Assembly: GCA_963751075.1 (NCBI GenBank)
Contig: CAVVTE010000012.1
Location: 8,149 to 72,148 of the forward strand
Reading direction: 5' to 3'
DNA length: 64,000 bases
From: an uncultured Chloroflexia bacterium
Lineage (GTDB): Bacteria > Chloroflexota > Chloroflexia > Thermomicrobiales > UBA6265
In this document: piece after piece, positions 1-64,000 of the stretch
Position numbering within the stretch: the stretch's first letter is position 1
Layout of the letters: every line of letters starts with the position of its first letter
Notes under the pieces: model-generated
What the model was told of the DNA's origin: nothing
The model's input: only the letters and a program-made list of their open reading frames with translations
Database searches by the model: none
Translations under genes and position numbers: made by a program

Positions 1-2554
1 GGCGCTGGTTCCGTCGTTGCGGGGCTGCCGCGACGTCGTCAGCCAGCCCGAGGGCGGGTTGCGGCGCCTGCTCCTCGATCGCCTCGCCCTCGCGCTGCAG
101 AATCTGGCCGCCGCCCAGGTCGCCCAGGTCGCCCAAGGGCACACGCATCTGTCGCGACCCGAGCTCACCTATGCCCAGACATCCCCGACCACCGAGGACG
201 GCGTCTACACGGTGGCATACGCGTACGAGCACGCCGAGGTCGGTCTCGCGGCCGGGACGCTCGCGGTTCGATTGCTCAACCACCTCCTGGCCAAGCGCGA
301 ACCCGACTTCGACTTCAGTCGCGAGCTGGAGGCGACGATCGTCCCGCTCGCTCAGCGCCACGCCGACGACTGGAACACCGGCAGCATCGTCGCTGCGGCA
401 GAGCGGCGCAGCATCCCGATCGAGCGCCTGGAAATGCGTCCCGCAATCATGACGCGCACGATCGTCGTGATGCAACTTGGTACCGGTTGCTATCAGCGGC
501 GTACGTGGGGGGCGTTCACCTCGAACGTCGCAATGCTCGCGTCCGCGATCGCCGACACCAAGAATCTCACCACTCGCCTGCTTCGGGAAGCCGGACTCCC
601 GGTTCCAGACGACGCCGTGGTCCAGGACGCCGATGAGGCAGCCAAAGCCGCCGCGGCCATTGGCTATCCGGTCGTCGTCAAGCCACCCGACGCCTCCCAC
701 ACCCGTGGCGTCACGATCGATGTCCGCGACGAGGCGGAAGTCCGAGCGGCCTTCGCGGTCGCGATACGCGAGACCCACCGGCGTCAGGTCGTCGTCGAGT
801 CCTTCATCCCTGGCAAGAACTATCGCATCACGGTCGTCAACAATCAGGTCGTCGCCGTCCGTGAGCGCCGTCCCGCCCAGGTCATCGGTGATGGCACCCA
901 CACCGTCACCGAGCTCATCGAGCTCACCAATGCCGATCCCCGGCGGGGCGTCGAGCCCGACAAGCCGCTGAAGCCCATCACCGTCGACGAGCAGACGATC
1001 GAAGTGCTGGGCAAGCAGGGGGTGACCCTCGACGATGTCCTGGAGGAGGGACGCGTCGTGCGCCTGAAGTGGTTCGACGGTCGAGCACTCGGTGGCACCT
1101 CCATCGACCGCACCGACGAGATCCACCCCGACAACGCCGCCATCGCCCGCCAGGCGGCCATGGTCATTGGCCTCGACGTCGCCGGGATCGACTTCATCAC
1201 CCCCGACATCGCGCACTCGGCCTACGAACGGGGTGGCGCCATCAACGAGGTCAACGCGCGTCCTAGCATAGGCCCACATGCCAATCCCACGGAAGGGACA
1301 CCGCGCGATGTGGGGATGGCCATCGTCGACATGCTCTTCCCGCCCGACCAGCCGGTGCGGGTGCCGATCGTGGCGGTGACCGGCACGAACGGTAAGACGA
1401 CGACCACCCGCCTCATCGCCCACATCCTGCAGACGGCCGGCAAGACGGTCGGCATGACCACCAGCGACGGCATGTACCTCGACGGGACCCGAGTTGCGGC
1501 GGGTGATCGGGCCGACGCGACAGCCGCCCGGACGGTGTTGCGCAACCCGACCATCGACTCTGCCGTGCTGGAGACGGCATGGAGCAGCATCCTGAATGAG
1601 GGGCTGGGCTTTGCCCCGTGTGATGTGGCCGTGGTCACCAATATCGCTGACGATCACGTGGGCCAAGGGGCGATCGGCACGGTGGCCGAGATGGCCAACC
1701 TCAAGGCGGCGGTGCTACGTGCCGTCGTGCCGGAAGGAGCCAGCGTCCTCAATGCTGACAACCCCTCCACGGTGGAGTTGGCGCAGGCCGCGGGTGGGGA
1801 GATCCTGTTCTTCTCGCTGGACGAACGCAACCCGGTCGTTCATGACCATGTTCAGCGGGGAGGCCGCGCGGTGGTGCTGGGCCAGAGCCCGGCAGGAGAG
1901 GTGCTGACGCTGCTAGCGGAAGGAGCGGCAACGGCGATCCTGCCGGCAGCCGAGATACCGGCCACGATGGAAGGGCGCATCCGGGTCAACATCGCCAACG
2001 CCCTGGCCGCCACGGCGGCGGCCATGGCCCAGGAGGTGCCCCTGGAGAAGATCCGGACGGCGCTGCGCTCGTTCGCGAATAGCGTGGCCCAGAGTCCCGG
2101 ACGCTTCAACCTTCTCGAGATCGACGGCCGCACAGTGCTCATCGACTACTGCCACAACCTCCACGGACTGGAAGCGATGGCGGACTTCATCAAGCGGATG
2201 GAAGCTCCGCACACCGTCGCCGCCATCTCCATGACCGGCGACCGCACCGATGCGCACATCACCGCCTTTGGCCGGCTGGCCGGCCAGATCTTCGATGAGC
2301 TCGTTATTCGGGATGCCGGCCCCGAACACATGTGCGGCCGCACGCCGGGGGAGGTGCCGACCCTGCTTCAGGCGGCGGCCATTGCTGCAGGACTCGCACC
2401 CGACAAGATCGGTCTGGCCCGCGGCAACGAGGAGGCCGCCGACATGGCGATGGCCAGAAGTCGGAGCGGCAGTTCGGTTGCACTGCTGGGGGGAGAGGAC
2501 CCGGCCGGGATGGCGAAGCACCTGACCCAACGGCACCACGAGGCCACCGTCTGA
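1..2554 (+). CDS. cphA: cyanophycin synthetase-like enzyme, paralog 1 (ATP-grasp + Mur-ligase domains); 5' end runs off the window
   Basis: ORF 17..2554 stays open back to base 2. It has an ATP-grasp block (GYPVVVKPPD, GGTSIDRTDEIHPDN), then the Mur-ligase P-loop VAVTGTNGKTTTTRLIAHIL and a C-terminal ligase domain. This is the CphA architecture. Confidence 0.8.
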   Translation, partial: ALVPSLRGCRDVVSQPEGGLRRLLLDRLALALQNLAAAQVAQVAQGHTHLSRPELTYAQTSPTTEDGVYTVAYAYEHAEVGLAAGTLAVRLLNHLLAKREPDFDFSRELEATIVPLAQRHADDWNTGSIVAAAERRSIPIERLEMRPAIMTRTIVVMQLGTGCYQRRTWGAFTSNVAMLASAIADTKNLTTRLLREAGLPVPDDAVVQDADEAAKAAAAIGYPVVVKPPDASHTRGVTIDVRDEAEVRAAFAVAIRETHRRQVVVESFIPGKNYRITVVNNQVVAVRERRPAQVIGDGTHTVTELIELTNADPRRGVEPDKPLKPITVDEQTIEVLGKQGVTLDDVLEEGRVVRLKWFDGRALGGTSIDRTDEIHPDNAAIARQAAMVIGLDVAGIDFITPDIAHSAYERGGAINEVNARPSIGPHANPTEGTPRDVGMAIVDMLFPPDQPVRVPIVAVTGTNGKTTTTRLIAHILQTAGKTVGMTTSDGMYLDGTRVAAGDRADATAARTVLRNPTIDSAVLETAWSSILNEGLGFAPCDVAVVTNIADDHVGQGAIGTVAEMANLKAAVLRAVVPEGASVLNADNPSTVELAQAAGGEILFFSLDERNPVVHDHVQRGGRAVVLGQSPAGEVLTLLAEGAATAILPAAEIPATMEGRIRVNIANALAATAAAMAQEVPLEKIRTALRSFANSVAQSPGRFNLLEIDGRTVLIDYCHNLHGLEAMADFIKRMEAPHTVAAISMTGDRTDAHITAFGRLAGQIFDELVIRDAGPEHMCGRTPGEVPTLLQAAAIAAGLAPDKIGLARGNEEAADMAMARSRSGSSVALLGGEDPAGMAKHLTQRHHEATV

Positions 2555-3069
2555 TCGTCGCCTGAAGGAGAGCCGGGTGCGGACGCGCACCCCGTAGCCG
2601 CAACGGTGCCCAGGGGAATCAGCCACCTCACGGCAGCTCCCGGTGAGGTAGTGGGAATGGGCCGGAGTTCCTGCCTACCCTCCCGCCTGGCGCTGACGAG
2701 CAGGCCCCAAAATGCCATATCACGCACCACTGGGGCGCCTCGATACCGGCCGCTGCAAGGATCCGCTGGCGATCCCCAGCGGTGCTGACCCGCTCCCGCG
2801 CCGGGGTGTCTGGCGGACGAGCTTGCGGTCGATGCACGGTGCGGTGGCGCGGTCATGCGCGTCGTCTCGGTGCTCAGCAGCTTCTCGGCGGTGTCGGGAG
2901 CACTCGGGGTCCGGGCGACCAGCGGCCGATGCGAGTTGTCATGCGCCGGGGAATCGGGCGCCGCCGGGGCCCGGATGGGTGACCCGGGATGAGGGCACAA
3001 CCCCGGGGGTCGAGACTCGGTACGGTCTGACCCTCCCCCATCCGGTCGCTCCCGCAATCCGCACCACCG

Positions 3070-3103
3070 ACACGGGGTCTGGCCGTGTGGCCAGACCCCG
3101 TGT
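3070..3103. terminator. perfect 15-bp hairpin (ACACGGGGTCTGGCC / GGCCAGACCCCGTGT, 4-nt loop) 34 nt past the stop of Cys-rich gene 1; no U-tract
   Basis: Inverted repeat read directly from the sequence; lies between convergent genes. Confidence 0.4.
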
Positions 3104-3136
3104 GCGGTCACCCAGGTGGGCGGTTCGCCGGTGCTC

Positions 3137-4029
3137 CTAGCCGCAGCAAGAGCCCTCAGGAACGCAACACCGACCGGTGCACTCCCACCCCCCGCCGGAC
3201 CAGTCGCCCTCGGGCAGACCGTCACAATCCGCGTCGCCCTCGCAGCAGCCTCCGGCAAAGTTGCCCGAGTTGTCCTCGAGCTCGCACGATGGGCAGCAGC
3301 CACCGTTATTGTCCGTCTCGGCTTCCGAGCAGCAGAAGTCCCTGAAGATGACATCGAGGTTATGATTGTGCAGCAGCCGCAATTGGTGCACAGGTCCCGG
3401 TCGCAGAGGCCGTTACTGTCCCACGGACAGCAGGTGAAGTCCGGGTCATCGCCGATGCAGTAAGTCTGCTCGAAGGCCTGCTCGTCGGTGTCCGCCGCGC
3501 CCGCGCAACACTGGGAGCCACCCGCGCAGGCCCCGGTGCCACCCACCGCCGAACAGCAGGTGGTGCCAGCGGCCCAGCACGAGAGGGCTTCGCCGCCGAA
3601 CCCGCCGCAGCAGACCGGGGCGCTATTCGGACAGCAGCCTGCGCCACAGGCGGTCTGGCCCGCTTGACATTGCGCCGGCGGCAACGGCGTCACACCAGCC
3701 GGCGGTACCACCGGCGCAGTCGCCGCACAGCCACTGACGCCACTCTGGCAGCGGCCCTTGTAGGCACAGGGGTTGCGCCGCAGCGTCTTCTTGGCCTTCT
3801 TCTTCTCTTTCTTCTGGGTCTTACAGGTGGACGGGTTCGAGCTCGCACAGTTGCAGATGCGGATCTCTTTCTCGTCCTTGTTGTTCTTCTTGGCGCCGGT
3901 CTCGCGGGTCAGGCCCACGCCCGTGGCGCCGGCGAGGGCGCCGGCGACGAGACCGCGTAGAGCCGCGAGGCGGGTGAGGCGGGTCGTGCCAAGGCGTTTG
4001 ACGAGATGATCGAACTGGGATCCTTCCAT
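3137..4029 (-). pseudogene. leader + Lys-rich linker + Cys-rich secreted protein, family member 1; apparent 1-nt frameshift near 3360
   Basis: N-terminus is MEGSQFDHLVKRLGTTRLTRLAALRGLVAGALAGATG...RICNCASSNPSTCKTQKKEKKKAKKTLRRNPCAYKGRCQ. After ...CTNCGCC the protein-like Cys-rich frame switches to ORF 3137..3391 (NLDVIFRDFCCSEAE...CCVPEGSCCG*). The rest of ORF 2368..4029 is Ala/Arg/Pro read-through that overlaps cphA. Confidence 0.7.
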
Positions 4030-4172
4030 GGCTGGTCCATCCTTTGTCGCTGACTGATCACGAGAGACCCTCCATGGGCTCCCGGAGCCGCCACGTCACT
4101 GTGGTCTGGCAATGCAGCAGTCCTCCACCTCCCCTCGTCCCCAGGCGCTCGCGACGCACTACACCACTAGAT

Positions 4173-4203
4173 ACTACACCCGAAGGACGAGATCGGATGC
4201 ATC
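4173..4203 (-). promoter_or_regulatory. bipartite upstream motif copy 1 (plus strand ACTACACC-N14-GGATGCATC)
   Basis: ACTACACC at 4173-4180 and GGATGCATC at 4195-4203, spacer exactly 14 nt, 144 nt upstream of the start at 4029. A second ACTACACC lies at 4158-4165. Confidence 0.6.
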
Positions 4204-4567
4204 GGACGGAGCGATGGACCCGAAGCCTCCGACGTCCCTGTTTGGCGAATGAGCCCAAGCGTTTCGGCGCTGACCATGACGACAGGTCATGCCAAAAAGG
4301 ATAAATTGTGCTACGGAGTCCACCATACGCCATGAGGGCCGGTTCGTCTAGAGCCTGTTATGACCTTTTCTGACGGTTTATTCGCTCAGAGACCGTTTCA
4401 TCAAAGGATGGTTCTCCTTTGTGCCGTATCCGCTCGTTCCCCTTGAAGGGTCTCGGGACTCATGATCGGCAGGGGCCTCGCGGTGCGGCGCATTGTGTGC
4501 CGCGTGCCTTCCAATCATCTGTGTCCTCGCTCAAAGTGCATAACACGCTCTAGCCGGAAAGACCGAG

Positions 4568-4834
4568 GGCATCAGCCCCGTTACGCCGGGTGTGCGGTAA
4601 GGAGAAATCTTTCCTCTGCGTGGCACATGACCCCGGTTGGTCACCGTGCGAGGTGCCCTTTCTTTCGACCGTGGGCGAGCCGGTTGGCCGTCTGGAGGGA
4701 ACTCGGGTCTCTCGCAAGGAGCGAGAAAGGACGGTAGGGGTGTGTGCGAGCACTTCGCCCGAAATCCCTTGGCCCGACCCCTCCCAGCGCCGCCGCATCG
4801 CCTACGGGCCGCCTGCAAGTAGCGCGGGACGTGA
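4568..4834. ncRNA. conserved non-coding block, copy 1 (candidate structured RNA or other cis element; strand unresolved)
   Basis: About 85 percent identical by eye to 10013-10287. Indels between the copies break every reading frame. The adjacent C-terminal coding sequence of the flanking paralogs is less conserved than this block. Confidence 0.3.
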
Positions 4835-4865
4835 AGAGGCCGGCGCTCCTCAGGCGCCGGCCTCT
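4835..4865. terminator. 12-bp GC hairpin (AGAGGCCGGCGC / GCGCCGGCCTCT) 59 nt downstream of the Cys-rich gene 2 stop
   Basis: Inverted repeat with loop TCCTCAG, followed on the plus strand by GTTTAGG. Copy 2 carries an A at 10295, which gives A.C on plus-strand RNA but G.U on minus-strand RNA. Confidence 0.5.
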
Positions 4866-4923
4866 GTTTAGGATGCAATCCGCTCTGGTCTTCGCTGGCC
4901 GGTGGCCTTAGCTCGCCAGAGGG

Positions 4924-5852
4924 CTAGTCCCTGAGGATGCAGACGCCGTTCACGCACACCGCGACATTCGGGTTGTAGAACTCGTCGCAGTCCTTCTGGC
5001 CTTCTGCGCGACAATCGGCAAGACACGACCCGAGCACACAGACGGTCGGGAAATTGCCCCCGAAGTCCGGGCAGTCGTTGTCGTTGTTGCATTGCCCGTT
5101 GTACTGCTCGTCATCGAAGATGCATACATCGTCCGGCGCCTGGGGATTGTCGGTGCCGTCCTCGTTGCAGACCAGCGGCTCGAGGTCGGGGTTATTGGTG
5201 GACAGGAGCTGTGCGCAGTCGACGTTCTCATCGCAGGCGACGAAGCCAAGGCAGCGGCCGTTGAGGTTACAGATGCCGCCACCGCACTGCTCGAAGCTGG
5301 TGCAGTTGACGCACTGGCCCGTGGCCGTGTTGCAGACCAGACCCGCGTTGTCGCCAACGCAGCCAGCGTTGTTGCAGTTGAACCCTGGCGGTGGTGGTTG
5401 CGGCGCCACACACTGACCCGTGGTGATGTTACAGACGTTCGGCGCATCGCACTGCGCGTTGGTGGTGCAGTTCACGCACTGACCGCTGATGCAGACCCGC
5501 GGGGCGCATTGCGAGTTATTCGTGCACCCGATGGGAGCAGGCGTCGCACAGCCACTCACGCCACTCTGGCAGCGACCCTTGTAGGCGCAGGGATTGCGCC
5601 GCAGGGTGTTCTTGGCCTTCTTCTTGTCTTTCTTCTTGGAGCGGCAGGTGTTGGGATCGAGCTGCTACAGATACAGATCCGCCGCTCCTTGTCGTTGTTG
5701 TTGTTGTTCTTCTTGGCGCCGGCCTCGTGGGTGAGGCTCATGCCTGTGGCACCGGCGACTGCACCGGCCACCAATCCCCGCAGAGCCGTCAGACGGCTGA
5801 CGCGGGTGGTGCCGAGTCGCTTGACCAATTGATCGAACTGGGTACCGTCTAT
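4924..5852 (-). pseudogene. Cys-rich secreted protein family member 2; start position is ATA and there is a 1-nt frameshift near 5650
   Basis: Reverse strand reads ATA GAC GGT ACC CAG TTC GAT CAA TTG GTC AAG (IDGTQFDQLVK), aligning with MDGTQFDQLIK of member 3. N-terminal frame is ORF 5556..5828 (...ERRICICSSS). C-terminal frame is ORF 4924..5559 and back-translates to ...DPNTCRSKKKDKKKAKNTLRRNPCAYKGRCQSGVSGC. Confidence 0.7.
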
Positions 5853-6049
5853 GCTGTTGTCTGTCCTTCTTCACTACCTGATCGCGCGGGGCTGCCGCCA
5901 CCGGCTCCCTCGTCCGCTGCTACCCGGTGCACTTGGTCCGTCTTGCCACTACCCCTGCACCCACTCTATCCCGGCGTAAGAGACCGCGGCGGTCAGGAAT
6001 CGGCCCTCTTCATCGACCGCGACCGTCCGGACACTCTTTGTCACTTGAT

Positions 6050-6080
6050 ACTACACCCGACTGACGAAATTGGATGCATC
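6050..6080 (-). promoter_or_regulatory. bipartite upstream motif copy 2
   Basis: ACTACACC at 6050-6057 and GGATGCATC at 6072-6080, spacer 14 nt, 198 nt upstream of codon 1 of member 2. Confidence 0.6.
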
Positions 6081-6671
6081 AGATGGATCGAGGGATTCTA
6101 CGCCCCCGACCTCCCTCTGTGGCGATTGAGACCCGGACGTCTTCGACTCCGCCCCGTCGTGGAGTTCACGTATTGGGGGCATCGTTCGGGGTGGCTACCC
6201 CCGTGATCCGCGCGGAGATCCTATCGATCCCGAGGCCGCAGCACTCAACACCATCACGAGCGGGTCGATCCCTTCGCCCGCTTCCACGTTGTGCTCGAAC
6301 CCCTGAGACCACGCGAGCCGGTCATGATGCGCCCCACCCTGGAGACAGATCCAGCGACGGCCTTCTCCGCAACAGGCCATACCCCTGCCCTCAATACCGC
6401 GGAGTTGAGTCGCTGCCAGATTGGGCCCATTTTCGGTATCGGGGGGGACGTCGATGACAGGGCGCCAGATATCCTCGGACGAGCGCCGTCAGCGGGCGCG
6501 CCTATCTGCTACTGTGACACGCATGATCTTGCTCCCGCCGTCGCCACGGTTGCGCGTCGCCGGCACCGCAACTGTCGTGCCCGAGGCATTCTTGCAGTGC
6601 CAGCCGGCCTCGGGGTCACGCCTCGCCACCACGTGACGCCCACCGGGCGCGGGCGATGAGCATTGCCTAAG

Positions 6672-6821
6672 ATGAAAGGCATGCTCATCATCCGCGGCAT
6701 CAGAGTCTTGCGGGGCCCGAGCATCCTGGCGCCGGTGCTAGGCCTCCTGCCGTTGGGGCAGACCCCACATGCTATACGCTTCCGGCGGATGGTGGTCCTT
6801 GGAGGAGGCCGGCTGTGCTGA
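6672..6821 (+). CDS. 49-codon upstream ORF whose N-terminus mimics the CphA N-terminus; its stop overlaps the cphA paralog 2 start (GTGCTGA)
   Basis: ATG at 6672 gives MKGMLIIRGIRVLRGPSILAPVL..., compared with MLTIRYTQVLRGPNIWVPVP for cphA2. TGA at 6819-6821 overlaps the GTG at 6815-6817. Expression is untested. Confidence 0.35.
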   Translation: MKGMLIIRGIRVLRGPSILAPVLGLLPLGQTPHAIRFRRMVVLGGGRLC

Positions 6822-9380
6822 CGATCCGCTACACCCAGGTATTGCGGGGACCGAACATCTGGGTTCCGGTGCCGGTCATCGCCTTGACGGTAGCCATCGA
6901 GGAGCTGGAGGAGCGGCTGGAGCGGGAGACCCCCGTCTTCTTCGATCGCCTGGTCGTCTCTCCCGTCGCTGGAGACGCACCGGGAGACGGTCGGTCGGCT
7001 GGAGCTGGGCTTTACCCGCCTGCTGCTTGGCCCGATCGCCCTCGCTTTGCAACAGCAAGCCGGGAGCGTGGTCCAGTATTCCGAGACGCACCCGATGCCG
7101 CGCCAGGGGACCTACACCGTCGTCTACGACTACCAGCACCCGTTGGTGGGGAGGGGCGCTGGCAAGCTGGCCGTCCGGCTCCTTAACCATCTGCTCTACG
7201 GAAATGAGCCCGCTTTCAACTTTACCCGTGAGGTGGAAGAGAAGATCATCCGACCGACCGAGCACCACGCGCTTGGCCCATTCCTCGACACGATCACGGC
7301 GGCGGCCCGGCGCCGCGGCATCCCGGTCCTGGAGATCAGCACGAGACCGCCGCTCCTGCAGCTGGGCACCGGCGCCTACCAGCGCCACCTCGAGGGGTCA
7401 GTCCCCGCCGAGACCGGCACCGCTACGAGCATTGCCGGGAACACGAAACCCACCCGCCTGCTGGGCGGGGCGGGGATGCCGGTGTCCTCCGAAATCGTGG
7501 TACACGACGTCGACAGCGCTGTCCAGGCCGCCAGGCGCCTCGGCTATCCAGTCGTCCTGGAGCTACACCATGACCGCCGGAACCACGGCCCTGGCTGCGC
7601 CCTGGATGGCGATGCCCAGGTTCGGGCGGCCTTCTCGGGTATCATGCGATTGGCACTCTCCCGACAGGTCGTCGTCAAGCGCGCCGCCCCCGGCACGCTC
7701 TACCGCATCCTAGTGGTGGGCGACCAGGTGGTGGCGGTGGCCGAACAGGGACCGACTCCTGACCTTGGAGACGGCGCGCCCATCGGGGTCCACGACGTCA
7801 ATGACCGCGACGATCCGGAGTCGCCGGCAGTCGTGACGGCGCCAGATCCCTCCCGGGAGTCCATCGCGGACGATAGCCCGGTCATCCTTCGGGCAGCCAC
7901 CGGCCACCGTAATAGCGGCGGGATCGCGATCGACCGCACCACCGACATTCACCCGGACACCATCACCGTCGCGCGGCATGCGGCATGCCTGCTGGGACTT
8001 GAGGTGGCCGGAATAGACATTGTCACCGCCGACATCTCGCAGTCCATGCTGACGGGGGGTGGCAGTATCGTCGCCGTCGATCCCGCGCCGGACCTGCGCC
8101 TGCACACCCACCCGAGTGAGGGAACGCCGCGCGACGTCGGGATGGTCATCGTCGATCACCTCTTCCCGCCCGGCCAGCCGATGCGGGTGCCGATCGTGGC
8201 CATTACCGGCACAAACGGCAAGACCACCACCACCCGCCTCATCGCCCACATCATGACTACGGCCGGCAGGCGGGTCGGCATGACCACCAGCAACGGTCTG
8301 GACATCGCCGGCCTGCCGCTCGCCATCGGGGATCAGGCGGGGGCCGGCGGCGCCGGGAAAGTGTTGCGCCACCCGGCGGTTGACTATGCCGTGCTGGAGA
8401 TCACCCACGGCCACATCCTGCGCCCAGGGCTCGCCTTCGACCGCTGTGACGTGGCGGTGGTCACCAATGTGGGTAACGATCACGTCGGCACGATCGGCAT
8501 CACGACGATCGAGGACCTGGCCCGGGTCAAGGCGGTGGTGCCGCGTGCCGTCGTCCCCGAAGGGGCGAGCGTCCTCAATGCCGACGACCCCTTGACCGTC
8601 GCGATGGCCGAGGCGGCGGGCGGGGAGATTCTCTACTTCTCGCTGGATGAGGACAACCCGGTCGTTCATGATCATGTTCAGCGGGGAGGCCGTGCGGTGG
8701 TACTGCGGCCAAGCCCGACCGGGGAGATGCTGACACTGCTGGCGGATGGGGAGGCGACGGCGATCCTCCTGGCCGCCGAGATCCCGGCCACGATGGAGGG
8801 GCGCATCCGGGTCAACATCGCCAACGCCCTGGCCGCCACCGCAGCAACCATCGCGCAAGACGTGCCAGTGGAGACGATCCGGGTAGCGCTGCGGACCTTC
8901 GCCAATAGCGTCGCCCAGTCCCCCGGGCGCTTCAACGTCCTCGAGATCGACGGCCGCACCGTGCTCGTCGACTACTGCCACAACCTCCATGGCTTAGAGG
9001 CGATGGCTGATTTCGTCAAGCGTATGGAGCCCCCCCACACCGTGGCCGCCATCTACATGCCAGCCGACCGCCCCGATGAACACATCACCGCCTTCGGCCA
9101 GCTGGCAGCTCAGGTCTTCGATGAGCTCGTCATTCGGGATGCTCACCCGGAGTACCAGCGCGGCCGCACGCCGGGGGAGGTGCCGGCGCTGCTCGAGGCC
9201 GCCGCCATCGCAGGAGGACTCGCACCTGACAAGATCAGTCTGGTCCACGACAAACTGGAGGCGGTCGACTTGGCGATGGCCAAAAGTGGTCGCGGCAGTT
9301 TGATTGTGCTGCTGGGAGCAGACGATCCGGCCGCGATCTGGAATCACCTGACGCAACGGCACCACGAGGCCACCGTCTGA
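6815..9380 (+). pseudogene. cphA: cyanophycin synthetase-like enzyme, paralog 2; apparent frameshift near 6955 and a degenerate ATP-grasp region
   Basis: GGAGGAGG lies 6 nt before GTG 6815. N-terminus MLTIRYTQVLRGPNIW...PVFFDRLVV is in frame 2, then SLPSLETHRETVG... continues in the frame of ORF 7047..9380. Mur-ligase P-loop is VAITGTNGKTTTTRLIAHIM. The last ~330 aa are very similar to paralog 1. Confidence 0.75.
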
Positions 9381-9595
9381 TCATCGCCTGAAGCGGGCGG
9401 TCGCGAACCTGAACGGCGGATTTGCCGGCGGATCGGAGCAGCTCTTGTGTGCGGCGGCAGGTTCCAATGAGGCGGCGGCGCCGGGGCGGTGGCGGTCGTC
9501 CGTCTCCTCCGTACGTCTCGAGCGACCTGGTCGAAGGAGAACTCGCGATACGGGAAATCCCTACGTTTGCAGGAGCCTCCACTGTTCACACAGCC

Positions 9596-9916
9596 ATTTC
9601 ACGGGCCAAGGCACGTTATTCACACGTCTCCGCACCGGCCAACCGATACCTCCGCAGTGTCTGGCCGGGGTTCAATCCCGCCTTTCACGGGTTCGGGGGA
9701 GAAGAAGGCTACATCCATGAGAAGTTCCGGCAAGCGGGCGGATGGTCCCTGTGTCTGCCCTGGTTACGCTGGGTCCATCGCTTCAACCGCCCCTCCGGCG
9801 TTCCCTACCCCCTCTACATCGAAGACAAGCTGCGGAACTACATCTTGCGGAACTACATCTTCGGGTTCACCGAGCTCCGACTCGACCCCACCCCAGCACT
9901 GAAGCACTTCGCGTAG
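9596..9916 (+). pseudogene. C-terminal fragment of a glycosyltransferase-like gene (GFGGEEG motif), no credible N-terminus
   Basis: ORF 9422..9916 ends FNPAFHGFGGEEGYIHEKFRQAGGWSLCLPWLRWVHRF..., resembling the WGWGGEDxE region of GT-A galactosyltransferase-type enzymes. Contains a 15-nt in-frame tandem duplication (LRNYI x2). Confidence 0.3.
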
Positions 9917-10012
9917 CACTTCCCGCCAGCGACGATTGCGGCGGTGGCGCGAGAGGCGCTGGAAAGTGGCATCAGCGCTCCTCCGGAATCAGCGTTGGCC
10001 GGAGTCCCCGCG

Positions 10013-10287
10013 GGCATCAGTCCAGTAACGCCAGGTGTGGGATAAGGAGAAATCTCTTCACGCCACGGTGAATGACCCCAGTTGGTCACCGTCCGAGGTG
10101 CCCGTTCTTTACGACCGTGGACGAGCCGGTTGGCCGTCTGGAGAGATCTCGGGTCTCTCTCAAGGAGTGAGAAAGGAAGGTAGGGATGGGCGCGAGCACT
10201 TCGCCCGCAATCCCGTGGCCCGAACCCCTCCCAGTGTGCCGCCGCACCGCCTGCCCGATGGCTGCCTGCAAGGAGCGCGGGACGTGA
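10013..10287. ncRNA. conserved non-coding block, copy 2
   Basis: Aligns with 4568-4834 from GGCATCAG onward; the flanks upstream of that point are unrelated. Confidence 0.3.
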
Positions 10288-10318
10288 AGAGGCCAGCGCT
10301 CCTCAGGCGCCGGCCTCT
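10288..10318. terminator. hairpin homologous to 4835-4865 (one arm substitution)
   Basis: AGAGGCCAGCGC / GCGCCGGCCTCT with the same loop. Confidence 0.45.
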
Positions 10319-10377
10319 GTCTTAGGATGCAATCCGCTCTGGCCTTCGTTGGCCGGTGGCCTTAGATAGCCAGGGAC

Positions 10378-11319
10378 CTAATCTCGCTTAATGCATACGC
10401 CGTTCACGCACACTGCGACATTCGGGCCCCAGTATTCGTCGCAGTCTTCCTGCCCTTCAGAGCGGCAGTCGGCCAAACATGCCCCGAGGACACAGAACTC
10501 CGGGAATGCGCCGCCTAGCTGGCAGTCATTGTCGGCATTGCACGACGTGAATACATAGTCGCTCGGATCGAAGACGCAGACGTCCTCCGTGAACTCAGAG
10601 CTCTCGTTGCCGTCTTCGTTGCAGACCAACGGCTCGAGGTCGGGGTTTGCAGTGGACAAGATATTTTCGCAGTCGGCGTTTTCGTCGCAGGCGACCTGGC
10701 CAACGCAGCGGCCATTGCTATTACAGAACCCAAACCCAGCCCGGCACTGCTCTAAGCTGGTGCAGTTGACGCACTGGCCGGTGGCCGTGTCGCAGACCAG
10801 CCCGGCGTTATCCCCAACGCAGCCCGCGTTGTTGCAGTTGAACCCGGCGGCGGCGGTGGCGGCGCGACGCACTGGCCGGTGCCGGTGTTGCAGACGTTCG
10901 GCGCGTCGCACTGAGTGCTGTTGGTGCAGTTCTGGCATTGGCCGCTGATGCAGACCCGCGGGGCGCACTGCGAGTTATTCGTGCAGGCCGATAGGAGCAG
11001 GCGTCGCACAGCCACTGACGCCGGTTGGCAGCGACCCTTGTAGGCACAGGGATTGCGCCGCAGGAGTCTTCTTGGCCTTCTTCTTCTCTTTCTTCTTGAT
11101 CTGGCAGGTGGCCGGGATCCGCACTCGCACAGATGCAGATCCGGATCTTCTTTCGTCGTTGTTGTTGTTGTTCTTCTTGGCGCCGGCCTCCTCGCGGGTG
11201 AGGCTCATGCCCGTGGCGCCGGCGACTGCGCCGGCCACCAACCCCCGCAGGGCCGTGAGACGGCTGACGCGGGTGGTGCCGAGGCGCTTGATCAGTTGAT
11301 CGAACTGGGTCCCGTCCAC
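10378..11319 (-). pseudogene. Cys-rich secreted protein family member 3 (recent paralog of member 2) with several frameshifts
   Basis: GTG start gives MDGTQFDQLIKRLGTTRVSRLTALRGLVAGAVAGATG. The expected RKKIRICICASADP, KKKEKKKAKKT, CTNNSQCAPRVCISGQC and C-terminal segments lie in three different frames (ORFs 10975..11319, 10808..11704, 10752..11015, 10378..10968). Confidence 0.7.
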
Positions 11320-11570
11320 TCTGTGTCCACCCTTTCTCGGTGAGCGATGGTGGGGGTCGCCCGCAGTGGCTCCCCATCCTCTCCTTGAATCCTCTCCTAC
11401 GAGACGTGTGCTCCTCAGGGTGCCCGGGCCCTCCTATTCCCGCACCCCATCTCGTCGCCCTACCCGCCCGCGTGACCGCGGACGGTACCGCACACGATGC
11501 CGAGGTCAATGACCATGGTGCATCAAACCACGCACCGAGCCATCGACCGAGACGGTCCATGTACACTAGT

Positions 11571-11601
11571 ACTACACCGAGGAGGCGAAATCGGATGCAT
11601 C
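11571..11601 (-). promoter_or_regulatory. bipartite upstream motif copy 3
   Basis: ACTACACC at 11571-11578 and GGATGCATC at 11593-11601, spacer 14 nt, 252 nt upstream of the start at 11319. Confidence 0.6.
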
Positions 11602-11806
11602 CTTTGCACCGAGCACCCCTCATCCCAACCACTGCTGATCGAGATGTGTCCGGCTTCGACGCGGTGCGACGTGACGACGACACACTATAGCGCACGCCAA
11701 GCATATATTATGCCGTCGAGTACAGAAAACAGCAATACCGCAGACAACGTTCTGTACTCCATGGGGTACGCTAGCGCCTACCGGGACATCTCGGTCGCGG
11801 CGTGGG

Positions 11807-12572
11807 GTGACGATCATGGACCACTTCCCCAGGGTGGGCGAGGAGCTGCTGAGCGCGGACGACGTCGCCCGCTACCTCGAGCTGGAGCCGGTGACCATCT
11901 ACCGCTGGTGCCGGGAGGGGCGCCTGCCCTGCATGAAGCTGGGCAAGGTCTGGCGCATCCGCCGCACCGCCCTCGAGACCTTCCTGCGCCGGGCCGAGCA
12001 GCCCCGGACGCTGACCGCCCATCTGGGCGCCTTCTTCGCCGTGCCCGACCAGGTGCTCGCCGTCGCCGAGGACGCGGCCCTGCTGGCGCGCCTGGACGCC
12101 GCCGTCTTCCAGGTCGCCGAGGCGCGCGACGCGCTGCTGGTCAAGTTCTACGACCCCACGATGGCGCCGCGGGAGGAGCTGCGGGCCGGCTTTCGGCGCG
12201 AGGGACTGGAGATCGAGCGGCTGGAGGGGGCGGGGCGCTTCCGCTGGTGCCCGGCGGGCGACCCGGCCGGCGCGGTCGCCTCCCTGCGCCATCTCCTGAG
12301 CGAGGAAGGCTCGGCGGGACGGCCGGTATGGGTCGTCTTCGACTGGCTGGGAGAGCCAGAGTTGGACGCGGCATTGCGCCAGCAGGCGGAACTGGCCGAT
12401 CTGGTGGCGACGTACCCGCTTGGTGGTCACGACCGGGGTGGTGGCGCCGGCGCCGCAGGAGTGGCCGTCGCCGGAGTCCCAGTGGCAGCTGTTGGGATCG
12501 TTGCGCGGCGTCATCCGCTACGCGTCGACGGGTCTCCTGTTGAGTCGGGTGGTCTCGTCGCTCGAGGCGTAA
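11807..12572 (+). pseudogene. excisionase/MerR-type HTH fused to a MEDS-like (DcmR-type) domain; apparent frameshift near 12415
   Basis: N-terminus is LLSADDVARYLELEPVTIYRWCREGRLPCMKLGKVWRIRRTALETFL. After ...ATYP the listed frame turns Gly/Ala-rich. Frame 0 instead reads LVVTTGVVAPAPQEWPSPESQWQLLGSLRGVIRYASTGLLLSRVVSSLEA* and ends at TAA 12570-12572. Confidence 0.6.
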
Positions 12573-12641
12573 GGCCAGGGGTCTCGCCGCGCGAGGCGTA
12601 AGCCAAGTGGTACCGCCGCTCGAGGCGTAAGCCCAACGGTG
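12555..12641. repeat. 3 x 29-nt imperfect tandem repeat, each unit carrying ...GAGGCGTAAG (the stop-codon region of the HTH gene)
   Basis: Anchor GAGGCGTAA occurs at 12564, 12593 and 12622. Confidence 0.8.
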
Positions 12642-12708
12642 ACCCGAGCACAACCGGGGACGTGGGCCGACACCTGTCGCACCCCCGTCTCGACGATCGT
12701 CGCCGGCA

Positions 12709-12762
12709 AAAACGGATGCATCCTTTGCACCGAGCACTCCCTATCCCCAGCCCTGCTCCCTA
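12709..12762. repeat. direct repeat of 11588-11640 (contains the GGATGCATCC half of the bipartite motif, lacks ACTACACC)
   Basis: CGGATGCATCCTTTGCACCGAGCAC is identical in both copies, and similarity continues ~25 nt further. Confidence 0.6.
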
Positions 12763-12932
12763 TGAACGCCCCTCACTCCCAACCGCCACTCAGCGAGTGG
12801 GAATGAGGGGCCGTGAACACACCGACGGCGCGCCCGAAACGATGCGCGCCGTGGGCAAGATGTCAGATTCCGCGTGTCCTGGCGCGCTCCCTCGCGCCGG
12901 TCGTTGGTCAGTTACGGGCCACTGATCGGTGT

Positions 12933-12962
12933 GGGTCGCGATTCTCGCGGGAATCGCGACCC
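12933..12962. terminator. 11-bp hairpin (GGGTCGCGATT / AATCGCGACCC) followed by GTCCTTCTT, downstream of Cys-rich gene 4
   Basis: Inverted repeat read from the sequence. Confidence 0.4.
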
Positions 12963-13043
12963 GTCCTTCTTACACCCACCGTACGAGAGAACTGAGCCCC
13001 AGCTCCGAGTGAGCATCTGCGCGACCCGCTCCCTGATCGTCCA

Positions 13044-13919
13044 TTACACCGCCGCCCGACAGAACTGCGCTCCGGCTCCTGTGGTAGCGGGATCACACGC
13101 TCCAGAGCAGCACCCTGGGTTCGTCCCACTGGCTGGGCAGCCGCCCGGAGCAGGATTCGCGTTGACTACGCAGCAGCGGCCGTCACCCGGCGCTCCGGTA
13201 GGAGTTTCACAAATCATGCCCAGGCCCGGCGGGTCTGTTGGGCAGCATGTACCCAGGCTGTTTGCAGCGGTTAATACGCATGTCTCGGTTGCGAGCGAAC
13301 AGCAGACATCGGTCGCACCATTTTCAATGCATGTCCGGCCCTGGCAGCATGTGCCCTGCGTGCCAGGGGTCGTGCACGTCGCGCCACCGGACCGGCACGT
13401 CGAACACTCGTTGGCGGTGTCGGCGAGTGGTCCCGTCGTGGACCCACCGGCGTTACAGATCCCGGAGCAGCACTGCCCATCCGCGGTGCAGGCCGCGGTC
13501 AGGGCCAAGCAGTCCTCCTCGTTACAGGCATTCAGATTCGGTTTGCAGGTCCCGGCCTTCTTGCTCCCCGGTGAGCAACAGATTTCCCCGGGCTTGCACG
13601 CCCCGCCGCATTCCGGCGGCGGTGGTGGTTTCGGCGTCTTGACGCACTTGCCCTTATAGTCATACGGGTGCTGTCGCAGGTGCCGCCTGGCCTTTTTCTT
13701 CGAGAATCGCTTGGTAACGCAGCCGATCTGCTGGGGATTGTTGTCACCACAATGGCAGATCGTCCGTTTGCGCCGGTGGGCCTCGGTCTCCTCAGGCGCG
13801 AGGCTCGCGCCCGTCAGCGCCGCCACGGCTCCCGCGGCCAGGCCCTGCAGCACCCGCAGGCGGCTGAGCCGCGTGCGGCTGAGACCCTTGATCAGGTTAT
13901 CAAACGTCGTCCCGTCCAT
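13044..13919 (-). CDS. Cys-rich secreted protein family member 4 (intact)
   Basis: MDGTTFDNLIKGLSRTRLSRLRVLQGLAAGAVAALTGASLA...TICHCGDNN...KKKARRHLRQHPYDYKGKC, then a Pro run and a >30-Cys Gly/Thr-rich domain. A single open frame of 291 aa. Confidence 0.8.
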   Translation of the reverse strand: MDGTTFDNLIKGLSRTRLSRLRVLQGLAAGAVAALTGASLAPEETEAHRRKRTICHCGDNNPQQIGCVTKRFSKKKARRHLRQHPYDYKGKCVKTPKPPPPPECGGACKPGEICCSPGSKKAGTCKPNLNACNEEDCLALTAACTADGQCCSGICNAGGSTTGPLADTANECSTCRSGGATCTTPGTQGTCCQGRTCIENGATDVCCSLATETCVLTAANSLGTCCPTDPPGLGMICETPTGAPGDGRCCVVNANPAPGGCPASGTNPGCCSGACDPATTGAGAQFCRAAV

Positions 13920-14041
13920 TGCTTTCTGGTCCTCTCATCGTCACCGTCGGGCTGTGTCGGCTGGCCCTCATCGGCCATCCATTGATTTCTGGTCTTTTCG
14001 TCACCGTCGGGTGTGTAGGGTGGCCCTCATCGGCCGTCCAT
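13917..14041. repeat. tandem duplication (63 + 59 nt) of the start-codon region of Cys-rich gene 4
   Basis: TCCAT plus upstream sequence recurs at 13917, 13980 and 14039. The upstream copies read ATG GAT/GAC GGC CGA TGA. Confidence 0.8.
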
Positions 14042-14236
14042 CCTGCTCCGCCCCCTGGGGACTTGCGCTCGCCGGGTTGCCCGGATCCTCCTCTGCCGCA
14101 ACCGACGGATAGGTACTCACGCGATCGCGTGGTCTTGGATGGCATGGCACACGGAACGGAGTGGCCGAATGGCCGAAGAGCGCCGTCGTCGGCGCCACAG
14201 GTCGGGTCATCGATCACGACGGCCCGTATAGGTATC

Positions 14237-14267
14237 ACTACACCGGGCCCGCGCGATCGGATGCATC
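14237..14267 (-). promoter_or_regulatory. bipartite upstream motif copy 4
   Basis: ACTACACC at 14237-14244 and GGATGCATC at 14259-14267, spacer 14 nt. Confidence 0.6.
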
Positions 14268-14351
14268 CGGTGCTCTGGGACCGGTCGGAGGCGGGGTTGA
14301 TCCAGGGAATCCAAACGTCCGGGGGCGGTGTATATACAAAGGGAAGTAGCA

Positions 14352-14469
14352 AGTGATTGTAGTAAATCGGGTTCGCGCGGCCAGACTTCCCCACGGAAAC
14401 GGGTGTCACGCTTGGTTATAGTAGATCGGGTTCGCGCGGCCAGACTTCCCCGCGGAAACGGTTGTCACG
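14352..14469. repeat. 2 x 59-nt imperfect tandem duplication (intergenic)
   Basis: ATCGGGTTCGCGCGGCCAGACTTCCCC occurs at 14366 and 14425. Confidence 0.8.
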
Positions 14470-14663
14470 CTGGAGTCTCGTCGGCTCCAACGTCGCCTCT
14501 GATCCGCCGCGAGCCCGTGGTGGATCGATGGACTGTTGGTGATCGCTCGGTCCGGCGGCAGAATGGCTCGAGGTGGAGCAGATTGTCGAGCAGCGCTGCT
14601 CGAAACACTGTCGATGCAATCTTCGCGCTGTTCAAAGCGCCAGCGGCGCGGCCGGGAGAATTC

Positions 14664-15218
14664 ATGGTGCTGTTCCGACACATTCAAGGGCTGGTGCTCT
14701 GGAGCCTGCTGACGGCGTTGCTGGCGTTCACTGTGGTGCCAGTGGCGGCCCAGAATATTGGGTACTTCGGCAAGAATCGGCTGGAGTTCGCGCAAGTCGA
14801 CTCAGATTCGCTCCCGGATGCGACGGGAACCGGCATCGTCGACTACAAGGGCGGCAAGGAGCCGTCGTCGCAGTGGCGGGCATCATTTCGATTTACGGGG
14901 CTTGAAGCGAGAGCAAGCTATACCGTCGTAGTCAAAGGCCGGTTTGGCGACCGGGGCTCCCCGGAAGAAGATGTCCTTTCCCCGTTGTGCTCATTCACGA
15001 CCGACGCCGCTGGGGAGGGGAGCTGCTTCTGGTATTTCCGGGGCCTGGCGCGGCTCAATCTGGTGCAACTGCGTGCAGGGGACGAAAGCGGCTCCCGGGT
15101 GCTGGAGGCGAGCCGCGCTGGCGAGCTCGGCTCGATCGAGACAGAGCCCAACCGCTTCTCGCCGGGCGGGGAGATCCCAGCGCACAAGAAATCCCAGAAC
15201 GGCAGGGATTCCCAATAA
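14664..15218 (+). CDS. secreted hypothetical protein (signal peptide)
   Basis: ATG at 14664 follows GGGAGA. N-terminus is MVLFRHIQGLVLWSLLTALLAFTVVPVAAQN. No family recognised. Confidence 0.6.
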   Translation: MVLFRHIQGLVLWSLLTALLAFTVVPVAAQNIGYFGKNRLEFAQVDSDSLPDATGTGIVDYKGGKEPSSQWRASFRFTGLEARASYTVVVKGRFGDRGSPEEDVLSPLCSFTTDAAGEGSCFWYFRGLARLNLVQLRAGDESGSRVLEASRAGELGSIETEPNRFSPGGEIPAHKKSQNGRDSQ

Positions 15219-15428
15219 GGGGGGTCCGCCCGCACCCCCTGGCTCGGCAGACCCAGAACGGCAGGAATTCCCAATGAGGGTGGGTGCGCCCGCACCCCCG
15301 GTTCGTCAGACCCGGAACGGCAGACACTTCCAATGATGGTGGGTGCGCCCGCACCCCGGTTCGTCAGATTCGGAACAACAGGAATGCCTAATGAGGGGGA
15401 TGCGCCCGTACCGAGGATCGTCAGACGC
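15195..15428. repeat. 4 x 58-59-nt tandem array; each unit repeats the last codons plus a stop (TAA/TGA) of the preceding gene
   Basis: Anchor GAAC(G/A) occurs at 15198, 15257, 15316 and 15374 (GAACGGCAG in units 1-3, GAACAACAG in unit 4). Units end ...CCAATAA, CCAATGA, CCAATGA, CTAATGA. Confidence 0.85.
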
Positions 15429-15466
15429 CGAGATGATTCAACCAGGGCGAGGATGTCAGTGTGGCG

Positions 15467-16468
15467 TCAATCGATGCCGGCAGGTGGGATGAGTAGCGCT
15501 GGCAAGGGTGGCGGCAGGGCCGCGATTTCGGGTGAGAACGCTCCGCCAAGCACCATATCAGAGGTGGGGACGGCGCTTCCCGTCTGTGGCTCGGCAGTGA
15601 GGGCGACCCCGACATAGTCGGTGAAGGGACCGGGAGTCTGGAGTAACGCGCGAATCTCGCCGTCGGCTGCGGCGGGCAGCAGGCCGGCGCTCTGTTGCGT
15701 GTTTTGCGTCGTGAACAACCACACCTGATAGCGCTGATCGTGCGGCAGCACCGGCAGCCCGTTGGCGACCAGATACACCTCACGTCCTGTCGGCTCGGCG
15801 AAGACGACGCCGCCCGCGGCCACCGGCAGGTCACTGTCATCCAGCGGGTAGGCCGTGGCCGGATCACTCACCAGGGCGGAGATGTGATCATCCTCGATGA
15901 CCGCGTTGCGCTCATCGTAGCTCCAGGCCCCAAGTCCGCTGACCAGGAAGATCGCCGCCGATGCCGCCACGAGCGCCCAGCGTGGGGGCGGTTGTCCAAA
16001 CGGCAGACGGCGGCGGCTGTCGGCGTCGGCGTCCAGCCGCTGCCCAACCTCGTCGCTCGGATGCGGCCCAGCAGTAACACTGGCGGGAATTACCTCCCGC
16101 TGCCCGACCTCGCCGCTTGGTTGCGACTCAGCACTGATACTCGCAGCAATTACCTCCCGCTGCCCAACCTCGCCGCTCGGATGCGGCCCGGCAGTGACAC
16201 TCGCAGGAGTTAGCGCTTGACTGTTGGCGGCTGGACGTTGGGTGGCCGCCCGCTGGAGGATTGAGTCGCGCAACCAAGGTGCGGGTGGGGGAACAGCAGC
16301 GAGCACGCCGAGGACGTCCATCGCATTGTCCAGCTCGCGGCGACAGGTGGGGCAGGTGTCCAGATGCCGGGTGACTCGGCGCAGGCTGGTCTCGTCCAGT
16401 TTTCCCAGGACGTAGTCAGGCAGCAGGGCAACGATCGTGAGATGATCTCTCGTGGCCGTGTCTAGCAT
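15467..16468 (-). CDS. anti-sigma factor (zinc-finger HxxxCxxC N-domain, one TM segment, RskA-like C-domain)
   Basis: Starts MLDTATRDHLTIVALLPDYVLGKLDE...HLDTCPTCRRELDNAM, with TM segment WALVAASAAIFLVSGLGAW. Lies directly downstream of the ECF sigma gene. Confidence 0.75.
   Translation of the reverse strand: MLDTATRDHLTIVALLPDYVLGKLDETSLRRVTRHLDTCPTCRRELDNAMDVLGVLAAVPPPAPWLRDSILQRAATQRPAANSQALTPASVTAGPHPSGEVGQREVIAASISAESQPSGEVGQREVIPASVTAGPHPSDEVGQRLDADADSRRRLPFGQPPPRWALVAASAAIFLVSGLGAWSYDERNAVIEDDHISALVSDPATAYPLDDSDLPVAAGGVVFAEPTGREVYLVANGLPVLPHDQRYQVWLFTTQNTQQSAGLLPAAADGEIRALLQTPGPFTDYVGVALTAEPQTGSAVPTSDMVLGGAFSPEIAALPPPLPALLIPPAGID
16038..16210. repeat. 2.9 x 60-nt in-frame tandem repeat inside the anti-sigma gene (20-aa units PSGEVGQREVI.AS..A..)
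   Basis: TGCCC(A/G)ACCT occurs at 16041, 16101 and 16161. Confidence 0.85.
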
Positions 16469-16523
16469 CGCTCCTGTCTCAACCCGCTTGGGAGCCTCCG
16501 CGGGGGAAGCATCCCCACCATTG

Positions 16524-17288
16524 TCAAACACTTCGCCAGCCTGTGTCGATGCCGAGCGCCGGCAGCGCCTCACGGAGGGTGCAGAGGGCCCGGCGCATCC
16601 GCGACTTGACGGTGCCGAGCGGCTCGCCCAGGATCGCCGCAATCTCCGACTGACTATATCCCGCCGCGTACAACGCGAGCACGGCACGCTGAGCCGGCGG
16701 CAGCTGGTCGAGCGCGTGGACTAGCCCGGCATCGCGGACCGCGCACCACGCGTCTGCTGCTGGATCGGGCCCCGGTTCAACGCATCCAGCATAGGCGCTG
16801 CCGTCTGGATCGGCGTCCGCGTCCCGGCCCTGCAGCTGCGGCCGCCGCCGCCGGCGGCGCAGCTCGTTCAGCGCCAGGTGGTGGGCGATTCCGTGCAGCC
16901 AGCAGCGGACCGAGCCGCGGGCCTCATCAAAGGTGTGGGCCTGTTGCCAGGCGCGGAGGAAGACCTCCTGCAGAAGCTCCTCGGCCGTCTCTCGATCGCC
17001 GACGATGCGTACGAGCAGCGAGAAGACGACCCGGACATGGCGGTCGTAGAGTGCGCCAAGCGCCTCGGTTTCGCCGGCCACGAGCGCGGCCATCAACGCG
17101 TCATCCGGCACATCGTCGTGCGGCAGTGCGCTAAGCGATTGAGCCGGATCACCGCCAGGAGCCGGCGGCACGATCCGCAATCGCGGCGTTTCTGGGGCTG
17201 TGGGCGCTGCTGGCGCCTCGCCGGTGGGGTCACGCTGGTGGTGCTGACTCACGTTGCCCAGTCCGATGGTTGGATCGTTCGAGGTCAC
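16524..17288 (-). CDS. ECF-type RNA polymerase sigma-70 family factor with an N-terminal extension
   Basis: Region 2 reads LYDRHVRVVFSLLVRIVGDRETAEELLQEVFLRAW. Region 4 reads LPPAQRAVLALYAAGYSQSEIAAILGEPLGTVKSRMRRAL. Start codon is GTG. Confidence 0.85.
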   Translation of the reverse strand: MTSNDPTIGLGNVSQHHQRDPTGEAPAAPTAPETPRLRIVPPAPGGDPAQSLSALPHDDVPDDALMAALVAGETEALGALYDRHVRVVFSLLVRIVGDRETAEELLQEVFLRAWQQAHTFDEARGSVRCWLHGIAHHLALNELRRRRRRPQLQGRDADADPDGSAYAGCVEPGPDPAADAWCAVRDAGLVHALDQLPPAQRAVLALYAAGYSQSEIAAILGEPLGTVKSRMRRALCTLREALPALGIDTGWRSV

Positions 17289-17382
17289 TCGGTTACTCGG
17301 CGGCCACGGCTTTGTAGCATAGTCCGATGGTTGGATCGTTTGAGGTCACTCGAGTTACTCGGCGGCCACGGATTTGTAGCAT
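17260..17382. repeat. tandem duplication (61 + 62 nt) of the sigma-factor start region (first 9 codons plus ~34 nt upstream)
   Basis: AGTCCGATGGTTGGATCGTT occurs at 17260 and 17321. The upstream copy encodes an 18-aa uORF (17293-17349, MTSNDPTIGLCYKAVAAE*) that ends 4 nt before the real GTG. Confidence 0.85.
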
Positions 17383-17452
17383 ATCAGGATTTCGCGAACC
17401 TCACGCCTTCGGCATCCCGCGGGATACGCGTCAAGACCGATAGATGACATTG

Positions 17453-17568
17453 ACGAGACTATCGAGGTCGGCATCATTCGCCGTCCATGTCTGGCGGGCC
17501 AAGCAGATTGGCGAGAGTATCGAGATCGGCATCATTCGATGTCCAAGTCTGGTGGGCAAAGCAGCTGG
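17453..17568. repeat. 2 x 58-nt tandem duplication; on the minus strand each unit ends a reading frame with ...PPD(L/M)D(I/G)E-TGA
   Basis: TATCGAG(G/A)TCGGCATCATTCG occurs at 17460 and 17518. Confidence 0.8.
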
Positions 17569-17809
17569 TTGATCATCCCTTCGCTTTGCGGGCAAAGCCA
17601 GGGGCATCTCGGAGCCAGGACGGGCCGCTTCGGTAGAGAGTGCTCCATCGGAACCCCATATGAAGACGGTGGGGACCAGTAGTCACTGCCCAGTTTGGAA
17701 CCGCGCAGCTGATCCGCGAGACCGGATGCTTCCAGGCTCGCAGGAAGCGCATGAGCTGTGCCACCCGTGCCTTCGTCCTTCCTGGGCCCTGGAGCAAACG
17801 ATGGTGGAC

Positions 17810-17925
17810 ACCGGAATCAGCTATGCAGCGTGCGACGAGCCCTGGAAATGCGGCATTCAGCTCATCAACCGGGATCAGCTATGCAGCGTGCAACGAGCCC
17901 TGGAAACGCGGCATTCAGCTCATCA
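17810..17925. repeat. 2 x 58-nt tandem duplication
   Basis: ATCAGCTATGCAGCGTGC occurs at 17816 and 17874. Confidence 0.85.
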
Positions 17926-17985
17926 TGCTGGAACGTGAATCTCGATTCGAGTTGGAGGCGATTCAGCTCTCACGAACGTCGCGTG

Positions 17986-18103
17986 GGAGGCACTCCGAGA
18001 GGTCCAACCTGCCGCGTGCTTCGAGATCCTGGGCCAGGGCTTTAGGAGGCACTTTGAGAGGTCCAACCTGCCGCGTGCTTCGAGATCCTGGGCCAGGGCT
18101 TCG
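17986..18103. repeat. 2 x 59-nt tandem duplication
   Basis: GGAGGCACT...GGTCCAACCTGCCGCGTGCTTCGAGATCCTGGGCCAGGGCTT occurs at 17986 and 18045. Confidence 0.85.
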
Positions 18104-18373
18104 AGGATGCGCGAAAGCGGCCCATCTTCAGCCCATCGCTGGAAGAGCGGGTGGCGGCCTGGTAATTTTGAAAATCAGGACCGTTAGGTGAGGTGATGCG
18201 AAACACTCTGAGCGCTCAAGCGTTTCAATGCATGTTGATGGTTGTTCCATATCGTGTGAGACCGTCTGAGTCGTTGCGCGGTGTGGAACGGATCATGCTG
18301 GAATGGAGCGACTGGTGAGGGGTTCCGTCGCCCCGCTCACCCCGCGCATGCCATGAGAGAAGGGGGAACCACG

Positions 18374-19108
18374 ATGCACGAGAACCAAAGCAGCCGGCGA
18401 GGGCTCCGCACCCGCGGCGTAGCCACTAGGACGGCGAAGCTCGCCTGTGGCGCGGCGCTCACCGCCGCATTGCTGGGGGCTGGGTTCGCTCAGCCGGTCG
18501 CGGCTCAAGACGATGACACAATTGTGCTGACCGCAGGTGGCTCCACGCTCACGGTCAGCCCCGGGAATGCGTCTGCGGTCTCAGCTGTGGCCGAAGCCCA
18601 CGCCTCCCCTGGCCACGCGGAAACGATCGCCGCCGGCGCGCGGGCCGTTGCCGACTGCGAAGATGGCGCGTTGGCTGAAGGCTCAGCCGCCCTCGCCGTC
18701 GCGCATCCCGACGAGGGAGCGCTCACTGAGGCGTCCCTTCCTGTTAACCTCGACGCGGCCGCGATGGTGGATGAGATCACTGCCCAGGCCCTAGCCAACA
18801 GCAACAACGATGGCGAGCCCGTCCGCAAGGTTGTCGAGAACAGGTGCCACGTGGACAAGGAAGAGAAGAAGGCTCCGCCCATCAAGGAAGAGGCTCCACC
18901 TGAAGTCGTAATCGAGGTCCCGGTGGAGGCCCCGGTGGCTCCTCCAGTACAGCAACTGCCGGACACCGGAATCGGTATGGCGGGCGCGGCTGGACTCTCT
19001 TCGCTGCTCGCTGCCGCTTCCGCGGCGGCGGCACTCGGCTCAGTGGCCCTGCGCGGCCGGCGTGAGACCGGGCAGCTTGCTCTGCAGACCAGGAGTCTTG
19101 ACGACTAA
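18374..19108 (+). CDS. surface protein with signal peptide and C-terminal LPDTG sorting signal
   Basis: GAAGGGGGA lies before the ATG at 18374. N-terminal region TAKLACGAALTAALLGAGFAQPVAAQ. C-terminus is LPDTG + hydrophobic stretch + RGRRE. Confidence 0.75.
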   Translation: MHENQSSRRGLRTRGVATRTAKLACGAALTAALLGAGFAQPVAAQDDDTIVLTAGGSTLTVSPGNASAVSAVAEAHASPGHAETIAAGARAVADCEDGALAEGSAALAVAHPDEGALTEASLPVNLDAAAMVDEITAQALANSNNDGEPVRKVVENRCHVDKEEKKAPPIKEEAPPEVVIEVPVEAPVAPPVQQLPDTGIGMAGAAGLSSLLAAASAAAALGSVALRGRRETGQLALQTRSLDD

Positions 19109-19142
19109 TCAGTTGCTCGAGGCTAATGAGAACTAGCAAGGA

Positions 19143-19171
19143 AGCGGGGCGGCCAACCTGGCCGCCCCGCT
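19143..19171 (+). terminator. GC hairpin (AGCGGGGCGGCC / GGCCGCCCCGCT) after the LPDTG gene
   Basis: Inverted repeat; a second 17-bp hairpin lies at 19184-19223. Confidence 0.5.
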
Positions 19172-19378
19172 TCATGTCCAAGATAGGAAACGCCGCTCGC
19201 AAGATTCGAGCGGCGTTTCCTATGTTCTGAGGCCCCATTCGACCGAGTTCTGGGCGCGATCCTCTATCTGTTCACGACGAATCAACCGCCTGGAACAGTT
19301 CATGCTCCTTTAACGCGCTGGGGAGCGCTGGGAGTCCACGCTATCCGCCCCGCGAATTCAGATACAGGGAGTCCCACG

Positions 19379-20206
19379 ATGCAACACGGCAAGAGCAACG
19401 AGTCACCGCTCCTGACCCGCACGGCAACGACCCGCCGCGCCGCAATCTACGGTACCGCCAAACTGGCTGCTGGCGCGGCGCTGACTATGTTCCCCGCCAG
19501 TCGCTGGGCGCAATCCGCTTGGGCTCAGGAGGATTCGGTCATCCTCATCGCCGGCAGTGGCGCGGAGGTCAGCGCCAGCCCTGGATCTGCCGCGGCACGT
19601 GGTGCCGCCGCCGAGGCGGTTGCCGCTCGCGGGGCCGCACGGGTTCAGGCTGCGGCGGCGCTCGCCGAAGCCGATAGTGAAGATGGCGCCATCGCCCAGG
19701 GCGCTGCCGCCGTGGCGGCGGCAGATCCCGACGTCGGGGCCGTCGCGCAGAGTGCAGTGGCAGTTGCCTCCGCGTCCAGCGAGGATGACGCCCCGGAGGT
19801 GGCGGCCCCACAGGCAGCCCAGGCTGCCCCGCAAGCCGTTGCTCCCGCCGCTGGCGGAGGCGGAGGTGTCCGCCGGATTCGAGGCGGCGGTGGTGGCGGC
19901 CGTGCTCGCGGTGGCGGAGGTGGCGGGCGTGTTCGCGGCGGTGGAGGTGGCGGCGGTGGCCGCGGCGGTGGACGACGGGAGCGTGCCGGCATGGGCGGCG
20001 GCGGCGGGCGTGACCGAGAGCGCGGGCGCGACCGAGCCGCATCACTGCCATCGGCTGGAATCGGCCTGGAGAAACCGAGTCCTTTGACGTCGTTCCTGGC
20101 GACGGCTTCGGCCGCCGCGGCCGCGGGTGCGGCGTTCTTGCGCTTCCGTGGTGAAACCGCTCAGCCGGCGGAAGCCGTCATTCCTGTCGAAGACCGATCC
20201 GTTTGA
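19379..20206 (+). CDS. paralogous surface protein with a Gly/Arg (RGG-like) tract and C-terminal LPSAG sorting-like signal
   Basis: N-terminal region TAKLAAGAALTMFPASRWAQSAWAQ resembles the preceding gene. Contains GGGGGVRRIRGGGGGGRARGGGGGGRVRGGGGGGGGRGGGRRER. C-terminus is LPSAG + hydrophobic stretch + RFRGE. Confidence 0.65.
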   Translation: MQHGKSNESPLLTRTATTRRAAIYGTAKLAAGAALTMFPASRWAQSAWAQEDSVILIAGSGAEVSASPGSAAARGAAAEAVAARGAARVQAAAALAEADSEDGAIAQGAAAVAAADPDVGAVAQSAVAVASASSEDDAPEVAAPQAAQAAPQAVAPAAGGGGGVRRIRGGGGGGRARGGGGGGRVRGGGGGGGGRGGGRRERAGMGGGGGRDRERGRDRAASLPSAGIGLEKPSPLTSFLATASAAAAAGAAFLRFRGETAQPAEAVIPVEDRSV

Positions 20207-20350
20207 CCGTAGGCTGGCCGTTGTGCCAGCGCCGAGCGTAACCAGTATCCGAGAATGCGGGACCTGATGTGACCGGGTCCCGCACTCTCGGCTGTATCCT
20301 ACGCACGAGTCGCAATCGCGACTTTCCGGGACCCGGATCACTATTACGTA

Positions 20351-20584
20351 AGGCGTGCCTTCATGCCGATGCCACGAGGCCCGCGTCATCTGACTGAAGC
20401 GGACAGGTGAGGCGTGATTCATGCCGATGCCACGAGGCCCGCGACACGTGACTTGGAGCGAACCGGTGAGGCGTAGCTCATGCTGGTGCCAAGAGGCCCG
20501 CGTCATCTGACTGGAGCGAACCGGTGAGGCGTGGCTCATGCCGATGCCACGCGGCCCGCGTCAACTGATTGGAGCGGACAGGTA
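20351..20584. repeat. 4 x 58-59-nt imperfect tandem array (intergenic)
   Basis: Anchor CATGC(C/T)G(A/G)TGCC occurs at 20362, 20420, 20479 and 20537 (CATGCCGATGCC in units 1, 2 and 4; CATGCTGGTGCC in unit 3). Units abut with no unique spacers. Confidence 0.85.
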
Positions 20585-20630
20585 GGGATGGGTTGCGATT
20601 CACCGACGGGACCACAGATGCGACGACCCG

Positions 20631-21617
20631 GTGCACGGGACTAACAGTGGGCCCGGGTGGGGCCGCCGCATCACTCTGGAGCGAATCGAGGCAGCGGCGG
20701 CTGGCATCGATCCTGTCTTCCTGAATACCCCGCAATGGATCTGCGAGTCGCTCGGTGAGGAGCTGGGCGCTCGTGTTGCGCTGAAAGCTGAGACGCTCAA
20801 TCCGATTCGTTCCTTCAAAGGACGGGGCGCGGATTGGCTCGTGCAGCATCTGCCACCCCGGGCCTCGCTGATGTGCGCCTCTGCCGGCAACTTCGGTCAG
20901 GCAATGGCCTACGCCTGCCGGGCGCGAGGTGTGCCGCTGGCGGTCTACGCGGCGGAGACCGCGAACCCGTTGAAGATCGCGCGCATGCGGTCCCTGGGTG
21001 CACGGGTCGTGCTCGCCGGTGAAGATTTTGACGCCGCCAAGGCGCTGGCGCGCGAGGAAGCGGCGCGAGAAGGGATTCGCTTCGTCGAGGACAGCCGAGA
21101 TCCCGAGCCAACGGAGGGTGCGGGCACGATCGGCCTGGAATGGCTCAGGTTCCCGGAGCGGCTGGATGCCCTCCTCATCCCGCTCGGCAACGGGGCGATG
21201 CTGGCCGGGATCGCCACGGTGATCAAAGCGCGTCTGCCCGGGACTCGCGTCGTCGCGGTTGGAGCTGCCGGCGCGCCGGCGATGGTCGAGTCACTTCAGT
21301 CGGGACGTCTCGTCACCCACGACGGCATCGACACCATCGCGGACGGTATTGGGGTGCGGATCCCGGTGCCGGAAGCTCTGGAGGATCTGCGCGATCTGGT
21401 CGACGACCTTCTCCTGGTGCCGGATGATTGCATCGTCGACGCCATGCGTCTCTTGCACAGGCACGCTGGGGTCGTGGCCGAGCCATCGGGCGCCGCCGGT
21501 CTTGCTGGTGTGCTGCAGGAGCCTGAGCGCTTCTCGGGAATGACTGTTGGTACGGTGATCTGCGGCAGTAACCTCACCCCGGCGCAGATGCGAGAGTGGC
21601 TCGACGAGCCATCGTGA
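20631..21617 (+). CDS. PLP-dependent threonine/serine dehydratase-family enzyme (Trp-synthase beta fold)
   Basis: NPIRSFKGRGADWLV contains the PLP lysine. Also has SAGNFGQAMAYAC and a C-terminal GGN-type loop. The start codon is uncertain. Confidence 0.7.
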   Translation: MHGTNSGPGWGRRITLERIEAAAAGIDPVFLNTPQWICESLGEELGARVALKAETLNPIRSFKGRGADWLVQHLPPRASLMCASAGNFGQAMAYACRARGVPLAVYAAETANPLKIARMRSLGARVVLAGEDFDAAKALAREEAAREGIRFVEDSRDPEPTEGAGTIGLEWLRFPERLDALLIPLGNGAMLAGIATVIKARLPGTRVVAVGAAGAPAMVESLQSGRLVTHDGIDTIADGIGVRIPVPEALEDLRDLVDDLLLVPDDCIVDAMRLLHRHAGVVAEPSGAAGLAGVLQEPERFSGMTVGTVICGSNLTPAQMREWLDEPS

Positions 21618-21720
21618 CCCGGAAGCGTCCCACGCGTAGCGGTTTCGACGCGTTCGCTATAGACGAGCCATCGTGACCCGTTAGCGTCCCGCGCGTAGCG
21701 GTTTCGACGCGTTCGGTATA
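21603..21720. repeat. 2 x 59-nt tandem duplication that includes the last 4 codons and the stop (GACGAGCCATCGTGA) of the dehydratase gene
   Basis: GACGAGCCATCGTGACCCG occurs at 21603 and 21662. Confidence 0.85.
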
Positions 21721-21733
21721 GGGGGAGAGGATC

Positions 21734-22675
21734 GTGCTCGCGTTGCATGGCGTGGCCAACATCAACGGCGAATTCGTCCCCGCGCAGGAAGCGAGCGTCT
21801 CGATCTTCGACAGCGGCTTCATCGGTGGCGTGTCGGTGTTTGATACGCTGGCGTGCTCGATCTTCGATGAGTGGCGTCATTGGTGACGTCTCGGTGTTTG
21901 ATACGCTGGCTTGCTGGGAAGGTAGGCTATTCAAGCTTCCTCAACATCGGGCCCGCTTCGAGCGCTCGGCGCACGCGGCAATGATTCCGCTCCGCTGCGC
22001 AGGCGCAGAGTTGGAAGCTCTCATCGTGGAGACGACCTGCCGCGCGGGATTGCGCAACGCATACGTGCAGGCTATCGCCACCCGCGGCCGGCGCCCGTCC
22101 CCGTCCATGCCGTCGCACGAGCCGACCCTCATCGTCTACGCCATTCCCTACCTTAGTCTCTGGCCGGAGGAGAAGGCGGACACGGGGATCAGCCTCGTGA
22201 TCCCTTCGATCCGGCAGTGGCCCGCCGCCGTCGTCGACGCCAAGATAAAGAATTTCAACCGGATGCATACCCATCTAGCGCGGCTGGAGGCGGACCTCGC
22301 GCACGCGGACGATGTGGTGCTGCTCGATGACCGGGGACTGCTGACCGAGAGCCGCGGGGCGAACGTCTTTCTCGTGCGCGGCGGCGCGCTCTTCACCCCG
22401 CGAGGCGGCATCCTGGAGGAATCACCCGGGAGACCGTCTTCGAGATCGCCGCCGAGTTGGGCATCTCTGCCGAGGAGCGCGATCTCACCCCCTACGATCT
22501 CTACACTGCCGAGGAAGCTTTCCTCTGTAGCACCGCTGGGGGGATTTTCCCCGTAGTGGAAGTTGATGGTCGACGTGTTGGCAGTGGTCTTCTCGGGCCG
22601 GTGACCACCACGATCCGGAATCGCTACTGGGAGCGTCACTTGAGCGGTCCGGATGTGACGTGGGTGCTGCCCTGA
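21734..22675 (+). pseudogene. class IV (branched-chain/D-amino-acid) aminotransferase-like gene disrupted by an internal 57/58-nt tandem duplication and a second frameshift near 22420
   Basis: GTG at 21734 follows GGGGGAGAGG. The sequence reads ...SIFDSGFIGGVSVFDTLAC then SIFDE..VIGDVSVFDTLACWEGRLFKL. The middle part is ORF 21747..22556. The C-terminus GISAEERDLTPYDLYTAEEAFLCSTAGGIFPVVEVDGR is ORF 22457..22675. Confidence 0.7.
21800..21914. repeat. 57 + 58-nt tandem duplication inside the aminotransferase coding sequence
   Basis: TCGATCTTCGA occurs at 21800 and 21857. Confidence 0.85.
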
Positions 22676-22765
22676 CGCCAAGAGTGCCCATGAGAAGCAG
22701 ATCACGGACCGGGCTGTGGGCGTACTCATCAGTTCACGGTGCACAGGATAGGGGGCCCTTGCCGG

Positions 22766-23814
22766 ATGTCGAAGATCTTTTCAGACGCTGATGCTCAAGT
22801 GAGCCAGCGGATCGGGGTTGCGGATCTGCACAGCGATCTGCCGTTGGGATTGCTCAAGCGGCGGTTCGATGGGCAGAACGGGTCCCTGCGCACCGAGTGG
22901 CTACCACGACTGCGCGCCGGCGGTGTTCGCGTCGTCGTCTGTGCTGTCTACATCGACTCGATCTTTCTGCCCGAGGGCGCGCTGCGCCGCGCGGTGCAGC
23001 TCGTCGATGCGTTACTCGAAGAGATCGCGACCTGCGCCGATGAGATCGAGCTGGCGGTGTCTGGCCCCGACGTCGAGCGCATTACCGGCCAAGGGAAGAT
23101 CGCGGCAATCCTGGCGTTGGAGGGAGCGGAGCCGCTCGGCCAGGATCTCTCCGCACTGCGGCTGTTCTACCGCCTCGGCATGCGGATGCTTTCGTTCGCC
23201 TGGATGCGGCGGACCGCGTTCGGCGACGGCGCATGGGAAAACGACTCGCGCGGCGGGCTTACCCGTCTCGGGCGGGACGCGGTGCGCGAGATGAACCGGC
23301 TGGGGATCATCATGGATGTCTCCCACGCATCGGATCAGACCACCTGGGACATCCTGGAGACATCGTCGCGGCCGGTGATCGCCAGCCATTCGAACGCCCG
23401 AGCCCTCCAGGTCCATCCACGCAATCTCACCGACGAGATGATCGAGGCGATCGCCGCTTCGGGCGGTCTCGTCGGCGTCGTGGCCGTCGCTGGCTACATC
23501 TCCGATACCGAGCCGACCATCGCGCGGTGGGCTGACCATGTCGATCACATCGTTGAGCTGGCCGGCATCGATCACGTGGGAATCGGCTGTGACTTCTATG
23601 ACGAGATCATGGCTATGGGCGCCTCGCAGGAGATTCCCGGCATGGAATCCCGGCGGCGGGCTCGGCCAACTCTCCTTCGCGGGGATGCGAACCTGGGAAG
23701 ACTTGCCCGGTCTCACCGCGGAGTTGCTCCGGCGCGGCTACACCGAAGCAGATCTACTGCAAGATCTACCGTGAGAACTTCTCCCGGGTGATGGGTGCCG
23801 TGCTAGACGCATGA
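22766..23814 (+). pseudogene. membrane (renal-type, M19) dipeptidase with two apparent frameshifts in the C-terminal part (~23640 and ~23760)
   Basis: VADLHSDLPLGLLKRR, DVSHASDQT and GIGCDFY are typical M19 blocks. The C-terminus continues in ORF 23538..23774 (WNPGGGLGQLSFAGMRTWEDLPGLTAELLRRGYTEADLL), then KIYRENFSRVMGAVLDA* in a third frame. Confidence 0.7.
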
Positions 23815-23855
23815 CGCGTGGCAGTCGCCCGCCCGCAAAAGCGACGTATTCCTGG

Positions 23856-23884
23856 TTGACACAAAAGAACACATGTTCTATAAT
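23856..23884 (+). promoter_or_regulatory. perfect sigma-70 consensus promoter TTGACA-N17-TATAAT
   Basis: TTGACA at 23856-23861, a 17-nt spacer, and TATAAT at 23879-23884. Confidence 0.7.
23866..23879. promoter_or_regulatory. inverted repeat AGAAC-ACAT-GTTCT in the promoter spacer (GAAC-N4-GTTC, LexA/Cheo-box-like operator)
   Basis: Read directly from the sequence. GAAC-N4-GTTC is the Gram-positive-type SOS box core. Which protein binds it is unknown. Confidence 0.4.
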
Positions 23885-23886
23885 GT

Positions 23887-23937
23887 ACGTACGGGGCCGC
23901 GATCAGAAAATGATGATCGCGGCCCCGTACGTTTTAT
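23887..23937 (+). terminator. perfect 18-bp hairpin + TTTTAT beginning 3 nt after the -10 box
   Basis: ACGTACGGGGCCGCGATC (23887-23904) pairs with GATCGCGGCCCCGTACGT (23915-23932), followed by a T-run. Confidence 0.6.
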
Positions 23938-24077
23938 GGCTTCACGGGTCGTTATCCACTTGGCCGTCGCGATGAGGGACGCTGGCGGTCGGCGTGGCGA
24001 AAAGGGTCGCGCTGTTCTGAGACCTGGCACACCTGAATGCCAGGGCCGGCGGTAATCGCCAACGAACAAGGAGAGGC

Positions 24078-25028
24078 GTGAAGATGGAGCTCGCTATCGA
24101 TGCCACGGGGATAGAGCGTCGTTTCGGCTCGGCCGTGGCCGTGGACGGTGTCGATCTTGCGGTCAGACGCGGCGAGATCTACGGGTTCCTCGGTCCAAAC
24201 GGCGCTGGAAAGTCGACGACCACCCGCATGCTCTGCACCTTGACCGCCCTGAATGGGGGGCGGGCGACGGTCGCCGGGTATGACGTGACACGGCAACCGG
24301 GGCAGGTCCGGCTGCGGATCGGCGCGGCGCTGCAATCGGCGGCGCTCGATATTCAGCAGACCGGCGTCGAATTGCTTCGCCAGCAAGGCCGCTATTACGG
24401 CCTCTCCCGAAGCGATATCGAGAGCCGCCTGACAGAATTGCGAGATCTGGTCGACATCGGCGATGCGCTCGATCAGCGGATCAAGTCGTACTCCGGCGGC
24501 ATGAAGCGACGGGTCGATCTGGCCGCGGCACTGATCCACAATCCGGAAGTGCTGTTTCTCGACGAGCCGACGACGGGTCTCGACCCCGCGGCCCGCGCCA
24601 AGGTCTGGGATGAGGTCAAGCGGCTGAACAGCATTCTCGGGATGACGATTTTCCTGACCACACAATACCTGGAGGAGGCAGATGCCCTGGCCGACCGGGT
24701 CGGGATCATCGATCGCGGTCGGATCATCGCCGAGGGTACCCCGGCCGAATTGAAGCGCTCGATCGGCGCCGACGTAGTCACGGTCCGTGTGGACGACGTG
24801 ACACTCGCCGCGTCGACCATCGCGGCGCTTCCCGGTGTCGACAGCGTCGAGGTCCGCGGCGATGAAATCCTCGCCGCCACCGCCGACGGCCCGGGGACCG
24901 TCTCGCCGATTGCCGTTGCCCTCGCCGGGGACGGAGTGCGCGTGCGCTCGCTCACCCTGCGCGAGCCGAGCCTCGACGACGTCTTTCTCACCCTGACCGG
25001 ACAGCACCTGGAAGGAGAAGCCGCGTGA
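24078..25028 (+). CDS. ABC transporter ATP-binding protein (ABC-2/DrrA-type exporter)
   Basis: Walker A is GPNGAGKSTT, signature is YSGGMKRR, Walker B is LFLDEPTTGLD. AAGGAGAGG lies upstream. Confidence 0.85.
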   Translation: MKMELAIDATGIERRFGSAVAVDGVDLAVRRGEIYGFLGPNGAGKSTTTRMLCTLTALNGGRATVAGYDVTRQPGQVRLRIGAALQSAALDIQQTGVELLRQQGRYYGLSRSDIESRLTELRDLVDIGDALDQRIKSYSGGMKRRVDLAAALIHNPEVLFLDEPTTGLDPAARAKVWDEVKRLNSILGMTIFLTTQYLEEADALADRVGIIDRGRIIAEGTPAELKRSIGADVVTVRVDDVTLAASTIAALPGVDSVEVRGDEILAATADGPGTVSPIAVALAGDGVRVRSLTLREPSLDDVFLTLTGQHLEGEAA

Positions 25029-25894
25029 GTGCACTGCAAACCCCGACCAGACCCCAAGAATCAGGGTTTGGCGTCAGTGAATGGGAATCGGCTCGGGTAG
25101 TTCGTCCCGTCGGGACGATCGAGGCCCGGCCTGCCGGATTCTGGGCCGACTTGTGGTCGGTGGCGATTCGCTCGCTACGGGCATTGCCGCGGGAGCCGGA
25201 GCTGTTGATCCCGTCGCTGATATTTCCGATCTTTTTCTTCGTGGTGAATATCGGGACGTTGCAGGACTTTACGCAACGTGGCATCCCGGGTCTCGACTAC
25301 CGGGCCTTTCAGCTCCCGAGCGCGATCGTGTTTGCCGTCACTGGCGTCTCGCGCGCTCATGCCGTCGTGACCGACATCCAGTCGGGCTATTTCGATCGCA
25401 TGTTGATGACTCCCGTGCGGCGGCTGCCGTTGTTGGTGGGGATGATGGCGGCCGATTTCGTCCAGATCATCATGCTCGCCATTCCGGTTGTCCTGCTCGG
25501 AGCGATTGTCGGCGTGCGTTTCGAAACAGGGCTGCTCGGGCTGCTGCTCTTCTTGCTGATATCTGGCTGCTGGGGGCTCGCGTTCACCGGCTTCTCGTAT
25601 GCGATCGCGCTCAAGACGGCGTCGGCCGGGATGGTCAACGCCAGCTTCATCCTGTTCCTGCCGTTTGCCTTCCTCACCACGGCGACGCTGCCCCTGGAGG
25701 CGCTGACCGGGTGGATGGCGATGGTTGCTCGATTCAACCCGATGACCTATCTGCTTGCCGCGCTGCGCTCCCTTCTTTACGGTGGCTGGCAACCGGCCCT
25801 GCTCCTGCAAGGGGCGGCAGCGATCCTGCTCGTCGGTGTCGTCAGCATTGGGCTGGCATTGGCCGCGCTACGAGGTCGCGTGAGCCGCGGCTAG
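25025..25894 (+). CDS. ABC-2 type transporter permease
   Basis: Overlaps the ATPase stop by 4 nt. Six hydrophobic segments, ABC-2 membrane-protein-like. Confidence 0.75.
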   Translation: MSALQTPTRPQESGFGVSEWESARVVRPVGTIEARPAGFWADLWSVAIRSLRALPREPELLIPSLIFPIFFFVVNIGTLQDFTQRGIPGLDYRAFQLPSAIVFAVTGVSRAHAVVTDIQSGYFDRMLMTPVRRLPLLVGMMAADFVQIIMLAIPVVLLGAIVGVRFETGLLGLLLFLLISGCWGLAFTGFSYAIALKTASAGMVNASFILFLPFAFLTTATLPLEALTGWMAMVARFNPMTYLLAALRSLLYGGWQPALLLQGAAAILLVGVVSIGLALAALRGRVSRG

Positions 25895-25962
25895 GACACC
25901 ATCAGCATTGGGCTGGCATTGGCTGCGTTGCGGGGACGCGTGAGCCGCGGCTAGGACACCAT
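25843..25962. repeat. 2 x 60-nt in-frame tandem duplication of the last 16 codons + stop + 9 nt of the permease gene
   Basis: CAGCATTGGGCTGGCATTGG occurs at 25843 and 25903. There are 5 nt differences, all synonymous; both copies encode SIGLALAALRGRVSRG*. Confidence 0.9.
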
Positions 25963-26189
25963 CGTCATCATTCCGAGCAGTAAAGGATCTCGTCTCGATG
26001 CGGACGTCGTCCGCAGCGAGGCGAGATCCTTTATCCATGCCTCACGGCTTGTAATACGGTGATTGCGGCCCTTGCCAGGTTCCCCCGCGGACCACGATAT
26101 TCTGCAACGTTGGAGCGACTGCAAGTTCAAGGATCAGACTCGTCAATCGTTGACTTGGCCGCCGTCCACGCGGGCATCTTTCCTCTACC

Positions 26190-27029
26190 ATGCGGGAGGG
26201 AGCAGTTCTGGCTGTCGAATGGGGGGAAGCAGTGACCGCCGTCCATGTTATTGGAGATATCCACGGGCAGTGCGAAAAGCTCCTCGAACTCCTGCGCGGC
26301 GCTGGTCTGATCGATGCTGGTGACGCCTGGAGCGGCGCGGACAGCACTCTCTGGTTCATGGGCGATCTGGTCGATCACGGGCCAGACGGCATCGGCGTCA
26401 TCGAGTTGGTCATGCGGTTGCAAGAGCAGGCAGCGCAAGCCGGCGGCCGCGTCCACGTTCTGATCGGCAATCATGACGTGCTGCTGCTGGCGGCGCACCG
26501 CTTTGGCAGGCGACCGATCCCTGAGTCAGATGAAACGTTTCTCGATCACTGGGAAGAGAACGGTGGCCAGGCCGGCGACCTCGAGGGCCTGACGTCCGAC
26601 CATATCGGCTGGTTGAGCAGCCTGCCGGCGATGGCGCTCCAGCGAGAGCATCTCCTGGTCCATGGCGACACGCTTCTCTACACCGACTATGGCCGCTCAA
26701 TTGACGAGGTCAATCGTGCGCTGCGGGATCTCCTGCAGAGTGATGACCCGGCGCGCTGGCATCGCTTGTTGGACAGGTTCGGAGAGCATCAGGCATTCGT
26801 GGACTCGACCACGGGGGCCGCTCGAGCAGAATCGTTCCTGGCGGTCTTTGGCGGCCAGCAGCTCGTTCACGGCCATACCCCGATCACGACCATGACCGGG
26901 CAGCCGCCGGAGGCGGTGCGGGAGCCACTCCTGTATGCCGGTGGACAGTGTCTGGACGTCGATCCCGGGATGTATCTGGGCGGCCCCGGGTTTGTCCACC
27001 ACCTGAACTCACGTGACGAAACGCGATGA
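26190..27029 (+). CDS. metallophosphoesterase (PPP-family Ser/Thr phosphatase / ApaH-PrpE-like)
   Basis: Motifs GDIHG, GDLVDHG and GNHD are present. The start is uncertain. Confidence 0.7.
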   Translation: MREGAVLAVEWGEAVTAVHVIGDIHGQCEKLLELLRGAGLIDAGDAWSGADSTLWFMGDLVDHGPDGIGVIELVMRLQEQAAQAGGRVHVLIGNHDVLLLAAHRFGRRPIPESDETFLDHWEENGGQAGDLEGLTSDHIGWLSSLPAMALQREHLLVHGDTLLYTDYGRSIDEVNRALRDLLQSDDPARWHRLLDRFGEHQAFVDSTTGAARAESFLAVFGGQQLVHGHTPITTMTGQPPEAVREPLLYAGGQCLDVDPGMYLGGPGFVHHLNSRDETR

Positions 27030-27326
27030 TGTGCGGCCAGGATTGCTCGTCAACCCGTTGCTGAGGAGGCTACCCTTGGCAGTCTCTGGTCGGTTCGAAA
27101 CCGATCAGCGAGCGCCAAGTTGCCAACGGATTAGAACCGCGGTGATCAGCGTGGCAGACAAGCAAGAGCAACCGGGGAATGAGATCAGGTCCGACGAGGG
27201 GCACAACGCCCATCCGGTCGAGCCGGCCGAGGGTGCGCGTGAGCCGGGCGAGGGTGCGAACGAGCCGCGCCCACCTCATCCGGACGAGCCGGCCGAGGGG
27301 GAGCGGTAGGCGCTACGGTAGCTCTC

Positions 27327-28970
27327 CTATGTAAGGTTCTTATCGAGATACCGGTGAACCGCCTGGACGACGACCGAGCCTTCGCCAACCGCGGAGGCAA
27401 CGCGCTTGACCGAGCCACTACGAACATCGCCAACGGCGAAAACACCGGGGAGGCTGGTCTCATAGGGTGATTTGAAATCGGCTAGTTCGACATCGTTCGT
27501 GGCCGCAACGCCGGTCAGGACGAAACCGCGCTCGTCGAGGTCGATCGCTCCCTGCAGCCAGTCGGTACATGGATCGGACCCGATCATCACAAACACGGCG
27601 CGGGCCGCGATCGTCTCTCGCTGTCCACGGCCATTGACGACGGCAACCGACTCCAGCTGCTCGCGGCCTTGCAATACCTGGACTTCCGTCCCCGTGTGGA
27701 TGCGCACGTTCGGCGCGTGCTGCAAGCGGGAAACCAGGTATTGCGACATGCTGTTGCCGAGGACTGGTCCCCGGTAGACGAGGTGGACGCAACGAGCAGT
27801 TTCGGCGAGAAACATCGCCGCCTGCCCGGCAGAGTTGCCACCGCCGACTACGACAACCTCAGTGTTGCGACACCGTCTGGCCTCGAGATCGGTGGCGGCG
27901 TAGAAGATGCCGGCGCCGTCGAAGCGCTCCTGATCGGGCAGGCCGAGTCGCCGGTAGCGAGCTCCGGTGGCAATGATCACACTTCGCCCGCGTAACTCGG
28001 ACCTGTCGTCGAGGCACACGACATAGTGCTCATCCTCACGGGACAACGCGGTCGCCCGCCGCGGCACCGTAACCCGGGCCCCAAATTTCACCGCCTGTAC
28101 CTCAGACCGGAACGCCAGTTCTCCACCGGAGATTCCGGTGGGGAAGCCAAGGTAGTTTTCGATACGCGACGACGTGCCGGCCTGCCCGCCGATCGCCAGG
28201 TCGTCGACGGCGACGGTCGTCAGTCCTTCCGAGGCTCCATACACCGCGGCCGAGAGCCCGGCGGGTCCAGCGCCGACGACCACGAGATCGGCCGGAGCGT
28301 CCTGATGGACGACCAGGTCGAGACCGAGCGCCTTGGCCAGGTAGAGGTTGCTGGGATTGCGGAGCGCCTTTTCTCCACGGACTACGACCCAGACGTCGCT
28401 TTCGCCATCGGAATGGAATCGGTCCAGCAGTGCTACTGCGGCCGGATCGTCCGGCGGGAACCAGCGGCTAGGGATGCGATTACGCGAGACAAACTCCTGC
28501 AAGCGCAACGTGTTGGCCGACGATTCCGGACCAATCAGCGTCAGGGTCGACGCCGCCACGCGCATCAAGAGCTGGCGGCGCCGGGAAAATGCCGTAATCA
28601 GCAGGTCGCTGAGGACCGGGATGGTCTCGATCGCCGCGTGAACGCCCGCCGGTGGGACCAGGAGCACTTCACCCGGCTCGCGGACGACGCAGGCGGCAAA
28701 CACAGTCTGACCGGTGAGCAGCCCAAGCTCACCATTGAACCCCCCAGGCCCAGTCGTCGTGATCAGCTGATCGTCGTCTTCCGAGCGGTTTATGATCGCG
28801 GTCTGGCCCGAGAGGACGACGACAAGGGGGTACGTCCTGTCCCCCACTTCGTAGAGCACGTCACCGCTTTGCGTCGATCGCACTTCGCCAAATGGGCGAA
28901 GCAGATTGATCTGGTCGTCGGTCAGGACCGGAAACGCCTGCCGCTCGAACTCGGGTGCGGGATCGCTCAT
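27327..28970 (-). CDS. cyclic-nucleotide-binding domain fused to a thioredoxin-reductase-like FAD/NAD(P) oxidoreductase
   Basis: The N-terminal cNMP-binding-like region includes FGELGLLTGQ. It is followed by VVVGAGPAGLSAAVYGASEG, VVVVGGGNSAGQAA and GVFAVGDVR. Confidence 0.8.
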   Translation of the reverse strand: MSDPAPEFERQAFPVLTDDQINLLRPFGEVRSTQSGDVLYEVGDRTYPLVVVLSGQTAIINRSEDDDQLITTTGPGGFNGELGLLTGQTVFAACVVREPGEVLLVPPAGVHAAIETIPVLSDLLITAFSRRRQLLMRVAASTLTLIGPESSANTLRLQEFVSRNRIPSRWFPPDDPAAVALLDRFHSDGESDVWVVVRGEKALRNPSNLYLAKALGLDLVVHQDAPADLVVVGAGPAGLSAAVYGASEGLTTVAVDDLAIGGQAGTSSRIENYLGFPTGISGGELAFRSEVQAVKFGARVTVPRRATALSREDEHYVVCLDDRSELRGRSVIIATGARYRRLGLPDQERFDGAGIFYAATDLEARRCRNTEVVVVGGGNSAGQAAMFLAETARCVHLVYRGPVLGNSMSQYLVSRLQHAPNVRIHTGTEVQVLQGREQLESVAVVNGRGQRETIAARAVFVMIGSDPCTDWLQGAIDLDERGFVLTGVAATNDVELADFKSPYETSLPGVFAVGDVRSGSVKRVASAVGEGSVVVQAVHRYLDKNLT

Positions 28971-29411
28971 GGGTCTCCTCGCCTTAGTCTTGGACCTTGC
29001 CCATTGGCGCCAGGCGTTTCACCTGTCACGGCGACCCATCTGGACGCCGCCATTCCGGACCGCGGTGAACCCGGCATACCTCCAATGGGCGGAACTCTGG
29101 TTCGGCTGTCGGCATTGTGGATCACGTAACGGTTCGGCGAACAGCACCGAGGTAGACAGTCCCTCGATAGACACGACGAGTTTCAACGCACGATTGCCGG
29201 GGATCGCCGCGCGGGGTTTCAGCGGCCGGAGACCCATGTTATCGTTCGCCGGCCGCTGCGCGATTGTTTCTCAACGCCACACATGCGCGGGGTCAGCTCG
29301 CAGCCGGCTCGATCGCGACCGATGGGCAAAACGAGTGCCCACGTCTCGGATTTGCCCGTGGAAACCGACGCATCCCACAGCGAAGCGCCCTTCCTCGTCC
29401 CTCCCCCCATC

Positions 29412-31197
29412 ATGGGAAGCGAAGACGTGACCGGGGCTGAGCGCAGCGCGGTTCCCGCCGGCATCCGGGTGCTGCCAGCCGGGGTGGCGGCGGGGATCGC
29501 GGCGGGAGAGACGATCGAGCGCCCGGCGTCGGTAGTCAAGGAGTTGGTCGAGAATGCGGTCGACGCCGGGGCTACGGCCGTTCGGGTCGATATCCGCGGC
29601 GGCGGACTGGATCTCATCCGGGTTGGCGACGATGGCCGCGGCATCCGCGCCGCCGAACTCTGGCTCGCCTGCCAGCGTCACGCCACCAGCAAGTATCCGG
29701 TCGGCGGGACTCAGCGCGGTGCGCACCCTTGGTTTCCGGGGCGAGGCCCTGCCGAGTATCGCCGGTGTCGCGGAGCTCGATCTCATCTCGGCGACAGGTA
29801 CGGGCGCCGGCTGGCGACTCACTCTGCGTGGCGGACGGGTGTTGCGCGACGAGCCGGCGCCCCGATCCGCCGGCACGACGGTGACCGTGCGTGGCCTCTT
29901 CGCCGATCTCCCGGCCCGTCGTTCGACCTTTACAGGAACCGGGATGCGCGGCGAGACGGCACAGATCGCGACGACGATGCGCCGGCTCGCCCTGGCCGCA
30001 CCCGCGGTGCGGTTCTCCCTTCACCTCGAAGACCGGCTCGTGCTGCAAACCTCAGGGTCCGGCGATCTCCTCACCGCGCTCTCCGAGATCCACGGTCACT
30101 CGCTCGCCGCGTCGCTTGCCCGGCTGGGACCGATTGAAGTCGCGGGGGCAACGATCCGTGGCGCAATCGCGGGAGCTGAGGTCACCCGACCTGGCCGCGC
30201 CGGGGTGACGCTGCTCGTCAACGCGAGGCCGGTCTACGGCCGCGGTCTGCAATCGGCACTGGAGTCGGCCTATCGCCCGCTTCTGCCACGGGGCCGGCAC
30301 CCGGTCCTCCTCCTGGCGATCGACGTCGATCCGCCGCGAGTCGACGTCAACGTTCATCCGGGTAAGCTGGAGGTCCGGCTCCGGGACGAGCGCGAGATTG
30401 CGGCCGCCATGGCGGAGTTGGTTCGGGATGCGCTCGGTCGCCGACCACTGCGACTGCGCTGGGAGCCGCTCACCGGCGCGGCAGCGCTAGCGCGGGATGC
30501 CGAATCCGCACTCGCCGAATCAGCAGATCCCTGGGACGACGCCTCGCCGATCGTGACGCCAGGACTCCCGGAGCTGCGCCTCGTCGGCCAGGTTGGGGCA
30601 CGGCTTCTCCTGCTGGAAGGGGACGCCGGACTCTACCTCGTCGATCAGCACCGTGCCCACGAGCGCATTCTGTATGAGAGAATGCGTGTCTTCCATGATG
30701 ACGGCGATGGGATCGGTGCGGCCGTGGAAGCGGTCGCGCTCCCCGAACCGCTGCTGATCGAAGTCAGCCTTCCTCAAGCCGCGGCGCTCGGGCGGCGACT
30801 CGGTGAGCTGGGTGCGCTCGGGTTCGCGCTGGAGGAGTTCGGCGGCCGGGCCTTCCTCCTGCGATCGGCGCCGGTCCTGCCCGGGGTCCTGCCGGGTGGA
30901 GGCGGTGCGCTTGCCCGGATGGATCTCGCCGAGCCACATGTTCTAAGCGAAGCTCTGGCGGTGGTTGCCGATGAGGCTGAGCGGGCCGGCGACGGCGAGA
31001 CGTGGCAGGAGCGGCTCCTCGTGCGCCTCTCGTGCCGCACCGCGGTCCGCCGCGGCCGCGTGCTCGACCGGCCGGCGATGCGGGCGCTGGTCGAAGGCCT
31101 GGGGCACACCGCCGCCCCGGCTGTCTGCCCGCACGGCTCACCGCTGCTCATGCACGTGGGCGCGGAGGCGCTGGAACGGCAGTTCGGATGGTCGTGA
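29412..31197 (+). pseudogene. mutL: DNA mismatch repair protein MutL with an apparent +1 nt frameshift at ~29694-29697
   Basis: [27 protein letters not shown]...CQRHATSK is in frame 0 (ORF 29283..30137). [24 protein letters not shown]... through the C-terminal dimerisation domain is in frame 1 (ORF 29554..31197). AAG T ATC CGG would read K-I-R without the extra T. Confidence 0.8.
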
Positions 31198-31252
31198 AAC
31201 CGAGTTCGTGATCTCACCTGGGAGATGGTGTCGCATTCGGAAAGGGAGAACC

Positions 31253-32305
31253 ATGAGTAGGAAACGCGTCGCTCGTCTCTTGGTCAGTCTCGGCATGCTC
31301 GTTGCGACAGTGGGTTCACTCACGCCAGTCGCGATGGCACAGGAGGCTACGCCAGCAGCCGGGTGCGCAGCAGCGACGCCGGATGAGAACCTCGCGGTCG
31401 TGCACAGGTTCTTCGAGGAGGGCGTCAACCGCGGCGATCTGGCTTTCTTTGATAGCGTCGCGTCGCCCGAGATCATCTATTACGGCGCCACCGTCGGCGA
31501 CGAAAGCGGGTTGGAGGCGCTGAAGCGGATCTACGGTGAGGCGCTGACCGGTTTCCCGGGCATCCAGTACACCCTTCTTTCATCGGTCGCCAGCGAGGAT
31601 GTGGTCGCCGTTCGCTACGGCGTTGAAGGCGTGCACAGCGGCGATTTTCGCGGTCTGCCCCCGACCGGCAACACCATCACCTGGAATCACAGCGCATTCG
31701 CGCGGGTGGAGTGCGGGCAGATCACCGAGATGTGGGCCGAGGTCGATCAGCTCGACCGGCTCAGGCAGTTCGGCGTCCTTGCCGAAGAAGGACCGGCGGC
31801 ACGGATGGCTGGACTGCCAGCACATCCCGCGGCCACCCCGCAAGCGGCTGATGACCCCGCCAGCTGCGACCCACAAAGCCCCGAGGACGCAGTCGCCATA
31901 GTCGACCGGCTCCGCGCCGAGGTCTACAACGAAGGAAACGTCGACGTCATGCCGGAGATCTTCGCCGAAGGCTATCTGCATGGATCGGCGAATGGGCCGG
32001 ACGCGATCGGGATCGCCGAAGGTGCGAAGCAGATCAGCGGCTTCCTGACCGCGCTGCCTGATCTGGAATGGACGTTTGACCAGGTGATCGCCGAGGGGGA
32101 CCAGGTGGCCGTGCGGTGGACGATCCGCGGGACGCACGACGGCGACCTGCTCGGCTTCGCCGCGACCGGGAACCCGGTAGAGTACACGGGCATCTCGTTC
32201 TTTACGGTCCAGTGCGGAAAGATCGTCGAGTTTCAGACCGAGATGGACGCCGCCGGCCTGCTGGAGCAAGTCGGGGCGCCAGTGCGGAGCGACGAGAGTC
32301 GGTGA
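31253..32305 (+). CDS. secreted protein with two SnoaL-like (ester cyclase) domains
   Basis: AAAGGGAGA lies before the ATG at 31253. Signal peptide is MSRKRVARLLVSLGMLVATVGSLTPVAMAQE. There are two NTF2-like repeats (first domain NLAVVHRFFEEGVNRGDL...). Confidence 0.65.
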   Translation: MSRKRVARLLVSLGMLVATVGSLTPVAMAQEATPAAGCAAATPDENLAVVHRFFEEGVNRGDLAFFDSVASPEIIYYGATVGDESGLEALKRIYGEALTGFPGIQYTLLSSVASEDVVAVRYGVEGVHSGDFRGLPPTGNTITWNHSAFARVECGQITEMWAEVDQLDRLRQFGVLAEEGPAARMAGLPAHPAATPQAADDPASCDPQSPEDAVAIVDRLRAEVYNEGNVDVMPEIFAEGYLHGSANGPDAIGIAEGAKQISGFLTALPDLEWTFDQVIAEGDQVAVRWTIRGTHDGDLLGFAATGNPVEYTGISFFTVQCGKIVEFQTEMDAAGLLEQVGAPVRSDESR

Positions 32306-32444
32306 GTCGGTGAGTCGGTGAGTCGGTCAGGGAGCAGAGAGTCGATGCGTCGATGATATGCCAAGGTGGCGAGTCAAGTCTTGGACTAGGCTTCCTCATA
32401 GTGAACTAGCTAACCGACTTGCCGACTGACCGACTCACCGACTC
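32296..32444. repeat. octamer repeats (GAGTCGGT)n at 32296-32330 and their inverted copies at 32414-32444, flanking ~83 nt of lower-GC DNA
   Basis: GAGTCGGTGAGTCGGTGAGTCGGTGAGTCGGTCAG pairs with CTGACCGACTCACCGACTC. Confidence 0.7.
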
Positions 32445-32461
32445 CGTAACCGGAGGAACCC

Positions 32462-33559
32462 ATGCCCACACTCTGGGGACGGCAGTTCACGCGTGAAGAG
32501 CTGATGCAGCGCATCGGCCGGCTCGATCAGGTCGCCGGGGTGCGCCTGGTGGAGCGAAGCGACGGCATGGAGCGGGGCGTGCGTGTCCTCGAGTTTCGCA
32601 CCGGCTCGGGGTTCAGCTTCGACGTCATGGTCGACCGCGCGATGGACATTGGTCGCTGCGAGCACGATGGCCGCGCCCTCGGCTGGCAGAGCGCGACCGG
32701 GTTCATCGGCCCGTGGTACTACGAGCCGGAGGAGCTGGGCTGGCTGCGTGGTTTTGGCGGCGGGTTGCTGACGACGTGCGGCATGGAGCATGCGCTCTTC
32801 ATGGCCGAGGACACCGCGGCCCACTACAACTACCCGCCGAAGGAGACCGAACGCTTCGGCCTGCATGGCCGGGTGTCGTACTTGCCGGCGACCTTATCCG
32901 GGTACGGCGCGCGCTGGGACGGCGACGAATGCACCCTCTGGGCCGAAGGGGAGATTTTGCAAGCGGCGGTCTTCGGGGAGCATCTGACCCTGCACCGCCG
33001 TGTCGAGACGAAAGTTGGCGAGAACCGGCTGACGATTCACGACGAGGTGACCAACGTGGGCTGGGTCCCGACGCCTCACATGTACCTGTATCACATCAAC
33101 GTCGGCTTTCCGGCGCTGGACGACGGCTCCGAGCTGCTGATCCCCGCCAGTAATCCGACACCTCGAGGGGATCATGCGGTTGAGGGCTACCGACGGTTCC
33201 ACGGCCCGACAGCGAATTACACCGAGCAAGTGACCGAGCACGACGTGCACGCCGAACCGGACGGATCGGTGCCGGTGGCAGTAGCTAACCGAGCCACGGG
33301 ATTTGGCGCCTACGAGGTGTTCAACCGTAACCAATTGCCGCGCCACTTCATCTGGCGCATGCTCGGCCAGGGCACGTATGTCGTCGGTATCGAGCCGAGC
33401 ACGAATCGCACCTCCGGACGCCTCCCCGCGCGGGAGGCGGGCGAGCTGATCGTGTTGCAACCGAGCGAGTCGCGGACATACGATCTGGAGCTTGGCGCGT
33501 TGGACGGAAATGACGCGATCGAGGCATTCGCGGCGCGGGTAGCGGCTTTGGAGTCGTGA
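32462..33559 (+). CDS. aldose-1-epimerase-like (DUF4432-type) protein
   Basis: The translation resembles the mutarotase-fold DUF4432 family (GVRVLEFRTGSGFSFDVMVDRAMDIG...LLTTCGMEH), from memory. Confidence 0.55.
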   Translation: MPTLWGRQFTREELMQRIGRLDQVAGVRLVERSDGMERGVRVLEFRTGSGFSFDVMVDRAMDIGRCEHDGRALGWQSATGFIGPWYYEPEELGWLRGFGGGLLTTCGMEHALFMAEDTAAHYNYPPKETERFGLHGRVSYLPATLSGYGARWDGDECTLWAEGEILQAAVFGEHLTLHRRVETKVGENRLTIHDEVTNVGWVPTPHMYLYHINVGFPALDDGSELLIPASNPTPRGDHAVEGYRRFHGPTANYTEQVTEHDVHAEPDGSVPVAVANRATGFGAYEVFNRNQLPRHFIWRMLGQGTYVVGIEPSTNRTSGRLPAREAGELIVLQPSESRTYDLELGALDGNDAIEAFAARVAALES

Positions 33560-33754
33560 AGTCGAGATGAGTCGAGGAGTAAGACGGCGAGACGGCCATT
33601 AGGGGCGACGCGGGCGGCTGGTCCTCACCCCCTAACCCCCTCTCCCGTCGGAGCCGGGAGAGGGGGAACGACTCCCTTCTCCCCGTCCCGAGGGGGCTAG
33701 GGGAAAAGAAGTGGTTGGGGATGAGAAGCGTGCGGCGCGAACAGAGGTAGTGCG

Positions 33755-34528
33755 GTGGATCTGGGGCTGAAGGACAAGGTGTACGTCGTCGGAGGCGGGA
33801 GCAAGGGGCTGGGACGGGGCATCGCCCAGGTACTGGTCGCGGAGGGCGCGCGGGTGCTGCTCCTCTCCCGCGATGAGGAGAGTCTCAACCGGGCCATCGC
33901 CGACCTGGGGCCGGCGGCGCGGGGTGTTCCGGCCGACATGGCCTATCCGGGTACGCCGGAGCAGGTCGCCGGCGAGATCGACGCCGAGTTCGGCGGACGG
34001 CTCGACGGCGTCGTGATCAATGCCGGAGGACCGCCGGCCGGGCAGGCGCTGGAGCTCAGCGACGAGCAATGGCTAGCGGCCTATCAGCTCCTCATCGGCG
34101 GGCCGCTCCGACTGCTGCGGGCTCTCGTGCCCAGAATCAACCGGGGCGGGGCGATCCTCTTCGTCACCTCGACCTCGGTGCGGCAGCCGATCCCGAACCT
34201 CGACACCTCGAACGTGCTGCGGCCAGGGGTCGCGGCCCTCGCCAAGACTCTGGCGCATGAGCTGGCTCCGGACATCCGCGTGAACTCGCTTGCCCCCGGT
34301 CGCTTCGACACCGACCGCATCCGCACGCTCGACGCCGGCCGCGCCGAGGCAACAGGCTTGAGCCAGGAGCAGATCGCGGCCGAGGCGAGCAAGGCGATCC
34401 CGATCGGTCGCTATGGCGAGCCGATCGAGTTCGGCCGCTTCGCCGCCTTCCTCCTCTCGCCCGCCGCTTCGTACATCTCCGGGTTGGCGGCACAGGCGGA
34501 CGGGGCGATGGTCACGGCGCTGCCGTAA
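33755..34528 (+). CDS. SDR-family oxidoreductase
   Basis: GGGSKGLGRGIA glycine motif, with a YxxxK-type active-site region. Confidence 0.75.
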   Translation: MDLGLKDKVYVVGGGSKGLGRGIAQVLVAEGARVLLLSRDEESLNRAIADLGPAARGVPADMAYPGTPEQVAGEIDAEFGGRLDGVVINAGGPPAGQALELSDEQWLAAYQLLIGGPLRLLRALVPRINRGGAILFVTSTSVRQPIPNLDTSNVLRPGVAALAKTLAHELAPDIRVNSLAPGRFDTDRIRTLDAGRAEATGLSQEQIAAEASKAIPIGRYGEPIEFGRFAAFLLSPAASYISGLAAQADGAMVTALP

Positions 34529-34544
34529 TCGAGGAGTATCGGAG

Positions 34545-35426
34545 ATGATCGCTACCAAGACCCGACCCTCGCTCGACGAGCTGCGTCGCAGGAGCGCCGA
34601 GGCGCGCAAGCTGATCGTGCAGGCCATCCACCAGGCGGGAGCGGGGCATCTCGGGGGGCCGCTCTCGGCGACCGACATCCTCACCGCGCTCTACTTCGAT
34701 CAGATGAACGTCGACCCCAGCAATCCTGATTGGGCCGAGCGAGACCGCTTCATCCTCAGTAAGGGGCACTCCTCGATCGCGCTCTACACGGTGCTCGCGA
34801 TGCGTGGCTACTTCCCGGTCGAGGAGCTCAACACCTTCGACGCCGCCCACTCGCGCTTGCAGGGGCACCCGGACATGCACGCCCTACCCGGATTGGAGAT
34901 GTCGACCGGGTCATTGGGCCAGGGGCTCTCGCCGGGCGCGGGCATGGCGTTGGGAGCGAAGGTGCGCGGCGAGACGTTCCACACCTGGGTGATGGTCGGC
35001 GACGGCGAGATCCAGGAAGGCCAGATCTGGGAGGCGGCGTTCATGGCCGCTCGCTACCGACTCGACAATCTCACGGCCATCCTCGACTACAACGGGCTGC
35101 CCCAGTTTGGCTGGCCACAGGCGGGCGGGTTCACCCGCGATACCCCGATCGACGATCCGGGCGCCAAGTTCCGGGCGTTCGGCTGGCATGTCATCGAATG
35201 CGATGGCCACGACCAGGCGAGCATCCGCGAGGCGTTCGACGCGGCACAGGCCTTCACCGGGGAGCCAACCTGCGTCGTCGCACACACCGTCAAGGGGAAG
35301 GGAGTCTCCTTCATGGAAGGGGACTTCAACTGGCACGCCAAGGTGCCGAGCGACGAGCAGCTCGCGGACGCGCTGGCCGAGCTCGACGCCCAGTTGGCCG
35401 CGATCGGGGATGGAGAGGCGGCGTGA
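34545..35426 (+). CDS. transketolase, N-terminal (TPP-binding) subunit
   Basis: Contains AGAGHLGGPLSATDILTALYF and SKGHSSIALY. ATG at 34545. Confidence 0.85.
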   Translation: MIATKTRPSLDELRRRSAEARKLIVQAIHQAGAGHLGGPLSATDILTALYFDQMNVDPSNPDWAERDRFILSKGHSSIALYTVLAMRGYFPVEELNTFDAAHSRLQGHPDMHALPGLEMSTGSLGQGLSPGAGMALGAKVRGETFHTWVMVGDGEIQEGQIWEAAFMAARYRLDNLTAILDYNGLPQFGWPQAGGFTRDTPIDDPGAKFRAFGWHVIECDGHDQASIREAFDAAQAFTGEPTCVVAHTVKGKGVSFMEGDFNWHAKVPSDEQLADALAELDAQLAAIGDGEAA

Positions 35427-36412
35427 GCAGCGCGACGTTGAAAACGCAACGCATCGAGCCATTGCCGCTGGCCGGCGCGGAGCAGCAAGCGCTGCGCGAG
35501 GTCTGGGGACAGACCCTCGTCGAGTTGGCGGCGGACTTCTCCGATCTGGTCGTGCTCGACGGCGATCTCGCCAACTCCACCCGCGCCGACATCTTCGCCG
35601 CGGCGGTCCCGGATCGCTTCTTCGAGATGGGGATCGCCGAGCAGAACATGGTCGGGGTCGCGGCGGGGATGGCAACGCTTGGGTTCGTGCCCTGGCTCTC
35701 GACCTTCGCCGCCTTCATGGCCAACCGCGCCACCGACCAGGTTCGTATCGTCGTGGCCCAGCCGCATCTGAACGTCAAGATGTGTGGCGGCTACACCGGC
35801 ATCCTCACCGGCAAGACCGGCAAGACGCATCAGAGCGTCGAGGACATCGCCATCTTCCGGGCCATGCCGGGCGTTGTCACCCTGGCCCCGGCTGATGGGG
35901 TCGAGTTGCGCTCGGCGATGCGCGCCATGATGGAGACGCCTGGTCCCATGTACCTGCGGGTCACGCGCGATCCCTCGCCGGTGATCTTCCCGGATGACTA
36001 CAGGTTTCAGATTGGCCCCGGCGTGCTGCTGCGCGAAGGCGCCGATATCGGCCTCATTGGTACCGGCGTGCAGACGGTGCGCGTGCTGGAGGCGGCTGAT
36101 CTGCTCGCCGCTGAGGGGATCGCGGCAAGCGTGCTGCACCTACCGACGCTGAAACCGATTGACGGAGACGCCATTGTCGCGCTCGCGGAGCGGACCGGCC
36201 GCATCGTCACCGCCGAGGATCACTCGATCATCGGCGGGCTAGGCAGCGCCGTGGCCGAAATCCTTGGCGAGCGCCGCCCGACACCGATGCGCCGGATTGG
36301 CCTCCGCGACGTCTACGGCGAGTCCGCCCCGAACGACTATCTGCTTGAGGCCTACGAGATCTCGGCCAGCCACGTTGCGACAGCAGCGCGAGAGCTGATT
36401 CAGGCAAATTGA
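35423..36412 (+). CDS. transketolase, C-terminal (pyrimidine-binding) subunit
   Basis: GTG overlaps the preceding stop (GTGA). Contains FFEMGIAEQNMVGVAAGMA. Confidence 0.85.
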   Translation: MSSATLKTQRIEPLPLAGAEQQALREVWGQTLVELAADFSDLVVLDGDLANSTRADIFAAAVPDRFFEMGIAEQNMVGVAAGMATLGFVPWLSTFAAFMANRATDQVRIVVAQPHLNVKMCGGYTGILTGKTGKTHQSVEDIAIFRAMPGVVTLAPADGVELRSAMRAMMETPGPMYLRVTRDPSPVIFPDDYRFQIGPGVLLREGADIGLIGTGVQTVRVLEAADLLAAEGIAASVLHLPTLKPIDGDAIVALAERTGRIVTAEDHSIIGGLGSAVAEILGERRPTPMRRIGLRDVYGESAPNDYLLEAYEISASHVATAARELIQAN

Positions 36413-36708
36413 GTTAACAAGAACAGTCGGCGGAGAGAACGATCACGCTCTATTCCAAGCCGCCGGCTGCCCAAGCGAAACAGGCTGGTACCTTGAGCCA
36501 GCCTGTTTCATTGAGGTCGAACTCTGGGATTAGCAGCGACTCCACAAGACGAAATCGGATCGTGCATCTCACGAATGCATGAGTTGCACCGTGGTCCTGA
36601 ATGCCGGCAGATTGATATGTCGCTGCCTTTCAGCAGGAGCTAGTGGAGTAACGAGATCCTGCGAGTTCGTGCCTCAGGATGCCACGATGCTCGGTTGCCG
36701 CTGCCCGT

Positions 36709-36774
36709 CTAGAGAACCCAGATGAGCAGAATGATCACCAGGATGACCAGGAGCACGCCACCACCGATATACAT
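36709..36774 (-). CDS. candidate 21-aa hydrophobic peptide MYIGGGVLLVILVIILLIWVL
   Basis: GGGAGGAGGTG lies 8 nt upstream of the ATG. The peptide is a single TM-like helix in an otherwise non-coding 760-nt gap. Confidence 0.4.
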   Translation of the reverse strand: MYIGGGVLLVILVIILLIWVL

Positions 36775-37175
36775 AGCTTTCGCACCTCCTCCCTATCCAT
36801 AGAGCAGGAATCGCGCCAGCCGCGTGGTCCCGCGGTTAGATGCACGTTCCGCTGGCAGAGTGGGAACCGCGCCTGATACTGAATTCGGGTGATGCCGTCG
36901 TTGGGTGGCGGGGGCGGGGCAATCTGAGGCCGGATGAGCGTTGGAAAGGCTGCAAAGGCTGCAAAGGCTGCAAAGGCTACGAGAGGCAGGGCGGGGGACC
37001 CGGCGGCAGTAGCGGGGGTCCGCCGGCCATCACCCGGTTCTCGATCGAGGGATGTGTAGTCGATTTTCGTTTCCACGCTTCTGAGAGACAGCCATTCCGG
37101 CGTCAACGCGCGATCACACCAGGCGAAAAACGCCCGCCGCAGTTCACGAGCAGGCGTTGGGCCGGTACGGCGCAG

Positions 37176-38369
37176 TCATTCGCGATGGGTAACGGCGGAA
37201 CGGGTCGCATTGGCGAGCAGAGCGGTCATCGCCGCCAGGAGGACGATGAGCCCCATCATCGCCCGGAGTGAGGTCAACTCGGCGAGCCACCCCAGGATGG
37301 GCGGTCCGGCGAGGAACCCGCCATATCCGACGGTGGCCACGCTGGCGACCGCCTGGCCGCGGGGCAGGGTTGGATGATTGCCGGCCGCGCTGAAGACGAG
37401 GGGGTAGACGATCGAAAGCCCGAGACCCACGGCGGCGAAGCCCAGCAGCATGATGACCGGCTGGTTGAGCACGAGGGCGATGCCCAGCCCTAGCGCGGCT
37501 AGCACGCCTCCAGAACGAACCAGGCGAGGCGCGCCGAACTTCCGCACCAGCATGTCCCCCGTGAAGCGACCGGCGAGCATGGCGACGGAGAAAGCGGCAA
37601 ACCCCAGCGCGGCGAAACCACTACTGGTGTGAAGCACCTCCCGCAGGTACAACCCGCTCCAGTCTGCCACGCCTCCCTCGGCGACGGAGGCACACAGCGC
37701 CAGGGTTCCCAGGAGCCAGAGGGAGCGCGGCGGCAACGAGAAGGCAGCGGCGGGCGCGCTCTGGCGGGGATCTTTGGTGTCGGGGATCAACCAGCGGCGA
37801 ACCCACCCCAGAACGATGAGCCCCAGGGCGCTGATCGCCAGAAAATGGACGAGCGGCGGCAGGTCGAGAAGCGCCGCCCCCGCGCCGAGCGCCGCGCCGG
37901 CGAATGCGCCCAGGCTGAAGCAGCCGTGGAGCGAATTGATGATGCTGCGGCCAGCAAAGCGCTCGACCTCGATCCCCTGGGCGTTCATGGAGACGTCCAT
38001 GCCGCCGTTGCCGAAGCCAAACACAAAGAGCGCGAGGATCAGCAGGAGCAGGTGCGGGGCAATGCCGACAACGGGCAACGCCACGACCATGATCACGGCG
38101 AAGAGGAGCACCGTGGTGGCGCTGGATCGGGTGTCGACCAGCCGGCCAGTGAGGGGAAAGGCGACCAGCGCCCCCGCCGCGATGGCCATCAGGGCTATCC
38201 CAACTTGCCCGGGACTGAGGTCGAGGCGATCGGTGATACTCGGGATGCGGGAGATCCAGGAGCCGAACGTCACGCCGTTGACGGCGAAGATGGCGGCGAT
38301 GGCGAACCAGGCCGTGCGGCGTGAAGGCGTCCCCAGTTTTTCCGGAGTGGGAGCACTGCCAGCGGTCAC
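37176..38369 (-). CDS. MFS transporter (start uncertain; GTG 38369 or 38381)
   Basis: About 12 hydrophobic segments, typical MFS composition. The upstream part of ORF 37176..38618 is not protein-like. Confidence 0.7.
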   Translation of the reverse strand: MTAGSAPTPEKLGTPSRRTAWFAIAAIFAVNGVTFGSWISRIPSITDRLDLSPGQVGIALMAIAAGALVAFPLTGRLVDTRSSATTVLLFAVIMVVALPVVGIAPHLLLLILALFVFGFGNGGMDVSMNAQGIEVERFAGRSIINSLHGCFSLGAFAGAALGAGAALLDLPPLVHFLAISALGLIVLGWVRRWLIPDTKDPRQSAPAAAFSLPPRSLWLLGTLALCASVAEGGVADWSGLYLREVLHTSSGFAALGFAAFSVAMLAGRFTGDMLVRKFGAPRLVRSGGVLAALGLGIALVLNQPVIMLLGFAAVGLGLSIVYPLVFSAAGNHPTLPRGQAVASVATVGYGGFLAGPPILGWLAELTSLRAMMGLIVLLAAMTALLANATRSAVTHRE

Positions 38370-38493
38370 GCCGCGTTGCACCTTTACTTTCTGAAACTGT
38401 CTCGGTTCAGCAAACGCGGCCGGGCTGTTGCTCCACAGTGTCCTGCATGAGCCGGCGCCCAGCTCACAAGGCGATTTCCAATGAGCTGGCGCG

Positions 38494-39714
38494 TTACCCG
38501 GCGCCAGGACCGAGAAGTGCCAGAGCGGCGAGCGCGTAGGCCCGTGTCGCCTCCAGCACCTCGTCGATGCCGACCCACTCGTCGGGGACATGCGCCAGGC
38601 GGGGATCGCCCGGGCCATAGATGATGGTCGGGGAGCCGGCCGCGGCGAAGTGCCGGCCGTCCGATGCCATGCTGAAACCCGTCAGCTCCGTCGAGAGCCC
38701 GAGATATTCATTCGCGGTCAGCATGGCCCGCGCCAGACCGCCGTTGGGGTCGCTCATCGTCGCCGCGCGCATCTCCGGACCCGGGCTCACCGCGACCGTG
38801 ATTCCGGAGATTCCGGAAACGGCCTCTTCGGCGATGGTGCGGATCTCGGCCATGGTTGCGGCGGGATCCTCGCCGGGTATGAGCCGGCGATCGATGAAGA
38901 TGGCGCAGCGGTCGGGAACGACATTCGTCTTCACGCCGCCGTCGATCATGTTGACCGAGGCGGAGGAGGGCATGAAGTACGAGTGTGTCCGCTCGGCCAG
39001 CCGAGGTTGCAGCTCCTGCCCCAGGGCGACGATAACCCGGGCCATCCCCTCGACCGCATTGGCGCCTTCCCAGGGCAAGGCGCCGTGCGCGGTGCGGCCG
39101 CTGACGACGATATCGACGCCGGCGCTCCCCTTCTCACCAACGGCAACTCGGTTCAGCGTCTGCTCGCCGACGATCACCCCGTCCGGGCGCAACCCGGCCG
39201 CGGCAATGAGATGGAGCGCTCCCGCCCCGGAGGTCTCCTCATCCGCGACCTCGGTGACCACCAGACGCCCGCGCAGCGGTACTCCGGCGCGAGCCAGCGC
39301 GATGGCGCCCATCACCTGGGCGGTGACACTGGCCTTGTCGTCGCCCGCGCCGCGCCCATAGACGCGGCCGTCGGCGATCTCGGCGGCAAACGGCGGGTGC
39401 GACCAGGCCTGCTCATCGCCGGTCGGCACCACGTCGAGATGGGCATTGAAGCAGAGCGTCGGACCATCGCCCGTGCCCCATTCCGCGACGATGTTTGGTT
39501 TTCCTGGCTCGTGCTCGAGGGAGCGCACGGCGAATCCCGCCGCCACGAGGGGGCGCTCGCAGACCGCCGCCGCCTCGGAGACATCGCCGGGGGGATTGAC
39601 CGACGGGGCGCGCACGAGCTCGCGCAGGAAGGCGACCGTCTCGTCAGGATCGATGGCGGCCAGGACGGCGCGGGCGTCGTCATCGCGGATTCCGACCGGG
39701 AACGATGCGTCCAA
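38494..39714 (-). CDS. M20-family metallopeptidase (ArgE/DapE-like deacylase)
   Basis: Contains NAHLDVVPTGDEQAWSHPPF, GRGAGDDKASV and EVADEETSG. TTG start follows AAGGAG. Confidence 0.8.
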   Translation of the reverse strand: MDASFPVGIRDDDARAVLAAIDPDETVAFLRELVRAPSVNPPGDVSEAAAVCERPLVAAGFAVRSLEHEPGKPNIVAEWGTGDGPTLCFNAHLDVVPTGDEQAWSHPPFAAEIADGRVYGRGAGDDKASVTAQVMGAIALARAGVPLRGRLVVTEVADEETSGAGALHLIAAAGLRPDGVIVGEQTLNRVAVGEKGSAGVDIVVSGRTAHGALPWEGANAVEGMARVIVALGQELQPRLAERTHSYFMPSSASVNMIDGGVKTNVVPDRCAIFIDRRLIPGEDPAATMAEIRTIAEEAVSGISGITVAVSPGPEMRAATMSDPNGGLARAMLTANEYLGLSTELTGFSMASDGRHFAAAGSPTIIYGPGDPRLAHVPDEWVGIDEVLEATRAYALAALALLGPGAG

Positions 39715-39815
39715 GCGGCGTGCTCCTTATCTACTTGCGATCCACGTGGCGTTCGCGGGAACGAGGCATCCAAGCGGCGTGCTCCTTGTCTACTGGCGAT
39801 CCACGCGGCGTTCGG
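39698..39815. repeat. 2 x 59-nt tandem duplication of RBS + TTG start + first 6 codons of the M20 gene
   Basis: GGGAACGA(T/G)GC(G/A)TCCAAGCGGCGTGCTCCTT occurs at 39698 and 39757. Both copies encode LDASFP, differing only as GAC/GAT and GCA/GCC. Confidence 0.85.
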
Positions 39816-39907
39816 ATGAGTGTCGAAGGGCCAGTATACTGGCGGTCTGATGGGCTCCCCGGAACACACGCTGGGGACCTTTGCGAAATGATGACGAGGA
39901 GCGACCG

Positions 39908-40429
39908 ATGGAGAAGAAAAAGCGGGTGGCGATGGTCGTGGCAAACAGCTTCGAGGATTCGGAAGCGATCGATCCGATGAACCACCTCGAATCGCTCGGC
40001 GCGGACGTGGTGACCATCGGCGAGACCAAGGGCACGGTCGAGGGCAAGAAAGGCGCTGTGCTCGAGGTGGAGTGCACGTTTGCCGAGGTGACCCCCGAGC
40101 AGTTCGACCTCCTCATCATCCCCGGCGGCGGCGCGCCGGAGAACCTGCGGATCGTCGACGAGGCCGTCGATTTCACGCGCCGCTTCGTCGAGTCCGGGAA
40201 GCCGGTCGGCTCGATCTGCCACGGCCCGCAGCTCCTCATCTCGGCCAAGGTGCTCGACGGGCGCACCCTCACCGCCGTGAAGAAGATCCGGGACGACGTC
40301 ATGAACGCGGGCGCATCCTACGTCGATGAACCGCTGGTCATCGATGGCAACCTGATTACCTCCCGCGTTCCCGGCGATCTCCCGCAGTTCAACGAGGCCC
40401 TGGGCAAAGCGATCGGGTTGGGAAACTAG
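39908..40429 (+). CDS. DJ-1/PfpI-family protein
   Basis: Contains GKPVGSICHGPQLL with the nucleophile-elbow Cys. GAGGAG lies before the ATG at 39908. Confidence 0.8.
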   Translation: MEKKKRVAMVVANSFEDSEAIDPMNHLESLGADVVTIGETKGTVEGKKGAVLEVECTFAEVTPEQFDLLIIPGGGAPENLRIVDEAVDFTRRFVESGKPVGSICHGPQLLISAKVLDGRTLTAVKKIRDDVMNAGASYVDEPLVIDGNLITSRVPGDLPQFNEALGKAIGLGN

Positions 40430-40447
40430 GCAGCCGCCCTCGCCGGC

Positions 40448-42163
40448 GTGTACACGCCTCGCGGATTCGGGATCTCGGAGCTCGGCGATATCGAGGTCGT
40501 CGCGGCCGGCGACGACCTCCATCTCTTCCATCTCACCCTGCCGAACCACGACGTGGTCCAGCACGCGATCAGCCGGGATGGGCTCTCCTGGACACCATTG
40601 CCGGCGGCGCTGCGCACCGGCGATCCCGGAGCATGCGACGACGACCAGATCTGGACGATGAGCGTCACGCCACGACCGGGCGGTGACGGCTACCTGATGC
40701 TCTACACGGCGCTGGCCACGGGCGACGACGGCCGCATCCAGCGCGTGGCAATGGCGAGGTCGGACGACCTGCTGCACTGGACCAAGCTACCCGGGGCCCC
40801 GGTCATCGCCGCCGACCCGCGCTGGTATGAAGCGGACCCAAGGGCAACCGGGTTCGTCTCCTGGCGCGACCCAAAACCGGTTCGGATTGGCACCAGTTAC
40901 CTGGTCACCATTTGCGCGCGGGAGAACCTGGGACCGGTGCCGAGGCGGGGCTGCGTCGGTCTGTTGGTCTCGGACGATCTCGAACACTGGGAGACGCGCG
41001 CCCCGCTCTTTGCCCCGCGTCGCTACTGGGATCTGGAGTGCCCGCAGGTCTTCCGCCTCGGCGCGCGGCCCGATCCAGAGCGCTGGTACCTCACCGCCGC
41101 CATCATGGAGGATCGCTCGCAGCGGTATTGGACTGCCGATGCGGCGACCGGTCCGTACCATGTACCGCCGGGCGGCGATCTCCTCGCTCCCGCCGGCCAC
41201 TACGCGGCCCGAATCACCCGCTGGCGGGACATGGATCTCCTCTTCGCCTGGCATCAACCGAGGCTGAACGAGGGCTGGATGACGTCGTCGCGTACGATCG
41301 ACTGGGTCGACGCGCGGAATCCGTTCGGCAAGTTTCTGGCGCCGCCGTTGCTCCTCTCCGCTCGAGACGACGGTAGCCTGGGCCTGGGATCGTTTCCGGG
41401 ATGGGACGCCTACCGGGGAGCCGGCTGGCAGGCTCCCTCGCCGCGAGAGCGAACGCTGTTCAGCGAACGGGCAACATCGGCGGAATCGGGTTCTGGCTGG
41501 CGCTTCGACGCCGACAGCGGCATGGACGTGCTACCGGCGGCATCGGGGGCAACCGATTTCGTCGTCGAGGGATCGCTAGTGCTCTCGGGTGCGCGCGGCG
41601 GCCTCGCCCTGCGACTCGATGACGACGGCTGCGGGTTGTATGTGGAGCTCACGCGGGATTCCGGCCACATCGCCTTGCAGCGGTGGGGTATGACGCCGAA
41701 CAACCGTGACGGTCGTCTCCGGTACGCCTTCGAGGAGCTCCAGTCGTCACACCGCCCGACTCCAGTCGACGTCAAGAATCCAGTTCCGTTCCGGTTGCTC
41801 TCGGTGGGGCCGTACATCGAGGCATCGTTCGGGGGCGAGGTGGCTATCAGCGCGATGACCGGCAATCCGGTATCCGGGCGCTGGGGTATCTGGGTCGAAG
41901 ACGGCTCCTGCACGGCGAGCGATCTGCGCTGGGCGCCGATGCGACGTCCGGCAGAAGTGGGGTTCACCGGAGGTGCGTCCATCCCTGGAGGCAGCAAGCG
42001 TTGGCTGACACGATCGAGGCGGTTCCAGTGGCATCACCTTCGCGGCCGGTGGACGCCCTGGCCCGGATACGAGAGGCAAAGGCCTGGATCTTCGACATGG
42101 ATGGCGTCCTCTATCGGGGGGCCGAGGTGTTGCCGGGGGTCAAGGAGCTGCTCGACGCGCTGA
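40448..42163 (+). CDS. GH32/GH68-clan-like beta-propeller glycosidase with a C-terminal beta-sandwich; the 3' end overlaps the next gene by 163 nt and may be mis-framed
   Basis: WRDPKP and DLECPQVF resemble the RDP and EC catalytic blocks. No WMNDPNG block was seen. Confidence 0.5.
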   Translation: MYTPRGFGISELGDIEVVAAGDDLHLFHLTLPNHDVVQHAISRDGLSWTPLPAALRTGDPGACDDDQIWTMSVTPRPGGDGYLMLYTALATGDDGRIQRVAMARSDDLLHWTKLPGAPVIAADPRWYEADPRATGFVSWRDPKPVRIGTSYLVTICARENLGPVPRRGCVGLLVSDDLEHWETRAPLFAPRRYWDLECPQVFRLGARPDPERWYLTAAIMEDRSQRYWTADAATGPYHVPPGGDLLAPAGHYAARITRWRDMDLLFAWHQPRLNEGWMTSSRTIDWVDARNPFGKFLAPPLLLSARDDGSLGLGSFPGWDAYRGAGWQAPSPRERTLFSERATSAESGSGWRFDADSGMDVLPAASGATDFVVEGSLVLSGARGGLALRLDDDGCGLYVELTRDSGHIALQRWGMTPNNRDGRLRYAFEELQSSHRPTPVDVKNPVPFRLLSVGPYIEASFGGEVAISAMTGNPVSGRWGIWVEDGSCTASDLRWAPMRRPAEVGFTGGASIPGGSKRWLTRSRRFQWHHLRGRWTPWPGYERQRPGSSTWMASSIGGPRCCRGSRSCSTR

Positions 42164-42867
42164 CCCTGCGGGAACGGCCCGTGATGCTGGCGACCAACAA
42201 CTCGATGTCGACGCCGGAGGCGTACGAGCGCAAGCTGGCGGCGATGGGTCTCGATATCCCGGCCGAGGCCGTCATCACCTCGGCACTGGCCACCCGGGAC
42301 TACCTGCTGCGGACGCTGCCCGAGGGCGCCGGCATCTACGTCATCGGGATGCCCGCCTTGCGCGAGCAGCTTTTCGAAGGGACCACCTTCCACCCCGTGC
42401 AATACGGTGAGGAGCAGCCGGCGGCGGTCGTGATCGGTCTCGATCTGGAGTTCACCTACGCCAAGCTGAAAGCCGCGCACGAGGCGATTCAGCGCGGCGC
42501 GCTCTTCATCGCCACCAACGCCGACTCGACGCTCCCGACTGAAGCGGGGCTGGTACCGGGCGCGGGGAGTATCGTCGCCGCGCTGGCGACAGCTGCCGGA
42601 CAGGCGCCGGTAGTGATCGGCAAACCGGAAACGCCAATGTTGGACATGGCCATGAGACGTATGGGCGCGCGGCCGGAGGAGACGGTCATGATCGGCGACC
42701 GGCTCGATACCGATATCCTGGCGGGGGAGCGCGCGGGGATGTCGACGGTGCTGGTGCTGACCGGTGTCTCGACGCGGGAGGATCTGGCAGCGGCCGAAGC
42801 GCTGCCCGACGTCGTCGTCTCCGATCTCCCGTCCCTGGTCGAAGCGCTCACCGCGGAGCCAGCCTGA
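42001..42867 (+). CDS. HAD-IIA (NagD-like) phosphatase
   Basis: Contains IFDMDGVLYRG, ATNNS and IGDRLDTDILAG. Confidence 0.8.
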   Translation: MADTIEAVPVASPSRPVDALARIREAKAWIFDMDGVLYRGAEVLPGVKELLDALTLRERPVMLATNNSMSTPEAYERKLAAMGLDIPAEAVITSALATRDYLLRTLPEGAGIYVIGMPALREQLFEGTTFHPVQYGEEQPAAVVIGLDLEFTYAKLKAAHEAIQRGALFIATNADSTLPTEAGLVPGAGSIVAALATAAGQAPVVIGKPETPMLDMAMRRMGARPEETVMIGDRLDTDILAGERAGMSTVLVLTGVSTREDLAAAEALPDVVVSDLPSLVEALTAEPA

Positions 42868-42868
42868 A

Positions 42869-43450
42869 ATGAGCGATGAACGGATCGACGCCGTCCTGGA
42901 GCGGTTGTACGAGGAAGACGCCGCGCAACGCGCCGCGAACCTCCCCTCCTCCCAGCGGACGCGCAACGTCGACCGCGAGACGGGCCGCTGGCTGGGGCTG
43001 GTCGTCCGCGCTACGAACGCCCGGAGTGTGCTGGAGATCGGGTCATCGAACGGCGTCTCCACCATCTGGCTGGCCGCGGCGGCGCGAGAGAACGGCGGTC
43101 AGGTCACGGGCACCGAGATCCTGCCCGAGCGCGCGGCGGAGGCGAACCGCAATCTCGCCGCCGCCGGGCTGGAGAGCGTCGCGCAGGTCCTCTCCGGGGC
43201 GGCCCGGGAGACCGTGACCTCCCTTCCCGGCCCCTTCGATCTCGTCTTCATCGATGCCGAGAAGGATGATTATGTCGATCATTTCGAATCGGTCATCGAT
43301 CGCGTGCGCCCGGGCGGGTTGATCCTCGCCGACAACGTCATCTCGCACGATCTCTCGGTCTATCAGGCGATGCTGCGCGACCGAGGGGATGTCGAAACCG
43401 TCACCATCCCCATCGAGCGCGGGATCGAATTTACCGTGAAAACGGCGTAG
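42869..43450 (+). CDS. class I SAM-dependent O-methyltransferase (family 3-like)
   Basis: Contains VLEIGSSNGVSTIWLA, FDLVFIDAEKDDY and GGLILADNV. Confidence 0.75.
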   Translation: MSDERIDAVLERLYEEDAAQRAANLPSSQRTRNVDRETGRWLGLVVRATNARSVLEIGSSNGVSTIWLAAAARENGGQVTGTEILPERAAEANRNLAAAGLESVAQVLSGAARETVTSLPGPFDLVFIDAEKDDYVDHFESVIDRVRPGGLILADNVISHDLSVYQAMLRDRGDVETVTIPIERGIEFTVKTA

Positions 43451-43509
43451 TCCGGTTGTTCGAGGGTGGTCACCCTGCTACAATTGATTGGCTCGTTGGG
43501 GTCGATTGC

Positions 43510-43582
43510 GCCGGCCTAGCTCAGTTGGTAGAGCAGCTGTTTCGTAAACAGCAGGTCTCCGGTTCGAGTCCGGAGGTCGGCT
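43510..43582 (+). tRNA. tRNA-Thr (anticodon CGT)
   Basis: Cloverleaf folded by hand. Acceptor is GCCGGCC/GGTCGGC, anticodon loop TTCGTAA, T-arm TCCGG TTCGAGT CCGGA. Confidence 0.9.
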
Positions 43583-43612
43583 CCGGCCCCGCTGAAAGCG
43601 GGCGAACAATAA

Positions 43613-43696
<84 letters not shown>

Positions 43697-43814
43697 CCGC
43701 GGACGGCGAGGGTGGCGGGGTCGCTGGGTAGTAGGGTAACGGGGTAGTTTCTTCTCCCTGTCACCTTGACACCCCGCCACCCTGCCACCCAAAGCGTTCG
43801 GCACATTGACAACC

Positions 43815-44171
43815 GAGGTATGGGGTGGGCAAGGATGGTCGCTGGCGTTTCGGCGCCAGAGGAAAGTCCGAGCTGCACAGAGCGTGGGTGCCCGGTGAAA
43901 GCCGGGGAGGCGTGCGGGAGACCGCGCGTCGACAGTCCAGATTGGCGCGCGGCGTGCCGCGCGAGAGCAACAGAGACCAGACCGGCGGGCAACCGCCGGG
44001 GTGAAAAGGGCAATCCTCCCCGCAGCAATCTCCGAATCGGCCGCTAGCAGGTTGCTCGCCGAGGCCGGAAGTCGAGAGCCGCCACGAAGGCGACGACGTG
44101 GCCGGTCCCTTTTGGGGCCGAGAGAGATGACCATCGAGAACAGAACTCGGCTTACTCTCCCCCCCATCCTC
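43815..44171 (+). ncRNA. rnpB: RNase P RNA, bacterial type A (ends approximate)
   Basis: GAGGAAAGTCCGAGC at 43859-43873 and ACAGAACTCGGCTTAC at 44140-44155 are the universally conserved P4 strands. P2 pairs GGATGGTC with GACCATC. P1 candidates are 43815-43830 and 44156-44171. Confidence 0.85.
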
Positions 44172-44174
44172 CAT

Positions 44175-44251
44175 GGTGCCTATAGCTCAATTGGCAGAGC
44201 GCTTGTCTGTGGAACAAGAGGTTGCGGGATCGTGCCCCGCTAGGCACCCCA
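44175..44251 (+). tRNA. tRNA-His (anticodon GTG) with encoded G-1 and CCA
   Basis: G-1 then GTGCCTA acceptor, anticodon loop CTGTGGA, T-arm GCGGG ATCGTGC CCCGC, then TAGGCAC C CCA. Confidence 0.85.
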
Positions 44252-44280
44252 GGAAATTGGCGTAAATACAAGAAATTCGT

Positions 44281-44311
44281 GGCTGGTGGTGCTGATGCTA
44301 CCAGCCTTTTT
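44281..44311 (+). terminator. intrinsic terminator after the tRNA-His gene
   Basis: GGCTGGT / ACCAGCC stem followed by TTTTT. Confidence 0.6.
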
Positions 44312-44364
44312 CGTTGTAGAGGGAATAACGAGGGAATATCGAGCGAGGCATCCATTCCCGTCCC

Positions 44365-44814
44365 TCAGTCATTGAGATTCCAGTCGATCGTCCGTTGCCG
44401 ACCATACGGGTCCTGTTGAAAGTGCGCGAGCGCCGTGTTCGTCCCGAGGCTGCGGACCCACCCCGGGGCATCCGCGCGCCACCGCCCGGGCTGCTCTTGC
44501 CAGGGATCGAGGACCACGAGCCGGAAGATCGGCCAGTGTTCGGGGTCCTGCGCGAGCCACTCGGTCACTCGCGTCTCAAGCTCTTGCTCAGCCGCTTCGA
44601 AGTTGGCGTTCACCACGGACCAGGCGACCTCGAGTGGATCCTCATCCCACTCGGGGATGTCATCCGGCCGATCATCATCCAAGAGGTCGACCACGAGCTC
44701 CTCGAGGACACCAGCGGCCTCCTCCAGCTTCGCCACCCATACCGCTTGAACCGCGAACTCCCGAAGTTGCGGATGATCGATCCTTGTCGGATCGCTGAAT
44801 CGCGTCATGGGCAT
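44365..44814 (-). CDS. acidic hypothetical protein
   Basis: Clean 149-aa ORF with protein-like composition. No family recognised. Confidence 0.55.
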   Translation of the reverse strand: MPMTRFSDPTRIDHPQLREFAVQAVWVAKLEEAAGVLEELVVDLLDDDRPDDIPEWDEDPLEVAWSVVNANFEAAEQELETRVTEWLAQDPEHWPIFRLVVLDPWQEQPGRWRADAPGWVRSLGTNTALAHFQQDPYGRQRTIDWNLND

Positions 44815-44936
44815 CTTTGCACCATCACCGCGGGAATTGCTCTGCGCAGAGCTTCAGTGGCGGATGCTGCGGCGTCGTACCATACAGGCTGCTGCTCTTG
44901 CGTTCCGTGACATGAGAGCGGCACGGAGCGGATGTC

Positions 44937-45161
44937 GTGACCGATCTGCCCAGCGGCACCATGCCCTTCCTCTTGACCGATATCGAAGGCAGCACCACGT
45001 TGAGGGAACGGAACCGCAACGCCATGGCTGCAGTTGAGCATTATTACGCCCTTGGGGTAAACCGATACGGCCTGATCTGCCCGGTTTTCTCCGGTTTCAA
45101 GTCTATGTGGTCTCAGAGTGTGAGAGAAGAACAGTCCGAGGCAGTCAATCAACATGCCTAG
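44937..45161 (+). pseudogene. N-terminal fragment of a class III adenylate/guanylate-cyclase-type domain protein
   Basis: LPSGTMPFLLTDIEGSTTLRERNRNAMAAVEHY matches the common PSGTVTFLFTDIEGST..W start of such proteins. Similarity is lost after ~35 aa. Confidence 0.45.
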
Positions 45162-46071
45162 ACGCTCGAACGAATTCCAACGCTTGGGCTATCTACTTCA
45201 CCGACAACTGCACGACCGCGTCACCGTCACCGAATCCGCCATGGTTGCGGATCGAGTCGGAGGCGAACCGCAAGAAGTCGACGTGCTTATCGAGGAACCG
45301 GTAGGCCAGATCCGCATGCTCATTGGCGTCGAGTGCCGGGATCACAATCGACGTGCAACTGTTGAGTGGGTGCAGCAGATGCATGGCAAGCACCTGCACC
45401 GAACCGACAAGCTCATACTCATCTCGAGGTCTGGTTTCACAGGGAGTGCGCTTGCAGAGGCGCAACGTTTCGGCATCGAGACGATGTCACTACAGGAAGC
45501 TGGAGAAGTCGACTTGGCAGTGATCGTCGGTAAGCTCAAGGAGGCGTTCCTCGGTCGATTCCACTTTAACATCTCCAAGGGTTATGCGGTGTTTGCGGAG
45601 GAGTACGGGCGCTTGGACGAGCCGGAGATTAGTTCTGATGTGCTGCTGTGCGCAATGGATGACGAAATAGTCGGGCCTGTCGGGGAGATTTCTAGAGAGT
45701 TTCTGCGACAGCCGGACCAGGCAAAGGAATTAATGGAACTCTTCTACGCGAATCAGGACCGGACTCGAGCCATTGCAACTTTTGAGGTCGTCCCTGGCAG
45801 CTACCTGATCGACACCTCAGGCACCAAGTGGCGTGTGCGGGCAATCAAGGTCGAAATTGAGTGCAATTTGAGGGTGACGCCAATTCCGCTACGGCATGGA
45901 CTCCTCGGCGCTGCACATGTCTCATGGGGGACGACGACTGACAGGGACGAGCAACTGTTCATGGTCAGTACCGAGCAACAAGGCCAACCGGGACGTACGA
46001 CGTTGAGGGTCGCTCAGGGTACCGAACAGACTGAGCAGCTAATCGACATGGCTCTCGAGATGAGGCCATAG
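45154..46071 (+). CDS. Mrr-cat/PD-(D/E)xK restriction-endonuclease-like N-domain protein with an unknown C-domain
   Basis: EVDVLIEEPVGQIRMLIGVECRDHNRRATVEWVQQMHGK...LILISRSGFTGSALAEAQRFGIE follows the Mrr_cat pattern, from memory. Confidence 0.5.
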   Translation: MPRRSNEFQRLGYLLHRQLHDRVTVTESAMVADRVGGEPQEVDVLIEEPVGQIRMLIGVECRDHNRRATVEWVQQMHGKHLHRTDKLILISRSGFTGSALAEAQRFGIETMSLQEAGEVDLAVIVGKLKEAFLGRFHFNISKGYAVFAEEYGRLDEPEISSDVLLCAMDDEIVGPVGEISREFLRQPDQAKELMELFYANQDRTRAIATFEVVPGSYLIDTSGTKWRVRAIKVEIECNLRVTPIPLRHGLLGAAHVSWGTTTDRDEQLFMVSTEQQGQPGRTTLRVAQGTEQTEQLIDMALEMRP

Positions 46072-46812
46072 CACGATCAACTTGTTCAACGAACATACAC
46101 CTAGTCTTCGCCTGTTCCGGCGAAGTCTTCGTCAAGACCTTGATGGGCTTCAGCGAGTCGGCTTGAGCATGAACGCGTGCATCTCCCCTCTGGTCAACCC
46201 CCGACCGACGATCTGCACAGCGGGGAAATGAAGTGGCTCGTCTTCAGGGATCCGACTGAATGCGCCGGCGATTTCAGTGGGCGTGAGACCTGGACCGATC
46301 CAGTTACGCGCCCCGTGCTGCTCTAGGTACTGCGGGTAACTGACGTCAGGGCCGACGGCTCCGGTTGCGATATCGACCATGTAGTTGCCGCCCATCGATT
46401 CGAGCATGGATTTGAGCCCTGCCGCGGCATCAGGCGTCAGATACGGTGCAACGGCCATGATCGCGCTATTGGTCACATCCACCTGGATCCCCGGCTCACC
46501 AGCCGTCGTGCCCTCGCCTGCAGCGAACTTCTCGGTCGCCGTGTTCAGTGCGCGGTCGAGGATTTGTTGGTGGAGGGGATAGGGATTGACGGATGTACCA
46601 ATCCCAGGTTCCGAGAATGCGTCGATGAACTGCTCAAGAAAGGTCAGCCGCTCCTCGCTGCTGCTCGGCCCCGCATAGAGATCGTCACCGCCCGACCCGC
46701 CGCCAAGGACGCCTATGTTGGCCAGCATCATGGCCGAGTAGACGTAGGGCTCAACGAGCGACGCAGTGTTTGCTCCCCCGCCCATGCGCTTCGCGAGCAT
46801 CAGCGCAACTAA

Positions 46813-48247
46813 CCTGGATTATTCATAAGCGGCCCGCCCGTGCGGCGAGATGGTGCCACAGAGGCTCGCCGGGGTGGCTGGAGGCGAGGCGCAGGTGGAC
46901 GCGGGTCGCCACCTGACGGACGCGGCCCCCGATCTTGATCAGGCACAGGCGCAGCGTCTCCAGCCGCATCCGCGCCGTCCCCGCGGCGACCAGCCAGCGG
47001 CGCAGGGTGTCGAGGAGGCAGTACGCGGCCCCATGCAGCAGCAACCGGAGCTGATTGGCCAGGAAGCGATGACAGGAGAGCCGATCGCCGAAACAGCCGA
47101 GTTTCAGATCCTTGATCCAGTTCTCCGTCTCGCCGCGATCGGTGTACCAGGCGTAGAGGGTTTCCGGCTCGTCCGTCCGAGTGGTGACCACAAAGCGGGT
47201 GTTGATGCCCTTGGCCAGCACCTCGGCCTTGATGATGACTCGCCGCTCGTGCGGCCAGGAGTCGGCCTGATACACGGTCTCGTCCAGCAGCCGCACCTTC
47301 GCCCCGTTCGCGCGGACCGAGTCGGCTAGCGCGGTGGCGACCAGCGGCGCCGCGAGCGCCTCCAGCCGTGCATTGCGGCACAGCCCGATCGTGTAGGCGA
47401 TCTGTTCCCGCTCGCAGTAGGCGTAGATCTCAGGCTTGGCGAAGCCGGCATCAGCGCGCAGTTCGATGGCAACTCCCGGCCAACGCGCCCGTACCCGCTG
47501 CACCAGCCGGCGCAGGATGGCCAGCGCCCCGACCCCAGCGTGGGCCGTGCCGGGCCGGAGGACAGCGGTGATGATCTGACCCGTCTCGCCGTCGAAGACC
47601 AATAGGGGGTGATACATGTGCTGCCGGAAGTAGCCGTGGTAGGCGCTGCCTTCCTGCGCGCCGTGGGTCGGGTCGTCGGTGCTATCCAGATCGAGCACGA
47701 TGCGGGTCGGCACCCCGTCGCACTCCCGCTCACGCAGATAGACTTCCCCCAACACCTCGGCCAAACGGTAACAATCCCGCGCTGAGCAGGCATTCTCGAA
47801 CCGGGAGAGCGTCGGCTGGCTGGCCAGGTCGGGATCGCTCTCCGGCAAGCGGCCGCAGACCAGCTTCAGCAGCGGATCGCGGCGCAGCGTGTCGGCGTCG
47901 TCTTGGTCTTCATAGCCGGCCGCAATCTGATAGATGCGTTGGCGCAGCACCTCCAGCCGCGAGTGACGGCCTCGGCGTCGGCGAGGATCGGGCAGGACCG
48001 CGGCCAACGCGGCCGTGAGCCCGAGCGCCGCATCGGCTTCGGCGATCCAGGTCCAGCCGCCATCACTGGTCAGCCGTCCCCCGAGGAAATCGACCGCCAG
48101 CGGCAGCATGGCCGGTGGGGCAAAGGCGAGCGACGGCTATGGCAGACTGGTCCATGCGGGGCACCTCCTGGTGGTAGAACGTCAACACCTCTACCGATAC
48201 CAGATGGGTGCCTCGCTGTCACTCATGAATAATCCGGGCTAACTCGG
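46813..48247 (-). mobile_element. IS1380-family insertion sequence, 1435 bp, with imperfect terminal IRs and a 4-bp target duplication CTAA
   Basis: IRs are CCTGGATTATTCAT (46813-46826) and the reverse complement of ATGAATAATCCGGG (48234-48247). CTAA occurs at 46809-46812 and 48248-48251. Confidence 0.8.
46823..48109 (-). CDS. IS1380-family DDE transposase
   Basis: A 428-aa ORF fills the element. The N-terminal region contains ...DLASQPTLSRFENA..., typical of IS1380-group transposases, from memory. Confidence 0.75.
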   Translation of the reverse strand: MLPLAVDFLGGRLTSDGGWTWIAEADAALGLTAALAAVLPDPRRRRGRHSRLEVLRQRIYQIAAGYEDQDDADTLRRDPLLKLVCGRLPESDPDLASQPTLSRFENACSARDCYRLAEVLGEVYLRERECDGVPTRIVLDLDSTDDPTHGAQEGSAYHGYFRQHMYHPLLVFDGETGQIITAVLRPGTAHAGVGALAILRRLVQRVRARWPGVAIELRADAGFAKPEIYAYCEREQIAYTIGLCRNARLEALAAPLVATALADSVRANGAKVRLLDETVYQADSWPHERRVIIKAEVLAKGINTRFVVTTRTDEPETLYAWYTDRGETENWIKDLKLGCFGDRLSCHRFLANQLRLLLHGAAYCLLDTLRRWLVAAGTARMRLETLRLCLIKIGGRVRQVATRVHLRLASSHPGEPLWHHLAARAGRL

Positions 48248-48408
48248 GATCGTCCCAGCCCTCAAGTCGCGTGACGCCGCCGCCCCCGTACTGCTTGAGG
48301 TCGGCACCTTGATTTGGTATCTGCCGGGCCGTACTGGCAGCAAACAGCCCGATGCTTCCTGAAGGCATATTCAAGAGGGTCGCGTGGCGGCGGCGAGTCA
48401 ATCGCAGA

Positions 48409-49345
48409 TCAGGCGTCGGCCCCTGAAAGCCCTAACATTGTGCGGGCCTCGGTGGCGGTTGCGACTCGACGCCCAAGCTCTCCTGCGATGCGAACCACAC
48501 GATTGACAAGCTGCACGTTGTCCAGGACCTCCTGATCCTTCTGGAACAGGAGCGAATCCTCCATTCCCGTGCGGACGTGCCCGCCAAGCAGCAGTGCCAT
48601 CGTGTTGACCTGGATGCTGTGCAATCCGAGCGCGCACGTCTGGAAGACGACACCCGGGTGGCAAGTTGCGGAGCATGTAGAGGACGCTATCTGGCCCGGC
48701 ATTGATGCCACTCTGCTGGCCGAAGACGAGTTGGACGAAGTACGGGGGATCGAGGGCCTGTTTCGCAATCAGGTACTCCAGGAGATCGAGGTGTCCTGGA
48801 TGATAGAGGAATACTTGCGGTTTGACGCCGACCTCACGGAGGGCGTTGGCGGTGCGCTCAGTCTCGTCGAACGTCGCGATGCAGACGCTGCTCGGACGCG
48901 CCTCGCTCCCCCGGAACGTCATCGGTCCGGGGTTGAGCGCCATGAGATCAGGTCGTGCTTCGATCGGCGCGGATTTGTAGTAATGAACCGTACCAAGGAT
49001 CGCGTGCGGTTCGATCGACACCTCGGCAACCGTCTGGGTATTGTCGATGAGGATGTCCGGCGCTGCAGCGCGGATCAGTTCGTTGATCTCTCGATACCGC
49101 TGGGGATCATGGGAGTCGCTGTCGGGATCCCCCGCGACACGTCCGTGAATGTGAATGATGCGGGCGCCTGCGGCGAAGAGCGCTTTCGCGGCCTCAGCCT
49201 GCTCCTCAGCGGACGCCGGAATCCGGGCATGATCGCGCTTGCGGTGTTCGCCAGTGGTTGCGCACGTCACGATGACTGGCGGCATGCCGTCATTGATCCG
49301 CTGCGCGTATTCCCTGGCATCGACAAAGCTCCAGCTCGGACTCAT
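48409..49345 (-). pseudogene. 3-keto-5-aminohexanoate cleavage enzyme family (BKACE/DUF849), frameshift near 48680
   Basis: N-terminus is PVIVTCATTGEHRKRDHARIPASAEEQAEAAKALFAAGARIIHIHGR. The C-terminus MALLLGGHVRTGMEDSLLF... lies in ORF 48409..48768. Confidence 0.7.
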
Positions 49346-49385
49346 CTCGCCGATGGTTTTCCTCCCTCGGAGAACGTGGCGTCTG

Positions 49386-50726
49386 CTAGAGATCGCGAAC
49401 CGCGGCGCGAACTTCTGCGACCAGCCGATTCAGATGCTCGTCCTCGGTGACCGCTGAGATGTAGCCACCCTGCTGCCAGTGGATATCTCGGTTGAGCAGC
49501 CAGAACAGCAGCCGGCGTTGCATCAACTTGTCATCCTGCACGGTTTCCCGGTAGTTTCGGGGCGGTTCGGGCGTCAAGTAGAGGCGGAAGATTGAGCCAA
49601 CAGCGTTTCCTGAGGCGGGAACCCAGCCTCCCGGAACGCGGCCACCAGTTCGTCGCGGACGCGGCGAGCCATGCTCGCCATGCGGGTGTAGACGTCAGGC
49701 GTCAGCAGGCGGAGTGTCGTGAGTCCTGCCGTGAGCATAAGCGGATTGGCGTTGAAGGTTCCGGCCTGCAGGATCTTGGCTCCGCTACGGGTCGGATCGA
49801 TACGGCCGCATGATATCGGCCCGGCCACCAAACGCTCCGCCCGGCGTCCCCCCGGCGATGATCTTGCCAAACGCCGTCAAATCCGGCGTAATCCCAAAAG
49901 CCTGCTGGGCACCTCCTGGGGCGATGCGGAAGGAAATGATCTCATCAAATATGAGCAGGACGCCCAGCGAATCCGTGACTTCCCGGATGGTTTGCAAGAA
50001 GTGATCTTCCGGGAGGATGACTCCCGCGTTTGTCATGAGGGGATCGAGGACGACAGCCGCGAGGTCGGCCGCGTGCTCCTCGATGAGCGCTTGGCACGCC
50101 GCGGCGTTATTGAACGGCAGGATAATGACGTCGTCCGCAGCGCCGGAAAGCCCGACGGAGGAACGGATGGGACGCGGCCGCTCGGGCTGGTCCGGCCTCA
50201 GGTCCAATCGGAGGCGCGAGACTCACCAGTGCATGATCGGAGATGCCGTTGTACGCACCCTCGAATTGCGCGATCTTCCGTTTGCCGGTGAACGCAATGG
50301 CGGCACGAATCGCGTTCATGACCGCCTCGGTTCCGGAGTTGCAGAACCTGATGCGTTCGATGGATGGCACGCGCTGCTGCATCTCCTCGGCCAACTCGAT
50401 TTCCATCTCGGTCGGCCGGTTGTACGCAGTGCCTCGCGCCGCTTGCATACTGATGGCGTCGACAACGGCCGGATGGGCGTGGCCCAGAATCAAGGACGAG
50501 TTGTTGAAGGCAAAATCAAGGAGATGGTGACCGTCGACGTCATACAGGTATACGCCGGCGGCGCGATCGACATAGGGCGGGAACGGATCGAACCAGGCGC
50601 CGGTGCGAGTATTTCCTCCGGGAAGCACCCTTGCGCACGCTCGAAGAGTTGGCGGGAGGTTGGGTTGCGCGTGACGTATTCGGAGACGAGCGCGTCGATG
50701 CTGGTCGCGGTTCTCGTGTCGGTCAT
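49386..50726 (-). pseudogene. class III aminotransferase (glutamate-1-semialdehyde aminomutase-like) with about four frameshifts
   Basis: Successive segments lie in ORFs 50490..50726, 50107..50628, 49785..50207, 49574..49870 and 49386..49577. FDEIISFR is present, and GKIIAGG carries the PLP lysine. Confidence 0.8.
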
Positions 50727-50790
50727 CGTGCGGTACTCCTGCTTTTCTCTGCCACTGCCAGGTGATGCACGGGATGCCTGAAGCCAGAAC

Positions 50791-51388
50791 CTAGAAAGTT
50801 CGCGGCGTGTTCACTCCCAGGAACACGGCAACTGTGGGTCCCGGGTTGACCCACTGGTGACGATGCGTGCTTTCAAAATACAGGACATCCCCAGGTCCCA
50901 GAATATAGTGTTCGAGCGGATCGAGAGAGACGCTGCAGTCTCCCCTCCAGCATCATGATGAACTCCTCTCCCTCGTGTGCGAACGTTCCGCCGGTTCCCG
51001 CTCCCGGTTCAACTGTGAACAAATGCAGTTCCATGACGTGATCGCCGAAGTTGAGTTGGTCCATAGTGACGCCGTCTGCCGAGGCGTAGCGCTGGCGATC
51101 GGCCGGCCGCACCAGGCGGCCGCGCGGAGCGACTCCGGCCTCCATGAGATCGACAATGCTGACGCCGTACGCGGCCGTCAATTTCTGGAGTGCGGCGACC
51201 GAGGGATTGGCGAGGCCGCGTTCGATGCCGCTAATGAATGACGCCGACAGGCCCGTAAGCGCCGCCGCCTGGCGCAAGCTCAATCCTCTATGAGTCCGCT
51301 GCTCACGCAGCCGCCGCGCCCCAGGGTGCGACAGCCAGGCTGTCATGCTGATGGTGTTCACCCATATCCTCGAGCGGTGGGCAGCCAC
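50791..51388 (-). pseudogene. XRE-family HTH regulator with a C-terminal cupin domain; frameshift near 50940
   Basis: Contains LSLRQAAALTGLSASFISGIERGLANPSVAALQKLTAAY and FAHEGEEFIMMLEG. The cupin end LDPLEHYILGPGDVLYFESTHRHQWVNPG...TF* is in another frame. Confidence 0.65.
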
Positions 51389-51626
51389 CGAGGCTCTCCG
51401 AGCCGCCTCTCAGTTGGGGATGCTCTCGCAGACGTCGCATCCGCTGGAGTCGCTCGATGTCGCCGAGGGTGAAGCGCCGATACCCCGACGGGCTGCGGTC
51501 AGCAGCGAAAAGGCCCCGGCGCTCCCAGGCGCGGAGCGTCGCCGGGTTGACGCCCACCAGCCTTGCCGCTTCGCCGATCATGATGTAGAGCGCAGGCTGG
51601 CGGTTAGTTTCACAGTCTTGCGGCAT
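51303..51626 (-). CDS. MerR-family HTH protein (the 3' part overlaps the next ORF; may be fused or frameshifted)
   Basis: Contains IGEAARLVGVNPATLRAWERRGLF...SPSGYRRFTLGDIERLQRMRRL. Confidence 0.55.
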   Translation of the reverse strand: MPQDCETNRQPALYIMIGEAARLVGVNPATLRAWERRGLFAADRSPSGYRRFTLGDIERLQRMRRLREHPQLRGGSESLGGCPPLEDMGEHHQHDSLAVAPWGAAAA

Positions 51627-52103
51627 CAGCCCCTATCCACTAGCGAAGGTTTTGATCGCCGTCGTGTTCACTAAGGTTGAAGCCAACTGCATCCTAGCCC
51701 CGTCAGGTGAGCCGGTCAACTCCTGGGAACATGCCCTCTCCGGTCAGCGTTGACGCCTAACTACTGCCCCAGCATCTCGGCGAATCGCATCGCACACGTC
51801 GCCCCGAGGTCGGCGTCCGTCACGTCGCTATTGACAGCAGTCATGGCGCCTCGTATGGTGAGGATTGGGCACAAAGTTAGTGAACTGCCGTTCCGGTGGC
51901 TCGGCCCAGGTTCCGCAGCGCCACGGACACCAACTCCCAGCCCTGCGTTGCGCGCCGATTGCGCGTGCTGCAAGGTCGGGACGAGATGGTGGTGACGGTA
52001 GATTCGGTATCGCACGCGTTGAGGAGATGGACCATGCGGTCATCCGGAACGTGACGGCATCCTGCACGTCAATCGGCGGCATCTGATCCGGGCAGGGCTT
52101 CGG

Positions 52104-53630
52104 GGTAGGAGCCGGGCGGCATTCGCTCAGCCCTTTCCCTGGAGCCGGGCAACCCCGGCGCTTGCCGGGCAGGCGACGCCGCAAGCCGGCGGAACGCTGG
52201 TCGCCGCGGCCGCCGGCGACCCGCAGTTCGACCCGTACTACCGCATCATGCCCGCTTGGTGGTCCTACGGCACGCTCTACAACGCGCTGTATGGCTACAC
52301 GGGAGAAGACCCGACACAGGCCGTTCCGCAACTCGCCGAGTCGGATGAAGAAACCGACACGACACTTACGATCAAGCTTCGTCAGGGCGTCATGTTCCAC
52401 AACGGGCGTGAGTTTGTTGCTCAGGACGTGGTCGACAACATCGAACGCGCGAAGGATGAGGAGATCGGCCATTACCTGGCCGCGTACTTCGTGCCGACAG
52501 TGGAGAGCACCGAGGCCATCGACGACTACACGGTAAAAATCACCTACACGAAGCCGTACGCACTCAAGCGCGATGACCTGGCGACGCTGTTCATTCTGCC
52601 TAAAGAAGCGATGGCGGACATCGCCACCAATCCCGTCGGGACTGGGCCGTTCACGTTCGTCAGCTTTACCCCGGGTGACCGGCTCGAGTTGGCCCGATTC
52701 GACGACTACTTTCAGGACGGTCTACCCCATCTCGATGGCGTGACCATTCGCGTCCTGCCTGATGCCCAGGCCCGGGTGGCCAACCTCCAGTCGGGTGATG
52801 TGCAGCTCATCGAGGGGCTTGCGGAGTCGGATGTCTCCCGGCTCATGGAAGATAGCGCGGTCCAGGTTGCGCACACGGTCGAGGGCGGAACGTGGCACAC
52901 CGTCGTCCTGAATACTCGCCGTCCGCCGCTCGACAACAAGCTGGTGCGTCAGGCGCTCAACTACAGCCTCGATCGCGAGAAGATTAACCAGCTCGCCTTC
53001 TTCGGGCTGTCGCCCGTCACGCAAAGCCGATACGCGCCGGAGAATTTCTGGTACTACGAACCCGCGGCGACGATGTACTCCTTCGACCTCGATCAGGCGA
53101 AGGCGCTGCTCGAGGAAGCGGGTTTCGGCGATGGGTTCACGACGACGATCTCCGTCAGCGAGGCAGGTCGGCCAGGGTCGAAGGCGCTAGCCCAGGTCTG
53201 GAGTCAGGATCTCGCGACGATCGGCGTGACCCTCGAGATCCTCGAAAAGGAGCAGAACGCGTTCTACGACGACTATTTCGCTGACGATTACGACATTCAG
53301 GCCTACCTTCTCGGTGATGGCCTCTTCGATCCGGCAACCGGGATCAACGATAGTTCACCGCTTCGTGTTGAAGACAACCGGGCCGGGATCGAGACGCAAC
53401 CCTTCTACGACGAGTACAAGCGGCTCGTCGAGGAGGGGGTCAGCACCATTGGCAATGAGGCGCGGAAACCGATCTACGACCGCATTCAGGAGATCTGGGC
53501 CGAGGAGAGCTGGGCGCCAATCATCGCCTTTTCGCTTCTCTACGTTGGGCTGAGCGGTGGCGTGGAAGGATTCACGCTACCGCCCGGCGGCGGCTATCAC
53601 CTGGCTGAGACGGCATTGACAGAGGGCTAG
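52104..53630 (+). pseudogene. family 5 (peptide/nickel) ABC substrate-binding protein with a degraded 5' region
   Basis: The ORF frame is open upstream to ...GGTLVAAAAGDPQFDPYYRIMPAWW, but no in-frame start or signal peptide exists. A signal-like MRSSGT... at 52034 is in another frame with stops. The body is typical SBP_5. Confidence 0.65.
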
Positions 53631-53656
53631 GCGGGTGATCGGTATCAGTTAGCGCC

Positions 53657-54601
53657 GTGTTGGCGTACGTCGGGGCACGGCTCTTCCAGGCCGTGCCCGT
53701 ACTCTTTCTCGCCAGCCTGGTCATTTTCGGGTTTATCCGCCTGATTCCCGGCGACCCCGCGTTGGCTCTCGCCGGACAGAACGCGACGACCGAGCAGATC
53801 GAGGCGTTGCGCCATCGCTTTGGCCTGGACCGTCCGCTCGTTACGCAGTACCTGACCTGGATCAGTCACGCGGCTCGGGGCGATCTCGGGGTGTCGTACA
53901 TCTCGGATCGTCCGGTTGCTGACCTGATTCGCCAGCGCATTCCCGCGACAATCCAGTTGGCGCTAGGCAGCATGCTCGTCATGCTGCTCATTGGGGGTCC
54001 AATTGGCGTGTTGGCGGCGATCCGGCCGCGGAATCCCGTGATGCGCCTCGTCGGCATCATCATCGCTATCGCGCTGGCCACGCCGACGTTCTGGCTCGGC
54101 CTCCTCTTCATTCTCTATTTCTCCGTCTCCCGTCACTGGCTCCCTGCCTCCGGATACGTCAGCTTCGTGGAGAGTCCAGTCGAGGCAGCCACACATCTTC
54201 TGCTGCCGGCACTGACACTCGGCACGTATGGCACTGCCGTGTTGATTCGCTTCCTCAGCACCTCGATCAGCGACGCGTTGCAGGCTGACTACGTGCGGGT
54301 GGCTTACGCCAAGGGGTTGCGCGAACGATCCGTCGTCATTCGCCACGCGCTGCAGGTTGCGTTACCCCCGGTCGTGACCATCATGGCGATTCAGTTCGGT
54401 CAGCTGCTAGGCGGCGCCGTAGTGACCGAGTCGGTCTTTGGCTGGCCAGGGCTCGGTCGGTTGATTCTCGACGCCATCGGAAATCGCGACTACCTCGTCG
54501 TCCAGAGCACCATGTTGCTTTTCGTGACGATCTTCATCGCACTCAATGTCGTCGCCGACGTCGTTTACGCCCTGCTCGATCCCCGCATCCGCTTCGGGTG
54601 A
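53657..54601 (+). CDS. ABC peptide transporter permease (DppB/OppB-like)
   Basis: N-terminus is MLAYVGARLFQAVPVLFLASLVIFGFIRLIPGDP, with an EAA-type loop. Confidence 0.8.
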   Translation: MLAYVGARLFQAVPVLFLASLVIFGFIRLIPGDPALALAGQNATTEQIEALRHRFGLDRPLVTQYLTWISHAARGDLGVSYISDRPVADLIRQRIPATIQLALGSMLVMLLIGGPIGVLAAIRPRNPVMRLVGIIIAIALATPTFWLGLLFILYFSVSRHWLPASGYVSFVESPVEAATHLLLPALTLGTYGTAVLIRFLSTSISDALQADYVRVAYAKGLRERSVVIRHALQVALPPVVTIMAIQFGQLLGGAVVTESVFGWPGLGRLILDAIGNRDYLVVQSTMLLFVTIFIALNVVADVVYALLDPRIRFG

Positions 54602-55557
54602 TAGCGCTGCCTTCCGTGCCTGACTCTCCTCCGCCTCCAGGTACGGCTGCGGGTAGCATGCTCGCGAGAACCCAGCGAACACCTCAGAATTTTTGGAGGA
54701 AGACGCTGCAGCAACTGGTCCATGACCGCGCAGGCGTGATCGGGCTCGTGATCGTCAGCCTGCTCATTGCGGCAGCGCTCTTCGCTCCAGTCCTCGCTCC
54801 GGCGGATCCCTACGAGATTGGGTCTGGGCTCCCGTTCGCGTCCCCAACCGGTGAGCACCTGATGGGGACGGACGATCTGGGTCGCGATGTTTACTCGCGG
54901 GTGCTCTACGGGGCGCGGGTCTCGCTGCGGGTCGCGTTCTTCTCGGTTACCGCGGCAGCGGTCATTGCCATTCCGCTGGGGCTGGCGGCAGGGTACTTTG
55001 GCGGTCCGATTGACGCCGTGATTAGTCGGCTGTTCGATACGGTCTTTGCATTTCCGGCCATTCTCATCGGGATCGGGTTCGTGGCCGTGCTGGGACCGGA
55101 TCTGCAGAATGTCATCATCGCGGTTGCAATCATCAATATCCCGACTATCGGACGCCTGATCCGCGGAATGGTGCTAAGCCAACGCGATCAGGACTATGTC
55201 GAAGCCATCCGGGCGGCAGGCGCGTCCACCTCCCGAATCACGTTCTCCCACATCTTGCCGAACGCGATTCCTCCCCTTTTCGTCCAGATGGCGCTGGCAG
55301 CGGGAGAAGCGGTCCTGCTTGAGGCCGCGTTCAGCTTCCTCGGACTCGGGAGCCGTCCACCGACACCCTCCTGGGGGGCGATGCTCAACGAAGGACGTCG
55401 CTTTCTCGACCGCGCTCCCTGGCTTGGGTTCTTTCCCGGCCTGGCGATTACGCTCATGATCTTCGGCCTGAATTCCCTCGGCGACGGGATTCGCAACGCG
55501 CTCGATCCCAGACACTGGCGACCGATGTCAAACCGCCATGATGCGCAAGGAGCGTGA
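54598..55557 (+). CDS. ABC peptide transporter permease (DppC/OppC-like)
   Basis: Contains LGTDDLGRDVYSRVLYGARVSL. Overlaps the preceding gene by 4 nt. Confidence 0.8.
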   Translation: MIALPSVPDSPPPPGTAAGSMLARTQRTPQNFWRKTLQQLVHDRAGVIGLVIVSLLIAAALFAPVLAPADPYEIGSGLPFASPTGEHLMGTDDLGRDVYSRVLYGARVSLRVAFFSVTAAAVIAIPLGLAAGYFGGPIDAVISRLFDTVFAFPAILIGIGFVAVLGPDLQNVIIAVAIINIPTIGRLIRGMVLSQRDQDYVEAIRAAGASTSRITFSHILPNAIPPLFVQMALAAGEAVLLEAAFSFLGLGSRPPTPSWGAMLNEGRRFLDRAPWLGFFPGLAITLMIFGLNSLGDGIRNALDPRHWRPMSNRHDAQGA

Positions 55558-55561
55558 GACC

Positions 55562-56554
55562 ATGACGCCCATTCTCGATGCATACCGAATTTCGCGGGAC
55601 AAGGGAACCGCGTGGCTGCTGCGGCAGATGAACGACGACGGGTCGATCGGACCGGTCGACCAGGACTTCACGTACTATCGAATGCCATGGACGTTCACCG
55701 TCACAGGCCATACCGATGCCGCCCTGCGGTTGTGCGAGTGGGTGCGCAAGCATCAGTTCTCGGATGACGGAGATTTCGTGGGCGTCTCACCGCGGCACGT
55801 CGAAGCGAACGCCTATCAAAACGCGACGTTCATCTATGGCGCGCACATGCTCCGGCAGTTTGATCTGTCGTACCCCGGCTGGCGTCATCTCCTCACGCGT
55901 CAGGATCGTCAATCGGGTGGGTTCTCTCATCTGGCTGCCGTCTCAGGGATCGGCGCCGATGAGAACGTGCCGACCGTGGCACAAGTGGGGAAGGCCGCCC
56001 TGATACTGGGCGATCTAGAAGCGGCCAAAGCCGCAGGCAGATGGTTCCGGATGATGTGGGACCTGCAGCCGGATCTCCCGGATCGCCTGTTCTATGTCTT
56101 CAATGCCGAGACACAGAGCCTGGTCACGGAATTCCCCGCGGAGCGCGCGTTTCACTATGTTGTCGAGACCCAACAGCCGCGACAGCGCTTCACGTGCGGC
56201 GGCATCGCGGCCGCATTCCTCGTGCGGCTTTTCCAGGCCACTGGAGACCTACAGCATCTCCAACTTGCCCGAGCGTACATGGATCAGTCCATGAACTCGA
56301 CCGAGCGACAGTTCGAAGTCTCCCAGGTCTGCAAATCGGGCTGGGGATCGGCGCTACTCTATCAGGTGACACGGGAAGAGCAGTACCGGGAATGGACCTG
56401 TCGTGTTGCCGACTACTTTGTCGCCGACCAGCAGCCGGACGGCTGCTGGAACGATAGTGGGCCGTATGGCCATGCTCCTCACATCACTATCATGGTGACT
56501 GCTGAGTTCGTGATGATCTTGGACACCATGATCGGCAGCCTTTCCGTCACGTGA
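55562..56554 (+). CDS. hypothetical alpha/alpha-toroid (prenyltransferase/terpenoid-cyclase-like repeat) protein
   Basis: AGGAG lies before the ATG at 55562. Repeated aromatic/Gly helical-hairpin pattern (QxxDGSIG, QDRQSGGF, QQPDGCW). Confidence 0.45.
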   Translation: MTPILDAYRISRDKGTAWLLRQMNDDGSIGPVDQDFTYYRMPWTFTVTGHTDAALRLCEWVRKHQFSDDGDFVGVSPRHVEANAYQNATFIYGAHMLRQFDLSYPGWRHLLTRQDRQSGGFSHLAAVSGIGADENVPTVAQVGKAALILGDLEAAKAAGRWFRMMWDLQPDLPDRLFYVFNAETQSLVTEFPAERAFHYVVETQQPRQRFTCGGIAAAFLVRLFQATGDLQHLQLARAYMDQSMNSTERQFEVSQVCKSGWGSALLYQVTREEQYREWTCRVADYFVADQQPDGCWNDSGPYGHAPHITIMVTAEFVMILDTMIGSLSVT

Positions 56555-56627
56555 CGCTTGCGAAGGCGACGGCCGTGACGTGCGGGACGACGCGGGGGCA
56601 GTGCAGGACTGCTGAAAGGAGGCGTGC

Positions 56628-57893
56628 GTGGTTGCTCCAGCCCGCGCCATTAATGCCGCCACGGCGGAGATTGACGTTCGCTTTGCCGACGCTGTGTCGC
56701 TGCTTCAGGAGTTAGTGCGACAGCCGTCGACGCTGGGCAACGTGAGGTCGGCGCAGGAGATCCTCTATCGTCACCTGTACAACCTGGGTCTGGACACGCG
56801 GATGAGGGATATTGAGCCTGACGCCGTGGTGGGTCAACCGGCCTATGCTCCTGTCGACTGGAGGTCCGCGGGGCAGCCCAATGTCTGGGGCGTCCTGCCG
56901 GCTGCAGGGACCGGAGGCAGATCACTGCTGCTAAACGGGCATATCGACGTCGTACCCGCAGGGCCGGGGGATCAGTGGCGCTATGACCCGTGGGGTGCCT
57001 CGATCGTGGGTGACCGGTTATATGGGCGCGGCGCGATGGATATGAAAGGTGGTCTCGTCGCCGCGCTGCTCGCGATCGAAGCCGTCTCGCGGGCTGGAGT
57101 CGAGTTGCGTGGGCCGATCATCTTCGAGAGCGTCATTGAAGAGGAATGCACGGGCAATGGAATGCTCGCGCAGCGGCAGCAGACTGGTCCAGTCGATGGC
57201 GCGATCATCCTCGAACCGACGGGGCCGACGACATGGGTTGCGACGCCCGGTGTTCTCTGGTTCGAGGTCGCAGTCGGCGGCCAAGCGGCTTACGTTGGCC
57301 AGGGTGCCGCGTCAGTAAACGCGATCGAGATCGCGAGCGACCTGATCCGGCGAGTCAAACCGGGCATGGTCGAGGAGTTGAACGCCGCCTTCAGCCACCC
57401 CGCGTTCGTGAACCTGACGAACCCACTGACCCTGAACGTCGGCACTATCGAAGGAGGCGGCTGGCCCTCTAGTGTCCCGCTCTCCTGTAAGGTCACCTGC
57501 CGCATGGCGTATCCCATCGCCTGGTCATTTGCCGAAGCGCGACGGTTTGTGGAGCGCCATCTTGCCACTGCAACCGAAGGTGATGAGTGGTTGGCGGCCC
57601 ATCCACCGCGTGTCCGGTTTCCAGGATTCCGGGCGATCGGCTGGGAATACCGCGCGGATCCAGGTCTGCTGGAGATGGTCGACACGTGGCATACACGGGA
57701 GGCAGGAAGGCCGCTCATCCGGACCGGCTGGCCAGGCACCGCGGATGCTCGCTACTTCGAACCGACGCAGCCGGTCGTCTACTACGGGCCAGACGGCGGC
57801 AACATCCATGGTCCTGACGAGTATGTTGAGCTCGAGAGCATCCGACAGGTTTCCCGAGTGCTGGTCAACGTCATAGTCGAATGGTGCGGATGA
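56628..57893 (+). CDS. M20-family metallopeptidase (ArgE/DapE-like), second copy in the window
   Basis: AAGGAGG lies before the GTG. Contains NGHIDVVPAGPGDQWRYDPW, GRGAMDMKGG and EEECTGNG. Confidence 0.8.
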   Translation: MVAPARAINAATAEIDVRFADAVSLLQELVRQPSTLGNVRSAQEILYRHLYNLGLDTRMRDIEPDAVVGQPAYAPVDWRSAGQPNVWGVLPAAGTGGRSLLLNGHIDVVPAGPGDQWRYDPWGASIVGDRLYGRGAMDMKGGLVAALLAIEAVSRAGVELRGPIIFESVIEEECTGNGMLAQRQQTGPVDGAIILEPTGPTTWVATPGVLWFEVAVGGQAAYVGQGAASVNAIEIASDLIRRVKPGMVEELNAAFSHPAFVNLTNPLTLNVGTIEGGGWPSSVPLSCKVTCRMAYPIAWSFAEARRFVERHLATATEGDEWLAAHPPRVRFPGFRAIGWEYRADPGLLEMVDTWHTREAGRPLIRTGWPGTADARYFEPTQPVVYYGPDGGNIHGPDEYVELESIRQVSRVLVNVIVEWCG

Positions 57894-58651
57894 ACACCGA
57901 ATCCGACCTGGTCGGCACGGTTGCACTCGTCACTGGTAGCAGTCGAGGGATTGGCGCTGCGGTCGCGCTCTCCTTGGCGGAGGCAGGGGCCAACGTCGCG
58001 GTTTCTGCGCGCGACCTGGAGAGTCTGACCGGGACATGCTCGCGGATCGAGGCATTGGGCCAGAAATGCGTGCCAATTGCATGCGACGTCACGCGGACCA
58101 GCACGATTTCGGAGGCGATTTCGACCATCGGGCGCGCTCTCGGTCCGATCGACATTCTCATCAACAACGCCGGCGTCAATCTGCCGCGTCCAGCGTTGGA
58201 TGTCACCGAGGAGCAGTGGGACAACATCCTCGACACCAATCTCAAAGGAGCATTTTTCTGCGCTCAACAGGTTGGAAGGTCCATGGTTGCGCGAGGCGGC
58301 GGCCGTATCGTCAATATCGCCTCAGCCGCCGGGCTGATCCCAGCGCGAGAACGTGCCGCTTATTGCGCAAGCAAGGCGGGTCTCATCATGCTCACTCGGA
58401 TCCTGGCGCTGGAATGGGCTGAGTTCGGCGTCAGGGTAAACGCGGTGGCGCCCACCTTCGTCGAAACGGAACTGGCTGCGCAGACCCTGAGCCGACCGGG
58501 CATGCGGGCGTACTGGGAGTCTCGCATTCCACTGGGACGCCTCGCGACCGAGGCAGACGTGACAGCGGCGGTGCGCTACCTGGTCTCACCGGAAGCGAGC
58601 TTCATCACCGGAGTCGTGTTGCCAGTGGATGGCGGGTTGACCATGCATTGA
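57890..58651 (+). CDS. SDR-family oxidoreductase (FabG-like)
   Basis: ATGA start/stop overlap with the preceding gene. Contains TGSSRGIGAA, NNAG and YCASKAG. Confidence 0.8.
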   Translation: MNTESDLVGTVALVTGSSRGIGAAVALSLAEAGANVAVSARDLESLTGTCSRIEALGQKCVPIACDVTRTSTISEAISTIGRALGPIDILINNAGVNLPRPALDVTEEQWDNILDTNLKGAFFCAQQVGRSMVARGGGRIVNIASAAGLIPARERAAYCASKAGLIMLTRILALEWAEFGVRVNAVAPTFVETELAAQTLSRPGMRAYWESRIPLGRLATEADVTAAVRYLVSPEASFITGVVLPVDGGLTMH

Positions 58652-58960
58652 TGGCTGACCCTGATCCCAGCAATTGTGCTGGGAAGTTAGTTGGGGTCGC
58701 TGCCCGGCGGACCCTCTGTCAGAGGATGGCAAGCATAACGCCAGCGGGGGTGTGACGATGCTCCTCCATTGGGTATGGCCCCTGACTTAACTTCCGCGAC
58801 CAGTGGACAAGCAAATGCCCCTGTGCGGTGAATGGCGCCATGGGCAGGTGCCGTGCTTCCCCCAATTGTAAATAGTGGACCACTTGTCTGACTCAAGTCG
58901 ATCAGTCGCTACCTATCCCCAGGTTATGACAGATCGTCCTGAGTGTCTTCGGAGACTGTA

Positions 58961-58982
58961 TTGACCCAGATCTTGACCCAGA
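58961..58982. repeat. 22-nt element TTGACCCAGATCTTGACCCAGA (itself a 10-mer doublet), copy 1; candidate recombinase arm-type site
   Basis: Identical to 63550-63571; lies 106 nt left of att-like repeat 1. Confidence 0.5.
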
Positions 58983-59088
58983 TCACGATGGATCACCCTG
59001 GACGCGGGTGAACAGGAGCCACCAGACTTCCGCACGGTTGTGGGAATTCTGGACATTCATGGACATCGGTGGACTGGGGTTCTGATAT

Positions 59089-59133
59089 CTGTGGAACAAG
59101 AGGTTGCGGAATCGTGTCCCGCTCGGCGCCCCA
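59089..59133 (+). repeat. tRNA-His 3'-half direct repeat 1 (att-like)
   Basis: CTGTGGAACAAGAGGTTGCGGAATCGTGTCCCGCTCGGCGCCCCA matches tRNA-His from the anticodon loop to CCA with 4 mismatches. Confidence 0.85.
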
Positions 59134-59723
59134 GGAACTGCACGGAATAGAGCTATTTTCTCCTTGACCAACATCCTGACTACCGCATGATTTTCCCATT
59201 GACAGAATAACCGGGGAATATTCGATCCAGCATCGACCTCGTGACGCCCGTCTTGGCGGGTCTATTGGTCGCGTTGTGCCTGGAGGCGTCTCCGCATGTC
59301 TCTCTCGAACGATTCGGACGAACCGTCGTCCGATGCTCAAGTCATGGGTGACATTCCGGAGCTTGCGTGTCGCTGTACTTACGCGTTCTGTCCATGCTCG
59401 CAGCCGGTCGTGGCTCGATGCGCCGCACGGCCAGGGCGAGGGTGCCAGCCGGGAGCGCAGCCGGGGCGATCCTGTGCCGGGCGGCTGCGCGTCGTTTCGA
59501 TGGAGCGCGACGCCTGTGCATCCGATCTTGCGTTCCGAGGCGGATCGGGCACATCCTGAGGGGTCTGGCGCGCGGGTTGCGGTTCCGTTGGAGTGGCTCC
59601 GGGCTGCGGAAGGAAACCCAGCTCGCGCCCCACCCGTTGCAGAGGTACGTGTCAGCAGCGATCTGATGGGCGCGGCCACGACCGCGACGACCATCCACGA
59701 TGCCGCTCCCGAGGAGATTGTCC

Positions 59724-60566
59724 ATGAAGAGGTTCATCCTGGTCCTGAGTCTGAGCGCCGGACTCATCGCCTTCAGCCCTGTCGCCCACGCCCAGGAGAG
59801 CGGTGGGCCGGTGATCAACGCCGACGGCACCGACGCCGCCTCGACGGCCGGGCTCAACCCGGTGGACAACGGCACCGGACCGACGCTGATTTACGGCGAT
59901 CTCTCCGCCGGAGCGCCGCCCGTTCCGATTGCCTCGGAACCGGCGCCGGTGGTGACCGATCCGGCACCCGCCCCGGATGCCGCGACAACGAGCGAGCCCG
60001 CGCCCGTGACGGAACCAGCACCCGAGGGCGGACTCGCCCCGGCTCCCGAGGAGACCACCACCACGACCTCAACGGAGCCGGCTCCCGCCGCACCCGCCTC
60101 CGAGACGACAACCACGACGGCGCCGGAGACCACGACCGCTACGGTGAGCGGGGAGCCGGCTCCCGCTCCCCAGTACGACCCGGTCACGGGCCTGGCCATC
60201 GACCCGGCCACTGGCTTGCTCATCGACCCGGTCACCGGCTACCTCCTCGACCCGGCCAGTGGCCTGATGTTTGACCGAAGGACCGGGTATCAGGTCCATC
60301 CGATGACCGGGTTGCTGATCGAGCCGACCACGGGGCACCAACTCGACCCGGTCACGCTGGCGGTGGTCATCCCAGCCGGGTTCGGCAGCGAGACGCCGGA
60401 CTACAACCCGGGCAGCGGGGAGATGCGGGGCACGATCGAGACGGTGGTCGACGATACCTATGACAATGCGACCTACAAAGTCATCCCCGGGACAGATGGT
60501 CCGACGCAGCCGGTCGGGGAGATCATGGTGCCGACGACGCCCGGGGATGCCATCGAAATGTCCTAG
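59724..60566 (+). CDS. secreted Pro/Thr-rich protein with DPxTG(L/Y)L(I/L)DP repeats
   Basis: GAGGAG lies before the ATG at 59724. Signal peptide is MKRFILVLSLSAGLIAFSPVAHAQE. Repeats read YDPVTGLAIDPATGLLIDPVTGYLLDPASGLMFD. Confidence 0.7.
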   Translation: MKRFILVLSLSAGLIAFSPVAHAQESGGPVINADGTDAASTAGLNPVDNGTGPTLIYGDLSAGAPPVPIASEPAPVVTDPAPAPDAATTSEPAPVTEPAPEGGLAPAPEETTTTTSTEPAPAAPASETTTTTAPETTTATVSGEPAPAPQYDPVTGLAIDPATGLLIDPVTGYLLDPASGLMFDRRTGYQVHPMTGLLIEPTTGHQLDPVTLAVVIPAGFGSETPDYNPGSGEMRGTIETVVDDTYDNATYKVIPGTDGPTQPVGEIMVPTTPGDAIEMS

Positions 60567-60625
60567 CCCGTTGCTGGCCTGAACCCGAGGGCCTCATCCT
60601 CGCCGGGCCATTGACCGGGCCCGTC

Positions 60626-60670
60626 CTATGGAACACGAGGTTGCGGGATCGTGCCCCGCCAGGCACCCCA
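60626..60670 (+). repeat. tRNA-His 3'-half direct repeat 2 (att-like)
   Basis: CTATGGAACACGAGGTTGCGGGATCGTGCCCCGCCAGGCACCCCA has 3 mismatches to the tRNA. Confidence 0.85.
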
Positions 60671-60955
60671 GGAATCTCGCACAATGACGTCGAAATTGAC
60701 AAGAGGGCTGGCGAATCGCTAGCTCTTTGTGGCGTTTTTGTGCACGACTGGTGCATGGATTCCGAAGCGGAATTCGGCTCCCGGGACTGTCCCTGATATC
60801 ACCTGGGCCGTACTGAGAGCGTGTGGCAAACCCGACCTGTCTCGGCCACCCCGGCCCGTTCTCGGTGGCGGCGCCAACGAGGGGTGGGACGAAGGTCCGT
60901 CCCACCCCTGACGAGTTTCATTGGCGTGCGAGGTCGAGGTGAATCCCGCTTCGCC

Positions 60956-62429
60956 TCACCCGATGCAGTTCGGCACCTGCGATCCGGAACAGTTGTTCGG
61001 GGTGTTGTTGGTGACGATGTCGGTGGAGCCGAGGGTCACCGTGCCGCCTCGTTGAAAATCCCCCCACCATCGCCGCCAAGCCGTATCCAGGTTTTCAACG
61101 GTGTTGCCTGTCACCTTGGATCCCGCCTCCAGGTTCGCGGTGCCGGTGTTGAAGATTCCCCCGCCATTGCCGCCGGTTCCTCCAACGGTGTTGCCCGTCA
61201 CGCTGCTGCCATCCTGCATCGTCAGTCTGCCGTCGTTATAGATCCCCCCGCCATCGCCGAAGACTGTCGTGTTGCCCGTCACGCTGCTGCCCGTTTTCAG
61301 CGTCAGTGTGCCGTCGTTATAGATCCCCCCGCCATCGTTATTTCCGGTGTTGTTCGTCACGATGCTGCCGGCCTCCAGCGTCGCGGTACCACCGTCGTTG
61401 TAGATTCCCCCGCCGGCAGCTGACCCGTTGCCCGTCACGCGGCTGCCATCCTGCAACAGCAGCGTGCCGCCGTCGTTATAGATCCCGCCGCCGTTGGGTG
61501 CGAAGTTGTCCGTCACGGTGCTGCCGGCCTCCAGCGTCAGCGTGCCGTAGTAGTTGTAGATTCCCCCGCCAGAGCCGAGGACGGCATGGTTGCTCGTCAC
61601 GGTGCTGCCGGCCGCGAGGCGCACCACCCCTCCGTCGTTGTAGATGCCGGCACCCGAGTTGGACACGCTGAGGCCCCGAATGCTCGCTCCCGCCCCCAAC
61701 GTCAGCGTGCCTTCGTTATAGATGCCCGCCCCATTGGCGGGCGCACCGCCGCCGGTGATCGTGACGTCGAGGAGGGTCAGCGTGCCATAGTTGACGAACC
61801 CCCAATAGGACACGTCGCGTTTCGCAATCGCCAGCCCCTGGACCGTTACGGTGGCGCCCTGGGCGACCTCGATCACGGCGCAAATACACCCGGCGTCGTT
61901 CTGCAGGATCGTCTGGTCGGTGCCGGCTCCCACCAGTGTGAGGTTCTTGGTGATGGTGGCAGCGATATCTGGGAAGGTGCCCGCACAGAGGGTCAGGGTG
62001 TCCCCGGATTGCGCGGCGTCGATCGCCGCCTGCAGGTCCGCTCCCGACGGGAGGCAGGAGGTGCCAGAGCCCAGGCCGCCACCTGTCGGCGCGGCACAGC
62101 GGCCCGCCGCATCCGTGACCAGACCCTGGCAGCAGTTCGCGCGGTTGCCGGTCTTGGGCGTCTGGCCGATCGTGGCGCATGAGCCCTTGCTAGTTGCCGT
62201 TGCCCGAGTCCTGGCCGGTGCGCTGCCCCTTCCGGTTGTCCTTGCGGCGGCCCGTGCGTTGACGATTGCGGGCGCTCCGGCGGTGCCGGGGCCCGGCCTC
62301 GCTCTCGTCGTTCAGGAGCGCGGCGAGGGCTCCCGCCAGAGGCAGGGAAGCCCCCAGGCGCAGCAGTCCCCGCCGGGTGCCTGCGGCAGAAAGGGACGTC
62401 ATCAGGCGGTCGAAACGCTCCGTATCCAT
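60956..62429 (-). pseudogene. leader + Arg/Lys linker + Cys module fused to a parallel beta-helix (GGGIYN-repeat, Pmp-like) protein; 1-nt frameshift near 62190
   Basis: N-terminus is MDTERFDRLMTSLSAAGTRRGLLRLGASLPLAGALAAL...RHRRSARNRQRTGRRKDNRKGQRTGQDSGNGN*. The next frame continues SKGSCATIGQTPKTGNRANCCQGL... into ORF 60956..61933, which has repeated GGGIYNDG.L.L..GS.VTGN units. Confidence 0.7.
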
Positions 62430-62704
62430 ACCCTGAATCTCCAGCGTCACGCGGGAACCACGATGGAGGCCGGTTCTCAGCAGCGCGCCGAGCGTGACGC
62501 GGCGCGACCCGGCCGCGGCCAGCTGCTTCACCCGTGCGTCGAACCGTTCTCGGTCCATGGCCCACTACCCCCCGGCGTCAGAACAGTGCCTGGCGGCGCG
62601 CCAGGAGGCCTCAGCGTCGGTGTTCAGCCATGACTCTGCGCGCCGGGGACGGTCCCGTCCATCCGTACATGTACTCAATTGGGAACGCGGCACGTACTCA
62701 TTCG

Positions 62705-62828
62705 CCCCACCACACCCGATTGCAACGCTCCCGCCCATGACTGGACGCGTCGCCGCGGCCACCCCACTACGCCCGATCGCGACGCTCCCGCCCATCGCTG
62801 GACGCGTCGCCGCGGCCACCCCACCACG
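62705..62828. repeat. 2.2 x 57-nt tandem duplication upstream of the beta-helix gene
   Basis: ACGCTCCCGCCCAT occurs at 62725 and 62782. Confidence 0.8.
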
Positions 62829-63027
62829 AGGTGCGCGGGGTCAGGCCGGGATGCGCGACGGCGCTTGCCACCGAAACGTCGACCTACCAGCGTGCCTTCC
62901 AGGACGCCGGCTTCGACAATGCAGCGGGCTTCGCCGGCGAGGCCGTGGACGTGATCGATGCCGTTGTGCCGGCGGGCGAGCTAGTGCAGCGATCGGCGCT
63001 GGGGCCGAGGCGCGGCCACGCAATGAG

Positions 63028-63450
63028 TCAGCGTTGCTCACCGAGGTTTGCCCGGTTCTCGGCAACCGAAGTGTGAGTTGCAGACGGCTCACCGTCGCGA
63101 TGGACTCGTCGATGCGCTCGTACCACCTGACGAGCCTCCAAGAGGCTTTGCAACACGCTCAAAGCCTCGGACCTTTCTGTTGCAAGAAGCACCACGAGCC
63201 GTTCGACTGCCGCCGATTCCTCGTGCGGCATGACATGGGCGTACATGCGGAGCTTAATGCTCGGGTCGCTGTGGTCACGCCGCGCCGCCACCGCTTTAAC
63301 GCTTGTGCCGGTCGAGAGATCGAGCGAAGCGTTGACGTGCCGAAGATCGGGCAGCCGCATCCTCGGCACTGCCGAACGCGTGATGGTCTCCTCGAAGGAG
63401 CGGCCCACGTTGCGTGGCGAGAGTGTCGTCCCAAGACGGATCGTGAACTC
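63028..63450 (-). pseudogene. tyrosine recombinase (phage-type integrase) C-terminal remnant, truncated at att-like repeat 3
   Basis: LPDLRHVNASLDLSTGTSVKAVAARRDHSDPSIKLRMYAHV carries the LRH, (G)HS and Y-x-H catalytic-region pattern. Everything N-terminal to it is replaced by the tRNA fragment. Confidence 0.65.
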
Positions 63451-63484
63451 GAGTTTGCGGAATCGTGACCGGCCAGGCACCCCA
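63451..63484 (+). repeat. tRNA-His 3'-end direct repeat 3 (att-like, 34 nt)
   Basis: GAGTTTGCGGAATCGTGACCGGCCAGGCACCCCA compared with GAGGTTGCGGGATCGTGCCCCGCTAGGCACCCCA. Confidence 0.75.
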
Positions 63485-63549
63485 GAAAACGTACGCAATA
63501 GAGCCAAATAGTGGGGTTGGGTGAAAGAATCACCCAGCCTCACTTCTTT

Positions 63550-63571
63550 TTGACCCAGATCTTGACCCAGA
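63550..63571. repeat. 22-nt element TTGACCCAGATCTTGACCCAGA, copy 2
   Basis: Identical to 58961-58982; lies 66 nt right of att-like repeat 3. Confidence 0.5.
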
Positions 63572-63717
63572 CGAGAGTTGCTTCCGAGCGAGGCAATGTG
63601 ACCTGGAACTTGTCCGCAAACCTGGCACTGAGAAGGGGTTGCCCGACGGATCGCCACTTGCGGTACACGGTAAGATGGTGACAGAGGTACAACCTGGAGA
63701 GCAGGAAGGGAACCCGG

Positions 63718-64000
63718 ATGGCCGAGAACGCCAGTCCCCTGTCCGGTGTCGATGCTGTGACGCTTACGCCTATGGTCCAAGTCCTGCTCGCCGAACCTCT
63801 GGCGGTCGTCGAAGGGTGGTCCTGCCGCTCGCTCGGTGGCGGGGCCGGCGAAGGCCTTGGTCTCTACCGGGTTGCCGGCTCGGCCCGTGTCGGCGGCGCC
63901 ACCTGTCCGTGGGCGCTCGTCTGCAAGGTGGGCGGGGCCACGGATGGGGCTAGCCCCAGCGCGTGGGACTACCCAGCGCGGGAGGAACTGGCCTACGGCT
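63718..64000 (+). CDS. phosphotransferase (APH/choline-kinase-like) family protein, 3' end beyond the window
   Basis: AGGAAGGG lies before the ATG at 63718. MAENASPLSGVDAVTLTPMVQVLLAEPLAVVEGWSCRSLGGGAGEGLGLYRVAG...WDYPAREELAY resembles N-termini of aminoglycoside-phosphotransferase-fold proteins. The frame is open to the window end. Confidence 0.5.
   Translation, partial: MAENASPLSGVDAVTLTPMVQVLLAEPLAVVEGWSCRSLGGGAGEGLGLYRVAGSARVGGATCPWALVCKVGGATDGASPSAWDYPAREELAYG

Follow-up and report, generated by a model that had tools for sequence, protein, structure and literature searches.

The 64,000-nucleotide stretch of DNA analysed here (the window) derives from an uncultured soil bacterium of the order Thermomicrobiales (Chloroflexota). 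All four genes listed in the initial annotation as sharing an N-terminal module were found on the minus strand at the positions in Table 1. These paralogs (members 1–4) have an N-terminal module of ~95 residues in common, and their C-terminal Cys-rich regions are of three kinds. Alignment of the four proteins revealed 46–76% identity to member 1 over the first ~100 residues, with Phe6, Asp7, Arg20, four Cys residues, and the motif Y-K-G-x-C invariant. The module profile matched 46 clusters. Because database relatives match this profile at E = 1e-22 to 3e-39, the similarity reflects homology rather than chance, and the proposed paralogous family is real. Searches with the module in Pfam, NCBIfam, PDB sequences, and Foldseek returned no named family, in agreement with the initial annotation.

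Table 1. Positions (window numbering) of the family genes, their parts, and neighbouring features.
Feature	Position	Strand	Description
Member 1	3137..4029	-	Leader, aa 1–46; basic CxC domain, aa 47–94; acidic CC-pair cargo
Member 2	4924..5852	-	ATA at codon 1; cargo of module X, Pro linker, and module Y
Member 3	10378..11319	-	GTG start; cargo as in member 2
Member 4	13044..13919	-	Intact, 291 aa
Member 4, leader	13779-13919	-	
Member 4, basic domain	13644-13778	-	Four Cys
Member 4, family mini-domain	13524-13610	-	C..C..CC..AG.C.PN.NAC
Member 4, extension	13047-13523	-	160 aa, Cys-rich
Fifth gene	60956..62429	-	Twin-arginine leader, Arg-rich linker, small Cys motif, β-helix; one frameshift
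Cyanophycin-synthetase-like gene	17..2554	+	Convergent with member 1; Pfam; context, outside the family
Second cyanophycin-synthetase-like copy	~6815-9380		Convergent with member 3; tblastn; context, outside the family
Conserved 3' non-coding block	4563..4920		Downstream of member 2; holds a GC-rich hairpin
Copy of 3' non-coding block	10008-10373		Downstream of member 3
Promoter-like motif, member 1	4175..4203	-	GATGCATCC-N14-GGTGTA; starts 174 nt before ATG
Promoter-like motif, member 2	6052..6080	-	Starts 228 nt before start codon
Promoter-like motif, member 3	11573..11601	-	In intergenic region shared with divergent HTH_17 gene
Promoter-like motif, member 4	14239..14267	-	Starts 348 nt before start codon
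HTH_17 DNA-binding protein	11807..12601	+	Divergent from member 3; Pfam HTH_17, E = 1.6e-15
59-nt tandem duplication	13915..14041		Spans ribosome-binding site, ATG, and first two codons of member 4

A promoter-like motif, GATGCATCC-N14-GGTGTAGT, lies ahead of all four genes, occurs five times in the window where 0 occurrences were expected, and bears no resemblance to a σ70 promoter. In two other loci, L014 and L018, homologs of the HTH_17 protein (71–72% identity) are encoded divergently from family genes, and the motif lies in the region separating the two genes. The HTH_17 gene adjoins family genes in three of the ~8 loci with enough upstream sequence. The HTH_17 protein is a candidate regulator of the family and would control the shared promoter via the GGATGCATCC palindrome. 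Downstream, the family genes are followed by further Cys-rich secreted proteins or by non-coding DNA. Member 1 is followed by the end of cphA, and the relative P0009 by another secreted Cys-rich gene. The convergent pairing of a family gene with a cyanophycin-synthetase-like gene recurs in L018. Comparison of the 3' non-coding blocks of members 2 and 3 revealed 86% identity, a level exceeding that of the synonymous positions in the genes next to them, with indels that are not multiples of three. The member 2 copy gave no Rfam match at E ≤ 1, and the member 3 copy was covered by a window-wide scan at gathering thresholds.

Analysis of the module indicated that the parts listed in the initial annotation are right, except that only members 1–3 possess the Asn/Lys run and the KKKxKKKAKK tract; member 4 has HRRKR...KRFSKKKARRH in their place. 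The 95 residues do not form one trafficking unit as had been supposed, since only the first ~47 correspond to the predicted signal peptide, while the Lys-rich/CxC "linker" is a folded mature domain. This second part is a polycationic domain of ~45 residues (net charge +12 to +15), for which AF2 predicted a β-hairpin and a helix (pLDDT 87–95). A profile of the domain matched 204 clusters at 50% identity, with the domain located mostly at residues ~45–95, directly after the leader. It represents a basic variant, with an added disulfide, of a widespread ~37-residue domain, ICH-(V/R)PPGNPxN-xT(I/L)x(V/L)-xxAxxAHL-xxH-xDxxGxC, which has no covering entry in Pfam, NCBIfam, or PDB and is found in T9SS cargo, myxobacterial Cys-rich acidic-repeat proteins, and giant extracellular proteins. 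The domain of the window aligns with these proteins with E values as low as 1e-15 and shares their β-β-α layout and the first and last Cys. The generic domain is roughly neutral, with two Cys and 1–5 internal copies, whereas the window version is polycationic, often lacks the His residues, carries an added internal Cys pair (CxC...C), and occurs as a single copy directly behind the signal peptide.

The overall build of the proteins consists of the leader, the Cys-stapled polycationic ββα domain, a Pro-rich linker, and a variable Cys-rich passenger. The earlier descriptions of the cargos were accurate: that of member 1 ends with CCVPEGSCCG, and members 2 and 3 have one two-part cargo in common. 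Member 4, credited with a >30-Cys domain, contains 34 Cys in all, 30 of them past the module. In member 2, module X is marked by CTNNSQC... and module Y by GFNC..AGCVG.NAGLVC..., and the AF2 model of this cargo reaches pLDDT 80–92 over residues 60–211. In member 4, pLDDT is 87–95 at residues 50–92 (the β-hairpin and helix) and ~85 at residues 104–132. The module with a large cargo is not the typical build, as the usual member has 130–190 residues and joins the module to one conserved six-Cys mini-domain.

The proposed swapping of cargos was recovered in metagenomes, where all cargo types present in the window also occur behind other N-modules, and at least six cargo types are attached to the module. 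N-modules and passengers recombine freely within the family. Intact relatives of the member 1 cargo are present in P0123 (46% identity over 192 residues) and P0093, and the cargo of members 2 and 3 follows a Stig1-like basic N-module in P0055, P0062, and P0065–67. The same module also carries β-helix and fibre-like passengers of 200–450 residues; some cargos consist of adhesin-like β-helix repeats or have a Peptidase_S74 end of the fibre type, and others are Cys-knot-like or repeat modules. The leader of the fifth gene, initially described as analogous, is indeed related to that of the family but contains a canonical twin arginine (AAGTRRGLL, MDTERFDRLMTSLSAAGTRRGLL), and the gene lacks the CxC domain; this domain stands ahead of a similar β-helix (Chlam_PMP repeats) in P0106 and P0138. 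Like Stig1-like (PF04885) and other small Cys-rich secreted proteins, the family is secreted, Cys-dense, and modular, and true Stig1 genes with the family leader type occur in the same MAG loci (L001, E = 2e-20; L002, weakly), whereas members 1–4 match neither Stig1 nor any other Pfam entry.

The Cys number is even in 123 of 141 members (87%, p = 2e-20), indicating disulfide-bonded extracellular proteins. In the ICHR subtype, the loss of Cys2 is accompanied by that of Cys3, and P0038 and P0043 have acquired two Cys together. Every Cys would engage in disulfides outside the cell. The basic domains are joined to cargos with net charges of -5 to -24 (+13 and -24, respectively, in member 1). The mature proteins carry net charges of -7 to -11 in members 1–3 and +7 in member 4, and a typical family member after maturation is ~85 residues long, contains about 10 Cys, and carries a net charge well in excess of +10.

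The first ~47 residues would constitute a Tat-type signal peptide with a degenerate twin arginine, T-R-L-T-R-L. The original impression of a Tat-like leader devoid of RR was borne out. Relatives with the same mature domains keep the pair (SRRPRR or SRRAF in P0044, P0075, P0135, P0143, and P0160); P0135 scores 15.0 bits against TIGR01409, just under the 16.7-bit cut-off. Like Tat signal peptides (TIGR01409/PF10518), the family leader is tripartite, with a polar N-region ending in (S/T)-R-x-x-A/F-L-(R/K)-G, an Ala/Gly-rich, weakly hydrophobic core, and a small-x-Ala site followed by basic residues, and true SRR motifs are present on both paralogous and orthologous leaders. It differs in lacking the second arginine in members 1–4 and about 65% of the family (R-L, or R-x-x-R-L) and in a strongly conserved M-D-G-x-x-F-D-x-L-I-K helix that is foreign to the classical motif. 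Among 149 leaders, 41 have RR, 70 R-x-x-R-L, and 27 a single (S/T)R. The core has low hydropathy (~1.8), with no difference between RR and RR-less leaders (p = 0.13), a split that is approximate because the RR label also took in RR pairs of the N-terminal helix. A small-x-small site precedes the basic run in all 126 leaders tested, with Ala at -1 in 109. This leader type is also found on unrelated secreted proteins. The residues opening the mature protein are strongly basic, and such residues disfavour Sec export. The signal peptide is predicted to be cut after the small-x-Ala site, and the protein would be exported through Tat despite the degenerate twin arginine. Sec or another route may nevertheless serve the family, because disulfide-rich proteins are classically Sec substrates; moreover, the twin arginine is absent from all four members, none of which matched the Tat signal models.

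As a whole, the four genes are probably best explained as part of a multigene family specific to this lineage (Thermomicrobiales, Chloroflexota), whose modular, disulfide-rich products are exported, and our best guess is that these products are surface-tethered or secreted. In the most speculative part of this reading, based on charge and architecture, the cationic domain would anchor the protein to anionic polymers of the cell envelope or to other anionic surfaces, and the tethered protein would display mostly acidic passenger domains. If so, the family would provide surface or matrix proteins, rather than toxins, in combinatorial variety. Modules that bind the cell wall non-covalently (SLH, LysM, choline-binding, and basic wall-binding tails) are likewise small and terminal, joined to extracellular passengers of many kinds; they have no sequence or fold kinship with the family domain, and the analogy is purely functional. 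Charge-based binding of anionic polymers is plausible.

The initial annotation had invoked the logic of polymorphic toxins or effectors, in which a constant N-terminal trafficking module is followed by variable toxic domains and paired with immunity genes. We consider this very unlikely: the constant N-module, the variable and recombining C-termini, and the clustering of several paralogs at one locus fit the general scheme, but Pfam and NCBIfam searches assigned none of the cargos to a toxin or enzyme family, and the Cys-knot-like, repeat, adhesin-like, and fibre-type passengers look structural or adhesive. No conserved immunity-like ORF was found downstream in the window, L001, L018, or L006, with conserved non-coding DNA following members 2 and 3; the window contains no dedicated secretion-system genes, nor is the family linked to secretion genes of T5, T6, or T7 type or to RHS or filamentous repeats. 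The family is real and without a name, and nothing found supports a toxin system. Another reading is that the proteins are secreted antimicrobial or competition peptides, cationic and rich in disulfides in the manner of defensins, snakins, or bacteriocins, and that shuffling of modules has diversified them. It would account for the small, Cys-dense, cationic typical member, the positive charge of member 4, the rapid diversification, the multiple paralogs, and the dedicated regulation. This explanation is improbable given that mature members 1–3 are acidic, that passengers of 200–450 residues on the same module are atypical of antimicrobial peptides, and that no immunity or transporter gene is linked. 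A long conserved N-terminus, a hypervariable Cys-rich C-terminus, and many paralogs are also features of NHLP/Nif11-type RiPP precursors, whose cores are tailored by nearby enzymes. Such an origin is hardly credible, since genes for radical-SAM, LanM, cyclodehydratase, or ATP-grasp maturase enzymes or for a C39-ABC exporter are absent from the surroundings of every locus, the neighbouring ATP-grasp gene encodes a complete cyanophycin synthetase, the cargos reach 450 residues and are predicted to fold, and the N-terminus resembles a signal peptide, is followed by a folded domain, and has no GG cleavage motif.

The reported damage to members 1–3 and the intactness of member 4 were confirmed, and the sites were located. 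Member 1 has a single frameshift between 3355 and 3379, member 2 a 1-nt deletion near 5657, and member 3 six single-base indels in three compensating pairs (near 11152, 11112, 11065, 11026, 10987, and 10846), being truncated as read by a stop at ~10975. These eight indels and a non-ATG first codon in the sequence as given, the position of the member 3 indels outside long homopolymers, and the likewise broken member 1-like gene of L018 would fit genuine pseudogenes in a decaying cluster remnant, with member 4 alone functional in this genome. We regard this as possible but doubtful. Comparison of members 2 and 3 revealed a dN/dS of 0.28 at dS 0.50; all Cys are conserved, frame correction leaves no nonsense codons, and the compensating indels flank segments that still encode conserved motifs. 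For the frameshifts of members 1–3, errors of assembly or consensus, or lesions of very recent origin, are the likeliest cause. Frameshifts also occur in the N-terminus of cphA2, in the fifth gene, and in large number in the syntenic MAG locus L018, its cphA included, and duplication oddities of 57–60 nt in the window hint at assembly problems.

Six-frame translation of the four minus-strand regions reproduced the genes (m1-m4) described in the initial annotation. Analysis of their products indicated that they form a genuine, unnamed, lineage-restricted and modular family, in which a Tat-like leader is joined to a variant of a widespread, undescribed mini-domain. After frame joining, the conceptual proteins are 291-316 aa long and contain 34-39 Cys; good alignment is confined to the first ~100 residues, except that m2 and m3 also align beyond them. 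Searches with m4 and with a profile of the shared N-terminal module returned ~46 protein clusters (E = 1e-22 to 3e-39); without exception these are unnamed and derive from soil metagenomes or MAGs. Among species-representative genomes, the carriers are exclusively uncultured Thermomicrobiales and Chloroflexia MAGs, and none of these genomes contains an exact match to the window DNA. The typical family member (127-190 aa) consists of the leader, a basic Cys domain, a short Pro-rich linker and a 6-Cys mini-domain with the conserved pattern C..C..(V/I)CC..G.K.AG.C.PN.NAC. m4 has this complete architecture plus a 160-aa extension common to the metagenome proteins P0002 and P0010, while m1-m3 represent a second subtype with the signature R(I/V)CxC...LRRNPCAYKGRC..SGC.

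Coordinates of the features in the window (nt; strand where assigned)
Feature	Position	Strand	Remarks
m1	3137-4029	-	single frame change at 3355-3379
m2	4924-5852	-	1-nt deletion near 5657; ATA first codon
m3	10378-11319	-	GTG start; six single-base indels forming three compensating pairs
m4	13044-13919	-	reading frame intact
Fifth gene	60956-62429	-	Arg-rich linker and β-helix
Region of the degenerate leader copy	62190-62558	-	in frame ahead of the fifth gene
Predicted 5'UTRs of m1-m4	4030-4203, 5853-6080, 11320-11601, 13920-14267	-	
Non-coding block 3' of m2	4563-4920		
Non-coding block 3' of m3	10008-10373		
HTH_17 protein gene	11807-12601		divergent from m3
29-nt x 2.9 tandem repeat	12551-12635		overlaps the end of the HTH ORF
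Decayed palindrome copy	12693-12731		just 3' of the HTH_17 gene
RskA-like anti-sigma factor	15467-16687	-	zf-HC2 domain; next to the cluster
ECF-type sigma factor	16524-17288	-	next to the cluster
Cyanophycin-synthetase-like genes	17-2554, ~6815-9380	+	each convergent with a family gene
Ala-rich 275-aa proteins	18281-19108, 19379-20206	+	paralogous pair
57-60-nt tandem duplications	13915-14041, 14360-14471, 15193-15426, 16037-16212, 17449-17564, 17810-17925, 17986-18101, 20351-20583, 21603-21721, 21795-21915, 25842-25963, 39697-39814, 62705-62828		

The leader, comprising the first ~47 aa, consists of an N-terminal helix (M-D-G-x-x-F-D-x-L-I-K), the motif (S/T)-R-L-(S/T)-R-L-x-A-L-(R/Q)-G and an Ala/Gly-rich core. 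The best 13-residue window of the core has a mean Kyte-Doolittle value of ~1.8 in leaders with and without RR alike, and a predicted cleavage site (small-x-small at -3/-1, mostly small-x-Ala), followed by basic residues, is present in 126 of the 126 leaders tested. In m1-m4 the motif reads TTRLTRLAALRG, TTRVSRLTALRG or SRTRLSRLRVLQG and the consecutive twin arginine (S/T-R-R-x-F-L-K) is absent; the description of a Tat-like leader without twin arginine thus held, with the core and cleavage site being Tat-like as well. TIGR01409 and PF10518 gave no match to m1, m2 or m4 (E ≤ 10 for NCBIfam, E ≤ 1 for Pfam). True twin arginines occur on the same mature domains in the metagenome relatives P0044 and P0075 (SRRPRR) and P0135, P0143 and P0160 (SRRAF and similar), with P0135 scoring slightly below the TIGR01409 cut-off. 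The leader of the fifth gene has the canonical form (GTRRG), and a census of 149 leaders counted RR in 41, R-x-x-R-L in 70 and a single (S/T)R in 27. Taken together, the RR-bearing relatives, the fifth gene and the census identify the leader as a predicted Tat-type signal peptide whose twin-arginine motif has decayed in many members. Sec export is disfavoured by basic residues close behind the cleavage site, and a core of low hydrophobicity is characteristic of Tat signals; the family leaders combine the two, consistent with the Tat pathway, through which the family proteins are probably exported. The same leader type is also found on unrelated secreted proteins (Stig1-like, β-helix and others). 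A second, degenerate leader copy lies in frame ahead of the fifth gene, the region reading MDRERFDARVKQLAAAGSRR..., then MDTERFDRLMTSLSAAGTRRG....

The segment downstream of the leader, previously taken for a Lys-rich/CxC linker, is instead a folded domain according to AlphaFold2 prediction and profile matches. In the AlphaFold2 model of m4, computed with the family alignment, residues 50-92 form a β-hairpin and a helix (pLDDT 87-95). An hmmsearch with the profile of this 43-residue region matched 204 clusters among 1.84 billion representatives. One group of these is leader-bearing and resembles the window proteins; the other has a general two-Cys form, ICH(V/R)PPGNPxNxxT(I/L)x(V/L)..A..AHL..H..D..G.C, and its members match at E = 1e-13 to 1e-15. 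Both the first Cys (I/V-C-H/x) and the last (G-x-C) recur in the window domain, where they flank the predicted β-hairpin and helix; this domain contains a further Cys pair, however, and is polycationic (+12 to +15), whereas the general form is roughly neutral. The general form, in one to five copies, is found in three settings: T9SS cargo proteins (Por_Secre_tail), Cys-rich acidic-repeat proteins of myxobacterial type and very large proteins (>2,000 aa). Judging from these T9SS sorting and myxobacterial repeat domains, the ICH-type domain is apparently also present in Bacteroidota and Myxococcota besides Chloroflexota. The failure of the initial annotation to recognise a named family was borne out: the ICH-type domain has no Pfam or NCBIfam model, repaired m1, m2 and m4 gave no matches in Pfam and NCBIfam scans, the domain profile matched PDB sequences only by chance (E = 2), and Foldseek searches of the PDB with the AlphaFold2 models of m4 and of the m2 cargo found no match at E < 1. 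A literature search on related terms and the PPGNP motif found nothing relevant.

Comparison with the metagenome relatives revealed that the swapping of C-terminal cargo noted initially is real and wider than one window reveals. In the m2/m3 cargo, module X (CTNNSQC...) is joined through a Pro linker to module Y (GFNC..AGCVG.NAGLVC...). The latter is found behind three different N-terminal modules, which all follow the same type of leader: the CxC subtype of m1-m3 (P0056, P0058), the two-Cys ICHR subtype (P0059-61) and an unrelated Stig1-like basic module (P0055, P0062, P0065-67). Similarly, the intact m1 cargo stands behind the ICHR subtype in P0123 (46% identity over 192 aa) and P0093. Other passengers of the domain are GCSPANNTQGSCPAGQIC repeats, CTNNNDC repeats and PMP-repeat β-helices resembling that of the fifth gene (P0106, P0138). 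P0056 (m2-type cargo) and P0093 (m1-type) end in a Peptidase_S74 intramolecular-chaperone domain (E ~5e-11), which is typical of trimeric fibres and tailspikes. Module Y of m2 is predicted confidently by AlphaFold2 (pLDDT 80-92, pTM 0.61), with no PDB neighbour in Foldseek. Cys counts are even in 123 of 141 family proteins (p = 2e-20), Cys2 and Cys3 are jointly lost in the ICHR subtype, and two Cys are jointly gained in P0038 and P0043. These patterns indicate that the cysteines probably form disulfides, rather than a metal site, in an oxidising, extracytoplasmic location; the likely pairing within the domain is Cys1-Cys4 and Cys2-Cys3.

The recombination of a constant N-terminal region with variable C-termini had suggested the logic of polymorphic toxins or effectors, and it is what a toxin/immunity system would display. 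However, neither toxin families nor immunity genes were found: m1, m2, m4 (m3 carries the m2 cargo) and their relatives lack any Pfam or NCBIfam match to a toxin, an enzyme or an immunity-like protein, and the Foldseek searches with the m2 cargo and m4 were negative. Moreover, non-coding sequence or unrelated genes, rather than a co-varying immunity gene, lie downstream of the family genes. The sequence 3' of m2 and m3 is a conserved non-coding block with non-triplet indels, that of m1 runs into the end of the convergent cyanophycin synthetase gene, and the gene after P0009 in the related locus L001 encodes a further Cys-rich protein with a Tat-type leader. There is no evidence for a toxin/immunity system. 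A leader joined to variable cargo could also denote RiPP precursors (NHLP/Nif11-like), but the module does not end in a GG leader-cleavage motif, and no RiPP maturase, C39-peptidase ABC exporter or dedicated secretion gene is linked to the family genes in the window, L001 or the syntenic MAG locus L018. As for the Stig1-like family PF04885, m1, m2 and m4 gave no match at E ≤ 1, whereas neighbouring families do match. The small family members are strongly cationic overall, as an antimicrobial role would have it; mature m1-m3, however, are charge dipoles (domain ~+13, cargo -20 to -24), which argues against a simple cationic-peptide role for these three.

The damage reported earlier (frameshifts in m1-m3, ATA as codon 1 of m2, only m4 intact) was confirmed and the lesions were located. 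As given, m3 stops after 114 aa, and genuine breakage by plain decay would account for the lesions in m1-m3. Comparison of m2 and m3 with corrected frames, however, gave dS 0.50, dN 0.14 and dN/dS 0.28, with every Cys kept and no nonsense codons, indicating purifying selection on both copies for nearly all their divergence. Assembly problems are suggested by further frameshifted genes in the window (the N-terminus of the second cyanophycin-synthetase-like gene and the fifth gene), by many frameshifts in the m1-like gene and cphA of L018, and by 13 odd tandem duplications. L018 lies on a contig of 443 kb named in the style of 'contig_7616', possibly a sign of long-read assembly. Assembly or consensus errors, or very recent lesions, are thus more likely than old pseudogenes, and we regard plain decay as rather unlikely. 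The duplications involve unrelated sequences, always with a period of 57-60 nt; their copies are 82-96% identical, differ mainly by substitutions and lack indels in 10 of 13 cases. The one at 21795-21915 (58 nt) puts the N-terminus of a class IV aminotransferase gene out of frame. They reflect either faulty assembly or some unusual mutational process. In the fifth gene, the single frameshift falls between the Arg-rich linker and the β-helix.

All four genes are preceded by the promoter-like motif GATGCATCC-N14-GGTGTA(G)T, which starts 174-348 nt before the start codon and has five pattern matches in the window (two overlapping at m1) against none expected. In L001, L014-L017 and L018, family genes are likewise preceded by the motif, among them some with a Stig1-like mature part. 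Among species-representative genomes it has six matches, none ahead of a family gene; only one has a plausible location, between genes in Chloroflexota and ahead of a cupredoxin-like lipoprotein. A consensus scan did not support a σ70-type reading. Transcription is predicted to start ~7 nt after GGTGTAGTAT. The predicted 5'UTRs of the family genes in the window, L001 (9721-10000) and L014-L018 are ~130-320 nt long and have blocks such as GTGTCCGCGCGGTCGCGGTC and GGGGGAGGTGGTCGGA in common across MAGs. For six related 5'UTRs, RNAalifold calculated a covariation term of +1.28, and only 1 of 42 pairs showed compensatory changes, so a structured leader RNA is not supported. Homologs of the HTH_17 protein (71-72% identity) occur in L014 and L018 in the same divergent arrangement, with the palindrome GGATGCATCC in the intergenic region, suggesting that this protein may regulate the family; no relatives were found in representative genomes. 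The window also holds a fifth, decayed copy of the palindrome, whose -10-like part is split off by an insertion, and a tandem repeat adjoins this copy. The ECF sigma/anti-sigma pair was rejected as the factor for the shared promoter because the motif is absent upstream of the sigma gene. The two non-coding blocks are 86% identical, contain a GC-rich hairpin and are better kept than the synonymous sites of the adjoining genes, 36.5% of which differ; the block was not found in the other loci. Rfam searches (window at gathering thresholds; 3900-6400 at E ≤ 1) returned only three tRNAs, the m2 copy of the block being covered at E ≤ 1 and the m3 copy by the window-wide gathering scan only.

In a possible mechanism, the family genes would be co-regulated from the shared promoter, and their products exported by Tat or a Tat-derived route and cut after T/A-x-A. 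Their Cys, to judge from the parity, would then be oxidised to disulfides. More speculatively, the cationic ββα domain might bind anionic envelope polymers or other anionic surfaces and present the variable, mostly acidic, Cys-rich, β-helical or fibre-like passengers. On the most far-reaching reading, the RR-less 'MDGxxFDxLIK...TRLTRLxALRG' leader and the cationic ICH-type domain would constitute an unrecognised Thermomicrobiales export-and-display system: a Tat-derived signal would function without its twin arginine or through a receptor of its own, the domain behind it would be a novel anchor to the wall or surface, and passengers would be attached combinatorially under one dedicated regulator. 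We consider this a long shot; if true, it would be a functional analogue of sortase- or SLH-based surface display, or of an antagonistic effector repertoire. On present evidence the family does not reveal a new toxin system, and its interest lies in Tat-signal biology and domain discovery. The protein family and the small domain delineated here, the latter with ~200 clusters at 50% identity, both lack a name, and the analysis shows combinatorial shuffling of Cys-rich modules, predicted to be extracellular, in a little-known lineage of soil bacteria. The natural series of Tat-like leaders, with the twin arginine replaced on otherwise identical cargo, could probe RR strictness outside model organisms, and the HTH_17 protein and the GGATGCATCC palindrome form a testable candidate regulator-operator pair.

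Among the other neighbours, the pairing of a cyanophycin-synthetase-like gene with a family gene is repeated in L018 (9253-11794), and the first ~50 codons of the second such gene in the window lie in a different frame. Both Ala-rich proteins begin with a signal-like segment and end in a hydrophobic tail; both lack a Pfam match, and a Gly/Arg repeat is present in one.

What the first reader, a model, noticed from the sequence alone, without database searches (positions are those of the whole stretch)
4173..14267. Bipartite upstream motif with invariant 14-nt spacing in front of all four Cys-rich genes
On the plus strand, ACTACACC occurs at 4173, 6050, 11571 and 14237. In each case it is followed after exactly 14 non-conserved nt by GGATGCATC, at 4195, 6072, 11593 and 14259.
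On the gene strand this reads GATGCATCC-N14-GGTGTAGT(A/G). GATGCATC is an 8-bp palindrome, extended to the 10-bp GGATGCATCC in copies 3 and 4. The rest of the 144-318-nt leaders is not alignable even between the recent paralogs 2 and 3, so the motif is selectively retained.
TAGTAT/TAGTAC/TAGTGA could be a -10 element, but the implied -35 (GCATCC at 18 nt) is poor for sigma-70. A dimeric regulator site plus a -10, or an alternative-sigma promoter, is more plausible (inference). Candidate trans factors are encoded nearby: the HTH/MEDS-like gene at 11807-12572 and the ECF sigma at 16524-17288.
Basis: seen in the sequence. Interest (0 to 1): 0.65.

Follow-up and report, generated by a model that had tools for sequence, protein, structure and literature searches.

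The report
ECF-sigma promoter of secreted-protein genes
The repeated upstream motif is real and is most likely the promoter read by a stress-type (ECF) sigma factor encoded a few kilobases away, which switches on a set of secreted cysteine-rich proteins in a soil Thermomicrobiales-like bacterium; it is a new example of a known kind of switch.

Summary
GATGCATCC-N14-GGTGTAGT occurs four times without a mismatch (0.02 expected), each time upstream of a Cys-rich secreted-protein gene and pointing towards it.

In 22 distinct sites from the window and from metagenome relatives, the conserved core is (G/T)(C/G/A)ATCC-N14-GGTGTAnTA. The left half of the "palindrome" is not conserved. The sigma-70 position -7 is not conserved either.

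The core reads GCATCC-N16-TGTAnT. This matches the published ECF18-type promoter: consensus GCATCC / CGTAT, and the tested promoter Pecf18_up1700, TGCATCC-N16-GGTAAT.

The window encodes an ECF sigma with an RskA-type anti-sigma at 15467-17288. In 6 of 6 orthologous loci, the gene next to that operon carries the motif.

Best explanation: an ECF-sigma-dependent promoter defining a small regulon of exported proteins, gated by the RskA-like anti-sigma.

Nothing supports the HTH gene as the regulator. It sits inside a 53-nt duplication.

The sigma gene itself lacks the motif, and no transcript data exist. Three of the four Cys-rich genes are disrupted in this assembly.

Verdict: a new member of a known kind, of moderate interest.

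The parts
4173..4203 (-). Promoter P1: GATGCATCC-N14-GGTGTAGT. Read as -35 GCATCC, a 16-nt spacer and -10 TGTAGT. Predicted start of transcription near 4166 (inference).
   Evidence: Exact match. PWM score 36.8 bits against at most 13 in shuffles.
6050..6080 (-). Promoter P2, same motif. Predicted start of transcription near 6043 (inference).
   Evidence: 39.6 bits. Orthologous promoters and leaders in L031, L034, L037 and L038.
11571..11601 (-). Promoter P3, same motif (GGATGCATCC form). Predicted start of transcription near 11564 (inference).
   Evidence: 39.8 bits. Contigs of related soil strains differ around the 17 core bases but not within them.
14237..14267 (-). Promoter P4, same motif, in front of the only intact Cys-rich gene. 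Predicted start of transcription near 14230 (inference).
   Evidence: 35.1 bits. The ortholog-like locus L001 has GGATGCATCC-N14-GGTGTAAT.
14305..14335 (+). It lies back to back with P4 and faces the secreted-protein gene at 14664-15218.
   Evidence: 24.7 bits. The same motif lies in front of the orthologous gene in L039, L040, L041, L043 and, with N15, in L042.
3137..4029 (-). Cys-rich exported-protein gene, copy 1 (N-terminus MEGSQFDHLVKRLGTTRLTRL...). The reading frame shifts near 3380.
   Evidence: Three-frame translation.
4924..5861 (-). Cys-rich gene, copy 2. ATA stands where relatives have ATG, and there is one frameshift after the ICICSSS segment. Probably a pseudogene.
10378..11321 (-). 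Cys-rich gene, copy 3 (GTG start), with at least 5 frame changes in this assembly.
   Evidence: Related metagenome contigs carry 1-nt indels at these places.
13044..13919 (-). Cys-rich gene, copy 4, intact, 291 aa. It has a Tat-like N-terminal signal, a basic linker and Cys-rich modules.
   Evidence: No Pfam or NCBIfam family.
14664..15218 (+). Secreted 184-aa protein of unknown family. It is the conserved convergent neighbour of the sigma/anti-sigma operon and the likely core target of the sigma.
   Evidence: Synteny in L039-L043. No family hit.
16524..17288 (-). ECF sigma factor (regions 2 and 4 only), the candidate reader of the motif. The true start may be at 17252.
   Evidence: Pfam Sigma70_r2 and r4_2. 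NCBIfam ECF models. Orthologs of 245-247 aa at 70-98% identity.
15467..16468 (-). Anti-sigma factor with a zf-HC2 anti-sigma domain and an RskA_C extracytoplasmic domain. It contains a 60-nt internal tandem repeat.
   Evidence: Pfam. NCBIfam NF052375 above its cut-off. Start chosen at MLDTATRD. Repeat from TRF.
12705..12757 (-). Relic of the upstream half of P3. It keeps GGATGCATCC and about 35 nt upstream at 85% identity, but has no GGTGTA. It is the second copy of a 53-nt direct repeat that flanks the HTH_17 gene.

Best explanation
The motif is the promoter for an ECF-type (group 4) alternative sigma factor. The -35 element is (T)GCATCC, tolerating GAATCC, TGATCC and GGATCC. A 16-nt spacer follows. 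The -10 element is TGTAnT, preceded by an invariant GG.

The most likely reader is the ECF sigma encoded at 16524-17288. That sigma is held inactive at the membrane by the RskA-type anti-sigma encoded just downstream (15467-16468). An unknown envelope or extracytoplasmic signal releases it.

Once free, it drives a small regulon of exported proteins. In the window this comprises the conserved neighbour gene at 14664-15218 and the four Cys-rich genes.

What is shown: the motif, its conservation, its position and orientation, its match to the ECF18-type consensus, and its genomic linkage to the sigma/anti-sigma operon.

What is inferred: that transcription starts about 7 nt after TGTAnT, that this particular sigma reads the motif, and that RskA gates it.

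The sigma operon itself seems to be driven by sigma-70-like promoters, not by the motif. Control would therefore be post-translational rather than autoregulatory.
For: (1) There are four exact copies against 0.02 expected and a fifth on the other strand. PWM scores are 24.7-39.8 bits; the next best hit in 64 kb scores 14.3, and the shuffle maximum is 13.

(2) The motif is conserved upstream of family members in more than 13 distinct metagenome loci. It always points at the gene, 66-280 nt before the start codon. A 22-site table gives gA-tGcATCC-RAT-N10-C-GGTGTA-g-t-a.

(3) The motif block is 81-97% identical where the unrelated upstream flank is 37-67%. Strain-level variants avoid the 17 core bases.

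(4) Two family members that lack the motif carry sigma-70-like promoters in the same position: TTGACG-N17-TAATGG and TTTACA-N17-TATGCT. No sigma-70-like site lies near the four genes in the window.

(5) The motif matches published ECF promoters. The ECF18 consensus is -35 xGCATCC and -10 xxCGTATx (PMC13492112, Table 4). The synthetic-biology promoter Pecf18_up1700 is TGCATCC-AGATTGTCTCGGCGGC-GGTAAT. It has the same -35, the same 16-nt spacer, the shared GTA and even the (A)GATT after the -35 (PMC3817407, supplement).

(6) RskA-like anti-sigmas characterise the ECF214/18/19 clade (PMC7826278). The window pair has zf-HC2 plus RskA_C. In a panel of Rhodius ECF groups 17-34, the window sigma is closest to ECF34_1384. 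That is the sigma reported to activate Pecf18_up1700.

(7) In 6 of 6 loci holding orthologs of this sigma/anti-sigma operon (70-98% identity), the convergent neighbour gene has the motif upstream. In 3 of those loci a second, divergent motif drives a gene with a Tat-like signal and Cys-rich modules.
Against: There are no transcript data, so no 5' end is mapped.

The sigma gene has no copy of the motif upstream, either in the window or in four aligned loci. The usual ECF hallmark of autoregulation is therefore missing.

Sigma classification is ambiguous. ECF34 scores 81.9 bits, but ECF33, 17, 18, 27 and 19 score 70-78, and groups 1-16 and 35-43 were not tested. The best PDB hit is SigL rather than SigK. 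The NCBIfam SigK score of 110.7 is far below the cut-off of 226. The SigK cysteine pair is not in register.

Motif-bearing genes also occur where no ECF gene lies within 10 kb (L001), and upstream of an unrelated cupredoxin gene in another Chloroflexota MAG (L010). Linkage to this one sigma therefore rests on adjacency only.

The -10 (GGTGTA) differs from the ECF18 consensus (CGTAT) at its first base. It also resembles the SigL-type CGTGTC, though with a different spacing.
Confidence: 0.7

Rival explanations
1. It is an alternative-sigma promoter, but the reader is a different sigma encoded elsewhere in the genome. This could be an ECF11-like factor, whose promoters are TGATCC-N16-CGTA, or another Thermomicrobiales ECF. 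The adjacency to the RskA-linked sigma would then be coincidental or reflect cross-talk.
For: The sigma operon has no autoregulatory copy of the motif. The -35 variants TGATCC and GGATCC equal the ECF11 type (Pecf11_3726 is GTGATCC-N16-CGTAAC; Table 4 of PMC13492112). That paper also groups ECF11, 18, 26, 37 and 207 as possibly cross-talking. The sigma's group assignment is ambiguous. L001 has motif genes without a nearby ECF/RskA pair.
Against: In 6 of 6 orthologous sigma/RskA loci the motif lies on the adjacent gene. Five sites lie within 13 kb of the only ECF gene in the 64-kb window. The anti-sigma is of RskA type, not ChrR type.
Confidence: 0.2
2. The palindrome GATGCATC is the operator of a dimeric regulator, such as the HTH protein at 11807-12601, placed next to a weak sigma-70 -10 (TAGTAT).
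For: An 8-10-bp perfect palindrome is present in all four window copies. An HTH gene lies divergent from copy 3.
Against: The left half-site is lost in 12 of 22 related sites while ATCC is invariant. The position equivalent to -7 of a sigma-70 -10 is T, C, A or G, whereas GGTG upstream of TA is invariant. The HTH gene is not a conserved neighbour of the family. It is bracketed by a 53-nt duplication, as an insertion would be. Its HTH is of the excisionase/MerR-like type.
Confidence: 0.05
3. It is not a promoter but a short dispersed repeat. This could be a recombination or attachment site linked to the shuffling of these variable genes, or part of a transcribed leader element.
For: The genes are a fast-diverging family with variable C-termini, frameshifts and local duplications. 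The leaders are long and are conserved among orthologs.
Against: Only about 20 nt are conserved, in a bipartite pattern with fixed spacing. The motif is always upstream of a gene and facing it. It is replaced by sigma-70-like promoters in two relatives. It also occurs in front of unrelated genes. There is no Rfam match. The leaders fold no better than shuffles, with z-scores of 0.18 and -0.35, and show almost no covariation.
Confidence: 0.03

Closest known systems
ECF18-type promoters (RpoT/RpoP-like ECF sigmas with RskA-like anti-sigmas), e.g. Pecf18_up1700 of Rhodius et al. 2013
   Same: The -35 is GCATCC (TGCATCC in 10 of 22 sites). The spacer to the GTA core is 16 nt. The -10 is xGTAxT. 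A/GATT follows the -35. The cognate sigma is paired with an RskA-type anti-sigma.
   Different: The first -10 base is T, not C, and is preceded by an invariant GG. The organisms are Chloroflexota (Thermomicrobiales-like), not Proteobacteria. No motif lies upstream of the sigma operon. The sigma is not clearly ECF18 by sequence.
Mycobacterium tuberculosis SigK-RskA and its regulon (mpt70/mpt83)
   Same: An ECF sigma plus an RskA anti-sigma controls a very small regulon that consists largely of secreted proteins, some encoded next to the sigma locus (PMC7509140 and PMC4105308).
   Different: Identity to SigK is only 33%, the SigK cysteine pair is not aligned, and the NCBIfam SigK cut-off is not reached. 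SigK autoregulates through an upstream promoter, and none was found here. My recollection of the SigK site (CCATCC-N16-CCGAAT) could not be checked, because the paper is not held.
ECF11-type promoters (RpoE-ChrR family), e.g. Pecf11_3726
   Same: GTGATCC-N16-CGTAAC has the same ATCC -35 core, spacing and GTA -10 core. The TGATCC variants of the present motif are identical to its -35.
   Different: ECF11 sigmas pair with ChrR-type anti-sigmas, whereas the pair here is of RskA type. GCATCC is the majority form.
SigL (ECF17) promoters, TGAACC-N16-CGTGTC
   Same: The -10 block xGTGTx resembles GGTGTA (Pecf17_up1691). SigL is the best PDB sequence hit of the window sigma.
   Different: The -35 is AACC, not ATCC. 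The GTGT block sits 2 nt further from the -35. The anti-sigma type differs (RslA).

Membership tests
ECF (group 4) sigma-dependent promoter | Bipartite -35/-10 with a fixed spacer of about 16-17 nt, and a -10 built around a short GT(C/A) core rather than TATAAT | tested here: met
   ATCC-N14-GGTGTA is invariant in spacing in 21 of 22 sites. L037 and the L042 neighbour have N15.
ECF (group 4) sigma-dependent promoter | Intergenic, upstream of the controlled gene and oriented towards it; conserved in orthologous promoters | tested here: met
   Holds for all sites in the window and in L001, L010, L017-L043. The motif block is 81-97% identical against 37-67% for the flank.
ECF (group 4) sigma-dependent promoter | Transcription starts a few nt downstream of the -10 and depends on the sigma | not testable with these tools
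   No RNA runs hold the locus. Only fragmentary soil-metagenome contigs were found.
ECF (group 4) sigma-dependent promoter | Autoregulation: the same motif upstream of the sigma/anti-sigma operon (common, not universal) | tested here: not met
   There is no PWM hit of 9 bits or more upstream of the sigma gene in the window or in L039-L043, and no shared block in the alignment. Sigma-70-like TGGACA-N18-GATACT sites are found instead.
ECF18/ECF19 (SigK/RpoT-like) sigma with RskA anti-sigma | Sigma with regions 2 and 4 only, followed by an anti-sigma with a zf-HC2/ASD domain and an RskA C-terminal domain | tested here: met
   Pfam Sigma70_r2, r4_2, zf-HC2 and RskA_C. NCBIfam anti-sigma NF052375 scores 111 bits against a cut-off of 100. 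The same architecture is seen in 5 orthologous loci.
ECF18/ECF19 (SigK/RpoT-like) sigma with RskA anti-sigma | Sequence closest to reference members of these groups | tested here: inconclusive
   The phmmer panel of Rhodius groups 17-34 gives ECF34 81.9 bits (ECF34 is merged into ECF19 in the 2021 scheme), ECF33 77.8, ECF17 75.3, ECF18 72.1 and ECF19 70.1. Groups 1-16 and 35-43 were not tested. The NCBIfam SigK subfamily scores 110.7 against a cut-off of 226.
ECF18/ECF19 (SigK/RpoT-like) sigma with RskA anti-sigma | Conserved cysteine pair (C133/C183 of SigK) | tested here: not met
   The alignment shows two conserved cysteines in the Thermomicrobiales proteins (AWC......RALC), but 5 to about 12 residues out of register with those of SigK and ECF18.
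ECF18/ECF19 (SigK/RpoT-like) sigma with RskA anti-sigma | Cognate promoter GCATCC ... CGTAT | tested here: met
   The -35 is identical, the spacer is the same 16 nt, and the -10 shares GTAxT.
Housekeeping sigma-70 promoter | TTGACA-like -35, 17-nt spacer, TAnnnT -10 with conserved T at -7 | tested here: not met
   The consensus scan finds none at the sites. The base at the -7 equivalent varies (T, C, A, G) and GGTG is invariant.
Palindromic operator of a dimeric HTH regulator | Two-fold symmetry kept in orthologous sites; regulator gene linked | tested here: not met
   The left half is lost in 12 of 22 sites. The HTH_17 gene is not a conserved neighbour and lies inside a duplication.

The most novel reading that the evidence does not exclude
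The sigma/RskA pair and its GCATCC-N16-TGTA promoters may define a regulon specific to Thermomicrobiales. Its main output would be a rapidly diversifying, often decaying family of Tat-signal, knottin-like Cys-rich secreted proteins, possibly antimicrobial or metal-binding effectors. Their long, ortholog-conserved 5' leaders would add a second, still unknown layer of control. The sigma would not be autoregulated.
Probability: 0.25. Interest if true: 0.5.

Novelty: new member of a known kind. Interest (0 to 1): 0.35.

Why it matters
Promoters and regulons are almost unstudied in Chloroflexota/Thermomicrobiales. This analysis gives a ready-made, testable sigma - anti-sigma - promoter triplet.

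It also assigns a common control to an uncharacterised family of exported Cys-rich proteins and to a conserved secreted neighbour gene.

It shows that the ECF18/ECF11-like promoter grammar (ATCC-N16-GTA) extends to a distant phylum. That is useful for regulon prediction and as an orthogonal expression part.

It does not reveal a new regulatory principle.

Tried and rejected
- Transcript evidence. No RNA run holds the locus. The one candidate run (X5) and the DNA runs gave only short, low-depth soil-metagenome contigs, so no 5' ends could be mapped.
- Whole-genome motif census. The source genome is not in that collection, and only the Chloroflexota hit (L010) looks genuine.
- Leader RNA. There is no Rfam hit at gathering score or at E<=1. 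RNAalifold on 5 orthologous leaders gave 1 covarying pair in 45. Folding z-scores were 0.18 and -0.35. No case can be made for a structured RNA.
- Autoregulatory site upstream of the sigma gene: none found by pattern, PWM or alignment.
- HTH_17 gene as regulator. It is similar to the L001 HTH gene only within the HTH. It is absent from other family loci and is bracketed by a 53-nt repeat.
- SigK binding-site literature. The primary paper (PMC2258859) is not held and text searches gave nothing usable. My recalled consensus is therefore marked as unverified.
- Family assignment of the Cys-rich proteins and the neighbour protein: no Pfam or NCBIfam family, only a sub-threshold fn3 hint.
- PDB sequence search of the anti-sigma: no hit.

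Full report
**Observation**

The pattern ACTACACC-N14-GGATGCATC occurs on the + strand at 4173, 6050, 11571 and 14237 with no mismatch. The expectation from dinucleotide shuffles is 0.02, and relaxing to 3 mismatches adds nothing.

Read on the minus strand, each copy lies upstream of a gene whose product starts M(D/E)G(T/S)QFDxL(I/V)KRLGTTR..SRL..LRGLVAGA. A lysine-rich linker and cysteine-rich modules follow.

Only copy 4 (13044-13919) is intact. Copy 1 changes frame near 3380. Copy 2 has ATA where relatives have ATG, plus one frameshift. Copy 3 changes frame at least five times. Related soil-metagenome contigs carry 1-nt indels at several of these places. I cannot tell real decay from assembly error, except for the ATA codon, which is a substitution.

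**Is the motif selectively kept?**

Between paralogs 2 and 3 the first 240 nt of coding sequence are 84% identical, the 31-nt motif block 82%, the leader 55% and the unrelated upstream flank 53%.

I then collected relatives of the protein. I fetched their loci by exact protein look-up and by one metagenome scan.

A GGTGTA box lies exactly 14 nt after a (A/G/C)TCC in L001, L017/18, L020-22, L023, L024/25, L026, L027, L031, L032/35, L033, L034 and L038. In L037 the distance is 15 nt. The box is always 66-280 nt before the start codon and points at it.

Two members without the motif have textbook sigma-70-like promoters at that place: L028 with TTGACG-N17-TAATGG and L029 with TTTACA-N17-TATGCT. 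This is what one expects if the motif is itself a promoter.

**What is conserved?**

A table of 22 distinct sites gives gA-tGcATCC-(A/G)AT-N10-C-GGTGTA-g-t-a.
- TCC, the T before it and GTGTA are invariant or nearly so.
- The bases that make the left half of the palindrome are not conserved: GGAATCC, CTGATCC, CGGATCC, GTCGTCC.
- After GGTGTA the next positions vary. The base that would be -7 of a sigma-70 -10 hexamer TAGTAT is T, C, A or G.

Two readings are therefore not supported: a dimeric operator, and a housekeeping -10. The consensus scan finds no sigma-70-like promoter near any of the four genes.

**More sites**

A relaxed search and a PWM scan show a fifth strong site in the window. 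It is GGGAATCC-N14-GGTGTATAT on the + strand at 14305-14335, back to back with P4. It faces a 184-aa signal-peptide protein at 14664-15218. Scores are 24.7-39.8 bits for the five sites. The next hit scores 14.3, and the best of ten shuffles 13.

In L001 a second site drives another Cys-rich (Stig1-like) protein with the same N-terminal signal. In a Chloroflexota MAG (L010) the exact motif lies about 75 nt before a cupredoxin lipoprotein gene. The motif therefore marks a regulon of exported proteins, not one gene family.

**Which factor?**

The window encodes one ECF sigma (16524-17288). It is followed by an anti-sigma with a zf-HC2 domain and an RskA C-terminal domain. No other sigma gene was found among the window's genes.

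Orthologs of the sigma at 70-98% identity are common in soil metagenomes. One is named by NCBI as from a Thermomicrobiales MAG.

I fetched five orthologous loci (L039-L043). In each, the operon is followed by a convergent 159-190-aa secreted protein homologous to 14664-15218. Every one of these genes has the motif upstream:
- GGAATCC, GGCATCC, GGAATCC and GGGCATCC with N14 in L039, L040, L041 and L043;
- GCGCATCC with N15 in L042.

In L042 and L043, as in the window, a second, divergent motif drives a gene with a Tat-like signal and Cys-rich modules. L041 also has such a gene beside the neighbour, but its upstream region runs off the contig end.

This six-out-of-six adjacency is the main evidence that links the motif to this sigma. 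It is correlative.

**Comparison with known promoters**

Table 4 of a 2026 Cupriavidus TSS study lists the predicted ECF18 consensus as -35 xGCATCC and -10 xxCGTATx. It lists ECF11 as xGTGATC / xxCGTATA (PMC13492112).

The supplement of Rhodius et al. 2013 gives the tested promoter Pecf18_up1700 as TGCATCC-AGATTGTCTCGGCGGC-GGTAAT, in a construct defined as -60 to +20. It states that this promoter is activated by ECF34_1384 (PMC3817407).

Written the same way, the present motif is TGCATCC-N16-TGTA(G/A/T/C)T. The -35 heptamer and the spacer length are identical, the GTAxT is shared, and a similar (A)GATT follows the -35.

The TGATCC variants equal the ECF11 promoter Pecf11_3726, GTGATCC-N16-CGTAAC.

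Casas-Pastor et al. 2021 place RskA-like anti-sigmas in the ECF214/18/19 clade and merge ECF34 into ECF19 (PMC7826278).

By analogy with the -60 to +20 numbering of Pecf18_up1700, transcription should start about 7 nt after TGTAnT. This is an inference.

**Is the sigma a member of ECF18/19?**

Architecture and anti-sigma type fit. Sequence similarity does not decide.
- In a phmmer panel of Rhodius groups 17-34 the best hit is ECF34_1384 (81.9 bits). ECF33, 17, 18, 27 and 19 follow within 12 bits.
- In the PDB, SigL scores 74 bits and SigK 68.
- The NCBIfam SigK model scores 110.7 against a cut-off of 226.
- The two cysteines typical of SigK and ECF18 are not in register, although the Thermomicrobiales proteins have two conserved cysteines of their own.

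I therefore say the system works like an ECF18/19-type module. I leave membership open.

**Weak points**

No copy of the motif precedes the sigma operon in any of the loci. Instead the window has two sigma-70-like sites (TGGACA-N18-GATACT, and its tandem duplicate TGGACG-N18-GATAGT) upstream of the sigma gene. This suggests constitutive synthesis with post-translational gating. It also removes the usual internal proof of an ECF-promoter pairing.

There are no RNA data. Some motif-bearing genes have no ECF gene within 10 kb.

A different ECF with a similar promoter grammar is therefore the main rival, at about 0.2.

**The HTH gene**

The protein at 11807-12601 has an excisionase/MerR-type HTH_17 domain. 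It is not found next to family members elsewhere, and its similarity to an HTH gene in L001 is limited to the HTH.

It lies between two copies of a 53-nt direct repeat (11584-11636 and 12705-12757, 85% identical). The second copy keeps the -35 half of P3 but has no GGTGTA. The gene thus looks inserted into, or duplicated with, a promoter region. This argues against a dedicated regulatory role.

**Leaders**

Leaders are long (predicted 137-323 nt in the window). Within orthologous sets they are as conserved as the coding sequence: the copy 2 group is 66-67% identical to the window and 76-83% among L031, L034, L037 and L038.

I found no Rfam family, almost no covariation and no excess folding energy. 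Their conservation remains unexplained.

**Verdict**

It is best explained as an ECF-sigma promoter of the ECF18/ECF11-like grammar. It marks a small regulon of exported proteins and is probably read by the neighbouring RskA-controlled sigma.

This makes it a new member of a known kind of system in a poorly studied phylum. It is useful for annotation and easy to test, but not surprising to a specialist.

Noticed in passing
window 13915-14041, 14360-14471, 15193-15426, 16037-16212, 17449-17564, 17810-17925, 17986-18101, 20351-20583, 21603-21721, 21795-21915, 25842-25963, 39697-39814, 62705-62828: Thirteen tandem duplications of unrelated sequences all share a period of 57-60 nt, mostly 2 copies at 81-96% identity. 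They lie in leaders, intergenic spacers and inside the anti-sigma gene. A contig from an independent run spans the 13915-14041 array, so that one is not an artefact of this assembly. The cause of the constant period is unknown.
   Followed up: partly
window 3137-4029, 4924-5861, 10378-11321; L043 8530-9099: Three of the four Cys-rich genes are disrupted: frameshifts in or after the lysine-rich linker, and ATG to ATA in copy 2. All three keep perfect promoters. A family gene in L043 is frameshifted in the same linker region. Relatives show 1-nt indels at these places. This could be real decay, slippage-prone A-runs or assembly error.
   Followed up: partly
window 11584-11636 and 12705-12757: A 53-nt direct repeat (85% identical) brackets a 1.1-kb segment holding the excisionase-type HTH_17 gene. 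The distal copy is a promoter relic with the -35 half only.
   Followed up: yes
window 4158-4165; L001 9756-9763: A second GGTGTAGT box lies 12-15 nt downstream of the promoter's own box in copy 1 and in L001. It has no matching -35.
   Followed up: no
window 17-2554 and 7047-9380: There are two cyanophycin-synthetase paralogs. The second is below the NCBIfam cut-off and divergent in its N-terminal third. Each is followed by a convergent Cys-rich gene, which suggests a segmental duplication of a cphA-plus-Cys-rich unit.
   Followed up: no
L031 2814-3004, L034 91-280, L037 1003-1183, L038 121-303, window 5862-6047: The 5' leaders of the copy-2 subfamily are 66-83% identical across samples, as conserved as the coding sequence. 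They include a GC hairpin with a GATG-type loop about 40 nt before the start codon. There is no Rfam hit and no significant covariation.
   Followed up: partly
window 17449-17564: Two sigma-70-like promoters (TGGACA-N18-GATACT and TGGACG-N18-GATAGT) sit in a 58-nt tandem duplication upstream of the ECF sigma gene.
   Followed up: no
window 18281-19108: A secreted 275-aa protein ends in LPDTG plus a hydrophobic stretch and a basic tail, that is, a sortase-type sorting signal. It has no Pfam family.
   Followed up: no
L028 about 260-300; L029 about 1450-1490: Two members of the Cys-rich family have exchanged the ECF-type motif for sigma-70-like promoters at the same position.
   Followed up: no
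window 43510-44248 and 46823-48109: Three tRNA genes are followed by a DDE_Tnp_1_4 transposase gene, in the lowest-GC stretch of the window at 58%.
   Followed up: no

Follow-up and report, generated by a model that had tools for sequence, protein, structure and literature searches.

Arrays of a narrow length class

The window analysed here, a 64-kb stretch of DNA from an uncultured lineage of the Thermomicrobiales (Chloroflexota), carries 15 abutting tandem arrays, 14 with a period of 57–63 nt and one made of a 29-nt unit in three copies; they form a narrow length class for which no known process or common assembler accounts, are derived, mostly lack junction homology and are placed non-randomly. 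Our preferred reading, held tentatively and with somewhat less than even confidence, is that they are real, homology-independent duplications of fixed length, produced for instance by fill-in of breaks staggered by about 59 bp and sieved by selection.

The arrays were detected with Tandem Repeats Finder (TRF) and a separate ungapped scan, except for the 61/62-nt pair at 17258–17380, which is missing from the TRF list and was aligned directly (4 substitutions and 1 indel between its copies). Thirteen of the 15 lie within 14 kb (12.5–26 kb). TRF reported 13 arrays of period 57–60 in the 64 kb and none in 2.07 Mb of control DNA, comprising 161 loci of other genomes, closest relatives included, from MEGAHIT, SPAdes, Flye-style and isolate assemblies; the controls contain a single array of period 63 (L014), a protein repeat of the usual kind within a coding sequence. 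Self-comparison of the window revealed no sequence similarity between units of different loci. A preliminary description of this DNA had reported a very narrow period at no fewer than 16 loci; the period holds for 14 of the arrays, and the loci number 15, the same 15 as it had listed. It had estimated by eye roughly 80–92% identity between copies; the measured range between adjacent copies is 78–96.5%.

Placement relative to genes

The placement of the arrays is strongly non-random: of 14 events only one or two are gene-breaking, whereas uniform placement would give 9.0 on average, and 20,000 random placements never reached so low a count (P<5e-5). Several units contain a stop codon. The 29-nt unit (×2.9, 12551–12633, 15% mismatch between copies) overlaps the stop (12599–12601) of an HTH_17-domain gene at 11807–12601 (+), and in the four-copy array of a 59-nt unit at 15193–15426 the first copy holds the stop (15216–15218) of the secreted-protein gene 14664–15218 (+), the remaining copies lying downstream. 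Likewise, the first copy of a 59-nt unit (×2.0, 21603–21721, 6.7% mismatch) holds the last four codons and the TGA (21615–21617) of the PALP gene 20631–21617 (+), and that of a 60-nt unit (×2.0, 25842–25963) the last 16 codons and the TAG (25892–25894) of an ABC-2 permease gene. Other units hold or adjoin a start codon. A 63/59-nt unit (×2.1, 13915–14041) includes the ATG (13917–13919) and 5' leader of gene 13044–13919 (-), whose product is a Cys-rich secreted protein with a twin-arginine signal; the 61/62-nt unit (×2) covers the start and 5' region of an ECF sigma factor gene running from 16524 to about 17252–17288 (-); and a 59-nt unit (×2.0, 39697–39814), in the divergent intergenic region between the M20 peptidase gene 38494–39714 (-) and the DJ-1/PfpI gene 39908–40429 (+), contains the RBS (AAGGAG), the TTG start (39712–39714) and the first six codons of the peptidase. 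Since such units contain the stop or the start codon, the protein is left unchanged by the duplication.

The purely intergenic arrays comprise a 59-nt unit (×1.9, 14360–14471, 5.7% mismatch) in the divergent region between the gene starting at 13919 (-) and the secreted-protein gene, a 58-nt unit in four copies (20351–20583) upstream of the PALP gene, and three arrays in a roughly 1-kb non-coding stretch (17.29–18.28 kb), namely 58 nt ×2.0 at 17449–17564 (13.8% mismatch), 58 nt ×2.0 at 17810–17925 (5.2%) and 59 nt ×1.97 at 17986–18101 (3.5%, including one CC/TT doublet); collapsing the arrays of this stretch restored no gene. A 57-nt unit (×2.2, 62705–62828, 10.4% mismatch, with about 10 nt of a third copy) lies in a stretch without a supported gene and is probably intergenic as well. 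The sole array deep within a working gene is a 60-nt unit in three copies (16037–16216, minus strand) that stays in frame, adding two extra 20-residue units to the linker of an anti-sigma factor (15467–16468 (-), domains zf-HC2 and RskA_C), a linker that is variable among homologues. The gene-breaking case is a 58-nt unit (×2.0, 21795–21910, plus strand) that shifts the frame of the class IV aminotransferase gene 21734–22672.

The preliminary description had placed units on the starts of the Cys-rich, ECF sigma and M20 peptidase genes and on the stops of the HTH, secreted-protein, ABC-2 permease and PALP genes (the last called a dehydratase there), with one array in frame in the anti-sigma gene and another breaking the aminotransferase, all of which is seen here; a further unit on the stop of an IS remnant was not confirmed. 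Its proposal of targeting to ORF termini is not needed, with five or six arrays intergenic, one in frame in a variable linker and one gene-breaking, and purifying selection on randomly falling duplications explains the placement better.

The single-copy state in relatives

All arrays for which an outgroup is available (16037, 20351, 21603, 21795, 25842 and 39697) are single-copy in relatives. The arrays at 20351, 21603, 21795 and 25842 were compared with L161, L081, L082 and L001, which have one copy; the copy of L161 at 20351 is one diverged unit, and the 21603 segment is single in L161, L081 and L083. At 25842 (single in L001 and L161) and 39697 (single in L162 and L163) derived states occur in both window copies, 3 versus 2 and 2 versus 2 respectively. 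The 16037 unit occurs once in L109 and once in each of 14 aligned homologues, and the 40-residue insert of the 333-aa anti-sigma protein is absent from the 119 homologues listed (281–313 aa). Because every available outgroup is single-copy, the arrays are derived in this lineage, and on our preferred reading the duplications arose in this Thermomicrobiales lineage after its split from the nearest sampled relatives. No DNA of the same species is present in the collections: the window proteins are singletons on one contig of 146,685 nt, and the lineage has been sampled once.

The arrays of three and four copies also bear signs of a natural history, as subsets of their units share derived states. 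Units b and c of the 16037 array have a common derived junction, which indicates a stepwise history; at 20351 shared states group units 1 and 4 against 2 and 3; and at 15193 the distance between copies grows with their separation (0.09, 0.10, 0.18 and 0.21–0.28). Across arrays the differences between copies look like natural substitutions, with a Ts/Tv of 1.48 (1.14 between the window and L161, 0.5 expected of uniform noise), all 12 classes present and about 17 substitutions per indel.

Junctions and a possible mechanism

The two-copy arrays total 112–127 nt (1.90–2.18 copies where scored without gaps) and most deviate from 2.0 copies by no more than a few nt. Junction microhomology is 0–2 nt in 12 of the 15 arrays, the exceptions being 62705 (about 10 nt), 13915 (about 5–9 nt, from a partial third copy) and 20351, where GAGG stands at the unit start and in L161 also directly after the unit, the right flank in the window being AGGG. 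No boundary motif common to the arrays was found, and the units have no unusual secondary structure (folding z-scores -1.6 to +1.7, mean near 0). Among the four mechanisms put forward in the preliminary description, a staggered cut with a ruler is the best fit to this anatomy of about 2.0 copies and 0–2 nt of microhomology.

The process would duplicate about 57–63 bp in place with no homology required. In its simplest version, each strand would be nicked once at positions separated by about 59 bp, both 5' overhangs would be filled in and the ends rejoined; the product would be a target-site duplication that never received an insert, or one from which an element has since departed. A later event anywhere within an array would add one more unit in register, which could produce the arrays of three and four copies, and purifying selection would purge gene-breaking events, leaving survivors that are intergenic, that contain a start or stop codon, or that keep the frame within a tolerant linker. 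Errors may be frequent during the fill-in, in which case a new copy would be diverged when formed. The staggered break, the enzyme responsible and the error-prone synthesis are parts that we infer; no responsible enzyme was recognised within the 64-kb window, and we know of no enzyme with a 59-bp stagger.

An alternative that we consider improbable is slippage or template switching, in which the nascent strand re-copies a stretch set by the footprint of a protein on single-stranded DNA, followed by the same sieve of selection. Single-strand-binding proteins have site sizes of about 56–65 nt, so that one such unit could be the ruler, and the evidence for real, selected duplications serves this reading equally, as does the terminal homology at 62705, 13915 and 20351. 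To our knowledge no slippage process has a 59-nt ruler, the units lack hairpin propensity to stall a fork, and the 12 arrays with 0–2 nt of microhomology tell against it. Slippage is the accepted origin of bacterial tandem repeats (PMC3287509), but the repeat-rich genomes it has shaped have broad periods of 10–378 bp (PMC3287509). Slippage, also raised in the preliminary description, would account for the head-to-tail imperfect copies and fits the mostly absent microhomology more poorly.

The aminotransferase array and the question of assembly

The array at 21795 bears on how the copies came to differ. Copy 1 shares 98% identity with L161. Copy 2 is 14–16% diverged, with 6–7 substitutions and two single-base indels according to the alignment chosen, and two residues altered in it, F29 and G32, are near-invariant and invariant, respectively, across 120 homologues. 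Constraint on the gene is not relaxed (5 window-specific versus 6 L161-specific residue changes), hence the frameshift must be recent and, if the duplication is real, the new copy was diverged at birth, which would require synthesis far less accurate than that of known polymerases. It is rather unlikely, on our estimate, that the bacterium has or recently had an activity which duplicates about 59 bp in place without homology, by a molecular ruler and with many errors in the new copy. One candidate agent is a nuclease or integrase whose cuts in the two strands lie about 59 bp from each other, with the gap then filled at low fidelity and the ends joined; if true, such remodelling of gene starts, stops and linkers would represent a mutational mechanism not yet described.

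Divergent copies might also come from outside, through homology-facilitated illegitimate recombination with foreign DNA, where resident and donor alleles overlap by about 59 nt at an illegitimate joint. In its favour, all five copy differences at 25842 are synonymous in the ABC-2 permease frame, with derived states in each copy, and 4 of 6 substitutions of aminotransferase copy 2 are synonymous. However, when polarised by the outgroups the 5 ABC-2 changes include just 2 in the unconstrained copy, and a synonymous pattern is therefore not surprising; copy 2 of the aminotransferase, with its indels and altered residues, matches no known allele and is at most 85% identical to any orthologue; identity to L161 has no step at the arrays; and a fixed 59-nt overlap has no reason to arise. 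Such scars, also proposed in the preliminary description, found no support at the aminotransferase, where they were tested, and we regard this origin as very improbable.

A more serious rival, which we rate as a substantial though minority possibility, is that adjacent contig or read ends overlapping by a software-defined length (a k-mer or overlap near 59) were joined untrimmed where coverage was poor and strains varied, the two copies being two versions of one segment from different strains or error-prone contig ends. The arrays have been seen only on a single contig from a single assembly, of a lineage sampled once, and a narrow length is what a program parameter typically gives. They cluster within 14 kb adjoining four uncompensated 1-nt frameshifts in conserved genes at 22.4–29.7 kb, of which three or more fall in short homopolymers; seven genes at 34.5–43.5 kb have no such frameshift. 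The aminotransferase is broken by its diverged copy despite normal constraint. Additionally, no array has perfect copies: fresh duplicates are lacking and every array has at least two differences between copies, which counts against real duplications, and natural-looking differences with derived states in both copies would also be expected of alleles of co-occurring strains. On the other hand, joining by k-mer overlap should leave a single period of k or k-1 with identical copies, and the periods are 57, 58, 59, 60 and 61–63 with copies never identical. Arrays of three and four copies would call for several pieces of roughly 59 nt joined in series, the in-frame 60-nt array has a stepwise history, aminotransferase copy 2 is no functional allele of any strain, and the avoidance of gene interiors would demand the extra assumption that joins fell in intergenic DNA. 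The MEGAHIT, SPAdes and Flye-style controls contain no such arrays; a de Bruijn or polished long-read assembler should output an imperfect-copy junction only if it is in the reads, long-read polishers should remove insertions absent from them, and the homopolymer spectra of the window give no sign of a noisy assembly.

Comparison with known systems

Several repeat systems of similar size were considered. In CRISPR arrays, considered together with off-target Cas1-Cas2 integration, repeat plus spacer amounts to about 57–62 nt in many systems, 29 nt is the length of a typical repeat, and the integrase Cas1-Cas2 measures length by a ruler; here similarity runs along the whole unit with no unique spacers, and cas genes, a leader and a shared repeat are all absent from the window. 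MIRUs (mycobacterial interspersed repetitive units) are tandem 40–100 bp units in operon intergenic regions that overlap flanking stop and start codons. They belong to one sequence family, whereas each window locus duplicates its own local sequence, and self-comparison gave no consensus shared between units. Integron attC sites ('59-base elements') do not fit, as the units have no hairpin-forming inverted repeats (folding z-scores as above), nor does a diversity-generating retroelement, given the presence of all 12 substitution classes and no reverse transcriptase among the annotated window genes.

The VNTRs of Ehrlichia ruminantium and Wolbachia resemble the arrays in having imperfect copies, tens of nt long and joined head to tail, that lie mostly between genes and sometimes duplicate gene ends, with an internal identity of about 88% (PMC3287509 Table 4). 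Unlike those repeats, with periods of 10–378 bp, 14 of the 15 window arrays have periods of 57–63 nt, their density reaches about one per kb in the cluster, and microhomology is mostly absent; the short direct end homology that permits slipped-strand mispairing is lacking in 12 arrays.

The staggered-break reading recalls the target-site duplications of transposases and integrases, which result from staggered cleavage of the target and filling of the gaps; they are direct repeats whose length depends on the enzyme and not on the sequence, lie at sites of unrelated sequence, need no microhomology and start out as identical copies in register. Unlike these, the window copies abut with no element between them, and no mobile element bracketed by direct repeats of 35–120 nt was found in the window; their 57–63 bp also exceed the usual 2–15 bp. 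The only long target duplications on record, those of IS1549/IS1634, are variable, from 8 to 514 bp (PMC2266710). The only intact IS of the window (46810–48241) is flanked by a duplication of just 3–4 nt.

Tandem duplications of a narrow length class

Fifteen loci of the window carry abutting head-to-tail duplications, on which Tandem Repeats Finder, a copy-by-copy print-out and an independent ungapped period scan agree. Named by the window position at which they start, the arrays have units of 59 nt at 14360, 17986, 21603 (end of the PALP gene), 39697 (M20 peptidase) and, in four copies, 15193 (secreted protein); of 58 nt at 17449, 17810, 21795 (class IV aminotransferase) and, in four copies, 20351 (upstream of the PALP gene); of 60 nt at 25842 (ABC-2 permease) and, in three copies, 16037 (anti-sigma gene); of 57 nt at 62705; of 63/59 nt at 13915 (Cys-rich secreted protein); of 61/62 nt at 17258 (ECF sigma factor); and of 29 nt in 2.9 copies at 12551 (HTH gene). 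The interval 12.5–26 kb holds 13 of the 15. Adjacent copies are 78–96.5% identical, and comparison of the arrays of the window revealed no similarity between units of different loci, which points to one kind of event at many places and not to a repeat family. The same analysis was applied to 161 control loci from other genomes (2.07 Mb), the closest relatives and MEGAHIT, SPAdes and Flye-style contigs among them: periods of 57–60 nt are found in 13 arrays of the window and in none of the controls. The earlier claim of tandem duplications of about 58–60 nt at many loci is thus confirmed, and the observation is statistically extraordinary. The only control array of period 63, at comparison locus L014, was rejected as a second example as it is a GGGISN-type protein repeat in coding sequence.

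Array boundaries and a possible mechanism

The eight two-copy arrays that were scored ungapped span 112–124 nt in total (1.90–2.18 copies), and the periodicity of the arrays ends abruptly on either side. Of the 15 arrays, 12 have no more than 0–2 nt of microhomology at the junction; longer stretches occur at 62705 (about 10 nt), 13915 (about 5–9 nt) and 20351 (GAGG). No common motif was seen at the array boundaries, hence a shared cleavage motif was rejected; hairpin-driven events were rejected as well, the secondary structure of the units being in no way unusual.

The anatomy of the arrays, with fixed length and near-exact doubling of any sequence without microhomology, fits nick fill-in. If a pair of nicks some 59 bp apart were filled in and the ends rejoined, the product would be a target-site duplication whose copies enclose no element, and a later event anywhere within the array would add one extra unit in register. 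If the fill-in were error-prone, the copy would be diverged at birth, although the error rate needed is very high. The bacterial LigD polymerase is an unfaithful enzyme. No enzyme with a stagger of about 59 bp is known. That a homology-independent, ruler-based process made the arrays is proposed tentatively, with rather less than even confidence. No precedent for such duplications was found in the literature searched. In genomes known to be rich in slippage, repeat periods vary widely (PMC3287509), whereas those of the window arrays fall in a narrow class and microhomology is mostly absent; on both counts classical slippage is a poorer fit than nick fill-in, and slippage constrained by a ruler is considered unlikely. 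Scars of recombination are a very improbable origin.

Long target duplications have been described only for IS1549 and IS1634, where they vary from 8 to 514 bp, unlike the narrow length class of the window arrays (PMC2266710). The sole intact insertion sequence of the window (46810–48241) is apparently complete, with 20-nt terminal inverted repeats and a transposase of 428 aa that matches the full length of the DDE_Tnp_1_4 profile, and its flanking direct repeat is 3–4 nt. Since the window also holds no element flanked by repeats of about 59 nt, an insertion sequence with long target duplications was rejected as the source. Neither a reverse transcriptase, a cas gene nor an unusual integrase was found in the window. 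A tyrosine-recombinase remnant at 63028–63780 was discarded for want of Pfam support. The GC skew has its minimum at about 13 kb, but a replication origin there was rejected, since no cluster of DnaA boxes exists (6 matches vs 3.8 expected, 0 in non-coding stretches).

Derived state and stepwise growth

The genes of the window assign it to Thermomicrobiales (phylum Chloroflexota); DNA of the same species was not found, and relatives serve as outgroups. The collinear relative L161 matches window 18160–31197 at 82–89% nucleotide identity, L162 and L163 encode M20 proteins 93% and 89% identical to that of the window, and L081, L082, L083, L109 and L001 serve as more distant outgroups. The single-copy state that the preliminary description proposed to look for in relatives is seen in the outgroups at all six arrays that they cover (16037, 20351, 21603, 21795, 25842 and 39697), indicating that the duplications are derived in the lineage of the window. 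Anti-sigma homologues contain one unit in 14 of 14 aligned, and the 40-residue insert of the window occurs in 0 of the 119 listed; the 20.9 kb of L161 itself contain no array of the 59-nt class. Identity to L161 varies from 0.78 to 0.98 without a step, for which reason an ancestry switch at the arrays was rejected.

Two units of the anti-sigma array have the derived junction GAGGTAATT in common, the ancestral state being GCGCTAACT, which shows stepwise growth with change in between. In the fourfold array at 20351, units 2 and 3 have common states versus units 1 and 4, and in that at 15193 the distance between copies rises with their separation. Outgroup polarity places three changes in the coding copy and two in the relic copy of the ABC-2 array, all five synonymous, and two derived states in each copy of the M20 array.

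Copy differences, at least two in every array, are mostly substitutions evenly distributed over the unit and outnumber indels by about 17 to one. The Ts/Tv ratio is 1.48 between copies and 1.14 between the window and L161, compared with 0.5 expected from uniform random noise. DGR-like mutagenesis was rejected because the substitutions are not adenine-specific. In a dispersion test of 'many ages' against 'one age or born diverged', the differences per array gave an index of 1.78 (P=0.06 vs Poisson, P=0.14 vs uniform ages).

Placement of the arrays

With gene models based on Pfam domains and homology, a stop codon lies inside four arrays (HTH gene, secreted protein, PALP enzyme and ABC-2 permease), a start codon with its leader lies inside or adjoining three (Cys-rich secreted protein, ECF sigma factor and M20 peptidase), and five or six arrays are purely intergenic. 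As described before, one array is in frame within the anti-sigma gene, its 60-nt unit falling in a linker that is variable among homologues, and another, a 58-nt duplication, breaks the class IV aminotransferase gene. One or two genes are disrupted versus about nine expected when 14 events are placed uniformly over 11.8–43.5 kb, and 0 of 20,000 random placements matched the observed low disruption. A duplicated stop, or start plus leader, leaves the protein unchanged, so survivorship under purifying selection accounts for these positions without targeting. Thus the reported presence of units on starts and stops holds, but a selection sieve accounts for it better than the proposed targeting to ORF termini.

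The stretch of about 1 kb that separates the ECF sigma factor from its neighbouring gene (17290–18280) is devoid of a supported gene and contains three arrays. Collapsing the three arrays at 17.4–18.1 kb restored no ORF in any of eight combinations, and a broken gene at this place was rejected. Only 467 nt separate the sigma and PALP genes in the outgroup L109, which makes the window about 3.4 kb longer here, partly in common with L161.

The aminotransferase gene and the possibility of an assembly artefact

Two lesions break the aminotransferase gene, the 58-nt duplication and the loss of one nucleotide from a G-run (GGG to GG, about 22418). With five lineage-specific protein changes versus six in the intact L161 orthologue, it has not undergone pseudogene-like drift. 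Identity to L161 is 98% for copy 1. Copy 2 differs by 6–7 substitutions plus two 1-nt indels, according to how it is aligned, and would alter F29 (present in 118 of the 119 homologues aligned) and G32 (119 of 119). A foreign allele as the source of copy 2 was rejected on account of these two residues and of a best match of at most 85% to any orthologue. An undrifted gene with a diverged second copy implies that copy 2 either diverged at formation or is not real.

Relative to L161 proteins there are four uncompensated 1-nt frameshifts in otherwise well-conserved genes: one in the aminotransferase, two in the M19 dipeptidase (about 23634 and 23758; T to TT and one further +1) and one in MutL (about 29705; GG to GGG). 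At least three of the four are homopolymer-length changes, and seven genes at 34.5–43.5 kb are intact, with none. These frameshifts are errors of the consensus or else lesions of very recent date. A MutL pseudogene with a decayed N-terminus was rejected, as the L161 gene call is over-long and the real N-terminus is conserved.

An assembly artefact is a serious rival, though less likely than not: the lineage has been sampled once (each protein of the window is a singleton, on a single contig of 146,685 nt), the arrays are clustered with 1-nt frameshifts close by, the aminotransferase presents the above paradox and the narrow length looks program-like. Against it, the arrays have several period values instead of one, their copies are never identical, the threefold and fourfold arrays are stepwise in relationship, gene interiors are avoided, the 2 Mb of controls from common assemblers hold nothing alike, and by the logic of de Bruijn or polished long-read assembly the junctions must occur in reads. 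The homopolymer spectra of the window did not reveal the sequencing technology. On balance, the arrays are somewhat more probably real.

Significance

If real, so narrow a homology-independent class would imply that bacterial DNA is measured off by an undescribed ruler of protein. Promoters, ribosome-binding sites, the ends of genes and the linkers of proteins would thereby vary in a new way, and the arrays would be a clean natural case of a mutational process sieved by selection. If artefactual, the arrays would be of a kind absent from 2 Mb of comparable data of common assemblers and would closely mimic natural evolution (transition bias, in-frame arrays, avoided gene interiors); they would need flagging, as they would put spurious pseudogenes and repeats into public metagenome-derived genomes.

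Other repeats in the window

Segmental paralogy at 71–92% identity links 1090–1978 with 7916–8804 and 3713–6133 with 9998–11324, involving two cyanophycin-synthetase-like genes (17–2554 and 7047–9380) and a block of about 1.3 kb that recurs and carries unannotated genes; the DNA upstream of the array cluster is thus duplication-rich at a larger scale too. A dispersed conserved element (4173–4209, 6050–6086, 11571–11607, 12692–12728 and 14237–14273) has the core TACTACACC...ATCGGATGCATCC with the perfect palindrome GGATGCATCC and resembles a shared promoter or operator. The HTH gene has a copy on either side, the two being 53 nt long and 85% identical.

A sequence of about 45–60 nt is present in four dispersed copies (44212–44271, 59094–59153, 60631–60690 and 63445–63504), 73–78% identical to the reference copy, the first of which overlaps the 3' part of the tRNA at 44176–44248. 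Their appearance suggests att-site relics, left by islands that integrated serially at this tRNA. The region 44–46 kb is low in GC (0.58), with an Mrr-like nuclease gene (45154–46071) and an insertion sequence. Between the SnoaL-domain and DUF4432 genes, a perfect (GAGTCGGT)x4 array (32296–32327) and its reverse complement (ACCGACTC)x4, 86 nt downstream (32413–32444), make up a long inverted repeat, and 33550–33580 is occupied by a related (GGAGTCGA)x3.6 array. Seven diverged copies of a 75–87-nt unit at 61101–61736, unrelated to the 59-nt class, may belong to a minus-strand gene for a repeat protein (predicted ORF 60956–62311, no Pfam match).

Follow-up and report, generated by a model that had tools for sequence, protein, structure and literature searches.

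The closest described counterparts of the short tandem duplications analysed here are the mycobacterial VNTR/MIRU loci, whose tandem units of about 51-77 bp lie in or between genes. The two share a high-GC bacterial background, units of tens of bases, variable copy number and a frequent location at operon gene boundaries, overlapping stop or start codons. MIRU loci form one sequence family, however, whereas each unit here is a unique local sequence whose copies are 3-18% diverged and mostly stand two to an array. Borg repeats are near-perfect and come in many unit lengths, in contrast to the nearly constant length and the lack of any perfect array in our case. In Borg elements (PMC9879509), local tandem repeats are pervasive and have independent origins at many sites, and our arrays resemble those described there in occurring independently at many sites while being absent in relatives or hosts. 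Diversity-generating retroelements also set a second copy of a gene 3' end just downstream of the first, as template/variable repeat pairs, but at the permease gene end described below the changes are all silent rather than diversifying and the unit is half the usual length. Such an element was rejected as the source, the mismatches there (C/T, C/T, A/G, A/G, T/A) not being adenine-specific, and no reverse transcriptase was found among the 30 window ORFs scanned with Pfam.

Two further comparisons concern how such copies could arise. Yeast rad27/FEN1 mutants accumulate flap-derived duplications, and paired nicks that are filled in and joined also give tandem duplications. By analogy, either route could duplicate any short sequence in tandem, sometimes with microhomology such as that at the arrays starting at 13915 and 62705, although the known examples are broad in size and the parallel would extend to mechanism only. 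Known false duplications in assemblies are kilobases long or lie beside runs of N and ignore gene boundaries, whereas the arrays described here contain no N, have a constant length, include some multi-copy cases and follow gene ends in their placement. What the two have in common (PMC7111523 for join flanks) is a pair of variants of one locus in tandem, with allelic differences, in one assembly only. A literature search found no report of duplications of about 59 nt in this bacterial group.

A census of local tandem duplications

The window, by which we mean the whole 64,000-nucleotide stretch of DNA analysed, contains at least 15 local tandem duplications, 14 with a unit of 57-62 nt and one with a unit of 29 nt, and 12 of these arrays fall within 12.5-22 kb. 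Copies stand head to tail without a spacer, as in a tandem repeat or minisatellite (VNTR-like), and copy number is variable in that relatives, as distinct from conspecifics, carry one copy where the window carries 2-4. Gap-free periods of 57, 58, 59 and 60 were observed, three arrays hold 3-4 copies, and 3 of the 14 longer units are divisible by three, as chance predicts. No array has identical copies: divergence is 3-18%, rising to 30% within the 3-4-copy arrays, and over all arrays the copies differ by 30 transitions and 19 transversions, at sites spanning unit positions 2-55 (the array at 17986 differs at positions 10-11 only). When all 15 units were compared with one another in both orientations, allowing circular permutation, no pair scored above shuffled controls, and a dispersed repeat family of the MIRU/REP kind was excluded on the same ground, since the units share no consensus. 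A transposon target-site duplication footprint was rejected because adjoining copies are not separated by any additional base and no element with flanking repeats of about 59 nt was seen in the window; a CRISPR array or off-target CRISPR-like integration was rejected because the copies are similar over the full unit, leaving no room for a spacer. The constant 57-62 nt length of the mutually unrelated units and the broken genes nearby had gone unmentioned in the sequence-only reading.

The placement of the arrays follows gene structure. Gene interiors, where 69% would be expected, contain only 2 of the 15 (P = 1.2e-5), and 7 of the 15 extend over a start or stop codon when 8% would be expected to do so, a distribution that is consistent with selection. 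The 29-nt unit (12551-12635, forward strand, 2.9 copies) lies at the end of an HTH_17 gene (11807-12601), whose stop codon falls within copy 2 after a shift of frame. At 15193-15426 (forward) four copies of a 59-nt unit begin with the 3' end and stop of an ORF ending at 15218 and continue downstream; identity there declines with copy distance, from 88, 88 and 72% between neighbours to 68% between copies 1 and 4. The end of a threonine-dehydratase-like (PALP) gene (20631-21617) is duplicated at 21603-21721 (forward, 59 nt, two copies), the unit comprising the last four codons, TGA and downstream sequence, and 5' of the same gene stands a 58-nt unit in four copies (20351-20583, forward). In that upstream array a good hairpin is kept only in the gene-nearest copy, a suggestive observation; RNA folding of the array units otherwise gave nothing significant.

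Gene starts are duplicated at three sites for which the sequence-only reading had reported paired codons. The M20 peptidase start (LDASFP; GAC/GAT and GCA/GCC) is indeed present twice at 39697-39814 (reverse strand, 59 nt, two copies), the unit holding the TTG start and six codons of the gene (38494-39714) plus 41 nt upstream. The ECF sigma factor start (TCG/TCA) likewise exists in two copies at 17260-17382 (reverse), with a period of 61/62 nt and one indel between copies; missed by TRF, it covers the GTG start, the first nine codons of the gene (16524-17288, Pfam) and upstream sequence. The Cys-rich gene start is also duplicated, at 13915-14041 (reverse, 59 nt, 2.1 copies), where the upstream region and ATGGA(C/T)GG, the ATG GAY GG opening of the gene at 13044-13919, recur, but its GGG/GGC pair, situated where the homology runs out, carries little weight. 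The sole array within an intact ORF encodes three 20-residue units in the linker of an RskA-type anti-sigma factor (16037-16212, reverse, 2.9 copies of 60 nt, in frame). A class IV aminotransferase gene contains an array (21795-21915, forward, 58 nt, 2.1 copies) over roughly codons 21-40, which shifts the frame. Intergenic arrays lie at 14360-14471 (59 nt, 1.9 copies) and 62705-62828 (57 nt, 2.2 copies), and the array at 62705, like that at 13915, is flanked by microhomology. Two arrays of two 58-nt copies (17449-17564 and 17810-17925) occupy a single gene-poor stretch that contains no intact gene, and two 59-nt copies at 17986-18101 (reverse) lie in a short remnant (..ILEALAQDLEARGRLDLSECL..) that by eye reads as transposase-like. 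No long ORF reappeared when the three arrays at 17.4-18.1 kb were collapsed, and the stretch is degenerate with or without them.

The duplicated permease gene end and its relatives

The duplication at the end of the ABC-2 type permease gene (25025-25894, forward strand; Pfam ABC2_membrane match) has a period of exactly 60 nt, 2.0 copies, 92% identity and no indels, as measured by TRF and ungapped self-comparison. Copy 1 (25842-25901, forward) holds the live gene end, namely the last 17 codons and the TAG stop at 25892-25894, together with 7 nt past the stop; copy 2 (25902-25961, forward), a gene-end relic, is followed by a further 2 nt shared with the first, which extends it to 25963. Both copies read SIGLALAALRGRVSRG-TAG. 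The five nucleotide differences (GCC/GCT, CTA/TTG with 2 nt, CGA/CGG and GGT/GGA) are all synonymous in the frame of the permease ORF, bearing out what had been noticed from the sequence alone, that the 3' end recurs in frame 60 nt away and that both copies encode the same peptide and stop. These silent changes are confined to unit positions 23-35, where four of five consecutive codons are hit, and the remaining 47 nt are identical. The probability of five synonymous differences out of five is 0.008-0.014, and that of all five lying within 13 nt is 0.005.

A long terminator-like hairpin is predicted 3' of copy 2 (25981-26036, forward strand), and the surrounding region (25885-26045) folds at -76.6 kcal/mol with z = -4.9. 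Should transcription end at this hairpin, copy 2 would be part of the 3' UTR. From its position between the stop codon and the hairpin, copy 2 is probably transcribed as 3' UTR and left untranslated. Permease orthologues are 288-289 residues long and share the same end point (LALAALRGRV.RG-stop), the C-terminal peptide is kept in all relatives compared, and the permease end is single-copy in the related loci L001-L010, L017 and L103. Among relatives the stop codon varies freely between TAG, TAA and TGA. Polarisation with relatives placed derived changes in both copies, all of them silent.

Relatives are single-copy at each array site that could be compared: L103 at 20351, 21603, 21795 and 25842, and L104-L107 at 39697, while L051 has one unit at 16037. 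The spacer between the DJ-1 and M20 genes measures 133 nt in four relatives versus about 193 nt here. Related loci amounting to 1.19 Mb, and L103-L109 as well (about 1.27 Mb in all), contained no array of period 42-77 nt. Scans of genomes and metagenomes gave closest matches of about 80-86% amino-acid identity, and among the orthologues found by protein search identity reached at most 88-93%. Two contigs of ENA assembly ERZ25039504 carry the 90%-identity cluster mate of the genome's IS1380 transposase; neither contains arrays, and they may belong to another organism. One tract alone stands out: positions 21730-21837 share 99% identity with L103, up to an end point inside copy 1 of the aminotransferase array. 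The array borders show no general pattern of mosaic ancestry.

Silent differences and the origin of the second copies

How much the silent differences reveal depends on the null against which they are judged. For a dead copy drifting in place, one should expect 0.43-0.47 of the differences to be synonymous, or about 0.45 and not 0.25, because selection still admits only synonymous changes to the live copy. The pooled tally over the arrays of the window, 14 synonymous versus 3 non-synonymous differences plus indels, exceeds this expectation (P = 0.001-0.006) without being all silent. In their differences the copies resemble a pair of functional alleles more closely than a live copy beside a dead one left to drift, a conclusion that the tally supports. 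The original argument, that ten of ten coding differences were silent where a quarter would be expected, relied on the wrong null and on a selected subset; the full census contains non-synonymous changes and indels, and silent-only differences are weaker evidence than was claimed. Non-silent differences occur as D/N at 15193, as E/K at 17986 and in number at 16037. In the aminotransferase array at 21795 we counted 5 synonymous differences, 2 non-synonymous ones and 2 indels. Its copy 1 matches L103 wherever the copies differ, and copy 2 carries 7 substitutions and both indels; this copy is decaying, because F->V and G->D fall at positions invariant among six relatives and are accompanied by the two indels. 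The silent-only pattern is thus not general, and the proposal that second copies came from a diverged allele already under selection keeps the silent excess and the allele-like differences in its favour, with the decaying aminotransferase copy against it.

The reading we prefer, and to which we give an even chance as a whole, joins three elements: genuine lineage-specific duplications of a measured length that have been filtered by selection, a second permease copy that is an untranslated relic, and allele exchange. The near-constant length of unrelated units points to a process in this lineage that is independent of sequence and measures length (57-62 nt, once 29 nt), and the arrays would then exist on single DNA molecules. 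Constant length could arise if a stretch measured by a protein were filled in and ligated, candidates for such a stretch being a staggered nick pair or an unprocessed 5' flap of about one single-strand-binding-protein footprint. Selection would account for the placement: a duplication across a stop codon would leave the gene intact in copy 1, one across a start codon would leave it intact in the proximal copy, and an in-frame duplication may be tolerated in a linker, the remaining ones being purged or marking dead genes. Silent differences would be expected in part from the filtering of changes in the live copy. The patch in which four of five consecutive codons differ silently suggests, from few sites, exchange with a diverged functional allele, which may have taken place, during the duplication or later, through homologous recombination or gene conversion. 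Against genuine and ongoing duplication stands the lack of young, identical pairs among the arrays, as does the splitting of the aminotransferase gene by one of them; we also know of no bacterial mechanism that makes duplications of 57-62 nt, which counts against this reading too.

A serious though less probable rival is that two strain variants of a stretch of about 59 nt were placed in series during assembly, for instance at a join of reads or graph edges, polishing then being unable to collapse the copies because each would attract the reads of its own strain. One class of error described for assemblies is the duplication of flanking sequence where scaffolds are joined (PMC7111523), and it counts for such an artefact, as do the false duplications that reportedly arise from heterozygosity. 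The contig probably comes from a Nanopore-only metagenome assembly (PMC12313526). Its consensus is imperfect, as judged from four 1-nt frameshifts in well-conserved genes, one in the aminotransferase, two in an M19 dipeptidase and one in MutL, within the same 8 kb as the 58-nt array that splits the aminotransferase gene. An artefact would also fit the lack of identical copies, since identical overlaps would have merged, as well as the allele-like, silent character of the differences and the confinement of the arrays to this contig, the 1.27 Mb of array-free related loci including several from the same ENA assembly. Yet an assembler is blind to genes, and the depletion of arrays in gene interiors and their enrichment at gene ends make placement dependent on gene structure. 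Three arrays with 3-4 copies differing by up to 30%, gap-free periods that run from 57 to 60 instead of matching one fixed k, the expectation that in a long-read assembly each read would cover a whole array, and the array-free state of other contigs from the same pipeline all speak against an artefact as well. To our knowledge no assembler step leaves about 59 nt, which is a further count against it. Two specific assembly mechanisms were rejected. Arms of a de Bruijn bubble placed in series require centre-confined variants and identical flanks of at least k-1, giving a period of 2(k-1) plus the variant span, and are excluded because the differences lie anywhere in the unit, at positions 2-55; an overlap of one fixed k-mer length is ruled out by the gap-free periods of 57, 58, 59 and 60.

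Divergence in place, in which copy 2 is simply dead and the all-silent state of the permease duplication reflects chance together with selection on copy 1, appears to us distinctly unlikely. Nearly half of all differences should be synonymous on this account anyway, the examples were picked after the fact, and the non-synonymous changes and indels at 21795, 15193 and 17986, together with a hairpin preserved only in the gene-nearest copy at 20351, are what a drifting copy would show. The silent run at the permease end (P about 0.01), its clustering within 13 nt and the pooled excess argue against it, as does the aminotransferase array, whose first copy is unchanged relative to L103 at the differing sites while the second has all 7 substitutions and 2 indels. 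That both copies are translated, with the TAG read through to add the extension DTISIGLALAALRGRVSRG, as the sequence-only reading had offered as an alternative, is scarcely credible: the 60-nt period does put copy 2 in frame and the differences are silent, but the share of units that are multiples of three is that of chance, relatives use TAG, TAA or TGA and all lack the extension, and start-spanning and intergenic arrays would be left unexplained.

Implications for genomes of this lineage

Should the arrays prove to be artefacts, constant-length diverged tandem copies combined with 1-nt frameshifts would form a recognisable signature, to be screened from metagenome-assembled genomes built from long reads, ahead of gene calling; in the present case it would have broken an aminotransferase gene and added false upstream ORFs. 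On the preferred reading of genuine duplication, one extension is tentative and rather unlikely as a whole, namely that in a Thermomicrobiales-like lineage a process tandem-duplicates any local sequence over a protein-measured length of about 59 nt (with a half-size form of 29 nt), with a possible link to the acquisition of DNA from diverged strains, by which the two copies would differ as alleles from the outset. Real arrays would make the window a natural record of length-measured bacterial duplication, read after selection, and would show directly where around genes an additional 59 bases can be accommodated. The gene-end relics would then be usable for dating events and for detecting allele replacement, and the arrays would be a source of new untranslated sequence, both 5' and 3', as well as of new linker repeats.

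Short tandem arrays and their place among genes

In the window, Tandem Repeats Finder, ungapped self-comparison and inspection by eye revealed 15 arrays: 14 have units of 57-62 nt and one has a 29-nt unit. Named by their start coordinates, they lie at 12551 (29 nt, three copies), 13915, 14360, 15193 (four copies), 16037 (three), 17260, 17449, 17810, 17986, 20351 (four), 21603, 21795, 25842, 39697 and 62705, with twelve of them within 12.5-22 kb. Among the gap-free arrays, the period is 57, 58, 59 or 60 nt. Copies have diverged in every array, by 3-18% where there are two, and the substitutions between them comprise 30 transitions and 19 transversions. The units of different arrays are mutually unrelated, scoring no better against each other than shuffled controls, which rules out a dispersed repeat family.

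The placement of the arrays departs strongly from chance. Under a conservative gene model (73% coding sequence), a random 59-nt segment is expected inside a gene in 69% of cases, across a gene end in 8% and between genes in 23%; the 15 observed arrays divide into 2, 7 and 6, respectively, and two or fewer inside genes has a probability of 1.2e-5. The interior arrays are 16037, whose 60-nt unit preserves the reading frame within the linker of an RskA-type anti-sigma factor, and 21795, whose 58-nt unit throws a class IV aminotransferase out of frame beyond about codon 41. At stop codons (15193, 21603 and 25842) the first copy retains the intact gene, and at start codons (13915, 17260 and 39697) the proximal copy does. 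This is the pattern expected of duplications that arise anywhere, with the harmful ones removed by selection.

The relatives available for comparison are uncultured Chloroflexia/Thermomicrobiales genomes. The closest found, locus L103, shares 77-93% amino-acid identity over full-length genes and is collinear with the window at 18.1-31 kb; for the M20 peptidase region, loci L104-L107 are closest (91-93%). Every array site covered by a relative has one copy there: in L103 at 20351, 21603, 21795 and 25842, in 11 further orthologues at 25842, in four relatives at 39697, where the DJ-1/M20 spacer measures 133 nt against about 193 nt in the window, and in locus L051 at 16037, with one 20-aa unit against three. 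Tandem repeats of period 42-77 nt were found neither in 1.19 Mb of related loci nor in L103-L109.

Other repeats and landmarks of the window

The 20351 array sits upstream of a threonine-dehydratase-like gene, and comparison of 20351-20524 with 20525-20582 places a strong hairpin (GCGUGGC...GCCACGC, -24.7 kcal/mol) only in the gene-adjacent copy. At the matching site (9893-9955) L103 also has a hairpin, though its sequence differs, and the arrangement suggests a functional leader element with decaying extra copies. The cumulative GC skew of the 64 kb has its minimum at 12000-14000, on the edge of the array-rich stretch, and may mark a replication landmark or a local gene-orientation switch. 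Seven diverged 75-87-nt repeats at 61101-61736 lie in an ORF on the minus strand (60956-62311) that lacks a Pfam match, and look like a repeat protein rather than a ~59-nt array.

The segments 2-2554 and 6894-9380 are tandem paralogues with about 81% DNA identity and domains like those of cyanophycin synthetase (ATP-grasp and Mur ligase); each is followed by repeated small-ORF modules (3713-5857 and 9998-11324) whose ORFs have no Pfam match. The first 15 kb hold five occurrences of a 37-nt motif (ACTACACC...GGATGCATC), at 4173, 6050, 11571, 12692 and 14237, which may act as a shared regulatory element. Between two genes, a perfect (GAGTCGGT)x4 at 32296-32327 stands opposite its reverse complement (ACCGACTC)x4 at 32413-32444, at a distance of 85 nt and with 83% matches; the resulting long inverted repeat is partly present in the related locus L002. 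Further downstream, tRNA-Thr, tRNA-Leu and tRNA-His cluster at 43510-44251, and the 3' part of tRNA-His recurs in four 60-nt direct repeats (44212-44271, 59094-59153, 60631-60690 and 63445-63504; with 73-78% identity to the reference copy), the arrangement that attachment sites of tandemly integrated islands would show. GC content dips at 44-46 kb in this stretch, which also encodes an Mrr-like nuclease (45184-46071) and an IS1380-family transposase that is intact (46823-48109).

Genuine duplications or assembly error

Taking together the versions of their history that involve genuine duplication, the arrays are probably real. An assembly artefact is the less likely account, although it would explain why no array has identical copies, why the copy differences are allele-like and why arrays are limited to one contig. 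Heterozygosity-driven false duplications are a known class of assembly error. Duplicated flanks at assembly joins have been described as another (PMC7111523).

The consensus itself is imperfect. Unpaired 1-nt indels relative to L103 break the aminotransferase (22418, GGG to GG), an M19 dipeptidase (23635 and 23758) and MutL (29709), with 84-93% protein identity on both sides of each break; no frameshifts were seen in 31-42.5 kb. These indels are either long-read consensus errors or very recent pseudogenes. With three of nine neighbouring genes freshly broken, consensus error is the easier reading; a genuine break in MutL would imply a mutator lineage. The proteins of the window are on record at NCBI and ENA on a contig of 146,685 nt, and several links lead from the surrounding sequences to a single ENA assembly, ERZ25039504. 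It contains a 90%-identity cluster mate of the window's IS1380 transposase, L103, and a contig of Microflora Danica bin MFD02840.bin.2.193 with Flye-style contig names. Assemblies of the Microflora Danica type are Nanopore-only, built with metaFlye and one round of Medaka (PMC12313526), and we infer that the window comes from one of these. If so, every array was spanned by single reads and concatenation of short pieces is therefore unlikely, although an origin of this kind would still permit a duplication at a draft join that survived strain-sorted polishing.

An artefact fits poorly, however, with a placement that follows gene structure and with the unit of 16037 staying in frame in the one intact ORF that holds an array. 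Periods vary by 1-3 nt without indels, arrays of three or four copies diverge by up to 30%, identity within 15193 drops with the distance between copies, and other contigs of the same pipeline have no arrays. Serial bubble arms are excluded by differences falling anywhere in the unit.

Silent differences and the origin of the arrays

The array at 25842-25963 is a head-to-tail duplication with a unit of exactly 60 nt (copy 1, 25842-25901; copy 2, 25902-25961, followed by two shared bases). It spans the end of an ABC-2 type permease gene (25025-25894; Pfam ABC2_membrane), and in the permease frame both copies encode SIGLALAALRGRVSRG-TAG. The copies differ at unit positions 23, 27, 29, 32 and 35 with no indels, and none of the five differences (GCC/GCT, CTA/TTG, CGA/CGG and GGT/GGA) alters the encoded residue, as the sequence-only reading had reported. 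Its alternative suggestion that both copies are translated is not supported: unit lengths are divisible by three in only 3 of 14 arrays, the extension is absent from relatives, and the permease of relatives ends in any of the three stop codons. Because a long terminator-like hairpin lies at ~25981-26036, 3' of copy 2 (-76.6 kcal/mol, z = -4.9), copy 2 follows the stop codon but precedes the probable end of the transcript, which would make it an untranslated 3'-UTR relic.

That reading had also set about ten of ten silent differences against roughly a quarter expected. The null was wrong, because changes in the live copy are still filtered to silent ones even if copy 2 is dead; the correct expectation, 2s/(1+s), is 0.43-0.47 here. 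The ten were moreover a selected subset. Across the coding-derived parts of the arrays, synonymous and non-synonymous differences number 5:0 at 25842, 2:0 at 39697, 1:0 at 17260, 1:0 at 13915 (the second cited difference lies at the edge of homology), 0:1 at 15193 (plus TAA/TGA) and 5:2 at 21795 (plus two 1-nt indels), with more non-synonymous changes at 17986 and throughout 16037. A silent excess nonetheless remains in the pooled 14:3 (P = 0.001-0.006).

Exchange between alleles within real arrays, to which we give an even chance, draws on the pattern at 25842. The silent differences fall in four of five consecutive codons, the remaining 47 nt are identical, and confinement of all five changes to 13 nt has P = 0.005. 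Comparison with L103, L002 and L001 polarises the changes: copy 1 carries the derived codons CTA and GGT, and copy 2 the derived codons GCT and CGG. At 39697 the relic copy has acquired two derived silent changes, while those of the live copy are confined to its untranslated part. Because the C-terminal peptide LALAALRGRV.RG is kept in all relatives, a functional allele would be limited to silent differences at that place, and the patch looks like a short piece of a much more diverged, functional allele inside a young duplication.

The array at 21795 is a counter-example. Its copy 1 matches L103 at every position that distinguishes the copies and ends a 108-nt tract 99% identical to L103, in a gene otherwise about 87% identical. 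This tract (21730-21837) has one mismatch to L103, other relatives being only about 82% identical, and may stem from a recent exchange with a lineage resembling L103 or from cross-polishing with reads of a co-occurring relative. Copy 2 has seven substitutions and two compensating indels, and changes such as F->V and G->D at positions invariant among six relatives mark it as decaying, not as an allele kept clean. The imbalance of 0 against 9 changes also speaks for recent replacement of one copy or for some other constraint on it.

Real arrays shaped purely by drift in place are improbable. Under that model, five changes on the 60-nt unit of 25842 would all be silent with a probability of only 0.008-0.014.

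What the arrays show is tandem duplication that does not depend on sequence, falls in a narrow range of lengths and is followed by selective retention. With low confidence, we propose that unit length would reflect a protein-measured single-stranded stretch, filled in and ligated. The stretch could come from staggered nicks or from a 5' flap left unprocessed, with a length close to the footprint of one single-strand-binding protein, and the 29-nt array would then belong to a half-size class. Flap-derived duplications in FEN1-deficient yeast and duplications from paired nicks offer analogies. Allele exchange could follow through ordinary homologous recombination that ends inside one copy, because a single-copy donor would otherwise erase the array, or the duplication could form while diverged donor DNA integrates.

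The silent pattern is real in the sequence and, while statistically weaker than claimed, not empty. It points beyond its original framing to a set of constant-length duplications, which, if real, would fit known tandem duplications and minisatellites and, if not, would provide a useful artefact signature.
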